A stretch of DNA of 64,000 bases, taken from the NCBI GenBank assembly GCA_951406725.2, contig OX597833.1, positions 31,868,001-31,932,000 on the forward strand, given 5' to 3'. Source of the DNA: Octopus vulgaris. Taxonomy: Eukaryota. The translations under genes and the position numbers were made by a program. Under the pieces are notes generated by a model. The model worked only from the letters and a program-made list of their open reading frames with translations. It was not told where the DNA came from and made no database searches. Shown here piece by piece: positions 1 through 64,000 of this stretch. Position 1 is the first letter of the stretch. Every line of letters starts with the position of its first letter.

Positions 1-42
1 AATTTTTTTTTTTTTTGTAAAGAAACACTCAAATCCCCTTCC

Positions 43-311
43 CCAATTTCCACCAATCACCTCTCCACTTTCAAAAAGCTAAAAACTCCAAATATTTCAC
101 TTTTAGCTTTTTTGAAAGTGAGGAAGTTTTTTTCAGAAATAATGTTCTTTAGTTTTTGTTTCTAGCATGTTGGGTTTTCTAGTGGTGGTCTGATATTTTT
201 GACATCTGCTATTTCAGTAGAATTCTACGTGTGCGTGAAACATCAGACAAAAGTGAAATATTCAGAGTTTTTTTGTGTTTTGAAAGTGAGGTGATGGGTG
301 GGAGATAATTG
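43..311. repeat. Degenerate inverted-repeat (MITE-like) segment
   Basis: ~45-105 (caatttccaccaatcacctctccactttcaaaaagctaaaaactccaaatatttcactttt) is an imperfect reverse complement of ~250-310; there is also a local hairpin at 67-120. Confidence 0.45.
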
Positions 312-1076
312 CATGGAAAATTCAAATTATGAAAAAAATTTCCAGATTCGTAATCTCTGTATTTTTCTACATGGATTAAAAAACAAAATTGAAAAATAGT
401 TTAAAATTAAGGAATTGGGATGGGAAAGGGGAAACGAAAATTTTGTAAACGTGATTTTTGGGCAAAATTGTAATCTCCAATATAGAAAACATAAAAATCT
501 GACAAAAATTTGGAAAAAAAAATAAATAAGCGATAGTAGGTGGTGTGCATGAGCTTTACTTTTGCCAAAGAATTTACCATGATTCATTTTCAAATACTTA
601 GATGTGATTGCAATTGAAACTGACTTGTTTGGTAATCTCCATAAATATTCATACATTAAATGTCAATAAATTAATGAAATGGGAGTTTGAATGTTACTTG
701 ATTTGTCTGTATAAGGATAGTTTGAATATATTTTCTATTGATCATAGGTCTGTTGAATTAGAACTCTTCTATCTTGTTACACTCAATGGCTTAGCATAAC
801 TTTGACCTCTATGGGCCAATGATGCCTGCTAGGAGTAGCAGCCAAATTTTCCTTCAAATCACACTCCATCGTCTTGAAATGGAGCAGACATTGAACAGTG
901 TAGTAAATATACAAAAAGACAGGCAGGTCATGGATGAAACACCTTTGCAGAGACAAAGAACATCAACTTTGACAAGGTAACCCATACTTGAAAGTGTTGA
1001 GTATTCATTTTGAAAATGTGTTGCCGAATTAGTTTTCCTCTCTCTTGTTTTTAATCTGAAAATATGTATAGGTTGA

Positions 1077-1298
1077 AGGTGGCCAGCAGACAGAATTGTT
1101 AGCACGCCAGGCAAAATGCTTAGTGGCTTTTCATCTGTTTTTATGTTCTGTATTCAAATTCCGAATTCCGCTAAGGTTGACTTTGCCTCTCATCCTTTCA
1201 GAGTTGATAAAATAAGTACCAGTCAAGTGCTGGGATTCATGTAATTGACCAGCCCCATCTTCTGAAATTGCTGGACTTGTACCAAAATTTGAAACCAA
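1077..1298 (+). mobile_element. tRNA-derived SINE (decayed)
   Basis: tRNA-like head with B-box-like ATTCAAATTCC, then GACTTTGCCTCTCATCCTTTC...GATAAAATAAGTACCAG body shared with the copies at 19965-20125 and 44554-44786. Confidence 0.8.
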
Positions 1299-1303
1299 TA
1301 TAC

Positions 1304-4300
1304 GGGTAATTCTGTATGAAATCAATGCAATTTTTTAAAAAAATCAAAGGTGACTGAAACTGATTTCTTTCAAACTTTGCATGTTAAATGATGTTCATAT
1401 AAAACCCTTAAATATGAAATATTTTTTTACCTGATTAATATTTATTGAGTTACAGCCATTTGAAATTTTCAAAAAAGTGATATTTTTTTTGGTTACTCAA
1501 TAACTTTCAGAAGTCATATCTCACTATTTGAGTTAGAAAGCCCAATTTTTTTCATTTTAAAGCATTCAAATAGATATACAACTTTTGTTTTGTGCATTTT
1601 TCCATACAATAACAATAAAAAATTTTATCTAAAATTTGATCTTTGACTTTTCATAGGTCAAAAGACGCGGTCATAGATTTTTTGGAAATTTTGTCCAAAT
1701 ATTGCCCTACTTAGTCATTACTCACATAAAATAATTCATACTGAGATCTCAATGGGAAGTATTTATAATGAATATAATTATAGTGAAAAATAATGACAAA
1801 TTATCAAGACTAAGCAAAACAATTTGAGCTTGGGGGAGAAAATAAAGAGCTGATAATCGAAATAAGCATTTTTATTATTTCAGTAATAATGTCTACTTTA
1901 ATTGTAACTACTTTTCAGATCTGCTATGGTCAATGGTGGAAATGCCACTGCCAACACTTAGAATCTTCAAACAAATTGTTGGCATCCCCATCACCTAAGA
2001 GGCCACTCCTGATAGCTTAGCAGATGAAGCTACATGTCCCAACCTCCCACTTTTACCCTGCTTTAAATGATTAAGTACTTGTTAGATGAAATTCTGAAAT
2101 CTTCAAAATTTAATGAGACAATTTTCTTGAAATTAATAATTGTGATGCATTTTACATGTCTTTTTCTGTCAAAGTATAAGTTCTTCCTGTAGCAGTTCTG
2201 GGGACAAATTTACAAAAGATGTCTAAATAACACATTGTTAAAACATCTGATTTTCTAGGATACTGAAATGATGTAGGTCCTTTGGGTTGAAGAAAGGTGA
2301 GTTTTACTTGCATAGTTTCTAGGTATGTTTCTAGAACACAGGCTAACCACCAGTCACCATCATAAATTGCTGCTACAAACCCTTTTATATCCTCAAATTG
2401 GATAGCATCTTGCATGGAGATTCTAATTTTAGTATAATTATCTATCATAGATATCATTTTTACCATAATTTCTGAAGATTAGTTTGGGATAAAGCAATGT
2501 AACTTTTGTGGACTTGGAATTGTCCTTGAATTTCTAAATCTCTCTCTCAATAGATTTTCCTCATTTTGCATTTCATCATTTGAGGAGTAAATAAAATTAA
2601 TTCCAGGAATATTTTGCTGACCAGAATCATAAAGTTGTCTTGGAGTCATGATTTGTTCATTGAAAGGGCATTATAAACTTGCTTGAGATGCCATTTGTTT
2701 AATTGTACCTCCTAAGCCATGATAAATAGTAAAGAAATGCCACTCTGCATCAGTTTGGAAATCTATAGAATGGTACCATAAGTTCATAAAATTCTTACAA
2801 TTTTTATATTGTGAAGCAGCACCATCTGAAAAATAGATAATTTTGTTGATATTAATGGCTTTGCTCCAAAGAAAATCTGTCAGCTTTTTTGGAAGAGACG
2901 GACTGCTACTGTACCATGTTTCATAAAGTTGGATACAATAACAATATTGATGTTAGTCACATCATTGTTTTGTTTATGAAAACAGACAAATGGATGGATA
3001 GTGGCTTCAGCATTGTTCCAATGAAATCCTTGTACAGTATCATGCAAGATGAATGAATAATTGTCTGAAAAATCTGCTATGACTAATATTTCTCCGTCAC
3101 TTAAGGATTTTTTTCTTGAAGTGCAAAATTTAGATTGTTCCTTTGCAAGGAAATCATGTACCTTAAGTGCTTTAGGCTTTTGACAGAAAATTTCAACAAT
3201 GTCATCTGTTGATTTTGATATATTTTCTAGGATTGTTCTGTCTGTCGTTAGCCATTGCTTATATTGTACTTCATCAATCATATTCACATTAAACATTTCA
3301 TATAAGAATTTTTCAAGCTCTTCTAACAGAATTACAATTTGAACAGGTTGCTCATGTAGCAGTTGTTTGTTGTTGGGTTGCAAGTAATTGATTCCAAACA
3401 TTGTTTATGATCAATCAAGTGAAACTTCATATCCTTGGTTAAATCAGATAGTTTCATGCCAGAAATCATTTGTTTGGCATTCCGATAAATGGTGCATACA
3501 CATACATTATGTGTACCAGAACTACCTGCAAGTATGCATTCTTTTGGCCTTAGCTCAGCAAATTTTGAGAAACTAATTTTGATTTCAGGATTTTTTGATT
3601 TAAAGAATTGGAAGGCTTCCTTTAAGTTACAAAGTATGAGGTACTTTTTCTCATGGACTCTTTTGCCATCAATTTTTCCTGATTTGTAATCCCTTATCCA
3701 TGGCATAACTCTGCTTACTTCATTTTTATAAAACTGAGAAACACAATTGGCAGTTTCTTGAGGAAATGTGGTTTTTCTATGGTTAGGATGTGATAAAATC
3801 CCTTGCTCATTGACCAACCTTTTAGCTTGTCTAGCTATGTAATCAGGCACATTGAACTCCTTTTTGAATTTTCTTAGAGACCAGCCTTTTTGTCAGAATT
3901 GTTAAAATTTGCAGTTTTTCTGATATTTTTTCTGTTGTGAATTTTTCTTTTAACTGTTTGATTATTTCTCTTTCAGGGTGATGATCTTTTGATGATTAAC
4001 TGACTTCTCTTCTAGGTGAAATGATTTGCATCTTTTGAGCAAAAGCATTTTCCATTTATTTTCTTTTTTTCTCAGCATACATGATGATTGTATCTATCTT
4101 TTATTTTTTATTGGAGATTCTCCAATTTCAGACAAAGCATTGGTGTTGATCTCTAATTCTGCATTTTCTTCTACGAAGACATTTATTGATGATGCAGTCA
4201 CTTCAGTGGTAGTTGATGTATCATCTCTTGTATCTTCTAATACTGGTTCAATTTGAAGTTTGGGCAAAGTTTTTCTGCAAGAGTCACATATTTTTTATCC

Positions 4301-4909
4301 AGGAATTAGGTTTCCTTTTGTGGCAAAATCTGCAGTTATTGTCCTTAAACCCTTTTTCACAGGTACTTTTTGCTTTTCAAATGGCTCACAACACTTTTCT
4401 TGCTTAGCTAAAAATCTTTCTTTTACATCCATCTCTAACCAGAAATGAACTAATCTGCTCGTATATATCTAATCTGAAAAAAAAAAAAAGAATTAAGTTA
4501 TTTAATTTGGCTGTATAACATGAACCATAGTTAAAAGAGATACCAGTGTGAATTTTGACTAAATATTTGGACAAAATTTCAAAAACGTTGATGATGATGT
4601 CTTTTGACCTATGATAGGTCAAAAGTCAAATTTTAGGTCAACTTTGTTTTTATTGTAATGAAAGAATACTCTAAACTAAAGTTGTATATCTATTTAAGTG
4701 CTTTAAAATGAAAAAAAAACCCAAAACAATTGAGCTTTCTAGCTCAAATAGTAGGTGAGACGTCTCAAAGTTATTAAATAACTGAAAAAATGTCACTTTT
4801 TTGAAAAAATATTTTATATTTAAAGGCTTCATATGAAGGCCATTTAGCATGCAAAGTTTGAAAGAAACCGGTTTTGGTCACCTTGTGTTGATTTTGCATG
4901 GAATGATAC
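1304..4909 (-). mobile_element. Sola-like (probably Sola2) DNA transposon with ~350-400 bp TIRs, decayed
   Basis: 1304-1702 is an imperfect reverse complement of 4562-4909; left terminus GGG, flanks ATAC/ATAT; encloses minus-strand transposase fragments. Confidence 0.75.
2152..4460 (-). pseudogene. Frameshifted DDD-type transposase of the Sola-like element
   Basis: ORF fragments 3332-3850, 2880-3401 and 2152-2466 plus intervening frames: SFSKFAELRPK..HNVCVC, IADFSDNY, QGFHW, YFSDGAASQYKN, EWHFF, YDGDWWLA. Confidence 0.8.
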
Positions 4910-5809
4910 ATATACAGGTTGAAAAATAATGCAATGTTTTCTGAAGTCTTGTTCTCACATGTGACACTCTAATGCTCTCTATTGGCTTTGAGAATGTTGA
5001 TAGAAATTAATCTTCTTCTTAACAAAGTAAAGCCTGTGAGCATGTCTATTATGATGATCTTTTCAAAATCTTCTACTCAGTATAATTTCACAAATTGAAA
5101 ACTTTGTGATAAGTTACTCCACCACAACGAATATTTTGATAGAACCATCACTTCTGTCTAATTATTTCACATTTCAATTATTTCACTGATCCTCTTCCAT
5201 ACTAATGTTCAACTCACTATTTCCTACACTCATCCTTCGTTGTTGATGACACAGTCCATTCTTTTTCTTTGTAAAACCTCTACTGGTACAGGCCAGCTAG
5301 AAAAATGGATATACCATTATAACCATGGCTAAATCAATGTAGGGCACTTGCTATTTACCTGAACTTTCCATGGTATAGAAAAATCATGAGTCAAGTGGAA
5401 AACACGTAGATCAGCATTCCTTTTTGATGGGACAATGGGCCGTATGGCTTGGGAGAATTTCTAGATTTGGTTTTGAATCTCAACTACATAGAGAAATTCT
5501 ATTTCCACATAACAAGCCAAGGTATAGTCTGCTTTAGTTAACCAAAAGCTACAGATATATTGGTTTCTGTTTCCATAGTTACAAGTCATGGTATAGTCTG
5601 CAATAAAAAGATTGTTGAGATAAATGAAACAGTCTTCTCAAGATGTAAATACAACCAAGGAAGGGTGCTACCTGAGCAATGAGTTTTCGAAGGAGTGTAT
5701 TGCTTTTCTTTATGCGATGCTATGTCACAATCGTGACATACAGGAGAAATGGATGTGTCTGTCGATTTTTCCAGGAACCACAATTTTCAGTGGCTTGTAG
5801 AGAACTTAC

Positions 5810-5927
5810 TCTCATGTTCCTGAAATTGGTGGTTATAATTTTTGACATATAACAATGAACCACAGCGTCGAGTTTATTGACTTGAAAGATTTTATTCACA
5901 TGCAACAAGTGAAAAGCACATGAGCCT
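5810..5927 (-). other. Candidate 118-bp spliced exon (unknown gene or lncRNA)
   Basis: Minus strand: acceptor cttcgttttacAG and donor GTAAGT; one frame is open (GSCAFHLLHVNKIFQVNKLDAVVHCYMSKIITTNFRNMR); no recognisable domain. Confidence 0.25.
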
Positions 5928-6469
5928 CTGTAAAACGAAGTAACAGTTTTGGGGTTGATTCATATCTCTGCAAGTTTATGAGGTGCAGGAGATATGAAAA
6001 TTGTAATATTTTTGACAAACTCCCAGAGTGTATTGCAAACTTTTGTTTTTGTATTTTTGCTACAAATTTCGCTTACATGAACTGACCTATAGTTTTTTTT
6101 GTGTAATTTAATGTTCACTTTGCTTCTTTTCTGTAATTTTTCTCAAAAAAAAAACAAAACAAAAATAACTTCCATTAAAACTATTAAAAACTTCTGTCAT
6201 TAATATCAATGTAATGTTTTGTCTAATGTTGTCATAGACAGCTATCATGCAGAAAATGCCAGATCCCAAATCCTGTTTTCTGATTGGGTACAGTTTACAA
6301 AAATTTTTCTGGCACAATTGAATAATAACAGCAGATTCAACGTGAAAAATTATATCAATATACAAAATTTTTAAATTTCAAAAACTGTGAACCAAACAGA
6401 AAAGATCCATTGAAACTTGATCTAGTGAGCAAATTTAAACAAAAATGGGTTCTAAACATATGAATGCCC

Positions 6470-7436
6470 TGGCATTTGTGTTCGGGTAAATGATGTTAAG
6501 TCAAAAACTTTCAATGTGAGTACTGGACTTCAGCAAGGTTATATGTCGTCACCTTGCCTTTTCATAATTTTCATGAACTGGATTGACATGCATAGCTGCT
6601 TTGGAAATGGTATCCCAATCGGTGGGTGTAGGATCAGTCTGCTCATATTTGCAGATGACATGGTGCTCCTTGGCTCACCAGAAGATTATCTTCTGGCTGC
6701 ACTGAATTGGTTCACTACTGAGTGCAGCAAAGCAGGGATGAGAAAGCTGTTGCAAAACGAGACATTGGTCCACTTAAGAAATTTGTTCCAGTGCACTTTG
6801 CATGTAAGTGGAACATTACTGAGACAAGGGGACAAGTTTAAGTATCCCAGGACCATATTCATGTGTGATGGAGAGTAGGAGGTTGAACTGGATGCTAGAA
6901 TTGCAGGTGCTGGCACAGTAATGTGTCAGCTCCAGCATTCGATCCACAGAAAAATGCCAAACTTGATGTCTTCAATTCAGTTTCCATGACCATAGGTGAG
7001 GGATCACCTATGGTCATAAAAGTTGGGCAATAACTGAAAGAGTACGATCATGAATACAAGCAGCCGAAATGGAGTTCCTCCAAAGGATCTTTCAAGTAAT
7101 GTAATTTGTAAGAGTATGTTGCTTGGAGATCAGGGGTCTCTTGAGGTCAAGTCACTACTTCTCCGTTTTGAGAGGTCACAGCTCCGGTACTATGGGCATG
7201 TGGTTATAATGTTGCATGACAGAACTGCAAAACAGATTCTTCAAACCAAAGTAATCAGTAAGAGACCTAGGGGTAGACAAAGAACAAGACGATTGGATAA
7301 TAGCCATAGTCTCATTTGGTCACGCTTAGAAATCCAGCCGGAAAGTCTAATGACAATCTGATAGGACTCTATGGAGGACTCTGCTTCCATGACTCTTCCA
7401 GGAATAGTAAGGTGGTGAGGATGGATGGATGGATGG
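6470..7436 (+). mobile_element. RTE-clade LINE, 5'-truncated and decayed
   Basis: GLQQG..SPCLF, LIFADDMVL, FKY, RSQLRYYGHV, RPRGRQRTR motifs; (GATG)n tail at ~7420-7436. Confidence 0.85.
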
Positions 7437-7627
7437 TTCTAAACAATGAAAAGATTTTGAAAAGACACGTCAGAGAGTAACGTAAATGCAGTGAATTGAA
7501 TTGTCAATGAGATTTTATAAATATTGGCTCATGTAGCAGAACACATACTTACTCTTTTGAAATTATCAATGTCCAAACGTGTCAAAGTATATTTACATTA
7601 AAAAAAGCTGTCATTTCCATGTTTTCA

Positions 7628-7696
7628 AGTGGGTTGGAAATACCTGGGTGGATATGGGTGCATGAGTCACATCCACACAGGTATTCCCAACCCACT
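7628..7696. repeat. 69-nt hairpin
   Basis: agtgggttggaaatacctgggtggatatg pairs with cacatccacacaggtattcccaacccact (26/29), 11-nt loop. Confidence 0.8.
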
Positions 7697-9596
7697 CATC
7701 TCTTCTCTTCTCATTAGGCTTGTTGTGTCCAACCTTTCAGGTCTCGAACTATTGAACTAATCACAATGTTCAATCCTTCTTTCTAACATGTCAGTGTTTT
7801 GGAATTCTCTCCTTGCTCATACCTTTCCTGTTGGTGTTCACGAAGAGCATAAATGACATAAGTCTCACTAGTCTAGTAAAGACCTGACAAATCCATGGAC
7901 ACTGCCCCATTCTTTAGTCTCAGCAAGTTGAAAAAATGATGAAAAAGTGTAGTTAATCTTTCCTTCTATGATTAACTTACTTTTATAATCTCATTGTTTT
8001 ATTTAAATAGGTAGGGTTTTATGGATACCCTGTATTTAATTGTATATCTCTAATCAATGGAGGTTGTCTTGAGCATCAATGACGATGCTCCTTTGTACTT
8101 ATGCTAATCACGTAAACCTGTACAATACTTGACACATCTTGTCTGTCTGTGACTTACAGTCCAGATTAAACAGTTCAAAGCTATTCTTATTCCTCAAGAC
8201 TGTCACTCTTTCGGAAATAGATCCACTGTCCATTCTGCTGTTCATTTATTGGTTTCATTCATTGGACTGTGGCCACACTGGGGTATCACCTTCAAACATT
8301 CTAGTGGTCAAGAGAAGTAACAAGTATGGAAGAAATACCAAAAAGGATATATCAATGCAGATATACTTGTGTACACCTCACACACACATGTATGTAGACA
8401 ATGAACTTACACATAGTTTTCCTCAAACAAATTTCCTTTACAATGTATTTATCAGCCTATGGATATAGTAGAAAAATACCCAACATACTGTGCAAGAGGA
8501 TTGAATCCAGAATCATTTACTTACAAAATTAACTTCTATACCACACAGTCTTACCTGCGACTGTGCTGCTTTTAATTTTTATTATAATTTCATCATTAAT
8601 TCTGTTAACGGTTCTGTTTACCATAAATTAACTTCAGATAGGTAGGTTGTTGTTTAATCTCAAATAGGTCCTGATCGAGGTTGTTGACTATGATAAATGA
8701 CATTCCATTTGTGACCATCCCATTTTTTCAATCAGTGTATCCTAGACTACATTAGCCAGTATGCCCTCAAACTGTCTCTCTGGAGAAGTGTTATTTGAGG
8801 GAAATTTGAGTTTAATTTCTAGTAGGTCAAACATTCTTATAGATTGTTGTCTTACTGACTTGTAGCATGAATGAAATCCTGAGTTTTGCCACATACAAAT
8901 TTTAAATCACTATTTAATCACAGTTTGATCATGTGCACAATCAAGATTTTACCCAATTAATGGTTGTTGTTCATGTGATAGTTCTGTAGTCTGTCTGTAA
9001 CTTTCTGTGACTAAAGCCTATAAAATACAGTCAATGAAAGCATCAAATTCAGAGAGTCATGGACTGAGCTTTGAATTACACTCTCTCTATTGCTGTTTTA
9101 ATGGCTGCATATACAATCGAGGACATTGAAAAAGACATGACATGGTATCTGAATATTTGCTTACTATGTTAAGAACCAGCCCAAGTGTTAACATTCAAAC
9201 AGGCATTTTCTTTGCATGCCATACTATGCTATTTCTACTTTACTGCTTCCACATATATTGATTGTAATGCATTGTAGTGAAAATATTCAGCAATCAACCG
9301 ATATCATGATTCCCTGGAATGTTGCCCATGTGATCAGCGAATCTGACCAATCGTGACTTTGCCTGGAGAGAATATTACCCAAATAATTAACAAAATCTGG
9401 CCAATCACAACTTCATAGCTCTAGTAACCATACCAACTTTTGATGTGCTCCTTTCAGAGCCACTCAATCAATATAAAATGACACATGGATATGACCATGG
9501 CCCAGAGAGCTTTGTCATGTAGCCCAAGGCAGAACAGACACTGACTGTGAATAGACATGGGCAGCGACATAATGAATTATTCACAGCAACCCAAGG

Positions 9597-11103
9597 GGCA
9601 ATCTTTCGTTTTAACTCGAAGGTGTGTGCACTGTCTTACGGCGTTCGGTAAATTCCGAATAAAATTTTTTTGTCTATTTTTGTGGGTGGAAATGTACCTT
9701 TTGTTCGAAGTCAGCATAAAGTGAAAGAGAGGCAAAATGGACATGAAGGTGTATATGTGTTGATGGGGTGTGATATGTGTGTGTGTGTGTGTGCGCGCGA
9801 GAGAGAGAGAGAGAGTATTTCTTTATTCACCATAAAGTTGAGAAAAAGAGGGGACAATACGGAGATAGACAAAACAAACGTTGGGGTCTGGATATCGAAT
9901 GAGACGAAACGTATGAATAAACAAACAATTAAAATATATACTATTAAATGAGAATGAGTGATTAACAAAATAGAAAGTGGAGGACGCGGTTGACCCCACA
10001 AACCACATACTCACACTGAAGACTTTGCTTTCTCCTTTTTTACATTCTCGATTAAACAGGTTCTTTCACTCGCAACATACTTGCTATATACTTCCATCTT
10101 TTACGAAACACACTTTGCGACAGTCATTTCTTCTCCAGCCTTATTTTCCGTTTCATGTGGAAAACGAAAAAGTCGATTAGCTCAAGACTGGAGATAAACA
10201 TGCCTGTTGCAATTCCTTTCACTCTCGTCTTCCATACTACTTCTTTCGCCACAGCAACTACCGAGAGAAAACAGGCTCGCTCCTCCCTAATCAGGGAGGT
10301 CGGCGGAACTATCTTAATTACAGATTTGCTCGACAGTTGTACTCTTCTCGAATGCGACTGCAGGTGTTCGACATAAGCCCAGAGTTCAGTCACCTTGGGG
10401 CATTGCACAATCGCGTGCAGGACAGTTTCAATGTCCCTCTCACATCTTGCACAAACAGGCGAAGGTGCACACCCATGTCTAAAGAGCTTATCTCGAACCG
10501 GTAAAGCTCTTCTGTAACATTGCCAGGCCAGGGACTTTTGGTAATTATCCATAGGCCCCGGACCGAATGTTCTTCGGAACAGGCTGGCCAGTTGATTTTC
10601 GTCGAAGCCCAGGGTTTCTCCCAGGACGTCGTCACACTTAAACTCTACTAACCCTCTATAAAAGAACGAGGTTGTACCCCCGCCACCGGCGTTGCCCGAC
10701 TGGGAGAGAAGCACGAGTGCCTGATGGCACTCTACATGCCACACGCCCAACCTCGGTCTACACTTGATCCATGGGTTCAGTTTGGTAAACGATGTGAACT
10801 GTGGAAATAACAGCCTGACGAACGGAGACCACACCTGCTCACCGTCCAGGTAAAGCCAGATGTGCCTAAGTCTGAGCGCATGTCTGCGCATTTTTAGCCA
10901 CGGCAACCCTAACCCACCTTTCCGCGGCTTTTGGCAGCAAATAGAGCGCCTTACAAGCGCCCCTCTGCTGCCCCTCCACAAAAAGCGAAAGAGCAGAGAG
11001 AGAGAGAGAGTCACACAGAGTGACAGCATACATTCCTTATTTATTTTTTCTTGCATCTTTCTGTCAGAGAATGTGCGTGATTGACTGAGAGAGAAAGAAA
11101 GAG

Positions 11104-11138
<35 letters not shown>

Positions 11139-11856
11139 TGAGAGAAAGGGTGTGTTGCTGTGTGTATGTGACAGAGAGAGAGAGAGGGAGAGTGATAGCA
11201 TAGATTTTATTTACTTTTTCTCGCGTCTTTTTTTCAGTGAGTGTGATTGACTGAGAGAATGTGTCTTGCTCTGTATGCGTGAGAGAGAGGGAGAGATTGA
11301 TAGCGTAATTGTTTTTATTTATTTAGTTTTTCTCGCATCTTTTTTAGTGATGTATGAGTAATTGACTGAGAGAGAGAGGCATTGTCATATGTGTAACACC
11401 TCTCTCAGTCAATCACTCACACACTCGCTAAAGAAAAACAGATGCGAGAGAAACTAAAATAAATTTACGCTATCATTCTTTCTCTCTCTCTCTCTCTCAC
11501 ACACATACACACACAGCAACCCATCCTTTCTCTCTGACAACACCCCCCTCTCTCTCTCAGTCAATCACTCACACACAAAAAAGATGCGAGATAAAATAAA
11601 TAAATAAAATGTACGCGGTCTCTCTCTCTCACACACACACACAACATATACTTTCTGTCTCGCACTCCCCAGCAACACGTCCCTGTCCATTTCGTCTCTC
11701 TTTCACTTTATGCTAACTTGAAACAAAATGTATATTTCCACCCACAAAAAAAAACTGAAAAACATTTTTTACGGATTTTACCGAACGCTGTACCTTAACA
11801 GCTGATTGATCAGCTGTTCAGTTTGACATTTCTGCGAGTCATATCGAAAGATCGCC
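9597..11856. mobile_element. Merlin-type non-autonomous element (MITE) carrying a nested LINE
   Basis: TIRs of ~150-170 bp (GGCAATCTTTCG... / ...CGAAAGATCGCC); 8-bp TSD acccaagg/actcaagg; internally palindromic (GA/CA)-rich body at 11040-11640. Confidence 0.75.
9816..10994 (-). mobile_element. L1/Tx1-clade LINE 3' fragment (ORF2 C-terminus + 3'UTR)
   Basis: ORF 10124-11056: FLW, KPRKGGLGLP, LPVRDKL, CARC..ETVLHAIVQC (zf-RVT type); 3' end AATAAAGAAATA; (GA)n on both sides. Confidence 0.85.
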
Positions 11857-12479
11857 ACTCAAGGACTGACAGTAACTTTTCGAATACTATTTCAATGACA
11901 TCTAAACTCTCTCAACATTTGTCGTAATGCTATTTCAATAACACCCAAACTCTCTCAGTAAGAACAAAAGTTTGTTTGAAAAAAAAAAAAAAGACCACAA
12001 CAGATTTCGTCGTTTTTTATGTACAACTATTGACCTCCGACGCTAGAAATAGCAGCCAACATCCAACAACCAAGAGTCAGCTCCCCACATCAGCGAACAT
12101 ATTCACCTCCTAACACTTTGCTGTGTTGTGAAATTACAAGAAATTTTCTATTAACTTGGTTTTATATGGGAACACGTAGCCTAAACAATATTCAATTACC
12201 CATCAAAACCAACGTTGTAGGCTCAATATAGACATATTGAGTAAAAAAATAAGGTTGTGACCAGCTTGTTAGAAAGAGAGAGAGAGAGAGAACGACGAGG
12301 ATGTCTTTGAATGTGTGAAAAAATGCCATCACAGTCACACATCTTGGTTTGCTGTTAAATATTTTCTATTTATTGTGATATCAAAAAATAAATTATCTAT
12401 ATCTAGTTATCTTTTAAAATTTCCCTCCGTAATTTCTCATTTTCATTGTCAAGGTATTTTAAATAGCATTCATTTATAG

Positions 12480-13520
12480 GGAAAGTAAAAAGAAAAAGCA
12501 GGAGACTTCTTTTTTTCTTTACGTCTTTCAGTTTCACGTATTTAAAAAAAAAGTATTTACTTCCCAACACCTTTCCTTTCTGTCTTCGCAAGTCACCTTT
12601 CCATATCCCTTATTTACTCCGTAAAATCCTTTCACTTGTCGTAGTCTCTTTCATCTTCATCCATTTACTTTCGCTTCTTTTATTCATCCTATTCTCTTTT
12701 ATCGCCATCTATTTTTTTTTTTCATCTGAACCATTTTCGTTACCGACCTCTTTCTTTAATTCTTTCCTACTTACACTTTAATATCACTTATATTCCTTCT
12801 TTCTCTCCCCACCTCTTTACTATTATCTCTGCACTTTTTCTCGCTCACATTTTCCCAATTCAGTCTTTCCTCTTTTTCTTTTGATTTTTGTGATTTCTTT
12901 TTCCTATTAACAATCTCCTTTTCCATTTCATATATTCATTTTTTTTATATAGTTTTATTTTATTACGTTCCTTTTACATCTGATACCTTTCTTTAATCAT
13001 TTTCTTAAAAGAGAGCCTCCATTTCTTCCTTGTCTCCTCCTACCCATCTCTCTTTATTCTTTAAATATCTCTGCTTTCTCCTATCATTTATCCCTCTCTT
13101 TTCACATGACTGACTTGCCTTATCTTCTGCTTCTTCCTCCATAGTATTTTCTTCGAAACTCCCCTTCACTCTTTGCTCGCTCTATATTTCGAACTTGTCT
13201 CTTTTCACATCAACTTTTGATATAAAAAAAGACAATCGTTAATTTCCTCTCAAATCTCATTTTACGTCGTTAGTGTCACTCCTCCTTTCTCCTTCTCCTC
13301 TTCTACATTAACTCAATTTGTCATTGCACTTCCACCGACATCATCTTCACTTTAAATTATTCCTCCCTCCTACTCCCGCACATTAGTATTACCTCCACTT
13401 CACATTACTTCTTCCTCCTCACCAACATCACCTCAATTTCTTCTTCCATCTCTTTGTCTTTTCTGTTTCTCATACATTTCCACTCCCCTTGATTTACTTC
13501 TTTCTCTGCTTCGTTGCTTC
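12480..13520. repeat. CT-rich low-complexity polypyrimidine tract
   Basis: ~1 kb dominated by C/T on the plus strand, no clear periodicity and no ORF. Confidence 0.7.
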
Positions 13521-13677
13521 AACATATGCAGAACATCACACTATTGCTATTATACATGTATATCTAAACAGAGAGAGAGGGAGCGAGATCAGTGTCGTGT
13601 AGTAGTAATCCTTAGAGGTGTGTACACAGTGCTACCATATTTACTCAAATAAAAATGCAAATTTTAGATTATTTCTA

Positions 13678-13989
13678 GGCATAGTTTCGGTTGTAGTAGC
13701 ACAGATTTCCGTCGATTTCCGTAAAAAACTTTTATTTTTTTACATAAGTAATGAGAGCGAAAGAGACTAAGAGGAAGCGATTTTACGACGAGAAGGTTTC
13801 ACTTTGAAGTCGGCCTGTGTGTGTTTGATGGGGTGTGGGAGACAGACAGTATGTTGTGTAAGTGAAGTGCTTCTGTTAGTATGTGTGAAGAGACAGACAT
13901 ACATATACACATACACCGAGTAAAAAATTACTATGAATCGGCCATACATACATACATACACACACATACATAGATACATACACACACAC

Positions 13990-14022
<33 letters not shown>

Positions 14023-14647
14023 TGCAGACATACATATACACATACACCGAGTAAAAAATTATGAATCGGCCATACATACATACATACACACACACACATA
14101 CATAGATACATACACACACACACATACATACATACACACACACATACTTACACACACACACATACATAGATACATACACACACACACACATACATGCATA
14201 CATACATATACACATACACCGAGTAAAAAATTACTATGAATCGGCCATACATACACACACACACATACATAGATACATACACACACACACATACATACAT
14301 ACATACACACACACATACTTACACACACACACATAGATACATACACACACACACACACATGCATACATACATATACACATACACCGAGTAAAAAATCAGT
14401 TATCTCTCTCTTTCACACATTACTCTCTCTGTCTCTTCGCACACACTAACAGAAGCACTTCACTTACACAACATACTGTCTGTCTCCCACACCCCATCAA
14501 ACACACACAGGCCGACTTCAAAGTGAAACCTTCTCGTCGTAAAATCGCTTCCTCTTAGTCTCTTTCGCTCTCATTACTTATGTAAAAAAATAAAAGTTTT
14601 TTACGGAAATCGACGGAAATCTGATCTACGACATGCGAAACTTCGCC
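13678..14647. mobile_element. Merlin-type MITE with ~200-bp TIRs and internal tandem repeats
   Basis: Perfect 8-bp TSD TATTTCTA (13670-77 / 14648-55); GGC...GCC termini; 13701-13880 nearly perfectly inverted at 14446-14623; four CATACACCGAGTAAAAAA units embedded in (CA/CATA)n. Confidence 0.85.
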
Positions 14648-14913
14648 TATTTCTATAGATAATACGATTTCGACTTGACTTTGATTTTGAGTGTGTTGTA
14701 TATTAGAAAACAGATTACGACGAAGGAAATCAGTTCATGAAATTTCAATTTCTCACCATGAAAACGAATAAGATGTCGCTCACCCTTCGGTACTTATTTT
14801 TATCTAGCTAACTCCCATTATCACTATTCGCAGTGCCACATATCGATAAAACATACAGTATATTGTTATATCTACTTAATGTTGAGATAGCGTGTGCTTA
14901 TAAAAGTGTAGGT

Positions 14914-16895
14914 CAGTGTTGCTAACTTAAAATCAGAATTTTATGCTAAATTTCAATGGAAAAAATACAAAAAAAAAAAAAAATGCTAAATATGACAAAA
15001 AGAATGCTGAAGACTAATTGTATGAAAAAGCTTAATTTTTATTTACTTTCTTCAATTTTATTCAGCAATAATTTTTTGAACTTCACTGATTTGATCACTT
15101 TCAGCTGCAGTGCCTGGGTCTTGACTTCTGTATACATTCAAAGTCCCAATCTTGTTAATATGTGTTTTGGAATATCGAAGTTTTTGCAACATTTGCCATA
15201 TCTTTTCAGGCCATATTATATAGACAGTATTGATCTAAGCATAGGAAGATGCATTTTCCTTTTCAATTTTGATTTGATTACACCCATACTACTGAACAAC
15301 CGTTCAACGTCTGCATTTGTGTTTAGCAATGTCAATAGATTAATGGCAAAATTTGCAACATCTCCAAAAGGATTTCCTCCAGTAGCATCTTTATATTCCA
15401 AGACTTCCAGCTAGAATCCCTCAGTATTAGACGTATTTGTCCATTCAACTAAACAAATGTTATTAAACTGAATTTCAATTGAAGCAATTTTTTCTTCATT
15501 TAAATGCATTGCTTCTAAGATAGGTAAAATTAGCTCTTTGAAATGCTGCAAAATATTCTCTACTGAAAAACATTTGATATTCCTCAGTATATTATTTCCT
15601 GGCAAACGGTGCTTGAGCTCTTCATAAAGGCAGAGTAAAAAATTTTGTGCTCTTTTGCAAATATTATTTTCTTTGGTGGCTGTTACAGTCTTCTTGATAA
15701 TCATTTCTGCTATCTTTCTCTTGAACCTGTAGCCTAAATTTGGTTTAGGATCCAGAAAGTTTTCAATAGAAGCATCTGGATCAAGAGGATCAATTCTACA
15801 TGTTGGCAATACTATCATATTAGCAACAGATTTGATCAAATTTGAAAGATCTTCAAGTAATTTTATTCAAACATTTTATTCAATTCCTGAACATGTTTTA
15901 GAATTGGATGCAAAAAATAAAAGGTAAAGTTCACTCCTAGAATCACAAAACATTTCATGTAACGTTTGTGCTGTAAAGCATTTTTCTTTTGTAGTTGTAG
16001 TTTGGAAGTGAGTTTGCAATTCAAACTATTGGCTTAAAATTCTATTTACTGTTGGTTCTATTGACAGCCACCTAGTTGTACAAGAATTCATGATCTTCAA
16101 AGGCTCTTTATCATTGATAGTAAGGTGAAGTTGTTTGTAGGCATTTTGTCTTGTTGAAGAGGACCATTTATAGGTTTCAGATACTAAAAATTCTAAATTT
16201 ATGGGCAAACATTCAGCACAAGTGTGGGATACTGCCAATTGTAAAGAATGACATACACATCTAAATAGAAGTAATGATGGAACTTCTTTTAATTTCTGGA
16301 AAACACCATTGTTAACTCCTATCATTACTCTAGTATTGTCAGTTCCTATAGCCAGTAAATTTTTTATATCTAATTTCTTTGTCACTAATTCAATTTTTAA
16401 TGCATCTGCAATGCCATCTGCATCATATGTTTCTAAAGATACCATACTGAGATATGTACCACTTTTTTGTGAGTGTCACTATAATATATGATAACAATTC
16501 CTAACAACTTGTTTATCCATATATCATTGGATTCATCTAAAAACAAGCTAAATTTTCTAAGCTAAATTTTCTATCTCCTATATCAGAAATCAAATCTCCA
16601 TCAAAATATGGAGCTAGAACATTTCTCACAATATTTGCACGTTTTGTACAATGCAACTTCACTTTGGATATAATATCACTATCAGACATATAATTCTTAC
16701 ATAACTCTATTAAGTGATCACAGCTATTAAATGATTAGTGGCAACAAATAAACATTGCTAAATTTGCTTCAAGCATAAATGTCTTATCATTTTTGGTTTT
16801 AATAAAATTGGTAAGAGGAATCATTTGCTTTGGAATTGATGCCTTATGTTTCTTTGCTTCACAGTGGCTTACTAAAAGAGACTATTTTGCCAACA
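14914..16895 (-). mobile_element. hAT-superfamily transposon relic (transposase pseudogene, one TIR)
   Basis: Terminus CAGTGTTGCTAAC at 14914; minus-strand fragments IGTDNT, RCVCHSLQLA, TRWLS, NADVERLFS (C-terminal dimerisation region). Confidence 0.85.
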
Positions 16896-16954
16896 TTCCT
16901 TGTTTCTTTCTGTGTTGCTTTCTGTGGAAAAGCGTATGCTCGAAACGTTAAAGT

Positions 16955-18697
16955 GACTGCAATGGACATGTTGGACAACATACAGGGGGCTTCCATGACA
17001 TACATGGAGGCTATGGTTTTGGTTCCTACAATAAGGAGGGAACCAGGCTGCTGGAGTTCTGCGATGCAAATGATCTTATGGTTCGCAATACTAGTCACCT
17101 AGTCACCTACTGCACTGGCAAACACACTAGCCAAATTGACAACGAAAAAGGGAAAGATGGCTGCTTATAAATGCCAAAACCTTCCCAGGTGAAGAATGTA
17201 CCTTCAACATAGACTGGTAGTTAGCACTTCAGGATCAGGGCTAAATGGATGCCCAGAAGATGACCAGCATGGAGGAGATGGGTCTGGAAGCTTAAAGATT
17301 CTGCAAATGGACAAAGATTTAGAGACATATTACTTGAAGTCTTTAATGAAATAGAAGGGGATATAGCTTCATACAATGTAGAAGACAACTGGAGGTTTCT
17401 ACAGGACAGCCTGCTGAGGGTCACTGACCAGATCTGTGGATGGTGCGAAGTCCCCTCTCGACCCAAAATAACGTGGTGGTGGAACAATGTTGTTGACAGG
17501 GCTATTACAGAAAAGAAACAGGCTTGGAAGGACTGGAAGAACAGTGGTAGCAGGGAATTGTATCAGACTGCCAGAAGGGAAGCTAGGAGACAGGTTTATT
17601 TAGCCAGAGGGAGAGCAGATAAGAAAAAATTTACCAATGTTCTGTGCCGTGAGGACCAAAGACTTGAGGTGTTTCATGATGTAGGAGAGAAATGTGTCCA
17701 CGTGGATGGTGGTTCACTTGCACTAAACGAGGCTGCAAAGAGAGGTTTGGAGACGCCACTATGAAAGGTTGCACAATAAAGAAAATAAACGGGAGTAAGA
17801 GAGTCTGCTGAATGTTGACTCAAAAGAGGGACCAGCTATCTGAATTGACAGTACCTTGGTAGATAAAGCAATTAAGAGTATGAAGACAGAGAAAGCTTCC
17901 AGCCCATCAGGAATCACTGCAGAGATGCTCAAAATATTTGGCGGTGTTGGCTGTAGCCTAGTCACCCGTATAGTTAACCAGGTGATACACGAAGGAGTCA
18001 TACCCAATTACTGGTGTAGCAGCACTATAGTCAACTGCTACAAAGGTAAAGGTGACGCTTTAGATACAAATAATTACAGAAGTATTAAGTCGTTGGATCA
18101 GGTAATGAAGGTCATGGAGAGGGTCATAGCCCAACGAATTAGGGAGAGAGTTAGTTTAGATGAGATGCAGCTTGGGTTCGTGCCAGGGAAAAGCACCACT
18201 GATGCTATATTTCTGGTAAGACAACTGCAGGAGAAATACCTAGCCAAAGATAAACCTCTGTACCTAGCTTTTGTTGACATAGAAAAAGCCTTTGACAGGG
18301 TCCCCCAATCCCTTATCTGGTGGTCAATGAGGAAACTAGGGATAGATGAATGGTTAGTGAGAGCTGTGCAAGCTATGTACAAGGACACTGTCAGTAAGGT
18401 GAGGGTTGGCAACAAGTACAGTGAAGAATTCCGGGTAGAGGTAGGGGTCCACCAAGGTTCAGTCCTCACCCCCACCTATTTATCATAGTCCTCCTGGCAA
18501 TAACAGAGGAATTGAAGACAGTATGCCCCTGGGAGCTGGTCTATGCTGATGACCTTGCTCTAATTGCTGAGTCACTATCAGAACTAGAGGAGAAGTTTCA
18601 GGTGTAGAAACAAGGATTAGAATCGAAGGGCCTTGGAGTCAACCTAGCTAAAACCAAAGTCCTAATAAGTAGGAAGGCAGACAAATCACAAACGCCT
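16955..18697 (+). mobile_element. RTE-clade LINE fragment (endonuclease end to RT)
   Basis: ORF 17856-18488 YKGKGD..NYR, QLGF, AFVDIEKAFDRV, GVHQGS; YADD at ~18542. Confidence 0.9.
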
Positions 18698-19451
18698 TAT
18701 CTATAATACATTAAAAGTCAGTTTGAATCTTGCTTGCTGACGCTTAATGGGAAAATACTATGAATTAAGTTTACCCTGAAATGTTAATACAAACAGAATA
18801 AAAGAAGTTACATGCAAATCAGACAAGTGGTTTCAGAGATATTAGAGGTTTCCGGGAATAAATACTCAAAACAGTGCATAATGGGAAAATATTCTGAAAA
18901 TAATCTTAAATCCTTTTTATTTAGAAATCTATAATGAACAGGTCAGATGCTAAACTGAAAAAATTCACAGGGTTACAACCTTAAAGTTGACACCGCTCTG
19001 CTAAATGCAAAAAAATTCTGTCACGCTATTGGCTAAAAACACCCAGTTTTTTCGATTTTTAATCCTCTGTAACATTTTTCTCCAATTTTTTTTCTCCACA
19101 ATATGTTACTTTCAAATCAATGAGATTGGAAGGCTACATTATTATAGCCAGTTTTCAGATGTTTTAATGCATATTTTGCAAATGCAAAAAAAACTAGATC
19201 CTGATTTCAAAAATGTAAGTTATTTTGTACAGTAAGTATTTATATCTTAGCCTTCATTTTTAATGTTTTTTTAAAAATTATTTTGAAGTGAATACCATTA
19301 CCATATTTTTTTTGGCATATTTAAAAAATATTTTAAAGTGAAAATGACTTTAAAAATACAGTAAATATTTTGTAAAAGACCCATTTGTAATCTCAGTGTG
19401 AAATAGTTTTTTCCATAGGTTTTTTGAGTGCATTCAATGTATTTCACCTCC

Positions 19452-19570
19452 AAAGATTTGGCCGCTATTTCTAGCACACCATGCTCCCACGTAACAGCTA
19501 TTTACAATAAAGAACCTGAAATACCTGTTACGTGGTAACAGGGCGTGCAAGAAATAGCAGCCAAATCTTT
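19452..19570. repeat. 119-bp imperfect palindrome containing the GAAATAGCAGCCAAAT motif
   Basis: aaagatttggccgctatttctagcac...ccacgtaacag pairs with ctgttacgtgg...gtgcaagaaatagcagccaaatcttt. Confidence 0.7.
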
Positions 19571-19964
19571 CCATTTCTGGGGAAAGGAGCTGCGTCTACA
19601 TGTGATTTCAATGTCACATTCATTGAAAGCATGCAAAATAGCCTGGAAAAGAAAAAAATCCACAAAACAAAACTCCATTGCTGGGAAACTCAGAGTTTCC
19701 TGGTGACCCAACAGGTCACAGGTAGTCTAGTTGTTGCATATTTATGAATTTATAAAATTAAATATTCATTATTTTCCTCAGCACAAAGTTACAAACTGTA
19801 ATTTGACTCGGATCTTGTTAAATTTCTTCTGATCATGAGTATTTCAAATTTTCACTAGATTATTTTCAAAAGATGTACTTGATTGGAATTATACTTTATT
19901 GCCCTTCCTCCTCTGTTGAAGGCTGAAAGTAAAAGTCCACTTCGATTTCTGGCAATGATTTTTT

Positions 19965-20125
19965 CTAATTTTGGCACAAGGCCAGCAATTTTGAGGGGAG
20001 GGGGAAGTCAGTTACATCAATACCAGTGTTTGATTGATACTTATTTTACCAATACTGAAAGTATGAAAGACAAAGTTGACTTCAACGGTACTTGAACTCA
20101 GAACGTAAAAAGCCAGAACAAATGC
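19965..20125 (-). mobile_element. SINE fragment (same family as 1077-1298)
   Basis: Reverse complement matches ...gttcaagtaccgttgaagtcaactttgtctttcat...aaattgctggccttgtgccaaaatt. Confidence 0.65.
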
Positions 20126-20759
20126 TGCCCACTTGCTGCCTTTAGATATCTAATAATAATGGCTGGTAATTACTTCCAAGCATGGTTCTGGCTGTAGTTA
20201 ATAAATTCACTCAGAGACACCAACTGCATAAAATACAAAAGAATGGGTGTTTCTATGCGAGTAATTCTTGGGGTATTTAAAATTACCACGGACTAAAGAA
20301 AAATATATAACTGAAGTCTTTAGAAAATTTATAGTAATGGTTGAATTCCTTGAAAATGTGTTATTCATTTATTTTGTTATATTTTGTGTGGTTCAGAAGC
20401 TTGCTTTGCAATCATGTGGTTTAGGGCTCAGACCCACTGTTATAACCTCGGATTGACCAATCCTTTGTGAATTAATTTAGTTGTAAGAAACTTTTCCATG
20501 CTTGCATAGGTCAGGCAGAATTTGTCAAAGCAGATTTTTAACAGCAGGGTGCCCTTCCTGCTTCAACAAATTCCATCTGACCCATGCAAGCATGGAAAGG
20601 TTTCTGTCAACCAAATTCATTCACTAGACATGTTCATGGAAGATTGGAAACAAACATCCTTGCTTGTATGGCAAGTTTTATTTATAACCATCACCTGATC
20701 TCTAGGCAAGAGTATGCCCATATGTACATACATACACGCATACATACACACACATACAT

Positions 20760-22430
20760 ACATCATCAAGATTTATCAACTGATGCAGACAGTCATTGGA
20801 GTGTCACTCTAAATACTTTCATAGTTGTCACCACTGGTATTTGTTCTCTGTCATGTGTTGTAGGTTTGCTGTGATGTGACCTGTCCAGTCCTTGATGTTG
20901 CCAAACCAAGATTTTCCCTATCTGCCTCTCTTTCACCCTCCCTCAATTGTACTCCGAAAAATGGTTTGGGGCAGTGGGGTTGTGTATGTACATGACTGTA
21001 CTAGGTAAGCTTTCATCTTTTTAGCTGCACAAGGAGTGGTTCTTGTCTGCCAGCTTATTTATTGACTTGCTACTTGGCAAAGCTATTTGCTTTGTGCTCT
21101 ATGTATAGGATGTGCCATCTGAAGCACTTGTGCTCAAATGCCTGTGTTCTTTGCTCCATGTCAGCTGTAAGAGTCCAGCTCTCACACACATACAGAAGGA
21201 TCAAAGTCAGCAGGGCCTTGTACACTCTGAGTCTTGCTGGAAAACTAATGGAATTACTTTTCCCTGTGTTGTTCAGCTTCATCACAGCAGCAGAGGCTAA
21301 ATTGAGTCTCGTTGTTATCTCCTTTTGAGATCTGCCATCCTTGGTCAGAGTGGATCCTAGCATGATGTTGGTTGCTGTGTTTTGGTTATTACTATTAACC
21401 AGGATCATTCACTTTGGGTGGGTGGGTGTTTGGGTGTAGTGTGGGAGGGGTGATCTCTATCCCATATACTCCTGATTACATTTTCCAGTCTAGTGGTGAG
21501 CTCCTGTAGTTCTGCTTCACTGCTTTGTAACAGGTCAATATCATCAGCAAAGTGCAGGTCAGAAATGGGCCATCCTCTAATGGAAATGGAGGAGTGAAAG
21601 TCTTCTAGTATCTCCTGCATGATGTTCTCCAGGAAGAGGTTGAAAAGCACTGGAGTGAGGATACATCCTTAACCAACACTCACTATTGTCTTCAAGATTT
21701 CCCAGATGTTGCTCAGGAGAACTGCATTGCTTGAGTTTTTATACAGTGCTTGGATTACTTTGATGAGGTTGTTGTCAAAGTTGTAATTCTTAATCACCTT
21801 CCACAACCCATCGTGCCAAAAACAGTCAAAGGCTTCTTTGAAGTCAGTGAAGTTTTGGTAGAAGTCATACTGGTGTTGAAGATATTTCTCAGTGAGAAGT
21901 CTAATGTTAAAAATCTGCTCCACAGTACTTCTTTGTGGTTTAAATCCTGTCTGTTCTTCTGCAAGGATTTCTTCTCTCCTTCCCTTTAAGTCTGTTTAGC
22001 AGAATTCTTAACAATACTTTGCTGCAGTAGCTAATTAGGCTGCTTTTTTTTTTATATTTCTGGTAGAATCTTAAGTTACTTTTCTTGGGAATGGGTATCA
22101 TCAGTAATTGGGTCCACTCCTTTGGCCATTGCTTCATCTCCCATATCTTCTGACAGGTAACTGTTAGTGCCTTGATAAGCATTGGCCATCCATGTTTTAA
22201 CATAAAGAAATTAAGAATATGAAGACAGCATTCCATTGTCCCAGTCGATTGGTCATATGCATTTGGGCCTACTTTGACATTCCAGTCTCCTAGGATAATG
22301 TGGGCATCTTTTTAGGAGTCACCTTGGTGATTTTCTCCAGGTCCTCATAGACTTCCTATATGACATCATCATCATATTCAAGCATTGGTGCATAGACTTG
22401 TAGGATGATAATATTCTGTGGTCTTGTGGC
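20760..22430 (-). mobile_element. RTE (BovB-like) LINE, decayed with internal deletions
   Basis: Minus-strand fragments IPIPKK, EQIFNIR, DFKEAFD, HFADDIDL, LLYVCESWTL; (CAT)n at the 3' end. Confidence 0.85.
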
Positions 22431-23081
22431 CTTTACCTCCTTTACCTCCTGTGGTCTTGTGGCCTTTACCTCCTTTATCGCTTCTTAGGTAGTGTGTGTA
22501 TTTTGTGGCCATGCGGGAGCACAACATTCTAGGTTTTAGTTGAATAAATTGACCTCAGTGCTTATTTTTTAAAGTCTGGTGGACGAAATCTGAAAGAATC
22601 CCTGTTTCAGAATCCTGACCTTTGATCAAGGATAATGGCAGTGGTCATTCTTCAGCAAAAGCAATATTTCCCTTGGAAACATTTCAACTCCTTTTAAAAA
22701 TGGTCTTAGTTTCCCTGAAATGCATTTTGCGAGAAAAATCAATAACTCTCAGAAATACTGTTGCTATAGAGATTCTGCATCTCATCGATCAATATTGCAT
22801 GTTCTGTTGCTATGGCTACCCTTAAATACAAAATGTGATAAATCATTGTCATCATCATCATCATCGTTATTATTATTTAATATCCGTATTCCATGCTGGG
22901 ATGGAATATAGATATTATTTATTATTAGCAGATGTGGTGATTTTGGTATTTTACCTCTTTCAGAATCTGAGATTACTAAGTATCTGTATCATGGTGGTAT
23001 TAGTGGTGGGGTGCAATGGCATTGCGTTGTGTATTGTTTTGTTGTGTGTATATATGTGTATGTATGTATGTGAGTGTGTAA

Positions 23082-23175
23082 TCTCTATATATAAAACTGA
23101 GAATGTGTGTCTGTCTGTGTGAATCCCTAAAACTTGAGAAATACACAACCAATTTCATTCAAATTTTACACATGC
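23082..23175 (+). mobile_element. Helitron 5' end fragment
   Basis: A|TCTCTATATATAAAACTGAGAATGTGTGTCTGTC..., identical start to the complete copy at 30750. Confidence 0.7.
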
Positions 23176-26100
23176 GCGGATTGTGACACAGATCATTCAC
23201 TAATAAGAAGTAGGGTGAGGATTCTGCCTAAAAAAGTTCATCACTCCAAGAAAATGGGCTGACCACGCATTAACACTGCCAGCACCTCAGACCCTACACT
23301 GCGACAATGTTTTGCTGTTTCTATTAAGGTTGCCCTCAGTAGCTGCCCAACCTCCTCTGCTGAAAGTAGGTGGAATTATATCAGGGAAGCTTGGTATACC
23401 ACATCAATAGATACTTTCGGCATGAGAGAAAGGCAAAACCCAGATTGGTTCAGTGCTGGGCTCTCAGAACTGGAAACAGTTATCGAAGTGACGCATGCAG
23501 CTCTGATGCAATACAAGAGTGATTATTCTACAAAGTCACTCGAAGAACTCAGAAAGGCTAGAAATAAAACCCAACTGACTGCCAGACGCTGTGCAAATAG
23601 GTATTGGCAGGAAATCTGTCAGAGTATCCAGTCAGCTGCTGACAGTGGCGACACCCGTGGGATGTATGCCAGTTTGAAGAAGACCCTTGGTCCATCCGCA
23701 ACCAAGTCAGCCCCATCTGAAATCAACTACTGGAGATCTAATCAAGGACCAAAGCAAGCAAATGGATGGAGTACTACCAGGATCTTTACTCACAGGAGAC
23801 CACAGTAGCTGAGGCTGCAATCGAGGGTGTCAAGATCTTGCCAGTCATGTGCGAACTTGACAGGCTGCCATCTATAGCAGAGCTCACCAAGGCTATTGAC
23901 TCCCTAGCAAGTAACAAGGCTCCGGGAAAAGACGGCATCCCCTTAGAGATCATCAAAACCGGCAAAAACACCATCCTGCTTCGGCACCTTCATGAGCTTC
24001 TGTGTCAGCACTGGGAAGAGGATACAGTCCCTCAGGATATACGGGATACTAACATCATTACGCTTTACAAAAACAAAGGTGACCGTGGTGATTGTAACAA
24101 TTACCGTGGAATATCTCTTCTAAGCACTGTTGGAAAGGCCTTTGCTCGCATTATCCTGTCCAGGTTACAACTGCTTGCTTCTTGAATTTATCCAGAATTG
24201 CAGTGTGGCTTTAGAAGAAGCAGATCAACTATTGACATGATATTCTCCATACGCCAACTTCAGGAGAAGTCCAGAGAGCAGAAAATGCCATTATATATGG
24301 CCTTCATTGATCTGACAAAGGCCTTTGACTTGGTAAGTAGAAAAGGCCTCTTCATCCTGCTCCAAAAAATCAGATGTCACCAAAGCTGCTGAGGATCATC
24401 AAATTTTCCCATGATGGTATGCAAAGCACCATACAGCACAATGGTTCAACATCAGTTGCCTTCCAAATGAAAAATGGGTTAAAGCAAGGTTGTGTCCTTG
24501 CTCCTACATTATTTGGCATCTTGTTCTCGCTGCTGTTGTCACATGCCTTTGAGACATCAGATGATGGAGTGTTTCTGCACAGTAGAAGTGATGGGAAACT
24601 GTTCAATCTCTCGCGTCTGCGTGCCAAGACCAAAATCAGAAGCGTCCTGATCAAGGAGATACTATTTGCTGATAATGCCACTCTGGTATCACACAGAAGA
24701 AGCCCTACAAAGGCTCATCAACTGTTTTGAGCAAGCATGTAGTGACTTTGGCTTAGTTATCAGCCCCAAGAAGACCAACATCATGGGTCAGGCTACATCG
24801 GACATCCCAAACATACATATTGGAGACCACAGACTACAGGAGGTGGAGAAGTTTACCTACGAGGGATGTTCAATAAGTAATGCCTCTGACCCACTTGCAG
24901 TTGTTTGATCTAGCTGAAATTTTGCATGTGCAATTATTTATATCTCTATAGAGTAAGTGGCAAATTACAGCTCTGAATTAATTGTGGTTTTTGATTTACA
25001 GGTGTTTGAACCGAGTCAAGTGTGAAATGGAGCCTGTTGAGTGTCGAGCAGTGATCCAGTTTTTGTATTTGAAAGGACGCACACCACGGGAGACTTTTGA
25101 TGAAATGAAAGTAACTTATGGTGATGATGCCCCATCATATGACCTTGTAAAACGCTGGCATCATGAATTCAAACATGGTCGGAACTCTGTGGAAACAGCT
25201 CCCAGATCTGGTCGCTCCCATTGATGAGGCATCTGTCCGTCAAGTTGAGGCTGCCATTTTGGAAGATCGACGCATAATTATTCGCCAAATAGCCCATGAG
25301 GTCAAGATTAGTACCGGGTCTGTGGAAACTATCATTCATGACTATTTGCATATGCAAAAGGTGTCTGCCAGATGGATTCCCAGGTTGCTCACGCCTTTCC
25401 AGAAGCAAGAACGCGTCGAGTGCTCGAGGGTGAATTTGGATATGTGCCAAGAAGATGAGTCAACATTTTTCAAAAGACTGATTACACAGGATGAAACCTG
25501 AGTCCATTACGATGATCCGGAGACCAAAGCCCAGTCAATGCAGTGGAAGCACCGTGATTCACCTCCTCCAAAGAAGGCAAGGGTGCAGCCCTCCGCTGGC
25601 AAGGTCATGCTCACAGTCTTCTGGGACCAGGACGGAGTAGTGATGACAGATTTCCTGACAAAGGGTACCACAATTGCAGGAGCCTATTATACTTCACTTT
25701 TGAGGAAATTAAGAGAAGTTATCAAAATCAAGAGGCGGGACAAGATCAGCAAATGCATCCTTCTCCTGCAGGACAACTCTCCGGTCCACAACTCGTGTGT
25801 CGCCAGATCAGAAGCACAGGCGTATGGCTATGAACTCCTCCCCATCCCCCCTACTTTCCTGACCTTGCACCCTCTGATTTTCACCTCTTCCCAATCATGA
25901 AGTTGTTTTTGAAAGGAAAGCGTTTCCCAGATGATGCAGCCTTGATTTCTGAAGTCACGTTGAGGTTGGAGGACCAAGCTGGGTTCTTCTACAAAAATGG
26001 TCTCCAGAGCCGCATCAAACGATGGGAGAAATGCGTAACTCTGGGTGGTTTCTATGTAGAAAAAGACTAATAACTGTGCCAAGTTTTGTTGCTCTACTGC

Positions 26101-26890
26101 TATGGGAAGTGGGTCAGGGGCATTACTTATTGAACGCCCCTCGTATCTTGGCTCTACCGTCACCTACAACCTATCCCTTGATGCTGAGCTCAATATATGC
26201 ATTGGCAAGGCAGCTGCTGTGATGGCCCAACTCTCCAAACGGGCATGGGACAACAATAAGCTGACCAAGACCACAAAAATGAAGATTTACCAGGCATGTG
26301 TACTTAGCACTCTACTGTATGGAAGTGAGACTTGGACACTGTACACACGCCAAGAGCGTCGCCTAAATATCTTTCACATGCGCTGCCTCCAGAAGATCCT
26401 TCGCATCAAATAGCAGAATCATGTCCCCAACAAAGATTTCCTCAAGCAAGCAGGAATACTAAGCATGTTTGCACTCCTCACACAAAGACGTATGCGATGG
26501 CTTGGATATGTTAGCTGTATGGAAGATGGCAGAATCCTCAAGGACATACTCAACGGAGAGCTTGCTAGGGGCACTAGGTCTATGGGAAGACCGGTCTTAT
26601 GATACAAGGATGTTTGCAAAAGGGACACGAATGCCTGCAACATCAATATTACCAACTGGGAAGCAGTTGCCAGCAACCGTGGAGATTGGCAACGTACTAT
26701 AAAAGAGGAAACACAAAGGAGTGACATAGAGAGGGAGAGGAGAAATGGAAAGACAAGAAAAGACGTCAACAAGAAACTATGACATTACAACCAGCCAGGC
26801 AAAGTCTTCACTACATTTGTAGCACCTGCCAGAGGGAGTGTTTGTCCAGGATAGGACTACACAGCCACAGTAGGAGATGTATTAGGACTT
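23176..26890 (+). mobile_element. RTE (BovB-like) LINE copy 1, interrupted by a mariner
   Basis: KAPGKDGIP, YKNKGDR..NYRGISLL, QCGFR, AFIDLTKAFDLV, LFADN, LLYGSETWT, C-terminal CxxC..H..C finger; ~95% similar by eye to 55073-57259. Confidence 0.92.
24860..26143 (+). mobile_element. Full-length mariner (DD34D, irritans/Himar-like), transposase disrupted
   Basis: ~37-bp TIR CGAGGG(AT/GC)GTTCAATAAGTAATGCC; TA TSD; transposase 25027-26070 with RSGR, WIPRLL, TQDET, QDNSPVH, PDLAPSDF. Confidence 0.95.
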
Positions 26891-27146
26891 CTTATTTTGT
26901 TCATGTGTTTACATCCACTTATTATTATCATTACATATGCTTGTATGTATGTATGTATAACAACAATACTAGTAATAATAAGAATAAATCGAATTTTTTT
27001 TTTATAATTTAAAAAAATATATTTTTAAATTTTTTTTTTTTTCGATTCGATTTATTCTTATTATTACTAGTATTGTTGTTATACATACATACAAGCATAT
27101 GTAATGATAATAATAAGTGGATGTAAACACATGAACAAAATAAGAA
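26889..27146. repeat. Near-perfect palindrome with ~105-bp arms
   Basis: 26889-26994 equals the reverse complement of 27045-27146 except one GTAT unit; A/T spacer. Confidence 0.9.
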
Positions 27147-27610
27147 TAAACAAAAACAACAACAACAAAAACAAAATACAAATTACATGAACGTATATAA
27201 ACAGAAGATACAAATATTACAAGCATCCCCCACATACACACACTAAATAAACATAGACGCACATAGAGATATAAGCATGCGCAAATGAAGACATACAATA
27301 GAAATACAAAATGGCTGACGGTTAGTAAGGAGAGACACAAATAAGAAAGAAGAAAACAAAGGACCACTGATGCAGTCACAGGAGTGTGACGAAAGAACTC
27401 TGGCCGAAATAAGATTAAGATTAATGTAAAAAATAAATAACACTGAAGCAAAGTAACACCAAATATATAGTGCATGTGTTTTTATTGGCTAAACTGGCAA
27501 AATGACCATTCCGAAATATAACAATATCTGTTTCAACACACGACTTCACATAAAAAATCTTGCACAACAAATATTTAAACGTATATATATGTATATATAT
27601 ATATATATAA

Positions 27611-28883
27611 CACCCTAATGGGAGCCTTAACTCCCAAATTTTAGTCATTTCTTTTATGATCCAAAACTAGGTCAAAAGTACTGAATGGATCTTTATGAAA
27701 TTTGGATATTATATGCATAAGGACCACAACTCCCATGACAATTCATATATTTTTGCTGTTAATGAAATTTTAACCATAGATATTAGACACAAATGAAGTA
27801 ATTTTTATAAAATTTCATCTTCTTACAAGTTAGAAAGACCTCTCTAAGGGGACTTAACACCCACAATTTTGTCATTTTATCTAAGCTAAAACGAATACAG
27901 TTGTGCTCTTGGAAGCTGTAGGGTTACCCGAGCATAAAAGTTGGGCATTATTTCTAATTCAATGGTACAACAGCGTAACAGTTTGCTTTGACATACACTT
28001 ACATTGTGATTTCTGCAATGTGGTGCATAAATTGTCAAGTAAATGAGAGGCATCTTTGCTTCCACTGATTCAGTTGCAAAGTGTTGAGTAAAGTTATTTG
28101 ATTGCACACCTCCTTTCAGTCTTTTTATTATCACTGGGTCACACATAATCCCCAGATGGTAACATTAATTTCAAGGCCTTCCCAGATGAGTGACTGGTTA
28201 TTCAAAGACATTTATAGATTGTAAATTTATCTGTCCAGTTACGTATGAGTATAATGGTCATTTGCAAACCCCAGAGGTGACACTTTAATTTCTCCTTAGC
28301 CCTCATGTCACAGTTGTTAATGTTGATTTCAGTTGGCTCATGCCCTTCCAATTGCTATAGATTTGTAATGCATCTTATGGCTGTGCGTGTCACCTGGATG
28401 CTGAGGATTCCTACACTGGGAGTGGTAACAACTAGGGTAGGGTAACTGACTGCTTATAGTGATCATTTGTCTTTTGGTTTCCTGTAGCTTTGCTCTCTTT
28501 CCTATTTCAAAGAAATTCAAACAATAGATATAAGACCCAAGTTAAAAAGATTCTCAACAATTCAACTTCTCTGGTTGACATTAAGATGCCCACCCCCAAC
28601 AGGGGCCTTTACTCTCACATTTTAGAGCAACATAACCTTCATTTTTCAGGAGCAAAATCTTTTTAACAGGTTCAGTAAGACTGGAATTTTGGAATATGCG
28701 CATAAAAATCAGTAGTATGGGATACATGTAGCATGATTACAATTTTTTTAGGATGTGTAAAGAGGGAAATAACCCTCATCTGCAATTTTGATGAAATTTG
28801 AAACATAAATATTCCACTTCATTACAGAAAATATAACAGAAAAGTCTAATTCTTCAATTGAATGTAACCGGGCAACTCTGCTA

Positions 28884-28884
<1 letters not shown>
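27611..28884 (+). mobile_element. Helitron 3' portion, copy 1
   Basis: Ends AACCGGGCAAC..CTAG|T (hairpin partly deleted); colinear with 57611-58916. Confidence 0.7.
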
Positions 28885-28941
<57 letters not shown>

Positions 28942-28944
<3 letters not shown>

Positions 28945-30219
28945 GGTTGGCAACTAAGTACCTGCCAATTTTTTAACTTTTGGAATTTATTGTGTTTTTA
29001 AATGTTGGAATCTATTTTATTTGAGAATTCTATTTTTGAAACATTTTGGAATCTATTTTGTTTTTTTTCTAGTTAATTTTAGTTAATTTTTTGTTTATTT
29101 TCAGATCATTACAATGGAATGTTAAATTTAGAAAAACGATCATTTTCGACATCTCCTTCTTTTCACTTTTAATCAAGGTTCTTAGGTAGCAAAAGCTGCT
29201 CGCAACGTTTGTGCTGTGTATGGAGAGGGTGCCATAACTGAAAGAACCACTCATGATTGGTATGCCAAGTTCAAAAATGGAAATTTTGACCTCAAAGACG
29301 CACCTCATTCTGGCCGCCCAGTTGAGTTCGATGAAGAGTGATTAAACCGACTTTTTCAAACAAGTAGGGAACTGGTAGAGAAAATGGAATGCTCCCACAC
29401 TGCTATAGAGAAGCATCTTCACTCGATAGGAAAGGTTCAGAAGTATGGAGCATGGGTTCTGCATGCTTTAAGTGACAACAACAAAAATCAACGAGTCACG
29501 ATCTCTGCTGGTTTGCTTGCTCGTCACCACTCAACTCCTGGACACAAGCAATGATTTCTTTACAGAATCGTTACTGGTGACGAAAAATGGTTCCTGTATA
29601 TCAATATGAAGCAGTGTAGGGAAGGGCTTAGCCTCAGTAAACAAGCAACAACGCGCGTGAAACAAGATCTTCATCCGCATAAAATGATGTTGTGCATATG
29701 GTGGGACTGGGAAAGGATTATCCATTATGAATTGCTTGGACAGAACCAAACAGTCAACATGGAACTCTATGGTCAACAGATGGAATGACTCGACACAGCT
29801 GTTCAAGAGAGAAGACCTAATCGGTAGCATGGAGTTCTGCTGCACGACAACACCTGCCCTCATATCACCAATATGACCAAGGAAGACATTCAAATACATG
29901 GCTGCGAAATGCTGCCACACCCGCTGTACTCTCCTGATTTGGCACCAATGGATTTCCTCTTCTTTCGATTACTTTCAAATGCTATGCGTAGAGTTTCATT
30001 CAATACTGATGCAGAATTGAGAGCTTGGTTGGATCAATTTTTCAAGTCGAAATCGGGCGATTTCTAGCAATGAGGTATTGAAAATTTTGTTGAACATTGG
30101 GAAGAAGTTGTAAGCAACAGGGGGGGAATACATTATTGAATAATTAGTTGTTATTTTTTATTAAACCTTTTAAAAAATATAAATTTAAAAACACAGCGGG
30201 AACTTAGTTGCCAACCCAA
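28942..30219 (+). mobile_element. Full-length mariner (mellifera-like TIR), decayed
   Basis: TIR TTGGGTTGGCAACTAAGT / ACTTAGTTGCCAACCCAA inside (TA)n; HFRHLLLF, SGRP, WVLH, VTGDEKW, HDN, HPLYSPDLAPMDF. Confidence 0.93.
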
Positions 30220-30228
30220 TATATATAT

Positions 30229-30397
30229 AGGCACAGGAGTGGCTGTGTGGTAAGTAGCTTGCCTACCAACCACATGGTTCCAGGTTCAGTCCCACTGCAT
30301 AGCACCTTGGGCAAGTGTCTTCTACTATAGCCTCGGGCCAACCAAAAACCTTGTGAGTGGATTTGGTAGACGGAAACTGAAAGAAGCCTGTCGCATT

Positions 30398-30452
<55 letters not shown>

Positions 30453-30685
30453 TTATGTATGTGTGTGTATATGTTTGTGTGTCTGTGTTTGTCCTCCCAA
30501 CATCGCTTGACAACCGATGCTGGTGTGTTTACGTCCCCGTAACTTAGCGGTTTAGCAAAAGAAACTGATAGAATAAGTACTAGGCTTACAAAGAATAAGT
30601 CCTGCGGTCGATTTGCTTGACTAAAGGCGGTACTCCAGCATGGCTGCAGTCAAATGACTGAAACAAGGAAAAGAGTAAGGAGTAA
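30229..30685 (+). mobile_element. tRNA-derived SINE with CORE-like domain (second family)
   Basis: GGCACAGGAGTGGCTGTGTGGTAAG..GGTTCAGTCCC (A/B boxes), GCACCTTGGGCAAGTG; related pieces at 32968-33110, 50297-50430, 51950-52232(-), 57267-57440. Confidence 0.85.
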
Positions 30686-30749
30686 TATATATAAAGACTT
30701 ACTTGGAAATGGATGTGTAGCATTCAGTTAAATGATAATATAAATAATA

Positions 30750-30985
30750 TCTCTATATATAAAACTGAGAATGTGTGTCTGTCTGTCTGTGTGTTTCCCC
30801 TAAACTTGAGAACTACACAACCAATTTCATTCAAATTTTACACATGCCTTACTTAGGGTCCATGTAGTGTCATGGGCAAAAAAAATGTTTAACTTCTTGC
30901 CTAGAGCGAGCCCACAGCAATATCATATCTTCTCCACTATTTCAGTATTACGTGTTAAAAGTGAAACAAAAACATCTCTTTATTG

Positions 30986-31023
<38 letters not shown>

Positions 31024-31968
31024 AATATAAAGTTATATCTTGAGATCGTTAGTGACAACAACATTCAAAATATATAACAGACTGGAATAGTAGTGCTCAA
31101 ATGAGCTGTATACACTTTTTAATCTGAGCAACTTCAAGAGCACTACAAAATCCACAGAAAGATCAAACACATACATATATTCATATATTCATTTATATCT
31201 AGAGAACAGACATAAAGCCCGATGTTTAGAAATATATAGTAATATATAAATATATAAACATCATATAAAAATATATTGTACGCATAAGATCCACTTGACG
31301 TTCCATAAGAAATTTAGAAATAAAAATTGCAATAAAAGTTAGAGGTAATAATAACAATTGAATTAAATATAGTAAATATAGTAAGTAGTAATTAAAATAA
31401 AACTATAGTATGGTAATTAAATCGTAATATAACAATTAAAAGAAAAAATAGCAATTAGTATAAAATGTATCAAGGACTTGAACTGGAATATGTGGCTTTG
31501 CATGAATGGGAGAAATTAAAAGATGAAAAATTTAATTGAGTGCAGAAGTGAATTAGTCCAGATGGAGCTGTGTGCATACCATTTACTATAGCTGCTAGAT
31601 TGAATTATATGCTTATAAAGTAGCATTCAGTATCTATGAGAATTCTTGGGAGTACATAATGTCTGGTCTTTTGCATGTAGCAGGTATGTAATTGTGCATT
31701 TGTTTCCATGTACTATGTGTTGCGTGTAAAAAACATCCTGACAAGGGGAGTGCCAATTTTAAATATGTGATGTGTTTCATATTAATCTCCGAAACGGCCC
31801 GTAGATGAACTTTTATGTATTTTTGTAAATTTGTATATTTATCTTCTATGTATTTTTCTCTGGAATTTTAATTCGCCTTTTTCATATGTTTTATTACCCC
31901 AAATTTTTAATTTAACAAATTTATACCAAACGAGCACTATGACCTGGCAACGCCGGGTCATAATGCTA

Positions 31969-31969
<1 letters not shown>
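30750..31969 (+). mobile_element. Complete non-autonomous Helitron
   Basis: 5' A|TC, internal (GTCT)n, 3' hairpin TATGACCTGGCAACGCCGGGTCATA then CTAG|T; homologous 5' halves at 23082, 47022 and 50877. Confidence 0.85.
31734..31807 (+). ncRNA. Hammerhead-ribozyme-like motif (Penelope type) inside the Helitron
   Basis: CATC-CTGACAA-..GGAG...CTCC-GAA-ACGG-C-CCGT-A-GATG: stems I, II and III all pair; GUA cleavage triplet; core has A in place of G8. Confidence 0.6.
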
Positions 31970-32011
<42 letters not shown>

Positions 32012-32076
32012 TATATATGTGCATAAATATTAATATTTCTAAGTCTCTCTAAAGGAGACTATGGCAGCGGTACTGG

Positions 32077-32554
32077 ATATTAATAGTTAGCGCGAAGCTA
32101 ACATAGCAGTTTAAAAAAATAGGATGAATGCTGCTGTTGATTAGCTCCAAGGGGCCATTGCTTCTAGCTAGCTATGTGACACATGAACTTGTGTCCATTA
32201 TAACCTTCGAACAGGGGAGGTCAGTCACTTCCCCTTGCAGGTCTGACATCTACAGACTAGTTTCAGGGTATTTGCCCCTTATCAGTGTAGAGCAGCCGAA
32301 CCAGACAGGCGTCGCTACTGACTGTCTGCCTGGTTTGGCTGCTCTACATTGATAAGGGGCAAATACCCTGAAGCTAGTCTGAGATGTCAGACCTGCAAGG
32401 GGAAGTGACTGACCTCCCTGTTCGAAGGTTATAATGGACACAGGTTCATGTGTCATGTAGCTAGCTAGAGGCGATGGCCTCTTGGAGCTAATCAACGACA
32501 GCATTCGTCCTATTTTTCTGGACTGCCATGTTAGCTTTGCGTAACTATTAATAT
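32077..32554. mobile_element. Palindromic Penelope-like terminal repeat pair with a hammerhead motif in each arm
   Basis: ~235-bp inverted arms; minus strand 32250-32290 reads CTACA-CTGATAA-GGG GCAAATA CCC-T-GAA-ACTAGT-C-TGTAG. Confidence 0.65.
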
Positions 32555-32564
32555 ATATATATTA

Positions 32565-32910
32565 TATATATGCATATATGGGTATAGGATGTCACCAACA
32601 GTAAACAACACGTAATACAAAAACAAATGAGTTAAATACGCAAATAACAAGAGAAAAAATGGAAAACAGGATACAAAGGATACAAAGAACAACCCTTCAT
32701 CAGTTGTTGGCTGTCTATCTACTCCCCTACTCGAAATGGAGAGTAGATAGACAGCTGACAACTGATGAAGGGTCGTTCTTTGTATCCTTTGTATTACTTG
32801 TCCTGTTTTCCATTTTTTCTCCTCGTTATTTGCATATTTAACTCATTTGTTTTGTATTTCATGTTGTTTACTGTTGGTGATGTCCTGTACCCATATATGC
32901 ATATATATAT
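32565..32910. repeat. Second palindromic element (~160-bp arms) in (TA)n
   Basis: 32565-32724 is inverted at 32740-32910; contains ACTGATGAAGGG. Confidence 0.75.
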
Positions 32911-33157
32911 ATACATACACATATATATATATACATATATATATTATTTATATTTTATATATATATATTGTGGTTAGGGAGCTTGCTTCCTAGCTACATG
33001 GTTTCGGGTTCAGTCCTACTGCGTGGCACTTTGGGTAGGTGTCTTCCACTATAGCCCCGAGCCGACCGGAGCTTTGTGATTGAATTCGGTAGGTGGAAGT
33101 TACTGCCGTGTGTGTATGTGTGCGTATAGCTGCTCAGTGCCTCTCCGAAAGAGAGAG

Positions 33158-33213
<56 letters not shown>

Positions 33214-33330
33214 AAAATTTTATAAAAGGTGTGTTATGAGTATTTATAGAACATGTATCGTATATAAACTCAACAAACAATTAAAGATGGAGAAGAGAAG
33301 ATGTTAAAAGTTTTATAAAATTTTAATCCA

Positions 33331-33442
33331 TGCATGCAATTGTTTCGAATGGTAGCACCATGTAAGAAACATGGAAAAAATTAAATTAATTATAATTATA
33401 ATTAAATTAATTTAATTACATATTACCATTCTTCTCAGGGCA
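33331..33442 (-). ncRNA. Hammerhead-ribozyme-like motif with extended stem II
   Basis: Minus strand: TGCC-CTGAGAA-GAATGGTA...TACCATTC-GAA-ACAATTGC-A-TGCA; perfect 8-bp stem II, near-palindromic stem III. Confidence 0.5.
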
Positions 33443-33764
33443 AAAAGAAGAATACATAAGAAAGGTAGTGTCAGAAGAATATTACAGAAGCCTATATGGA
33501 GTCTGTGTCACATAACTTGTTCGGATATTCATAAAATGATTATAAAAGATGAAATATAATAACATGCTTAGGTAGTGTTGAGTATAAGAACTAAAACTGT
33601 TTTGAAATATAAGTGAAAAAGTTTTAAGAAACATTCTCTCTATATGAGGATAATTAATATAGTGAAATACTTACCATATAAAGCATTTATCATAAGGAAT
33701 AATTAATATTATATTTATATATATATATATATACACACACACAAACATACACATACTCAGACAC

Positions 33765-33811
<47 letters not shown>

Positions 33812-33929
33812 CATACATACATATATACAATAAATATATACATACACATACATATACACATACATGCAGGTACCCACACAATACATACATACATAAGCAC
33901 ATATACATATGTGCTTATGGATATCTCAC

Positions 33930-35640
33930 TGATTCATTAGGAAACAGAATTACCAAAATTACACACTGCTCCTTTGTGGATGACTTAAAACTTTATGCAA
34001 AGAATATGCATGAGATGAAAAAGAGCCTTGACCTAGTTACAACATCCTCAAAGGATGTAGGGTTAGAGTTTGGTCAGGATGTTCTATCAATGATTTGACT
34101 GTTTCCCCTGTATCTGATGAGCAATGTTACAGGTATCTATGGGTGGATGAAAATATATCTTACAGTGGCACCTGCAACAAAATACATGTCACTAAAGAAT
34201 ATTATAGCCAAATAAAGAAAATTTGGATCTCAGAACTCTCTGCATTCAATAAAACAGTGGCCCACAATGTGTTTGCAGTGCCAGTACTCATACCAACATT
34301 TGGGCTGCTTCATTGGACGCTTGATGAGATCCAAGCCATTCATGTGAAAATCCACAAGCCCACATAATTTCTGCATAAACAGTGACATAGACTGCCTCTA
34401 CCTAAAACATAAACACGGCAGCAGAGGCCTAACATCAATCCAAAATACCTTTGAATGTTGCATCATATCCCTTTGGCAACATCTTTTAACCACCAAGCAT
34501 TGAAGTGAATCCCTTGAGCAAGTTTGCATACATGAGGCTGATAACATCATAAGACTTGGAAGGCAGCTCCTTGAGCAACACTCTTTGTCTGATAACCTAG
34601 AATACTTGCTCAAAGAAATCACACTACTGCAACGTATCATCAGAGGAAAGGATGAGCCTATATGAACAGAAGACTATGCATGCTCCGTGGTGATAGTAAC
34701 ATTGATCATCAAAGTAGTTTATCATAGATGAATAGCCGGATTACTATCTCCCACTTTGAAGGGTATGCGTTTGCAATCCAGGAACAGGAAATATCAACCA
34801 AGTACTTGATGCACAAAAGGGATAGAGATGCAAAAAAAGCAGTAAAATGTGACAACCGAGGCAGACTTTGTGGAGTTCACACTGAAGACATCACCCACAT
34901 CATAAGCAGTTGTCCGAAAATGTCATCATGGTATTATCTACCGATGAGACATAATGTTGTAGCTAGGACACTCTATAATGAAATCAGTCGGAAGGATAAT
35001 CCCAAGGACAAAGAAATAAAGACCCACAATATGGTAGAAGCCATAGCTACTCATAATGAAAAGGAATACTGGTGGATTGTACCAGTGAAGACCTCAATAA
35101 AATGTAAGCACTACAGACCTGATATAATGATTTGGGATAGAGAAGAGAAACTGTGCACAGTTGTGGAAATTAGCTGCCCAGTGCATGTTAATATAAAGTG
35201 AAAAAGAGAACACCTATCCTGAACTATTGAGAAACCTGTAGTCACTCTATCCAGATTATGAGTTCAGGCTTATGCCTGTAAATATCGGGGTCTTGGGATA
35301 GGTGACACACTACCTAAATACCAATCTTGAGAAATTAGGCTTCTCAAAACCTGAAGGGAGAAAGGTAATTCGAAGACTATAGATCCAATCCATCACTGGA
35401 ACTCTAAATATCTTTAAAGCTTTCCAGAAGTTTATCATTTAAATATATATGAGCATGTCTAGATATGTAACTATATGCATGAGAATACATACATAATACA
35501 TACAAATTTGCACATACATACATACATACAAAAATACCCTGTTGTTGATGTTGAAATTCCAATGAAGGAACTTTGGATCTTGGTTAGAAACTGGTCCTTT
35601 CTCTATTGGCAAGAAATCTTGAAATAAACTGAATAATGAC
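33930..35640 (+). mobile_element. R4/Dong-like non-LTR retrotransposon (restriction-like endonuclease), 5'-truncated
   Basis: FVDDLKLY, YRYL, AIQEQEI.TK, (C)RLC..EDITHIISSC, RHNVVA, RPDIMIWD..VVEISCP (PD-(D/E)xK-type RLE). Confidence 0.85.
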
Positions 35641-35843
35641 ATATATACATACAGGCATACAGACAAACAGACATTGATATATTTCATACTAAGCTAAGAA
35701 GTGATGTATGGTACCAGATGGATGTATTTCTTATTATGTATTACACAAACCTGGAACATAGGTGTTAAATGATGTAAAAATATCACTCTTTGGTTTGACT
35801 TCATTATTACAAATATGTGTGTGTGTGTGTGTATATAAATATA

Positions 35844-37051
35844 CAGGGATTGGACAAAATAATGGAAACAACTTAAAATTTCAAACAAATTTATTTTAAT
35901 ATGGGTTAGGACTGCCTTGGCAGTAATTATAGCTTGAATTTTATAAGGTATGGATTCATACAAAGTTTAAATTGTTTCCAAAGGAATTTTTGTCCATTCT
36001 TCAACTAAAACAGTCTCTAGTTCTTGTAGTGATGATGGTGGAGGATATCAACTCCTTACTTGTTTTTCTAAAATGCACCATAAATGTTCAATAATATTGA
36101 GATCTAGGGACTGTGGTGGCAAGATAAGATGTTTAACTTCAATAGAATGTTCCTCATGCCATTCAGTAACAACTTTAGCTGTGTGAATTGCTGCATTATC
36201 ATCCTGAAAGATTGCGTTTCCCGCCAGAAACAGTTCCACAACCATAGGAAGAATTTGATCAAATAAAATACTTAACTAGTCTTGACTATTAATTCTGCCA
36301 TGAAGGGAAACCATTAGGCCGGCAGATTTCCAAGATAAACCCCCCACCCCGATCATTACAGATGCTCCTCCATGTTTAACGGTTGGAAGAAGGTGCTGGT
36401 GGTTGGAAATAAGGTAAAGGATGACTCATCCAAGAAAATAACATTCTTCCACTGCTCTACGGATCAATTTTTACTCCACTCTCAACGCTTTGCAACATTT
36501 GTTTTTGAAAGTAGTGGTTTTCTGATTGCAGCCCTTCCATGAAATTTGGCTTTGTGCTGCTCCTGGCGGACAGTTTTTGTGAAAACTGGGTTCTCAAGGT
36601 GGTCATTAAGCTCTGCAGTAATTTTGGGAGCTGTACATTTGTATCCTTTCTAACAATTCACGTAAGAATCCAATAGCCCCTATCTGAAAGTTTTGGTTTT
36701 CTTCTGGAGTTTTGTTTTGACGTGGAGGTTTTTCCCTCTTTCTTAAAGGCTGTCATTACTTTTGTGACAGTACTTCTTGATACACCTAACATTTCAGCTG
36801 TTTTCATTACGCTAGCACCTGCTATATGAGCACCAACAATTTGATCTCTTTGAAAGTCTGATAAATTTGTCATTTTAATGAATTTTAGTTACCTTTTTCT
36901 GATGATATCTGAAAAGAAACAGTAATTTTAGCAAAACATATTTAGCAACACTAATAATAAATTAAAAAGCATAAAAATAAATAAGCTTTTGATGGTTTTA
37001 TAGATATATCAAAATTATGATGCTAGGTGTTTCCATTATTTTGTCCAACCC

Positions 37052-37054
<3 letters not shown>
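35844..37054 (-). mobile_element. Tc1-like transposon with DD36E spacing (Incomer-type), decayed
   Basis: TIR CAGGG(A/G)TTGGACAAAATAATGGAAACA, TA TSD; MTNLSDFQRDQIVGA N-terminus; FQDDN...LNIIE with 36 residues between D and E. Confidence 0.9.
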
Positions 37055-37097
<43 letters not shown>

Positions 37098-37572
37098 ATA
37101 TATATATATATGTATATATATATGATTGACTCTACTATCAAAGATGCCATATGAGTATTAAGCTTTTGCTGAATGACCTGCTCATTCTCTCAAACAAATC
37201 AACATTGCCTGAGCAGGTGCACAGTCTATCACACATCAGGTGTTGAAGTGATCGCAGAGCAATGTGAGATAAAGTGTTTTGCTCAAGAACATAATGTGCC
37301 ACATGGTCTAGGAATTGAAAGCATGACTTTGTGATTGTGAGAGCAACACCCTAACCACTAGACACTCAAAAAGAGTGTTAGAATTTATGAAGAAATCAGC
37401 TATTTCATTGCAATGAAGTCTTCATATAAACTCATCAGATTTTGTAACTTTGCAAGACAGGGAACTGGAATACACCCCCAGTATGCAATGGAAAAAAAAT
37501 CATATTGGAAAACTTACTGTAAATTCGAACATATTATTGTATAACTTATAATTTGCTCTGCATTACTTTTCT

Positions 37573-37616
<44 letters not shown>

Positions 37617-37924
37617 CATGGAAACAACAGATGAGACTGAAAGATCTGAACGTTGCTGATGACATTGTCCTGCTGCCTGAAGATAATAAAATGCTCCAAC
37701 AACTCACATTCAGAGGTAGAACAAAATGCTGGAAAGATTGCTCTGAGAATTAGGTGCAGAAGACCAAAACACTGAACATTACAAACGATGACAGTTAAAC
37801 AACAAGAATCATAAAGATCAATCAAAAATAAACTGCATTAATAGACTGCATTATATTTTTGTTTAGATATTTATTTATTTTAATAATTTGTGTGATAGAC
37901 GCAAATTATTAAAATAAATTAAAT

Positions 37925-38910
37925 AGCCTTTGCAGGCCCTTTATGATAGATGGAATTCACTGACATATTTGAAAGTTGTTGACTGCAGGGAAAAGTGTGT
38001 GCAGGCAAGGAACTCCAGTGGACTAACATTCTGGGAATGAAAGACTAGACATTGTAGTTAGATGTGGGGCCTGAAGAGTGGGGTATGTGAACAAAATGTG
38101 GATGACCAGAAGAGAGAAACAAGTCTGGCATTCTTGAGAGGAGGTGGTGCAAAGCCAGCCACCTGTAATGAGACCAGATCATTGATGTAGCAGTCGAAAG
38201 GGGAGAGAGAGAGAGGAGATTGCACATGTGTGACCCAGAGCTAGAAGTTAAAGTGTGTTTGTAAGATACTTTATGCCAACCAATCAGATGGCCTTTCTGT
38301 GGATGCAGTATGTGTGTGGCAGCAGCACTGTCTTACAAGTGAACTTTATAGAAGTTAATAGTTGATTTGGAAAGGGTTAGTCTTTGAGATTCAGTCTTAC
38401 CTATGCTGGAGATGTTCACCAGGAGAGATATTCCCCAGTGAATTATTTTTTCTCTGTTTGCCTAGTCTCCATTATAAGGTATTTCAGTTCAAAACCATGT
38501 GAACATGTTGAGCAATGTGAAAATCACTAGTGATGTGATAAGGCCATTATAAATGAGTGAAGAAGACTAGCTATATGCAGGAAGAATATAAGTCAGGTTG
38601 AAGGAAGTTTTAGGGAAGGAGTGTTTGTCCTATGGCAGGATGTGAAGAGCAAGATGGACTGGTGGTAAGGTGGCTGTGTTTGCCAACAAGCTCAGAAGAT
38701 TGGTAGGGTTAGCTGGACATGCTGCAGGAGAGCAGCATGTGTTTAGAAGAGGAAAGAGAATGAATGCAACCTTTCAAGGGGCAGTGCTACAGATATTGTA
38801 TGTGGGATATGGTCACAGGCTGCAAAAACTCAAAGCTGAAATTGACCTGTTACTAGTGTGACCAGGCTGGTCATAAAGCAATCCACAGCAGTCAGGGAAA
38901 TGGTGGACGT
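37925..38910 (-). mobile_element. Highly decayed CR1/L2-like LINE fragment
   Basis: Minus strand near 37985-38050 reads SFIPRMLVHWSSLPAHTFP, a typical CR1/L2-group ORF2 C-terminal motif; the rest is only loosely readable. Confidence 0.45.
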
Positions 38911-39789
38911 TGGGGTGGCTACTGTGCCCAATAGAGACATTCCTTTATTCCTGCTAGGAGAAATCTGGTTGAAACAGGCTGCACAACCACTCCAGTGACT
39001 TGTTGGATGATTGGGGTGGTTGAATAGTATAAGAGCAGTCGATGGGAGGGGAGTTCATTGGAGGGTACCTGTATTGGGAAGTTGACAGTACATTGAATGT
39101 AGATGAAGGTCAAGGTGATTGTGATAGACCATTTTGTTGGAGGGACTGATGTAGTGATGGAGATGGATGTAATTGGCAGGTTTGTTAGTGATGGAAGAGT
39201 AGAAATTGGAGTAGAAATGATGTGCTGTGTGTATGCAGTCAAAGTGAACCAGTGAGAGGTAGATATTCTTTGTAAGACTGAGGACAAAATTTTCTCTGCA
39301 GAATTTGACAGCAAGTGATGGGTGATGAAATGTTTCCAGAAGGGTGAGCCTTCAGTGCTGAAGAATAAAGTGAGCAGCTATAAGGCTGTTTGAAAGTAGG
39401 GGTGAGAACCGAATTTGAGATGGAGAGGTAGATTGACGAAGCTATTTTAATGCTTTGAGGGGAAGAGGTGGATAGTGAGGTGCTACCACTGATAACAATA
39501 AAAAAATAAAGTCCAGTCAGTGTTAGATTTCTGGGAGCTGAATGACCATGTGGCATGTCAAAATGGTAGAGAGGCCATGGATGTATGTAGGGAAACCTTG
39601 AGAGAGTGGAAACAGATGATGGAGGAGGGGGAAGTTCTTTGAAAGTATATTCAAATCAGCCTATATACAGTTTCACATGACCAAAAAGTTGTGGAAATAT
39701 CAGCTGTTGAAGATGTATTGCTTGACTAGGTTGGGATTTGGACTGAACTCTGTTAAAGATCATGGCAAGCATCCTCAAGACAATACTGA

Positions 39790-40500
39790 GAAATGTGGAC
39801 AGAGTGAAAGGGGCCACTAACTCTTACATAGATGACATCTTAGTGGATGAACCAGTGGTGATAGCAGCATAGGTCATGGGTCATTTGAAGAGGTTTGGGA
39901 TAGCTGTAACACTACCTGAATCCATGGTAGAAGGTTTTAGTGTAGGGAATGAGGCTGAGGAAAGGTAGGTCAGAGAGGAAATGATATTTTGGTTTTAAAG
40001 TACAATCTGAGTCGACCAGAGCTGTTTTCTATATGCAAGTGACTGATGGGTCACTATTCTATGTTGGGTGGGATCTGAATTGCATGTAGCTATGTGAAGA
40101 GAGCAGATGGTGTGAGCTGGGGAGAGAAAATTGGAAAGAGGACAGATGTTGTGATGATGGATATCTTAAAAAGAGTGAGAGATGCTGGACAAGGGGGAGG
40201 TCAGGCACTACTTTAGAGTCACATACATGTTAAGAGGAAATGGAATCAGGGAGAGACATCATCAAACAATCAACACCATAGCTGAAAGAGAGCCTTAACT
40301 CCCAGATAGAAGCAGTGTTCTGGTGCAACATATCATCTAGGTCAGGCAAGGCAGAGGAGTTGGTGCTCCAGAAAGCTATGTTCTGGCATAAGTGGAGACA
40401 TCTAAGTACAGTCCTAGCGGCTATTGTAGGAGAACTAGTAAAAGTTGAGTTCAATAAAAGATATAGACCTGATCTGCCAATAAGCTCTGCCACAAGAAGC
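39790..40500 (+). mobile_element. Gypsy-like RT/RNase H relic
   Basis: SYIDDILV at ~39823-39846; WCNISS (WCDAS-like) at ~40321; many stops. Confidence 0.45.
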
Positions 40501-40719
40501 TACTAGTAATCACTTTGGGACATCTGTATTTCATATCATTTGCATATTGCTTTAGTTATTTGTATTTTGTGCTTTACATTTTTTGATACAGTACTCCAAC
40601 CTTATTTGAACATATAATGAATGAATAAAAGAATGGATAAATGTATGTGTTCTCTTTCTCTTTTTAATTTAGAATAAATTCTGACTGGCCATGTCCTTGG
40701 TAGCAAGGTTATGAAGGAA

Positions 40720-41420
40720 AGCATCATGTTTTGTTCATCTTTGAAATCTGAAGAAAGTCTTGCAGATTTTTATAGTCCCAGATATTATTATTTGTAGCAT
40801 ATGATTTAAGGATTTGCATTCTCTCCCCAAGAACCCAAGAACTGATAGTGCATCTTGGGTACTGGGTTTTCGAACTTCTTATCAATGATTCATAGATGTT
40901 CTCTTTCTCTTGTATTTTTCTAATCACATTGGTGTTGAGAGGACAGCTGATTTGCACAAAAAAAAAACATATCTTTTCCTTGTGGTCCCACATAACAATA
41001 TCTGGTTGGTTGTTTTTAACTTGGTGGCTATTTTAATTTTGAAGCATCACCAGTATTCTTTTGATCCATTAGTATCAATATAGTCAACTTTGTAGATATT
41101 TTCTTTTTTGTTATCCTGTTCTAGCTACTGCATCATGCCTATTGGGAAGATATGACATATGACATCAATACAGATTTGAGGTCACAGCTACTACCCTTAT
41201 AGCTTTTTTACATCTCTATTGATGTTGAAGTTTCCTGTAACACTAAACAGCTTGTGAGTTTGAGCATCAATTTCATTGAGTTCTTGTAGTGACCAATTCA
41301 GAAGGCCAAATGGAGGTGTGAAGTCAGGCACTGCAAAAATGTGGGCAATATTTTTGTTGTAAGCTGAGAGTTCTGATGACCATGTTCTCTTAAGGTCCTG
41401 GTCCTGTCTTTATACATATG
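40720..41420 (-). mobile_element. Second R4/Dong-like RLE fragment
   Basis: Minus strand QPDIVMWDHKEK..VQISCP and LSAYNK, homologous to 34230-35200. Confidence 0.7.
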
Positions 41421-42082
41421 GGTCCATCAGATCTGACTCTGTGTATGTGTGCGTGTGTGTGTCTTATATGTGTGTGTGTGTGTATATGTGCGTGCACATG
41501 CATATGTATGTATGTATGTTACTTTGGGGCTATATTTGAATTTTTTTACCTTTGCAGAATTCCAGTCAGTCACAAAGTATCAAGAGTCTTTTAAGTTGAG
41601 ATAACTTCTTGGGTGTTGATGTATTTATATAACATTTGAATAAATATATTTCTTATTTAATAAATATGTTTATTTCCCACTTTTGTCTTATATTTGTGTT
41701 ATATGTGTATGAGTGTGTGTGTGTGTGTGTGTGTTTGTAGAGGAAAAAAGATAACTTGTAAGATATGATTTATTTTTTGCACGAAATACGTATTTCAATG
41801 TATTTGCTACAGTTATATTTGGAAAGCAATCGATTGTAGCCAGATGCCTTCATGCACAAAGTTACATTTGCAGTCTCAATTTTGGCATATATATTAGATA
41901 ACCACTCAAACATGCACATAATCATACATTCATACACATCAGAAGAGATATGCAGGAATAAACCCAGCCATCACAAACCACACACAATGAATTACATGTT
42001 CATGCCTTTGTGTGTGTGTGTACACATACATACGTTTTAGTGTGGATCTTTGGGCATGTATGTAGGGAAGGGTAAGAATATA

Positions 42083-43070
42083 TCTTAATATATAAAGCAA
42101 AGTTTGTGTGAGTGCATGTGTGTGTGTGCATATGTTCCTTATGTATTCGAAAACTTAGTTATCAATTTTGACATATGAGGTATCAAAAGATTCAGTAATC
42201 TTTGCATTGTAAAAATTTAACATTATAATCTTTCTATAAGTCAACTATTGCAAATGACATTTTATACCACCTCTACTACCACCACCACGTCATATTTTCT
42301 ATATGAATGTGTATGTGTCTGTGAGTGTGTGTGTGTTTGTGCATTTGTTACTTACTTTAGACTGACTGAAAAGTACATGTGTGTGAGTGAATATGATGAT
42401 GTATGTGTGTGTGAATATACATACATTTTTGTGATGACTAACACACACACATCTAAAGAGAGAGATGCACACACAAAGGGACAGAGATATGCCTGAGGCA
42501 TGCGTGAATGTATGTCTTTCTGTATCTGTCTTAGTATATGTATGTATCATATGGGGTATCAAAAGATCCAGTAATCTTTCAGGTACCAAATAAACTTTAT
42601 TTTCATTTACATACTTGCATTATAAAAATTTAGCTGTAAACGGCACTTTATACCATGACAACGACAATGATGATGAAGTCACATTTTCTATATGAGTGTG
42701 TATGTGTCTGTGAGTGTGTGTGTGTGTGCTTGCATGTTCGTTACGTACTTTAGGCCGATGACTGAGAAGTATATGTGGGTGAGTGTATGTGATGGTGTAT
42801 GTGTGTGTGAATATACATACATTTTTGTGATGATTGACACACACAGAGGGACAGAGATACACCTGAGGTATGTGTGAATGTATGTCTCTTTGTGCCTGTC
42901 TTAGTATATGTATGTGAGTGTATGTCACTGTATGTGTGTGCGACTGTATGTGTGATAATTTTTATACGTTAGGCCTCAGACAATTAAACACACACACACA
43001 TACATATACTTGTGTGTATGAGTGTGTATGTGTCTGGGAGTGTGTGTGTGCATTTCTGCGTTTGTTACAT
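42083..43070 (+). repeat. Element with Helitron-like 5' end and ~375-bp tandem duplication
   Basis: A|TCTTAATATATAAAGC start; units begin ggtatcaaaaga..cagtaatcttt at ~42179 and ~42555; partial third unit at ~43015. Confidence 0.55.
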
Positions 43071-43529
43071 CTATAATAAACTATAGTAAGGGACATTTTT
43101 CACCATTTTAATGAGCCTGCATCAGATGAAGTAGCCATCCTTATGGTTGGTGATTCCCATGAAAATCGTGATATTCCCATTCATGCTTGAGATAACACCC
43201 TTAAACGTGTTTCAGACACTCATCTCTCTTATGATGCTCTTCACCTCCTCAAAGGTGATTCAAGCGCATGCACACACACTGCTTTGTATATGTCTTTTTC
43301 AGATTCATGAGCATGTACGCAAAATTATGGACGTATACCTCTGCACATAATTGTAATGTATGTACATACTCCTGAAGGCTTTCTGGGACTGAAGGAAATT
43401 AAAACTGCAATTGTAACATTATTTTACACACAAAGCATAAGGACCTGCAGCCTCCAAGCATGCAACCCCAAATATGTTTTTCTTTTTAGAAGCTGAAAAC
43501 ATCCCTCCAACTTCCTTCTTAGCTCTACA

Positions 43530-46399
43530 AGCCCAGAGCTGCCACAATCAATGTTAGTACAATGGAAGGTAGATCTGGAGAGATAGTTGAGATGCTTGAG
43601 TAGAGACATGTAGATGTACCCTGTGTCCAATAGGTATGATAGAGGGGAACCTCAGCTAGACTGCTTACAACAAAGAGAATAGACAGAATTTTTTTCTGGA
43701 TAGGCAACCATGATGGTTTAGGTGGTGTGGGTATTCTACTAGCAAAGAAATGGGTAGATAAGGTGATCAAGGTAGTCAGGGTATGTGATAGAATTCTTAA
43801 TCTAAGAATAGCCTTGTTTGATGTAACTGTGTCAGTTGCCGCTGCATGCCTGATTTGCAGGTACTTGAAAAAAATCGCTATGAATTCCTTCTGAGGACTG
43901 CTTTGATGACAAAAGACGACTACATTCTCATCACGATGGGATTTCAATGGACATGTTGGAAAACACTGATGGATTTCAGGGTGTGCATAGAGGCTATGAC
44001 TTTGGTTCCAGAAATGACGAGGGGGAAAGGCTGCTGGAGTTTTATGTTGCTAATGGTCTGCAACACCAACTTCAGAAAACGTGTCAACCATCTGATCATG
44101 AAGCAATCTGGGGAAGCATACCAGCCAGATTGATTATATATATCCTCACCAACACAGGGCAGATATATGCTCATAAAAGCAAAATCTTTCCCAGGTGAAG
44201 TATGTATAACCCAACATAAGCTAGTGATTAGTGACTTCAGGCTTAGGGCCAGAAAGATCCAGAGATACAAGCTAATTGTCAAAATTCAAGGATCTTTCAA
44301 GTGGGCAGAGATTTAAAGATGTCCTTAATGAGGCCTTTAATGAGAAGGAGGAAATGATAGAGACATATGATATAAAGGGCAACTGGAAGTTCCTATGAGA
44401 CAATCTACTAAGGGCAACAAACCAAATTTGTGGCTGGAGCAAAACCTCTGTTAGACCAAGGTCGAGGTGGTGGTGGAACAGTGATGTTGACAGGGCCATA
44501 AAAGAGAAGAGACAGATCTGGACTAGATGATGAAAATTATAGAGCGACATATATATTTCTTTATTGCCCACAAGGGGCTAAACATAGAAGGGACAAACAA
44601 GGACAGACAAAGTGATTAAGTCGATTATATCGACTTCAGTGCGAAACTGGTACTTTATTTATCGACCCTGAAAGGATGAAAGGCAAAGTCGATCTCGGCA
44701 GAATTTGAACTCAGAAGGTAACGACAAACGAAATACCGCTAAGCATTTCGCCCAGCATGCTAACGTGTCTGCTAGCTTGCCACCTTTTATAGAGAGACTT
44801 ATAGCCCAATTAATTAGGAGCAGAGTTAGGCTAGATGAAATGCAGTTCAATTTCATCTAGGGAAGAAGCAGTATTGATACTATTTTCATAATAATGCAAT
44901 GGCAAGAAAAGTAATTACTTAAGAATAAACCATTATACTTGGCAGTTGTTGATCTCAAGAGAATGCTTTTGATAGAGTACCCTGCTTTGTGATATGGTGG
45001 GCTCTGAAGAAGCTAGGGATCGAAGAATGGCTTGTGAAAGCTGTACAGGTCATGAGACCGTCAGTAAGGTGAGAGTTAACCATGAGTACAGCGGAGAATT
45101 TGGTGTACAAGTGGGTGTTCATCAAGGCTCAGTTCTCAATCCCCTGCTTTTCTTCATTATCCTCCAGGCCATAACAGGGTAGCCACTTGGAACTACTATA
45201 TGCTTATGATCTTCCTCTCATAGCAGATTCCATATCAGAGCTAGAAGAGAAATTCCTGGTGTGGAAGCAAAACCTAGAATCTAAGGGCTTTAAAGTTACA
45301 TTAGTAAATGTTAAGGTATTTTTAAGCAAGAAAATGCACAAGATCCTACTCTCTTCAGGTAGGTCGCCTTGTTCAATTTGTAGGAAAAATGTAGGCAGGA
45401 ACTCCACTTGGTGTACACAGTGTAAGCTATGGTCACACAAGAGGTGCAGTGGATTAATAGGAAGATTATCAGAGAAAGTAGTGTTTGTATGTGGAAGGTG
45501 CACAAGATCCATAAAAACTACAGAGACTTGGGAAATTGATTCCCTCAAATGGCCAGGTGGCTCATTAGAGGTAGCAGATAATTTCTGCCACCTAGTAGAC
45601 CAAATTAGTAGTGGGGAGGATATACAGAGTATGTAATAGCTAAAATAAGAATAGGATGGAAGAAATTCAGAGAGTTGTTACCACAGTTGGCTATGAAAGG
45701 AAGATTGTATGATGCATGTGTATGGATAGCAATTCTACGTGGTAGTGAACATGGGCCATGAATGCAGAGGACATGTGAAGGCTGGAGAGGAATGGGGCTA
45801 GTATGTTCTGCTGGATTTGTAATGTATGTATACATGTTTGACAGAGTGCTAGTGTATTGAGACAGAAGTTAAGCATAAGAGGAATTAGATGTAGTGTGCA
45901 AGAGAGCAGACTGTGCTGGTTGGGTCATATGACGCAGATGGGTGCCAACAGCTCTAGAGAAGTGCCAATCTCTCAAAATAGATGGAACACATGGAAGTGG
46001 GTGACCCAGGAAGACATGGGACAAAGTACTGAAGGATGACCTCAGGGTGCTGAACCTTTCAAACAAGACTACAGAGGATCGAGATACTTGGCACCTTGCT
46101 GTACTCAAGAAGACCTGTACCCAACAGCAAAAGTGTTAAGGTCACTCTCCTTGATGAAGAGGATTGGCCTGCAAAAGTCCTTGGATAGGCAATGTAAAAA
46201 GCACTTGTGCCTGTGCCATGTAAAAGAACCCAGCTCACTCTGTATATTGGTTGACATTAGGAAGGGCATCCAGCCATAGAAACCATGCCAAATCAGACTG
46301 GAGCCTGGTATAGCTCCCCAGCTTGTGAGCTTGGGTTCAACCGTCCAGCATGGACAAACATGCCAGCAGTCAACAGATGTCAAATGATGATGCTGACGA

Positions 46400-46400
<1 letters not shown>
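43530..46400 (+). mobile_element. RTE-clade LINE (relative of 16955-18697) with 3'UTR
   Basis: Endonuclease remnants (GGVGILL, DFNGHVG), GVHQGS, LLYAYDL, C.IC...WCTQC..W.HKRC insert, RLCWLGH; 3'UTR GAAGGGCATCCAGCC...(GAT)n. Confidence 0.85.
44554..44786 (-). mobile_element. tRNA-derived SINE nested in RTE, with an L1/Tx1-like 3' tail
   Basis: Head GGTGGCAAGCTAGCAG..GAGTTCAAATTC; TSD ttatagagcgacatata / ttatagagagacttata (15/17); tail TGTCCCTTCTATGTTTAGCCCCTTGTGGGCAATAAAGAAATA. Confidence 0.9.
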
Positions 46401-46442
<42 letters not shown>

Positions 46443-47021
46443 ACATATAATTAATTTTTAGTGTAATATATGGATTCACAGAATCATGTGGCTATCACAG
46501 AAAGCTCCTCTAGCAGACTCTGTTAACAGTCCACATAGTAACTGAATGCAATGACGTATAATGCAGAGTTCTATGCAGCTGAAATCCAGAAGATCCAATT
46601 GATGAAAATATTTCATGAAGCGTATACGAACCATAAAACGTTTGAGATATGAGAGGTGAATATATTTATTTAATCACTTGTTATCTTTAGTATTATGGCT
46701 GCTTCACAGCCTTCAACATATAATTTCATTGCATAGTAAATGATTTTACATGTCTGTACTAATATGCATGCTATGTATTGTACAGTTCAATTGTACATTT
46801 ACAAATCAATGCAGGTAAAGAAGGGTAGTGCATCAGATCACCAGAATATCTTGGTTACAACAACACTGGTCTGATGATAACAAGTAGTTAAAATAGATAG
46901 TCCCAACATTTTATGGTTCACATACACGCACACACACACACACATGCATGCACGCACGCACACAAACACACACACACACACACACATTATAGATGCATAT
47001 AATTGTATATGTAAATGTATA

Positions 47022-47587
47022 TCTGTATATATAAAACTGAGAATGTGTGTCTGTCTGTCTGTCTGTCTGTGTGTTTCCCTAAAACTTGAGAACTACACAA
47101 CCAATTTCATTCAAATTTTACACATGCCTTACTTAGGGTACATGTAGTGTCACGGGCAAAAAAGTGTTCAACTTCTTGCCTAGGGCGAGCCCATAGCAAT
47201 ATCATATCTTCTCCACTATTTCAGTCTTATGTGTTAAAAGTGAAACAAAAACATCTCTCTATTTTATGTCAGATACTTTCACTTTAACAATAAAAATTAG
47301 AGATAATAATAATGATTGAATTATATGTAGTAAGTAATAATTAAAATCGAACTAAAGTATATAATAATTAAATCGTAACATAACAATTAAAAGTAAAAAT
47401 AGCAATTGGTATAAAATTGCATCAATGACTTGAACTTGAATAAGTGGTTTCACATGAATGGGAATAAATTAAAAATAAAATTAAAGTGCAGAAATGGAAT
47501 AGTCCAGATGGAGCTGTGCACATACCCTTTACCAGAGCTTTTACGTTAGATTATCTGCTAATTAGCTAGCATTAAGTATCTATATGA
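47022..47587 (+). mobile_element. Helitron 5' half, cut by the ORF1-only element
   Basis: Colinear with 30750-31640 (minus its 30985-31320 insert) up to agtatctat. Confidence 0.8.
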
Positions 47588-49264
47588 AGTTTGGCTGTAG
47601 TCGTTTTTTGGAACCTGTGTGTTTTGCCTGTTATTGTTTATTAAATTTTGTTAAACGGTATTGTTGAATTTTGTCTGTCTGTATTGAGACAGACAAGGAA
47701 AAAACGGTTTGCCCCTCCCTAAGGGAGAAAATGGCAAAGAAAAATGTTTTTACAAGCCTCAGTGAGTCGGACCTGTCGATCTCTGAGGAGGAACTGGAAA
47801 AGGCAGTGAGGAAATTGGACAGAGCACTTGGAGAAAAAACAACATACGCGCAAGCGACAAAGTCAATGGAAAAAGAGATAGACCTGGCTAAGTTGCCAGG
47901 TTATCAAGAATTTGTTATGAAGGTCGGTGGTGAAGTTGAATTGTCACCGCCAAGGAAAAGAAGAGACTGGTATGAGAAGAGGACCATTACGCATAGAGTA
48001 TTCGCCAACGAAAAAAGGAGAATAGAGTTGGTCGGCATGGAAATGGTAGAGGAAGCTCTGAGAATGACAGAAGAGGAGGTAGCGTTTCTCGCAAGAGGCG
48101 TTGGGTTCGGCACCGTGGTTGTACAATTTAAAACCGAAAAAGTGGCAAGGCGAATGGCGGCGAAAACAATGAAGTCGGAGAAGATATTCCTTCTTCCCTC
48201 GTATCTGGGAAGGAGGACGACCTGGATCAGGGTGGAGGGAATACCACCAGACATAGACGGAGAGTGGATTGTGGAAGCCATCATCAGTGCTAATGAAGAT
48301 AAGGTGGACATTCTTCATGCCATGGTGAAGGACGAGGGAGGTTGGAGAGGAGCAGTACTGGAGATGAATGTCTTGTCGGAATCGGAGGTGTTGGAACAAC
48401 TGGCCGAGAATATAACAATGGGAAACATCATTATGAGAGTATGGGTGGAGGGCAGAGCTCCTCGTTGTTACAAATGCGGCTTGAAGGGCCACATAAAAGC
48501 TAACTGTCCTCCCCCAACAAAAAAACAAAGAAAAGAACCAGCAAGAGAGGTAGAGGAGCCCCAGGAGGAGCAGAATACAATGGAAGAGAAGCAAGTGGAC
48601 GAGGAGGAATTACCAGCAGAATGGGAATCTATGGGAAGAAGGAGGAAGAGAAGGAGAAAAAAGGCAAACTGTTCTGAACCCCAACCCACCCCATCACCAC
48701 CTGCACCCTTTGTGGCCCAGGTGTCTGCAGGGGAAGCCCTGCAGACACTGAATCCACCCGTTCCCCACCAACAAGAAAACAAAAAAAAAAAAAAGATAAC
48801 ACAGACACACAGGATAACTTTAAAAATTCTCGTCCCCATATATTAGGTGTAATAAATAAGGAAGAAATACGTGAAATATTGAGGGACTGGGGAAAGGTGG
48901 AATTGCAAGACAGCTGGGATATGGCGGGGTTGATGTATGTAGTAATATCAGAGGACCAAGAAAAAGAACTCAAGGAAAAACTTTAAAAAAGTTATAAATT
49001 GATTACGAAAACAATTGAACCGGATAAGTGATATGAAGTGGAAGAAATATATGGGATGAAACTGAAGGACTACATGTTTTTTATACCGATATAGGGAAGA
49101 AGGACAGGTAAGTGATGTTATCGGATGGGGCCGTTAACATCGCTCTCATTTCTCATTTTCACAATTTTTCATCTTTCATACGTTTCTGTATTTTTGTGAT
49201 GTTTTGTGTCCCCAATGTTTGTAATGTCCCCCTCTATGTAAGCCCTTTATGGGTAATAAAATAT
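47588..49264 (+). mobile_element. ORF1-only non-autonomous non-LTR retroelement (half-LINE)
   Basis: Short 5'UTR, gag-like ORF1, no endonuclease/RT, pyrimidine-rich 3'UTR ending GCCCTTTATGGGTAATAAAATATA. Confidence 0.75.
47731..48846 (+). CDS. Tx1/L1-type ORF1p: RRM-like region + CCHC zinc knuckle
   Basis: MAKKNVF...; IRVEGIPPDI; VWVEGRAPRCYKCGLKGHIKANC (CX2CX4HX4C); basic RRRKRRRKK; a frameshift in the A-run at ~48781-48794 probably hides an extension to ~49000 (..HILGVINKEEIREILRDWGKVEL..). Confidence 0.8.
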   Translation: MAKKNVFTSLSESDLSISEEELEKAVRKLDRALGEKTTYAQATKSMEKEIDLAKLPGYQEFVMKVGGEVELSPPRKRRDWYEKRTITHRVFANEKRRIELVGMEMVEEALRMTEEEVAFLARGVGFGTVVVQFKTEKVARRMAAKTMKSEKIFLLPSYLGRRTTWIRVEGIPPDIDGEWIVEAIISANEDKVDILHAMVKDEGGWRGAVLEMNVLSESEVLEQLAENITMGNIIMRVWVEGRAPRCYKCGLKGHIKANCPPPTKKQRKEPAREVEEPQEEQNTMEEKQVDEEELPAEWESMGRRRKRRRKKANCSEPQPTPSPPAPFVAQVSAGEALQTLNPPVPHQQENKKKKKITQTHRITLKILVPIY

Positions 49265-49265
49265 A

Positions 49266-50110
49266 AGTAATGTCTGTTTTCTCGAACATACGCTTCTACT
49301 GAGTACAGCTTTTGGTTTATTTCTTATCCATAAAGGACTATAGCTTCTACTGCGTACTGCTTTTTGATTCACCGTAAGGTTTGTTGTTATTATTATTACT
49401 GTTTAACTATTGTTATCACGTTTGTTGGTTCCTCGTAAGGGAAGCATTTGTTAAATAATTGTAAACCGTAACCCTTCCCCTTTGGGAGAAGGAGCTTTGG
49501 TTATTGTTTAAAAATTGAGTTGTGTCCCTGTTTGGGGAAATTGACAATATTTTCACCGTTTATACGGAAGCATTTTTGTTAAAATGTCTCGATAGAAGAA
49601 AGTCCAAAAATGAATTTCACTACAGCCGTCAGCAGGCGCTAACTCATTAAAATTAAAGTGGAAGAAATACAAACCTATTTCGGAATGATCACCGACAAAG
49701 ACGGTGAATCTAGGATAACATCACCAAACGAAATAAAAAATAAGATTAAAGAAAAGACTATTGTCTATAAAGTATACAATGTAGAGAAAAAAAAAAGATT
49801 TGAACACCTGGAGGAAAGCACCATCGAAAAGTGTCTTGGTGAGACTATGAAAGACATCTAACCAGAGGCGGTAAATTCGCCACAATAGAAGCAAGGTTCG
49901 GGTCAACGGAGCGTGCAAGGGAATACTCGACTCGAACCTTGCAAAGTGGAATTATTTTAATTTTACCTTTAAATCTGGGACGTAGAACGTCCCAGATAAA
50001 AATTAAAAATGTCCCCTCAGAAGTAGAGGTAGGCTGGATTGTAGCCACACTTCTATACAAGAGGGAGGACAAGATACAATTGATTGAAATTGCAAGAGAT
50101 GGGCCTACAA
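49266..50110 (+). pseudogene. Second, diverged ORF1-bearing element (5'UTR + truncated ORF1)
   Basis: EKTIVYKVY..RGGKFATIEARF..LPLNLGRRTSQIKIKNVPSEVEVGWIV aligns to KRTITHRVF..RGVGFGTVVVQF..LPSYLGRRTTWIRVEGIPPDIDGEWIV of the upstream ORF1. Confidence 0.8.
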
Positions 50111-50876
50111 TTCCAGTCTGTTATATATTTTGAGTATTGTTATCACTAGCGATATCAAGATATAACTTTGTATTTTGTACTTTATGTGTAGATGTATATA
50201 TATAGATGTACATGTAATATTTACACAAATATATACACATATATACATGCATAATATATCCACCCATACACACATACGCACACACACACATAAATAGGGG
50301 CAGGTGTGGCTGTGTGGTAACAAACTATGTTCCAAACACATGGTCCTGGGTTCAGTCTTACTGTGTGGTGACTTGGCATGTGTCTTCTGCTATAGCCTCA
50401 GAGCAACCAAAGCCTTCTCAGTGGATTTTATACATATATACTGGCATAAATACATATATATACATGCATACGTACATATTCGGTATAAACACTCTACCAC
50501 TACTACTAATAACTGTTGGGAACACTTTCAAACCTGCCTTACATTCGAACTGGAATCTCAAAAACATTGTCCCCTTACATTTCATTCTCATTTCATTCCC
50601 AACACAGGGAAATAAAACTTACTTCTCACTACGGGACGATGGAACATGGTAACAGATACTTACCACATGCTACCTTATCAAGTGAAGTATATTGTCATCC
50701 ACTTCACCTCTAACCTTCATAGCGTACGGACAATTCAAATGACCCCACACTACTATACCACCACTGATACCTTCATCCTTCTAGCTGTGTGAATATGACA
50801 GAATTCATTTCCAGCCAAATAATATTCGCAACACGATTCATAATCACTCCGTCCTTTCCTATTACTATTTCTCTCG

Positions 50877-51100
50877 TCTATATATACAAAAGTGAGAATG
50901 TGTGTCTGTCTGTCTGTGTGAATCCCTAAAACTTGAGAACTACACAACCAAATTCATTCAAATATTACACATGCCTTACTTAGGGTCCATGTAGTGTCAT
51001 AGGCAAAAAAAACCAAAACTTTTTGCCTAGGGCGAGCCACAGCAATATCATATCTTCTCCACTATTTCAGTCTTACGTGTTAAAAGTGAAACAAAAACAT
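50877..51100 (+). mobile_element. Helitron 5' fragment
   Basis: TCTATATATACAAAAGTGAGAATGTGTGTCTGTC..., colinear with 30750-30975. Confidence 0.75.
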
Positions 51101-51778
51101 TCCATGGGTGTTGCCACTTTCAGCAGCTGACTGGATACTCTGACAGATTTCCTGCCAATACCTATTTGCACAGCGTCTGGCAGTCAGTTGGGTTTTATTT
51201 CTTGCTTTCTGAGTTCTTCGAGTGACTTTGTAGAAGAATTACTCTTGTATAGCATCAGAGCTGCACGCTTCGCTTCAATAACTGTTTCCAGCTCTGAGAG
51301 CCCAGCACTGAACCAATCTGGGTTTTGCCTTTCTCTCATGCCGAAAGTATCTATTGATATAGTATACAAAGCTTCCCTGATATAATTCCACCTACTTACA
51401 GCAGAGGAGGTTGGGCAGCTACTGAGGGCAACCTTAATAGAAACAGCAAAACATTGTCGCAGTGTAGGGTCCGAGGTGCTGGCAGTGTTAATGCATAGTC
51501 AGCCCATTTTCTTGGAGTGATGGACTTTTTTAGGCAGAATCCTCACCCTGCTTCATATTAGTGAATGATCTGTGTCACAATCTGCGCTGTGGTTACTACA
51601 GGTCAGTTGAACATAATTCAGAAAGGATCTTCGTGTAATGGTGAGATTTTGGATGTCTCCAAGATGCCTTGTGGGATGTATTGTTGGCAAAGAATGTGTT
51701 AGTGATGTACAGGTTATGGTATGTGCAAAATTCAAGTAATCTCTGACCATTGTCATTCATGTTGCCAATGCCAAAACA
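51101..51778 (-). mobile_element. Inverted fragment of the same RTE (copy 3)
   Basis: Reverse complement matches 23176-23660 and 55073-55231; includes MNDNGQRLLEFC and DTDH endonuclease motifs. Confidence 0.9.
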
Positions 51779-51845
51779 CATATATACATATATATACGAT
51801 TGATTTGTTTCAGTTCCTGTCTATGAAATCCATATATATATGCAT

Positions 51846-51876
<31 letters not shown>

Positions 51877-52453
51877 AAGATAAATTGATAGATACAACTG
51901 AGTGGGCAAACAAAAATATGAGACACTGCGTAGTGTTTTTTTATATTTTGATAAGCCTGGTACTTATTCTATCCGTTTCTTCTTGTGAAACCAGTAAGTT
52001 ATGGGGATGTAAATAAACAAACACCAGTTGTGAAGCAGTGATAAGGGAGAAACACAAACACACACACATAGACTTACATATATACATACATATACATACA
52101 ATTGATTTCTTTCAGTTTCTGTCTACAAGATCCACTGAGGCTATAGCAGAAGACACATGCCAAGTTACCACACAGTGGGACTGAACTGAGGACCATGTGT
52201 TTTGGAACCAAGTTTGTTACCACACAGCCACACCTGCACCTATGTGTGTGTGTGTGTATGTGTGTATGGGTGTATATATTATGCATATATATATACTTGT
52301 ATATATATATGTGTACATATTACATGTACAGCTATATATATATATACATCTAGACATACATGTATACACATACATGTATATCTATAGAAATACATCTATA
52401 CATATGCATGTATACATATACAGCTATATATATATATATATACATCCATATAT

Positions 52454-52498
<45 letters not shown>

Positions 52499-52668
52499 AA
52501 TTGAGATAGGGGTTGTAAATGCAACCCTCCATAGGATAACATATATCCAATATACTGCTAGTGAAGTACCCAACAAAGTTAATACATAAGTGTTAAGGAT
52601 TGCGGTGCAATCAATTCATTTACTGTATTATATGGGCAAAGGTAAAATGATTTACCACAAATTACTAA

Positions 52669-53100
52669 TACAAGATAAGAAAATGGAGAAATACATCTAA
52701 ATCAAATATCAATTACCAGATAATACTCAATCACATACTTTATTAAACCACCACATAAGAGACTGTAGGGTTAAACATAAAAAAGTAGAACAAATCAGTG
52801 TACTTAAAGGAATGTACATAAAAAAGTGTACATAAAAGAGTGATGTTGTATAATAAGTAGAATATATATAAAAAAGAGAATATACATATAAGTAAATATA
52901 AATATAAGTATAGATTACATCTTACAGCTGTTTCGGCCATGTAGATAAGTATGTCTCGTTTTACCAATATTGGCCTTTTATGGTAGGTCAATATATATAT
53001 ATATAAATGAGACATTTACAAAAATAGGTTTACCTTTGTGATCTTCTTAATTTGTATTCCATTTTATTTATCTATTTATCTATACATGGATATATATGTA

Positions 53101-53153
<53 letters not shown>

Positions 53154-55022
53154 CGGGAAGCTTTATGAAAATAGACAAAAGACGAAGGCAGGTTTACGGA
53201 AATAAACAAAAGACGAAGGCAGGTGGAATACAAACAAACAATTGTATTAGTATGCCGCTCAGGAAATATAAATAAAACAAGTCTTTAACGTTTCGAGCCT
53301 ACGCTCTTCAACAGAAAGATACACAGAGAAAAAATACACAGAAAGAAGGAGAGAAAAAAAATGCGTGCAGAGGCTAGCGAATCAACATGGCGATCTGATT
53401 TCGGCCAGAAGTCAAAGGTCAAACGTGAGACGCAAGAGCGAAATTAGGGGAGATAATAGGGTTAAATGACATCGCTCCAACATAAGAGTGTGTGTGTGTG
53501 TGTATGAGAAGAGTGTGTGTATGAGAGAGTATTAGTGCGTATGAGAGGTCTGGACGTGTGTATGTATATATGATGTGATGTGTAAAGTTGTATGGTGTAG
53601 TGTAGAGAGAGGAGATGAGGGAAGAGGGGGAGGTAAGGGGTGAGGGGAGGGTCGGAGAAAGAAAGGGGAGAAGGAAAGGGGAGAAGAGGAGGGGAAGGGG
53701 GAGAAGGAAGGAGAGGAGAAGAGGAGGAGGAGAAGGAAGGAGATGAGAAGAGGAGGGGAGAGGAGGAGGGAGGATAGAGGGAGAGGGGGAGAGAGAGAGA
53801 GAGAGATGTATGTTTTTCTTATACATATGAGTACGCAGGTGCGTATTTGGATATGTATGGGTGAATATAAGTATAGGTTTTATTTGTACATATGAGTGCG
53901 CAGACATATATTTAAATATGTATATATGTGTGTGCGAATGTTCCCTGATATAGTATATGAGAGTGTATTAACATTTATGAGTATATGCGGATGTGGGTAT
54001 GAGTGTGTGTGTTAGTGTATAGACACTGTTGCCTGTACTGATTTGTCTATAAGCCATGCGATGACAGACATGCACTCTGCAATCTAGTGAATGTGTAGAG
54101 ATGTGTCGGGGTGTATTCATGTGTGTGTGGGTATTTATGTGGACGTGTGGGTTTAGGGTTGGATGTGGATGTGTATGTTTTTCTTGTGCGGTGTGGTGTA
54201 GGTCGGGCGGCTCTCAACGGACCAACCTTGATGAAGACAATGATATTTTAAATTCAAATCCAATAGTGTATTTATGTCATAAGGAAAATTACTAATTGGA
54301 ACCCGGACATACATATGTACCACTTTGGATCCTAATGTAAGCGTTATTAATAATATTATGAATGATAATAATGATAGTATTAATGGTATTGACAACGATA
54401 ATAATGCTAACTTTAATGACACTTTGGAAATTAGTAGGAAGTAATATAATGTACTATTGACTATGTATATTTGCATCTAGGTACTAATATGTGTATGTTT
54501 ATTATCACAATATTAAGTTGAAGAACTGAAACATTGAATATGGAACGTATATATGTTTACTAATTTATATTATTTATTTACATTATTATGTATATGTATA
54601 TTTTTATATGTATTGGAGTGTGAGTATATGCACTCATATGTATATGTATATCTTCGAGGAGGCCTTATGATATTTTTGTAAATGTCTCATTTATATCTAT
54701 ATATTGACCTACCATAAAATGCCAATATTGGTAAAACGAGACATACTTATCTACATGGCTGAAACAGCTGTAAGATGTAATCTGTACTTATATTTATATT
54801 TACTTATATGTATATTCTCTTTTTTATATATATTCTACTTACTTTACAACATCACTCTTTTATGTACACTTTTTTATGTACATTCCTTTAAGTACACTGA
54901 TTTGTTCTGCTTCTTCATGTTTAACCTTACAGTCTCTTATGTGGTGGTTTAATAAAGTATGTGATTGAGTATTATCTGGTAATTGATATTTGATTTAGAT
55001 GTATTTCTCCATTTTCTTATCT

Positions 55023-55026
<4 letters not shown>
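52669..55026. mobile_element. Inverted ~355-bp repeat pair (52669-53024 / 54672-55026), Penelope-like, with hammerhead-like motifs
   Basis: Arms encode near-identical spurious ORFs (52743-53015, 54704-54952); 54647-54779 reads TATATCT-TCGAGGA-GGCC...GGCT-GAA-ACAGCTGT-A-AGATGTA. Confidence 0.65.
53283..53318 (-). ncRNA. Minimal hammerhead-like motif
   Basis: Minus strand CTTT-CTGTTGAA-GAGC GTAG GCTC-GAA-ACGT-T-AAAG; a decayed copy lies on plus at ~16918-16953. Confidence 0.5.
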
Positions 55027-55072
<46 letters not shown>

Positions 55073-55073
<1 letters not shown>

Positions 55074-57259
55074 TCTGATGCTATACAAGAGTGATTCTTC
55101 TACAAAGTCACTCGAAGAACTCAGAAAGCAAGAAATAAAACCCAACTGACTGCCAGACGCTGTGCAAATAGGTATTGGCAGGAAATCTGTCAGAGTATCC
55201 AGTCAGCTGCTGAAAGTGGCAACACCCGTGGAATGTATGCCGGTTTGAAGAAGGCCCTTGGTCCATCTGCAACCAAGTCACCCCCTCTGAAATCAACTAC
55301 TGGAGATCTCATCAAGGACCAGCGCAAGCAGATGGATCGATGGGTGGAGTACTACCAGGATCTCTACTCATGGTAGACCATGGTAGCTGAGGCTGCAATC
55401 GAGGGTGTCAAGATCTTGCCAGTGATGTGCGAACTTGACAGGCTGCCATCTATAGCAGAGCTCACCAAGGCTATTGACTCCCTAGCAAGTAACAAGGCTC
55501 CAGGAAAAGACGGCATCCCCTTAGAGATCATCAAAACCGGCAAAAACACCATCCTGCTTCGGCACCTTCATGAGCTTCTGTGTCAGCGCTGGAAAGAGGG
55601 TACAGTCCCTCAGGATATGTGAGATGCTTACATTATTACGTTTTACAAAAAACAAAGGTGACCGTGGTGATTGTAACAATTACTGTGGAATATCTCTTCT
55701 AAGCACTGTTAGAAAGGCCTTTGCTCGCATCATCCTGTTCAGGTTACAACTGCTTGCTTCTTGAATTTATCCAGAATCGCAGTGTGGCTTTAGAAGAAGC
55801 AGATCAACTATTGACATGATATTCTCCATACGCCAACTTCAGGAGAAGTCCAGAGAGCAGAAAATGCCATTATATATGGCCTTCATTGATCTGACAAAGG
55901 CCTTTGACTTGGTAAGTAGAAAAAGCCTCTTCATCCTGCTCCAAAAAATTGGATGTCCACCAAAGCTGTTGAGGATCATCAAATCCTTCCAAGATGATAT
56001 GCAAGGCACCATACAGCACAATGTTTCAACATCAGCCACCTTCCAAATAAAAAATGGGGTAAAGCAAGGTTGTGTCCTTGCTCCTACATTATTTGGCATC
56101 TTGTTCTCGCTGCTGCTGTCACATGCCTTTGAGACATCAGATGATGGAGTGTTTTTGCACAGTAGAAGTGATGGGAAACTGTTCAATCTCTCGCGTCTGC
56201 ATGCCAAGACCAAAATCAGAAGCATCCTGATCAAGGAGATGCTATTTGCTGATGATGCCGCTCTGGTATCACACACAGAAGAAGCCCTACAAAGGCTCTT
56301 CAACTGTTTTGAGCAAGCATGTAGCAACTTTGGCTTAGTTATCAGCCCCAAGAAGACCAACATCATGGGTCAGGCTACATCGGACATCCCAAACATACAT
56401 ACTGGAGACCACAGGCTACAGGAGGTGGAGAAGTTTACCTATCTTGGCTCTACCGTCACCTACAACCTATCCCTTGATGCTGAGCTCAATATACGCATTG
56501 GCAAGGCAGCTGCTGTGATGGCCCAATTCTCCAAACGGGCATGGGACAACAATAAGCTGACCAAGACCACAAAAATGAAAATTTACCAGGCATGTGTAGT
56601 TAGCACTCTACTGTATGGAAGTGAGACTTGGACACCATACACACGCCAAGAGCGTCGCCTAAATATCTTTCACCTGTGCTGCCTCCAGAAAATCCTTTGC
56701 ATCAAATGGCAGATCATGTCCCCAACAAAGATCTCCTCAAGCAAGCAGGAATACCAAGCATGTTTGCACTCCTCACACAAAGATGTATGAGATGGCTTGG
56801 ATATGTTAGCCATATGGAAGATGGCAGAATCCTAAGGGACATACTCAACGGAGAGCTTGCTAGGGGCACCAGGTTTGTGGGAAGACTGTTCTTATGATAC
56901 AAGGATGTTTGCAAAAGGGACAAGAATGCCTGCAACATCAATGTTACCAACTGCGAAGCAGTTGCCAGCAACCGTGGAGATTGGCAACATACCGTAAAAG
57001 AGGAAACACAAAGGAGTGACATAGAGAAAGAGGAGAAATGGAAAGACAAGAAAAGACTTCAACAAGAAACTATGACATTACAACTAACCAGGCAAGGTCT
57101 TCGCTACATTTGCGGCACCTGCTAGAGGGAGTGTTTGTCCAGGATAGGACTACACAGCCACAGTAGGAGATGTATTAGGACTTGAAATGTAAAAGCCGGA
57201 CTAGATTATTTTATGCACAACTCCATTGTCTCCCGAGACAAAAAGGATGCCAACAACAA
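55073..57259 (+). mobile_element. RTE (BovB-like) LINE copy 2 with intact 3' end
   Basis: ORF 55816-56790 RT (LFADD); no mariner at gtttacc-TA-tcttggc; (CAA)n tail at 57251-57259. Confidence 0.93.
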
Positions 57260-57542
57260 TATATATGGATTTCGTAGACAGGAACTGAAACAAATAAATC
57301 GTATATATATGTAAGTCTATGTGTGTGTCTTTGTGTTTCTCCCTCATCACTGCTTCACAACTGCTGTTCATTTATTTACATTCACATAACTTACTGGTTT
57401 GACAAGAACAAACTAATAGAATAAGTACCAGGCTTATCAACATAAAAAAAGCACTAGGCTGTGTCTCATATTTTTGTTTGCCCACTCAGTTGTATCTATC
57501 AATTTATCTTTGTATGTGTGTGTATATATCTATATGTATATG

Positions 57543-57606
<64 letters not shown>

Positions 57607-57610
57607 AAAA

Positions 57611-58916
57611 CACCCTAATGGGAACCTTATCTCCCAAATTTTAGTCATTTCTTTTATGATCCAAAACTACATAAAAAGTACTGAATGGATCTTTATGAAA
57701 TTTGGAAATTATATTCTATGTATAAGGGCCATAACCCCCATGACAATTCATTTATTTTTGCTGTTGATGAAATTTTAACTATAGATATTAGATACAAATG
57801 AAGTAATATTTATAAAATTTCATCTTCTTACAAGTTAGAAAGACCTCTCTCAGGGGACTTAATACCCACAATTTTGTCATTTTATCTAAGCAAAAATGAA
57901 TACAGTTGCGCTCTTGGAAGCTGTAGGGTTACCCAAGCATAAAAGTTGGGCATTATTTCTAAATCAATGGTACAACAGTTTGCTTTGATATACACTTACA
58001 TTGTGATTTCTGCAATGTGGTGCATAAATTGTCAAGTAAATGAGAGGCATCTTTGCTTCCACTGATTCAGTTGCAAAGTGTTGAGTAAAGTTATTTGATT
58101 GCACACCTCCTTTCAGTCTTTTTATTATCATTTGGTCACACATTGTCCCCAGATGGTAACATTGATTTCAAGGCCTTCCCAGATGAGTGACTGGTTATTC
58201 AAAGACATTTATAGATTGTAAATTTATTCTGTCCAGTTGCGTATGAGTATTGTGGTCATTTGCAAACTGCAGAGGTGACACTTTAATTTCTCCTTAGCCC
58301 TCACATCACGCAGTTGTTAATGTTGATCTCAGCTGGGTCATGCCCTTCCAATTGCTATAGATTCGTAATGCATCTTACGGCTGTGCCTGTCACCTGCATG
58401 GTGAGGAATCCTACATTGAGTGTTAACGACTAGGGTAGGGTAACTGACTGCTTATAGTGATCATTTGTCTTTTGGTTTCCTGTAGCTTTGCTCTCTTTTA
58501 CAAACTCAGTGAACATATATTTCCTATTTCAAAGCAATTCAAACAATAGATATAAGACCCAAGTTAAAAAGATTCTCAACAATTCAACTTCTCTGGTTGA
58601 CATTAAGATGCCCACCCCCAACAGGGGCCTTAACTCTCACATTTTAGAGCTCCATGACCTTCATTTTTCAGGAGCAAAATCTTTTTAACAGGTTCAATAA
58701 GACTGGAATTTTGGAATATGTACATAAAAATCAGTAGTGTAGGATACATGTAACACGATTACAATTTTTTTAGGGTGTGTAAGGAGGGAAATAACCCTCA
58801 TCTGCAATTTTGATGAAATTCGAAACATAGATATTCCAGTTCATTACAGAAAATATAACAGAAAAGTCTAATTTTTCAATTGAATGTAACCGGGCAACGT
58901 CGGGTATCTCTGCTAG
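57611..58916 (+). mobile_element. Helitron 3' portion, copy 2
   Basis: Hairpin ACCGGGCAACGTCGGGT then CTAG|T; colinear with 27611-28884. Confidence 0.75.
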
Positions 58917-59249
58917 TCTATTTTATATTACTATTTACCTATATGGTTTTTATTACATGCTGGCCACTGATAAGATCATTAATTTTATCCTTATTATATA
59001 TGCATATATATGTTTGTTTATATGTATAGTCTTGAATTTATCGATAATGCATAAAAGTTAACAATCTGGTCCTAAGGTACTCAAAAAGTTAAATGTTGCA
59101 AACTTCAAATTACCAAGCAACTTGCAAATATTCTACGATGTTATAGAAAGTATCATGATCCAAAGAATCTATGGGAAGATTTCAGAACAAAAATTTTTCA
59201 AGCTGCAAGCTCTTCAGTGGGATTTAAATTGCATAAGTCCAGTGACTGG

Positions 59250-60735
59250 TTTTCAGAAATTCATAATCTTCTTTTTGAAAATCAAAACTGAGGCAATACA
59301 CTTCTTTCTCAATCTTTGAACCCCAACTCAAATGAAGCATACAGAAAGTTGAAAGGAAACATGCAGACTGTTCTAAGGAAAATTAAACAGGAATGGTGGA
59401 ATGACAGAACAAAAGGGGCGCAAGAAGCAGCTGATAGAAATGATGCCAACGAGTTGTACTCTTATGGCCAAAGGATCTGTGTGGTAATTTTCATGAGACT
59501 TTGGTTTTGTCTGTAGTTGGAAAGGTACTTGCCAGTATTCAGTTAGAACGTTTAAGTACCTTCATAGTTCCAAATATAGTGTCCGAGTCTCAATGTGGTT
59601 TTTGCTCCTCCAGGGGCATAGTTGATTGTATCTTTACTATCAGAGAATTTCAGGAAAAATGCATTGAACAGAATCTTGCCCTATACCTTTGCTTTGTTGA
59701 TTTATGCAAGGCATCAAAATGCTCTCTGGCTAATTCTAAGGAAAAGAGATTGCCCAGAAAAATTTGTAAACACAATCAGGGCTTTGCATCAGGATATGAA
59801 GGCTAGAGTTAATTTTGGCAGTAGGCTTTCTGAATCTTTTGCCATGGAAAATGGAGTAAAGTAAGATTGTGATGCATCTACCCTCTTTGCAATATACTTT
59901 GCTGTTGTGCTGTCACACACTTTACAAAATTCAAGGAGGGTATTTACATAAAATATTGAACAACAGGGAATGTTTTTAATCCGACCAGACTGAAATTCAA
60001 AACAAAGGTTTTTACTTCACTCATTAAGGGAACTCTTATACACTGATGATTGCGATCTAGTCAGCTACTCTAATATGGGCCTACAATCTCTTGTATCTGC
60101 ATTTGATTCAGCTTGTGATGATTTTGGCTCAACTATCAACTTGAAAAAACAGTTGTAATGTATCAACCTGTATGTGGTACTGTTTGGAACTCCACTAAAA
60201 TTTTCATTAAGGGTAAGCTACTTGAGGTTGTTGATTCTTTTATCTACCTCGAAAACTCTGAACAAAAGGATGGAAATCTAAACACAGAAATACATCTGTG
60301 AATTCGAAGGGCAACACAAAGCATTTGTTGGTTTGGAGTCATGCATTTGACACCAACGACCTATAAATATGATACATGCAAAACTCAAGAGAGTTTTAAA
60401 GAATGTTGTGATTGAGAAGGTGAATATCAGTGACCTTTTTGAGAGCACAGTTTGTGCCGGACTATGTCTTTCTTTTGCTGGGCTCAAATCTCATTTGAGG
60501 ACACATGAAAAACAAACTTCTACCAACTATTCTGCTTATATATCTGTGCACACCTTTCAATATTGTGTATGCCATAAGGTCTGCAAATCTAACAGAAGCC
60601 TCAAAAGACATTTCAAGATCCACAAAGAGCAGAACTTAACTGCAGCTCTTGGTGGTCCAAATCAGATATGCAATCTATGTGGGTGTCTTTTCAATACATT
60701 GTCTGGTTTAAAATGCCACATCGGATGCCATGATG
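59250..60735 (+). mobile_element. RTE-clade LINE relic ending in three C2H2 zinc fingers
   Basis: VSESQCGF, LCFVDLCKA, LYTDD; C-terminal CAGLC..LKSHLRTH, CCVCHKVC..LKRHFKIH, CNLC..LKCHIGCH. Confidence 0.8.
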
Positions 60736-60923
60736 GTTATTTTTCTTTTTGTGAAATAAACACATGCACTATATATTTGTTCTTCACATCAGATATATTA
60801 TTTTTCTTACTTTATGTTTATTTGGGAAAAAAGAGAAAGAAAAAGAAAGACCATCTCGAAATATAACAATATCTGTTTCAACACGATTTCACATCAGGAA
60901 TCTTACAAAACAAATACATGACC

Positions 60924-61331
<408 letters not shown>

Positions 61332-61540
61332 ACCGATCGTGACCGATGCCGGACCCCCCGGCCCCTGTGCAGGTGGCACGTAAAAAGCACCCAATCCACT
61401 CACGGAGTGGTTGGCGTTAGGAAGGGCATCCAGCCGTAGAAACTCTGCCAGAATCAGACTGGAGCCTGGAGCGGCCCCTGGCTTCCCAGACCCCGGTCGA
61501 ACCGTCCAACCCGTGCTAGCGCGGAAAACGGACGTTAAAC

Positions 61541-61578
<38 letters not shown>
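61332..61578 (+). mobile_element. Young RTE 3'UTR / RTE-tailed SINE fragment with (GAT)n tail
   Basis: Homologous to 46190-46400; CpGs retained; long (GAT)n. Confidence 0.75.
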
Positions 61579-61608
<30 letters not shown>

Positions 61609-61609
<1 letters not shown>

Positions 61610-62043
61610 TCCAACAATTGAGGGTAAAATTAATTAATTATTAATCAATTTCACCAAGTATTCAGTATGTAAAGGGACCATTTAAGGCGAATTCAAAATA
61701 TTACATTTTATAAAGGGCTTAGTAAAATAAATTACTTTGCCACATACTGAACTCATTAGAAATAGCAGCCAAAAAAAATTTTTTTAGCCATTTCTAATAC
61801 TTAAAGAAAATTTCTCTCAGATAGTGTTTACTCAAAATAACCCACGAAGGTATGGGGGTAAAAACATTAAAAACATTTTTTTGGCTGCTATTTCTAATGA
61901 GTTCAGTATGTGGCAAAGTAATTTATTTTACTAAGCCCTTTATAAAATGTAATATTTTGAATTCGCCTTAAATGGTCCCTTTACATACTGAATACTTGGT
62001 GAAATTGATTAATAATTAATTAATTTTACCCTCAATTGTTGGA

Positions 62044-62044
<1 letters not shown>
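61609..62044. repeat. Perfect inverted repeat, ~169-bp arms, ~98-bp spacer, in (TA)n
   Basis: 61609-61777 equals the reverse complement of 61876-62044 with no mismatch found by eye. Confidence 0.9.
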
Positions 62045-62093
<49 letters not shown>

Positions 62094-62150
62094 ATATGTA
62101 TATGTATATATATATGTATATATGTATATGTATATATATATGTATATATG

Positions 62151-62205
<55 letters not shown>

Positions 62206-62206
62206 G

Positions 62207-62237
<31 letters not shown>

Positions 62238-62450
62238 GTATATATATGTATATATATGTATATATATGTATATATGTATATATATGTATATATGTATATA
62301 TATATGTATATATATAAATAATTTTTTTAATTTAAAAATGATTCAACATGATGATTGGTAATAAGAATATAATTTGTGTTCAGAGAAATGGGGGTATTGT
62401 CTATTGATGAGTAATTAACAAATCCTGAAAAATGTTCAGGCAATCTATAT

Positions 62451-62484
<34 letters not shown>

Positions 62485-62519
62485 GTATATATATGTATAT
62501 ATGTATGTATATATATGTA

Positions 62520-62579
<60 letters not shown>

Positions 62580-62597
62580 TATATGTATATGTATATA

Positions 62598-62638
<41 letters not shown>

Positions 62639-62671
62639 ATATATATATATATGTATGTATATATATATATG

Positions 62672-62746
<75 letters not shown>

Positions 62747-62827
62747 GTGTATATATATATGTGTATATATATATATGTGTATATATATATATATATATGT
62801 ATGTATATATATATGTATGTATATATA

Positions 62828-62858
<31 letters not shown>

Positions 62859-62861
62859 GTG

Positions 62862-62950
<89 letters not shown>
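62045..62950. repeat. (TA)n/(TATG)n arrays (62045-62316 and 62445-62950)
   Basis: Directly visible. Confidence 0.95.
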
Positions 62951-62951
<1 letters not shown>

Positions 62952-62954
<3 letters not shown>

Positions 62955-64000
62955 CTGACCAATGTCAGATGGCCCGAGGGCCTTTCTCTCCCAGGAATGA
63001 CAAGATGTGAACGAGGACAGGCGAGGTCCCTCCTGAACCTCATCAACACCCTGTACATGGAGCAGGTAATACTCCAACCAACCAGGGCAGGTAACACACT
63101 GGATCTCTGCTTCACAAATGACATGGATCTCATCCATAATGTGAAAGTGACACCGACACTACTCTCGGATCACAACATGATAGAGCTGACCATGTACGGG
63201 CCAAAAGAGAGCACGGACATGCAGCCTACAAGAAACCCTCAAAATCTTTCCAGCTTGAACTACCATAAGGCAAACTGGAAACAAATTGAGAAAGAGATCC
63301 TCAAACAAAACTGGCCTAAATGTCTCTCCTCGCCAGACATCGACGTGAAACTCCAACAATTCATGTCTGTAATGCAAGCCATATGCTACAAATGTGTCCC
63401 AGAGAGAAAGGCCACTGTACACAAGAACAAAATCCCCAGAGAGAGGAAAATTTTAATGAGACGGCGTACGAAATTTTCAAATCGCCTAAACAAACAGATT
63501 GAAAGCAGTGAAAAGTCCCGCCTAAAAATAAAACTGTTGGAAATCGAAAAATGTCTGCAACTCTCCCATGAAAAAGAAAGAGCAGACAAAGAAGCCTGGG
63601 CTATAGAAAACATAAAATCTAACCCCAGAGCTTTCTACAGGTATGCCAAAGAAACAGCTACAGTGCACTGTAGAATAGGGCCACTCCTCGAAAAGGATGG
63701 CACACTTACAGGAAAACCAATGAGGGTAAGTGAAATACTGAATGAGCAATTCAAGAGTGTTTTCACTCCACCCTTTGGGCATCTCCAAATCACCAATCCA
63801 ACTGACTTTTTTACCACTGCAGATATAAAATCAGAGGCGGCGACGATAGATTACATCGATATAAAGGAAGACGATGTAACCAAGGCTATAGATGAAATGA
63901 AAACAGACTCAGCTACTGGCCCCGATGGATTCCCGGCAATCCTCCTAAAAGCATGTAAGAGAGTCCTAGCAAGACCACTGCAGTTCCTCTTTCAGAGCTT
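62952..64000 (+). mobile_element. Young CR1-group LINE ORF2, 5'-truncated, stop-free to the window edge
   Basis: Manual translation, ~349 codons without a stop: [63 protein letters not shown]. Confidence 0.9.

What the first reader, a model, noticed from the sequence alone, without database searches (positions are those of the whole stretch)
9816..49264. LINE, SINE and ORF1-only element share one 3' recognition module
Seen, three 3' ends. Tx1-like LINE (minus strand, 9816-9872): TTTGTCTATCTCCGTATTGTCCCCTCTTTTTCTCAAC-TTTAT-GGTG-AATAAAGAAATA. SINE (minus strand, 44554-44611): TTTGTCTGTCCTTGTTTGTCCCTTCTATGTTTAGCCC-CTTGT-GGGC-AATAAAGAAATA. ORF1-only element (49225-49264): TGTCCCCCTCTATGTAAGCCC-TTTAT-GGGT-AATAAAATATA. 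Each has a TGTCCC-box, a 4-bp stem with a YTTRT loop and then AATAAA. The stems differ yet mostly still pair (GCCC/GGGC, GCCC/GGGT, CAAC/GGTG with one mismatch). Known: stringent LINEs recognise 3' stem-loops that partner SINEs copy. Inference: one L1/Tx1 machinery serves two kinds of parasite. The SINE at 1077-1298 has the same head but a different tail, which suggests tail swapping.
Basis: partly seen in the sequence, partly recalled or inferred. Interest (0 to 1): 0.85.

Follow-up and report, generated by a model that had tools for sequence, protein, structure and literature searches.

The report
Octopus LINE hairpin borrowed by parasites
A whole group of related octopus LINE retrotransposons, a very abundant SINE and an element that codes only ORF1 all end in the same small, co-varying hairpin, which likely lets the LINE enzymes copy the two parasites, though likely not the enzyme of the (TC)n-targeting LINE that lies in this window.

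Summary
The three 3' ends are as described and align beyond AATAAA better than all 140 other AATAAA sites in the window. The module is lineage-wide. Seven sampled L1/Tx1-like LINE families, the SINE (at least 95,589 exact tail copies) and a real 1.6-kb ORF1-only family (dN/dS 0.04-0.32 between subfamilies) carry a 3-5-bp hairpin beside AATAAA. Stems are rewritten but paired (GCCC/GGGY, GCCT/AGGT, GACA/TGTC, GATA/TATC): 95.8% of cells paired, all 4 pairs with two-sided changes.

It sits in (TC)n (203 of 262 tails), the SINE does not (0 of 95,589), and its family hairpin has another register (ACC-TTAT-GGT). The parasites' tails match sister families better: ORF1-only to family D (98% over 40 nt), SINE to family C (88%). 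No exact SINE donor was found. The 'different-tail' SINE type keeps the same CTTGT loop in a new stem. Two thirds of SINE copies have AGTAAA, which argues against a polyadenylation role.

Verdict: stringent LINE-SINE tail sharing, a known kind, here in an animal L1/Tx1-like lineage where I found no published case. Recognition by ORF2p is inferred, not assayed.

The parts
9816..10994 (-). 5'-truncated copy of LINE family A (full length about 5.5 kb; ORF1 with zf-CCHC, ORF2 with endonuclease, RT and zf-RVT), flanked by (TC)n on both sides
9816..9872 (-). LINE A 3' module: TGTCCCC box, hairpin at 9828-9840 (family form ACC-TTAT-GGT; this copy has a C>T change), AATAAAGAAATA
44554..44786 (-). SINE with tail type T1, about 230 nt; hairpin GCCC-CTTGT-GGGC at 44566-44578; 17-bp target-site duplication (15 of 17 identical) at 44537-44553 and 44787-44803
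47600..49264 (+). ORF1-only non-autonomous LINE, about 1.66 kb, with no ORF2 remnant
47731..48846 (+). ORF1 (371 aa from ATG; CCHC knuckle; 38% identical to LINE A ORF1; under purifying selection between subfamilies)
49225..49264 (+). ORF1-only 3' module; hairpin GCCC-TTTAT-GGGT at 49242-49254, then AATAAA
47012..50251 (+). Abundant host repeat into which the ORF1-only element is inserted (junctions at 47599 and 49264); 28 of 29 other host hits show the empty site. Helitron-like by its ends is my recalled label, not tested
1077..1298 (+). SINE with the same head and body and tail type T2; decayed hairpin at 1272-1284 (family form TGGC-CTTGT-GCCA); no AATAAA
19955..20145 (-). Second T2 SINE copy, with intact hairpin TGGC-CTTGT-GCCA at 19972-19984 (boundaries approximate)

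Best explanation
A radiation of related octopus L1/Tx1-like LINE families ends in a conserved, co-varying 3' hairpin beside AATAAA, which likely serves as the RNA signal that their ORF2 protein binds to start target-primed reverse transcription; the SINE and the ORF1-only element carry the same module and are likely copied in trans by non-microsatellite sister families (C/D-like), not by the (TC)n-specific family A of this window. Shown: shared tails, covariation, family-specific targets, SINE target-site duplications, selection on ORF1 of the ORF1-only family. Inferred: ORF2p binds the hairpin; the parasites gained the tail by template switching or internal deletion; the ORF1-only element supplies its own ORF1p in cis and borrows only ORF2p; the identity of the helper families.
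For: Hairpin next to the signal in copies collected by sequence homology: A 27/29, B 30/30, C 24/26, D 18/19, E 14/17, G 8/8, I 6/12, SINE T1 35/36, ORF1-only 20/24, against 17/198 background sites. Covariation on 18 subfamily representatives: 95.8% of 72 cells paired, 18 two-sided changes, score 0.891 against 0.261 shuffled (0/500) and at most 0.132 when slid. Without T2 and T3, 13 two-sided changes remain in 3 of 4 pairs (read). Similarity between parasite and LINE is confined to the last 40 nt: ORF1-only O2 vs D1 98% then 45-65%; SINE vs C 88% then 45-55%. ORF1-only subfamilies with saturated synonymous sites (dS about 2) keep 90% identity in the last 40 nt. 25 of 40 full-length SINE copies have non-microsatellite target-site duplications of about 13-24 bp. 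64,063 of 95,589 SINE tails have AGTAAA, T2 and T3 lack AATAAA, and no sampled family ends in a long poly(A). An RTE-like LINE end in the window lacks the module (one element, my label).
Against: No binding or retrotransposition assay. The stems are only 3-5 bp (-1.4 to -6.6 kcal/mol for 24-26-nt pieces). Representatives were registered by eye on the loop, four with 4- or 6-nt loops (A, D3, E1b, G) were left out of the alignment, and the shuffle does not control for relatedness. No LINE with the exact SINE T1 tail was found in three pattern searches, and none with a T2 or T3 tail among the fetched loci (8 of 8 motif matches had a SINE body). Other 3' UTR bins of the ORF1-only subfamilies are also 78-90% identical, so there the tail is not the only conserved part. 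The ORF1-only ORF1 is just 29-39% identical to any sampled LINE ORF1 and its sister group is unresolved. I could not show that parasites and families C/D share target sites. Family I has the hairpin in only 6 of 12 copies.
Confidence: 0.7

Rival explanations
1. One machinery, that of the window's LINE family A, mobilises both the SINE and the ORF1-only element.
For: A shares the TGTCCCC box, the end AATAAAGAAATA and, in its long variant, TTTGTCTGTCC with the SINE. A's ORF1 gives the best score to the ORF1-only protein (159 bits against 107-142 for other single HSPs).
Against: A is (TC)n-specific on both flanks; SINE 0 of 95,589 and ORF1-only 0 of 28 in (CT)n. A has 262 exact tail copies and a different hairpin register. 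Tail scores to A (26-38) are below those to C and D (43-68).
Confidence: 0.05
2. The hairpin is a 3'-end processing or stability element of the LINE transcript tied to the AATAAA signal; the parasites inherited it passively and are mobilised by relaxed, sequence-independent ORF2p.
For: The hairpin always lies 0-2 nt before AATAAA in the LINEs. Mammalian and most plant L1-clade LINEs are relaxed (PMC3747384, passages).
Against: The SINE, presumably a Pol III transcript, keeps the stem while two thirds of copies change AATAAA to AGTAAA; T2 and T3 keep loop and pairing without AATAAA; elements end a few nt after the signal without long poly(A).
Confidence: 0.17
3. The similarity is descent without present function: tails were captured once from ancestral LINEs and the stems look paired because of G/C runs and hand registration.
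For: Short stems; C-rich and G-rich runs pair easily; the LINE-SINE score is reached by about 1.4% of shuffles; T2 and T3 could be convergent.
Against: Stems without C/G runs (GACA/TGTC, GATA/TATC, GCCT/AGGT) pair in the same register; tail conservation outlasts synonymous saturation.
Confidence: 0.08

Closest known systems
Stringent LINE/SINE pairs with shared 3' stem-loop (eel UnaL2/UnaSINE, zebrafish ZfL2, bivalve CR1/L2 pairs; PMC4176376 abstract start and passages, PMC4824008 passages)
   Same: SINE tail matches the last tens of nt of a LINE and folds into a stem-loop with compensatory changes; tails are exchanged on one SINE body.
   Different: Those helpers are L2, CR1, RTE and similar clades; here the LINE is L1/Tx1-like, the stem is only 3-5 bp with a YTNRT-type loop beside AATAAA, and function is untested.
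Monocot L1 lineage with ZmSINE2/3 and Chlamydomonas L1-1_CR/SINEX-3 (Ohshima; PMC3747384 passages and Table 1, PMC3472496 passages)
   Same: L1-clade LINE lineage with a conserved last 45-50 nt, hairpin with compensatory changes and conserved loop, shared with SINEs.
   Different: Plants and an alga only: that review counts 3 L1-tailed SINEs among more than 800 L1-clade LINEs and lists no animal case. Those elements end in poly(A) or poly(T); these have no long homopolymer tail and are target-specific.
Tx1 clade: Kibi, Koshi, Tx1-Mar with SINEU (Kojima 2015; PMC4494074, parts 1-3 of 5 read)
   Same: Microsatellite and transposon targeting; family A has Kibi's (TC)n target; a SINE mobilised in trans by Tx1 is precedented, and shared targets were the test used there.
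   Different: SINEU has poly(A) and no LINE-matching tail was found for SINEU-1; here the tail is shared. (ATT)n and (ATCT)n targets are not among those named in the parts read. Clade membership was not tested against reference sequences.
ORF1-only non-autonomous LINEs: HAL1 (L1), HeT-A (Jockey), Ag-Sponge (CR1) (PMC5786205, section 23)
   Same: Encodes ORF1p only, keeps a LINE-type 3' end, ORF1 maintained by selection.
   Different: Derived from a Tx1-like lineage with a CCHC-type ORF1; its tail appears to track sister LINE families rather than the ORF1 donor; no poly(A).
Octopus tRNA-derived SINEs OR1/OR2 (Ohshima and Okada 1994; seen only as citations in PMC4824008, PMC4758252, PMC5804259)
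   Same: Abundant octopus SINE with tRNA-like head; these families may be the same elements (recalled, not tested).
   Different: The passages read call OR1/OR2 CORE-SINEs and name no partner LINE; no sequence was available to compare.

Membership tests
L1/Tx1 group of LINEs | ORF2 with APE-type endonuclease, RT and C-terminal zinc-binding domain | tested here: met
   Exo_endo_phos, RVT_1, zf-RVT in the 1138-aa ORF2; best solved relative is human L1 ORF2p, E 3e-69, against 6e-22 for R2
Tx1 clade | ORF1 with CCHC zinc knuckle (recalled feature) | tested here: met
   zf-CCHC above cut-off in LINE A ORF1, just under cut-off in the ORF1-only protein
Tx1 clade | Target-sequence preference | tested here: met
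   A (TC)n 30/30 at 3' side and 10/10 at 5' side; B (ATT)n 30/30; G (ATCT)n 8/8
Tx1 clade / Kibi | RT phylogeny grouping with reference Tx1, Kibi or Koshi | not tested
   No named reference sequence was in hand; the tree holds only octopus families and database hits
Stringent LINE/SINE pair | SINE 3' tail homologous to LINE 3' end | tested here: met
   88% over the last 40 nt to family C, 85% to B, 80% to I, 68% to A
Stringent LINE/SINE pair | Stem-loop with compensatory changes | tested here: met
   short stem, hand-registered
Stringent LINE/SINE pair | A specific partner LINE with the same tail | tested here: inconclusive
   No exact donor for T1; D1 matches ORF1-only O2 at 98% over 40 nt
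Stringent LINE/SINE pair (with window LINE A as partner) | Parasite shares the helper's insertion signature | tested here: not met
   A 203/262 followed by CTCTCT; SINE 0/95,589; ORF1-only 0/28
Stringent LINE/SINE pair | Tail required for ORF2p binding and retrotransposition | not testable with these tools
   needs a cell or in vitro assay
HAL1-type ORF1-only element | Dispersed family with ORF1 and no ORF2 | tested here: met
   many 1.6-kb copies with common ends; no ORF2 match better than E 0.5 in 3 of 3 copies tested
HAL1-type ORF1-only element | ORF1 kept under purifying selection | tested here: met
   dN/dS 0.04-0.32 between subfamilies, 0.38-0.55 within; ORF1 clade 100/100 including O. 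sinensis P0121
HAL1-type ORF1-only element | Independent retrotransposition with target-site duplications | tested here: met
   duplications read by eye at L009, L014, L015/L018, L017 and the L019 group; absent in the window copy
HAL1 proper (mammalian L1-derived, poly(A); recalled) | L1-type ORF1 and poly(A) tail | tested here: not met
   only zf-CCHC found; ends a few nt after AATAAA
tRNA-derived SINE OR1/OR2 | tRNA-like head and identity to the published consensus | tested here: inconclusive
   A- and B-box-like motifs by eye only; ARAGORN found 0 tRNAs in 4 loci; published sequences not available

The most novel reading that the evidence does not exclude
The hairpin is an address code across a radiation of target-specific Tx1-like LINEs: each family's ORF2p reads its own stem and loop variant, and the octopus SINE body and the ORF1-only element have repeatedly swapped tails (T1, T2, T3; D-like and C-like ends) to change helper and with it genomic target. 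This would be an animal L1-group lineage that stayed stringent, drove one of the most abundant octopus SINEs, and still has intact enzymes (ORF2 of 1138-1149 aa) for testing.
Probability: 0.3. Interest if true: 0.72.

Novelty: new variant of a known kind. Interest (0 to 1): 0.52.

Why it matters
L1-group LINEs in animals are the textbook relaxed, poly(A)-reading type, and the survey I read lists only three L1-tailed SINEs, all in plants or an alga (PMC3747384). A lineage-wide co-varying hairpin in octopus L1/Tx1-like LINEs would be an animal case of stringent recognition in this group and bears on whether stringency is ancestral. It also points to the likely driver of a SINE with about 100,000 or more copies whose partner the papers read do not name. 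Several families have intact ORF2 with different targets and hairpin variants, a natural panel for testing RNA and DNA specificity separately. The principle itself (shared tails, tail exchange, ORF1-only elements) is known.

Tried and rejected
Exact donor of SINE tail T1: three genome pattern searches gave 6 matches that look SINE-derived, 132 matches of which the 100 listed are rearranged SINEs or one 45-bp satellite, and 0. Donors of T2/T3: none in the fetched loci; genome count only (8,658). ORF2 remnant in the ORF1-only 3' region: none. Rfam on 11 loci, including family E flanks that looked hammerhead-like by eye: one weak chance hit, no hammerhead. ARAGORN on 4 SINE loci: none. Protein atlas for ORF1 residues 45-270: CCHC/RRM-type clusters at 0.90-0.92, a lead only. 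Homologue search for the ORF1-only protein: 1 hit, Octopus sinensis. Earlier scan findings: nothing. Paper searches: octopus+SINE+Tx1 (5 papers), HAL1 terms, Tx1+SINE+stem-loop+stringent (3), MetaSINE+octopus (4), Tx1/Kibi/Koshi, Twhin+octopus (0), Tx1+3 UTR+stem-loop (0), SINE+Tx1+partner LINE (6), octopus+OR2 (2); none of the listings or passages seen describes this pairing. Repbase, Dfam, SINEBase, the 1994 OR1/OR2 paper and all supplements were not seen and may already record it. My guess that the SINE body is a Meta domain was not confirmed. The repeat finder on the whole window was swamped by microsatellites. No Tx1 reference tree, covariance model, structure prediction or complex job was run.
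Full report
Observation. The three quoted 3' ends are present as written. A motif scan of the window returns these three and four unrelated sites. Scores over the 40 nt before AATAAA (26, 35, 39) exceed those of all 140 other AATAAA sites in the window; 0 of 2000 shuffles reach the two scores involving the ORF1-only element, while 27-29 of 2000 reach the LINE-SINE score. The genome is 2.8 Gb in 227 contigs; the only homologue found for the ORF1-only protein is from Octopus sinensis and the best named ORF2 hit is from Argonauta, so I read it as an octopus.

The LINE (family A). The window copy is 5'-truncated (9816-10994, minus). Full copies are about 5.5 kb, with a 446-aa ORF1 frame (zf-CCHC) and a 1138-aa ORF2 frame (endonuclease, RT, zf-RVT); the closest solved structure by sequence is human L1 ORF2p. 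All 30 sampled copies are followed by at least three CT units and 10 of 10 long copies have (TC)n on the 5' side too, so (TC)n is the target, as published for Kibi (PMC4494074).

Other LINE families. Searches with database ORF2 proteins and with fragments found in flanks gave: B (ORF2 1145 aa, 69% to A, (ATT)n, tandem arrays), C (68% to A), D (67%), E (about 50%), G (1149 aa, (ATCT)n) and I (older, (ATCT)n). In an ORF2 C-terminal tree C and D are sisters (100/99), and A, C, D and E group at 94/98 (no reference Tx1 sequences). Every family has a hairpin 0-2 nt before AATAAA. By one fixed rule it is found in A 27/29, B 30/30, C 24/26, D 18/19, E 14/17, G 8/8 and I 6/12 of copies in which the signal was found (11 of 151 LINE copies had no signal in the searched interval and were dropped), against 17 of 198 background sites. 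Queries for A, C, D, E and I included the tail, so some selection for intact tails is possible; B and G came from protein queries.

Covariation. Stems differ while pairing holds: GCCC/GGGY, GCCT/AGGT, GCC/GGC, GACA/TGTC, GACC/GGTT, GATC/GGTC, GATA/TATC, GGCC/GGCT, TGGC/GCCA, AGGC/GCCT. For 18 representatives with 5-nt loops, 95.8% of 72 cells pair, all four pairs show two-sided changes, and the covariation score is 0.891 against 0.261 +/- 0.060 (0 of 500 shuffles) and at most 0.132 when slid. With the four 4- and 6-nt-loop forms added, 56 of 60 cells in 15 distinct stems pair against 36.7 shuffled. Limits: rows were registered by eye on the loop, relatedness is not controlled, and stems are short. 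Only loop positions 2 and 5 (T) are invariant.

The SINE. The T1 tail has at least 95,589 exact 25-nt matches, with 0 for the reversed control; these pattern counts are floors. 25 of 40 full-length copies have non-microsatellite target-site duplications, many starting with TAT; the window copy has one. None of the 95,589 is followed by CTCTCT, against 203 of 262 for LINE A; in the sampled loci 1 of 36 has (CT)3 nearby. The tail is closest to C (88% over 40 nt), then B (85%), I (80%) and A (68%); no exact donor was found. 64,063 copies have AGTAAA in place of AATAAA. The same head and body, up to about position 166, also carry tails T2 and T3 (8,658 exact matches together, many in tandem arrays). 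About 7 of 12 T3 copies seen are followed by (ATT/ATC)n, but five came from loci chosen next to the (ATT)n family B, so this is only a lead.

The ORF1-only element. It is a dispersed family of about 1.6 kb with common ends, no ORF2 remnant, and an ORF1 homologous to the LINE ORF1s (38% to A, 29-39% to the others). Its ORF1 sequences form one clade (100/100) that includes the O. sinensis protein and show dN/dS of 0.04-0.32 between subfamilies, so the protein is maintained. Of 18 exact matches to one subfamily's 34-nt tail, one (L112) is an ORF2-bearing LINE of family D, 15 have ORF1-only ORF1 matches in the locus and two have no protein match; identity to D1 is 98% in the last 40 nt and 45-65% upstream. 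Several insertions have target-site duplications (by eye). The window copy has none; it lies in an abundant host repeat whose site is empty in 28 of 29 other hits and shares both junctions with at least seven copies, so it was probably spread by the host. Copy counts of this family therefore overstate independent insertions. None of 28 distinct 3' flanks has (CT)3.

Mechanism. Most likely (0.7) ORF2p of this LINE lineage binds the terminal hairpin and primes reverse transcription a few nt past AATAAA, and the parasites gained the module by template switching or deletion and are copied in trans by non-microsatellite families such as C and D. The target is set by the helper's endonuclease (PMC4494074, introduction), which is why family A is excluded. 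A 3'-processing role (0.17) fits the position beside AATAAA but not the SINE's loss of that signal. Inherited similarity without function (0.08) does not explain the rewritten stems. Family A as sole helper: 0.05.

Comparison. It works like the stringent L2/CR1/RTE pairs and like the monocot L1/ZmSINE case (PMC3747384, PMC3472496, passages and Table 1). SINEU/Tx1-Mar is the Tx1 precedent but without a shared tail (PMC4494074, parts 1-3 of 5). HAL1, HeT-A and Ag-Sponge are the ORF1-only precedents (PMC5786205, section 23). An O. vulgaris repeat annotation lists 13 recently active L1-Tx1 families and 893 unclassified SINE families, and the passages seen name no pairing (PMC13282606, part 1 of 3 and term search). 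Nine literature searches found no description of this octopus pairing; Repbase, Dfam and supplements were not seen. Verdict: real, broader than reported, wrong helper; a new variant of a known kind; interest 0.52.

Noticed in passing
L157-L186; G000:C4:93.80-93.83 Mb, C47, C50: Young (ATT)n-targeting LINE family B with many intact 1145-aa ORF2 copies forms head-to-tail arrays of 5.87-kb period; one hit lies about 13-15 kb before the window on the same contig (L169).
   Followed up: partly
L237-L246: Young (ATCT)n-targeting family G with many intact 1149-aa ORF2 copies; hairpin TAGCC-CTGTGT-GGCTA.
   Followed up: partly
L251-L270: Family E subfamilies are followed by a recurring non-microsatellite sequence containing CTGATGA...GAAAC, hammerhead-like by eye; Rfam gave no such match.
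   Followed up: partly
window 49270-50100: The host repeat itself carries a decayed ORF1-like piece (34% to the ORF1-only protein); other host copies carry family C or D LINE 3' ends next to host sequence, by capture or preferred insertion.
   Followed up: partly
G000:C11:2.701-2.706 Mb: 45-bp tandem satellite made from the SINE T1 tail.
   Followed up: no
G000:C1:5.38-8.51 Mb and C1:0.65 Mb: 115-bp tandem arrays containing the T2 tail and 184-bp tandem arrays of the T1 SINE.
   Followed up: no
window 48779-49000: A second frame after the A tract continues into a protein-like segment also seen in subfamily L018, so the true ORF1 may be longer and frameshifted in this copy.
   Followed up: no
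L015, L017, L018, L020, L106, L107: ORF1-only copies often sit inside or next to the 5' part of related LINE or ORF1-only elements, including ORF1 of a further unsampled family.
   Followed up: partly
window 23174-23556 and 51205-51587: Two inverted copies of a 383-nt repeat, 95% alike, probably another dispersed element.
   Followed up: no
window 17264-18488, 23263-24730, 45175-45636, 55765-57270, 59444-59806: Decayed RT fragments of other LINE clades (RTE-like by my reading); the one 3' end seen, near 57230-57270, lacks the module.
   Followed up: partly
window 25502-25900 and 29531-29968: Mariner-like transposase fragments by eye from the ORF list.
   Followed up: no

Follow-up and report, generated by a model that had tools for sequence, protein, structure and literature searches.

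At about positions 47600-49266 of the window (the whole stretch of 64,000 nucleotides of Octopus vulgaris DNA that was analysed; features lie on its plus strand unless stated), a predicted RNA-binding ORF1 abuts a LINE-type 3' end in a unit of 1.67 kb in which ORF2 would not fit, and the question is whether this unit is a one-off deletion or belongs to a family that moves without an enzyme of its own. Our data point toward the second answer, with a probability of roughly 85%: the unit would be a frameshifted copy of a multi-copy ORF1-only retroposon family, likely mobilized by TPRT with ORF2p from L1/Tx1-type LINEs of the same tail, and duplicated by a Helitron. The lack of space for an endonuclease or a reverse transcriptase (RT) between ORF1 and the 3' end, claimed in the preliminary description, was borne out in this copy. 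The start of the unit, previously put at 47588, had to be moved to about 47596-47600, since empty copies of the host repeat extend to 47599; the 5' UTR spans 47600-47730, and its first 2 to 4 bases are ambiguous because of microhomology with the host. A reading as an LTR element or retrovirus was rejected, direct terminal repeats being absent.

The reported open frame of 371 aa from an ATG is found as it stands at 47731-48846 and keeps the family frame to about 48720. It had been called uninterrupted, which holds for the open frame and not for its intactness: at 48721-48736, copy alignment revealed an inverted insertion (net gain of 11 bases, reverse complement of the adjoining sequence) that is private to the window among 10 aligned copies and shifts the frame, so that the last ~42 aa are off-frame. 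This inversion, which may be an assembly error, is the frameshift that had been assigned to the A-run at 48781-48794; the family frame crosses the A-run and, in this copy, hits TAA at 48984 and TGA at 49029 before it ends at TAG (49092-49094), and the C-terminal coding region at 48737-49094 is left stranded. A longer frame thus exists, as had been suspected, and its family length is ~450 aa instead of the proposed ~420 aa, in line with 445 to 473 aa in intact relatives. Judged by its sequence, the window copy is dead, being frameshifted and carrying stops.

The CCHC zinc knuckle of ORF1 (C-X2-C-X4-H-X4-C; aa 245 to 260, 48466-48507) is seen in the sequence and by profile search (Pfam zf-CCHC, E = 6e-4; 20.2 bits, just below the cut-off of 20.8). 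Searches with ORF1 against Pfam and the sequences of solved structures returned nothing beyond this knuckle, and a protein search with the window ORF returned a single homolog. The RRM-like region that had been noticed in ORF1 was recovered in an AlphaFold model of aa 1 to 290 (29-row alignment; mean pLDDT of 80). In Foldseek, this model best matches proteins with tandem RRMs (E = 6e-5), albeit at a TM score of only 0.25. In VIA-align, aa 75 to 161 matched RRMs (best Z of 9.0, rmsd of 2.5, 79 residues) and aa 160 to 243 matched ACT/ferredoxin-like domains (Z of 8.4), both barely over the background of the tool. We regard the RRM-like fold of aa 75 to 161 as a fair prediction; together with the second small alpha/beta domain predicted for aa 160 to 243, it takes up 47953-48459, and ORF1p may well bind RNA.

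The 3' UTR had been described as closing in a stem-loop and AATAAA. The latter is present at 49255-49260 in the terminal tail (49201-49266), which finishes in a short A-rich end; the stem-loop before it (49242-49254) is small and, with a z of −1.7, not significant alone. A stronger hairpin of 13 bp with a G-rich loop lies just after the stop (49112-49143; z of −3.0) and is overlapped by a conserved motif with GTAAGT, the two spanning 49101-49143. Across 18 sequences, 96% of the cells of this hairpin are paired and two pairs have changed on both sides, although kinship may inflate these counts. GTAAGT itself (49108-49114; also noted at loci L150, L164-L166, and L169), which resembles a splice donor, is invariant at the ORF1 end in 18/18 aligned ORF1-only sequences, and three autonomous families have it as well where their ORF1 meets ORF2. 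Within arrays, an invariant motif of this kind might promote read-through transcription.

The last 60 bases of the unit align with the tail of an intact LINE better than 2000/2000 shuffles do, and they match the tail of a second LINE family (shuffles as good, 0/2000) and that of a SINE-like repeat too. Because of these three matches, the tail does not pin down the partner LINE. A 29-base tail pattern, searched for an autonomous parent, gave 5 matches, all of them known ORF1-only copies. At L163 (minus strand, about 9400-9900 counted from its far end), the SINE-like repeat is arranged in tandem and shares its terminal motif with the ORF1-only elements. A related element outside the unit, a 5'-truncated, ORF2-bearing LINE at 9838-10998 (minus strand), carries a more distant version of the tail; its (TC)n-flanked family is abundant and has intact full-length relatives among L091-L119.

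Relatives of the unit, found with the unit as query, extend over the same 1.6 to 1.7 kb at 94% down to 67% identity. A 17-base motif from the ORF1 end occurs 426 times in the genome (reversed control, 0), and 400/426 copies run on into the 3'-UTR hairpin, which speaks for a non-autonomous family and against a one-off deletion, as the preliminary description had proposed; all 30 fetched motif copies reach a poly(A) signal within 151 to 163 nt. It had also been pointed out that, after a one-off deletion, the other copies should all carry ORF2 before the same 3' end. ORF2 was found upstream in 0/30 tail loci and in 0/110 motif matches. Of the latter, 88 are preceded by ORF1 and 22 by neither ORF; by their position, 18 of the 22 were judged to be a look-alike motif in the Helitron. 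At the tail loci, the contiguity rule for ORF1 missed it at 12/30, and 7 of those match ORF1 otherwise.

Target duplications and selection on ORF1, to which the preliminary description had looked for a decision, are both in evidence. Eight non-array units each have their own target duplication of 13 to 22 bp, as counted by a script that scored matches of at least 11 and passed over units lacking one; one sister copy (L046) has its duplication in a 5' UTR that belongs to the window's subfamily. Between subfamilies (48 to 85% protein identity), dN/dS of ORF1 is 0.05 to 0.31 by NG86 (24/36 pairs) and 0.11 to 0.45 by YN00 (27/36 pairs); 9/36 pairs gave no value, and NG86 was saturated for a further three. 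Hence, ORF1 is under purifying selection, and because the subfamilies share one ORF1-to-3'-UTR junction, this selection probably acted after the loss of ORF2. Target duplications and purifying selection fit a retrotransposing ORF1-only family. Furthermore, comparison of one ORF1-only unit with a sister gave 62 A>G and 8 T>C changes on the sense strand, an excess that in our reading reflects editing of an RNA that was later reverse-transcribed. As for the choice of target, insertion 30 bases behind a TATA box was seen at 2/8 non-array sites and is not supported as a rule. There is a weak preference for 5' regions of other LINEs, which were present in 12/28 downstream flanks compared to 3/30 controls (p = 0.006) and, minus the array junctions, in 8/24 (p = 0.046), the sample being ascertained.

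A tree of ORF1 sequences places the ORF1-only subfamilies together with an Octopus sinensis protein (support 88/97), apart from autonomous ORF1s. The identity of the window ORF1 to sampled autonomous ORF1s of two ORF2-bearing families is 29 to 30%, aligned over the core. Several octopods have annotated ORF1s that are related; of the nine examined, P0001 alone has the window clade as its nearest group. A second ORF1-only family sits elsewhere in the tree, which suggests a second origin. Its copy at L159:2431-3759 (plus strand; 443 aa) has a longer 3' UTR and the same tail and heads the C14 array.

It is quite unlikely that ORF1-only copies are made recurrently from autonomous LINEs by splicing or deletion, with the selection on ORF1 acting in the parents. 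The perfect GTAAGT at the ORF1 end, which the intact LINE also has between its ORF1 and ORF2, would suit such an origin, and so would the scope of the searches: no autonomous LINE whose ORF1 is close was found among the 150 of 13,363 ORF1 candidates that were scored, and 26/426 motif copies fall outside the hairpin pattern, most of them unread. However, the copies still contain the GTAAGT donor, which argues that they were not spliced there, and none of the 13 rows of the well-supported window clade is known to carry ORF2.

The window copy in particular has a host, which the preliminary description overlooked together with the fact that the copy is dead. The unit is flanked by the 5' arm (47022-47599, starting with TC) and the 3' arm (49267-50251) of a repeat whose empty copies join 47599 to 49264/49267: among 19 loci that match the right arm (L012-L030), 18 join 47599 to about 49264, and this empty-site joint recurs in 3/4 public runs compared. 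Empty copies begin with TC, and 12/19 end, by eye, in a hairpin and CTAG before a T. A 5' TC, a 3' hairpin with CTAG, and insertion between A and T are traits of Helitrons, and by these features the host repeat is a non-autonomous Helitron. The window's Helitron is without the usual 3' end at 50251; other repeats and the head of a second Helitron follow at 50251-51101, an extension shared by some sibling composites. Within its 3' arm, about 49584-50095 is the degraded 5' part of another LINE's ORF1.

The same composite of unit and Helitron is present at eight other loci with 91 to 94% identity, and in seven such composites the insert (divergence of 0.055) is as diverged as the host flank (0.057), which makes it most likely that a single insertion was copied together with the Helitron. 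The window copy, with no clear target duplication, has likely multiplied as a Helitron passenger to at least eight other loci; by itself it is an ordinary dead passenger.

Tandem arrays are formed by a young subfamily, 65% identical by protein search, whose units lie 1.7 to 1.8 kb apart, and the four arrays read each hold about 10 to 14 units head-to-tail. The C2 array has an intact ORF of 471 to 473 aa in 11/14 units. The 5' junctions in the arrays vary, and short 5'-truncated units occur in the C14 array. All four arrays sit within a deleted form of the window's Helitron family, and arrays are found on many contigs, interstitially and far from the contig ends (e.g., C2 at 138.8 of 215.6 Mb). 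At C2, 14/14 units form one clade with some identical members, which fits duplication at the DNA level.

Two of the four arrays finish in a full LINE bounded by a 13-bp duplication. This intact LINE encodes an ORF2 of 1131 aa with endonuclease, RT, and zinc-finger domains; one of its matches is named "Transposon TX1 ... 149 kDa protein" (38%), and it matches human L1 ORF2p (E = 7e-65). Its AP endonuclease, RT, zinc finger, and sequence-specific target mark it, on sequence grounds, as L1/Tx1-type. Of its 30 best-matching copies, 24 occupy one Helitron site, and there the bodies differ by 0.008 and the flanks by 0.069 (276/276 pairs). With bodies far closer than flanks, these copies were inserted independently, even though picking top matches favours low body divergence. 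The target site lies within a decayed piece of another ORF1 carried by the Helitron; the corresponding position in the window's 3' arm, about 49804-49817, is unoccupied. There are also tandem arrays made up of the autonomous LINE itself, with a spacing of about 5.26 kb (G000:C3:34858820, C4:143171421, C27:32957896, and others).

Could copying at the DNA level alone, by Helitrons and tandem duplication, have multiplied a single internally deleted LINE? This account holds for the window copy and its eight siblings, with their identical junctions and equal divergence of insert and host, and units are closer within arrays (0.009) than between them (0.018). For the family as a whole, it is largely refuted and very unlikely: it does not provide for eight different target duplications, one of them (L046) in the 5' UTR of the window's subfamily, for a dN/dS far under 1, or for the strand bias of the A>G changes. 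Moreover, array units are 0.016 apart while their Helitron flanks are 0.033 apart (n = 4), and the units intermix across arrays in the tree. That ORF1 was domesticated by the host, like L1TD1 in mammals, or serves the Helitron instead of its own RNA is barely credible, for despite the many intact array ORFs (as at C2) and the strong tie to one Helitron family, the copies are dispersed, decay when old, and keep LINE termini, with no sign of a fixed single-copy locus.

For the retrotransposing ORF1-only family, we propose the following cycle, which as one mechanism is very probable in our view. The RNA of the unit would be translated to ORF1p, which would coat this same RNA in cis, and this binding in cis may be why ORF1 was retained. 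The two hairpins and the tail may then recruit ORF2p from an autonomous relative, as the shared tail and the co-location suggest, and insertion would obey the targeting of the borrowed enzyme. Arrays might grow by repeated insertion together with local duplication of DNA. The family itself presumably has a single origin, in a LINE that lost its ORF2; no such parent was found, and it may be extinct.

With an ORF1p but no ORF2, an ORF1 homologous to LINE ORF1, a shared 3' end, sister copies that retrotransposed as a unit, and ORF1 under purifying selection, the octopus family has the properties of an ORF1-present non-autonomous LINE. Mammalian L1 ORF1p is not known to have a CCHC knuckle, and an ORF1p without a zinc knuckle, which would define HAL1 strictly, is not what is seen here, CCHC being present. 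Passages of Kojima 2018 (PMC5786205) name three ORF1-present non-autonomous LINEs, HeT-A (Jockey), HAL1 (L1), and Ag-Sponge (CR1), and with the octopus family, a mollusc lineage of L1/Tx1 type joins these listed origins as a fourth setting. As portrayed in sections of PMC5753468, PMC3627910, and PMC5786205, HAL1 (half-L1) of mammals is similar in its sole ORF1, its LINE 3' end, its long-retained coding capacity, and its several independent origins; it differs from the octopus family, which has a CCHC knuckle, a mollusc host, and tandem arrays in a Helitron.

In Drosophila, HeT-A and other telomeric elements of the ORF1-only kind likewise have only a gag-like ORF1 and form head-to-tail arrays with an autonomous partner (passages in PMC6719617 and PMC13534243), and about 40% of the telomeric families are ORF1-only according to a part of PMC13534243. 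However, the Drosophila elements are of the Jockey clade and telomeric, whereas the octopus arrays are interstitial and in Helitrons. Ag-Sponge of Anopheles, a bipartite, ORF1-present non-autonomous LINE, differs in being CR1-derived (excerpt of PMC5786205). The targeting of a non-autonomous DNA transposon by LINE machinery, with tandem insertions around the duplication, is paralleled by Xenopus Tx1L in Tx1D and crocodilian SINEU-3 in Mariner-N4_AMi, where Tx1 targets DNA transposons and SINEU-3 is in tandem (parts of PMC4494074 and PMC6719617); in the octopus, the target is a Helitron, hit at a site in its captured LINE ORF1 fragment, and the passengers have an ORF1 of their own. A cephalopod or Tx1-type ORF1-only family was not found in the accessible literature, Repbase and most subscription papers being beyond reach. 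The repeat annotation of Octopus vulgaris (PMC13282606) counts active L1-Tx1 and Helitron families and does not describe ORF1-only elements in the main text or methods, and the passages of PMC9115989 do not mention Tx1 or Helitron.

It is a tentative idea, somewhat less probable than its opposite, that the parasites are stacked in three tiers. A Helitron would have captured a scrap of LINE ORF1 and spread it as a landing pad for a site-specific LINE, and several independently derived ORF1-only families might ride the enzyme of this one LINE and pile up as HeT-A-like, non-telomeric arrays that the Helitron can copy. With young intact units beside an intact partner, the old puzzle of ORF1 retention in a non-autonomous element becomes directly testable.

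Two further observations concern other sequences. The ORF1-end motif occurs six times with a period of 3.6 kb at G000:C1:216932638-216950573 (L273), where the 10 kb read contain no plus-strand ORF of at least 230 aa and no ORF2. In the window, remains of RT-like and transposase-like ORFs were recognized by eye at 17264-18488 and 55765-56790 (plus strand) and at 2880-3892 and 15411-15866 (minus strand).
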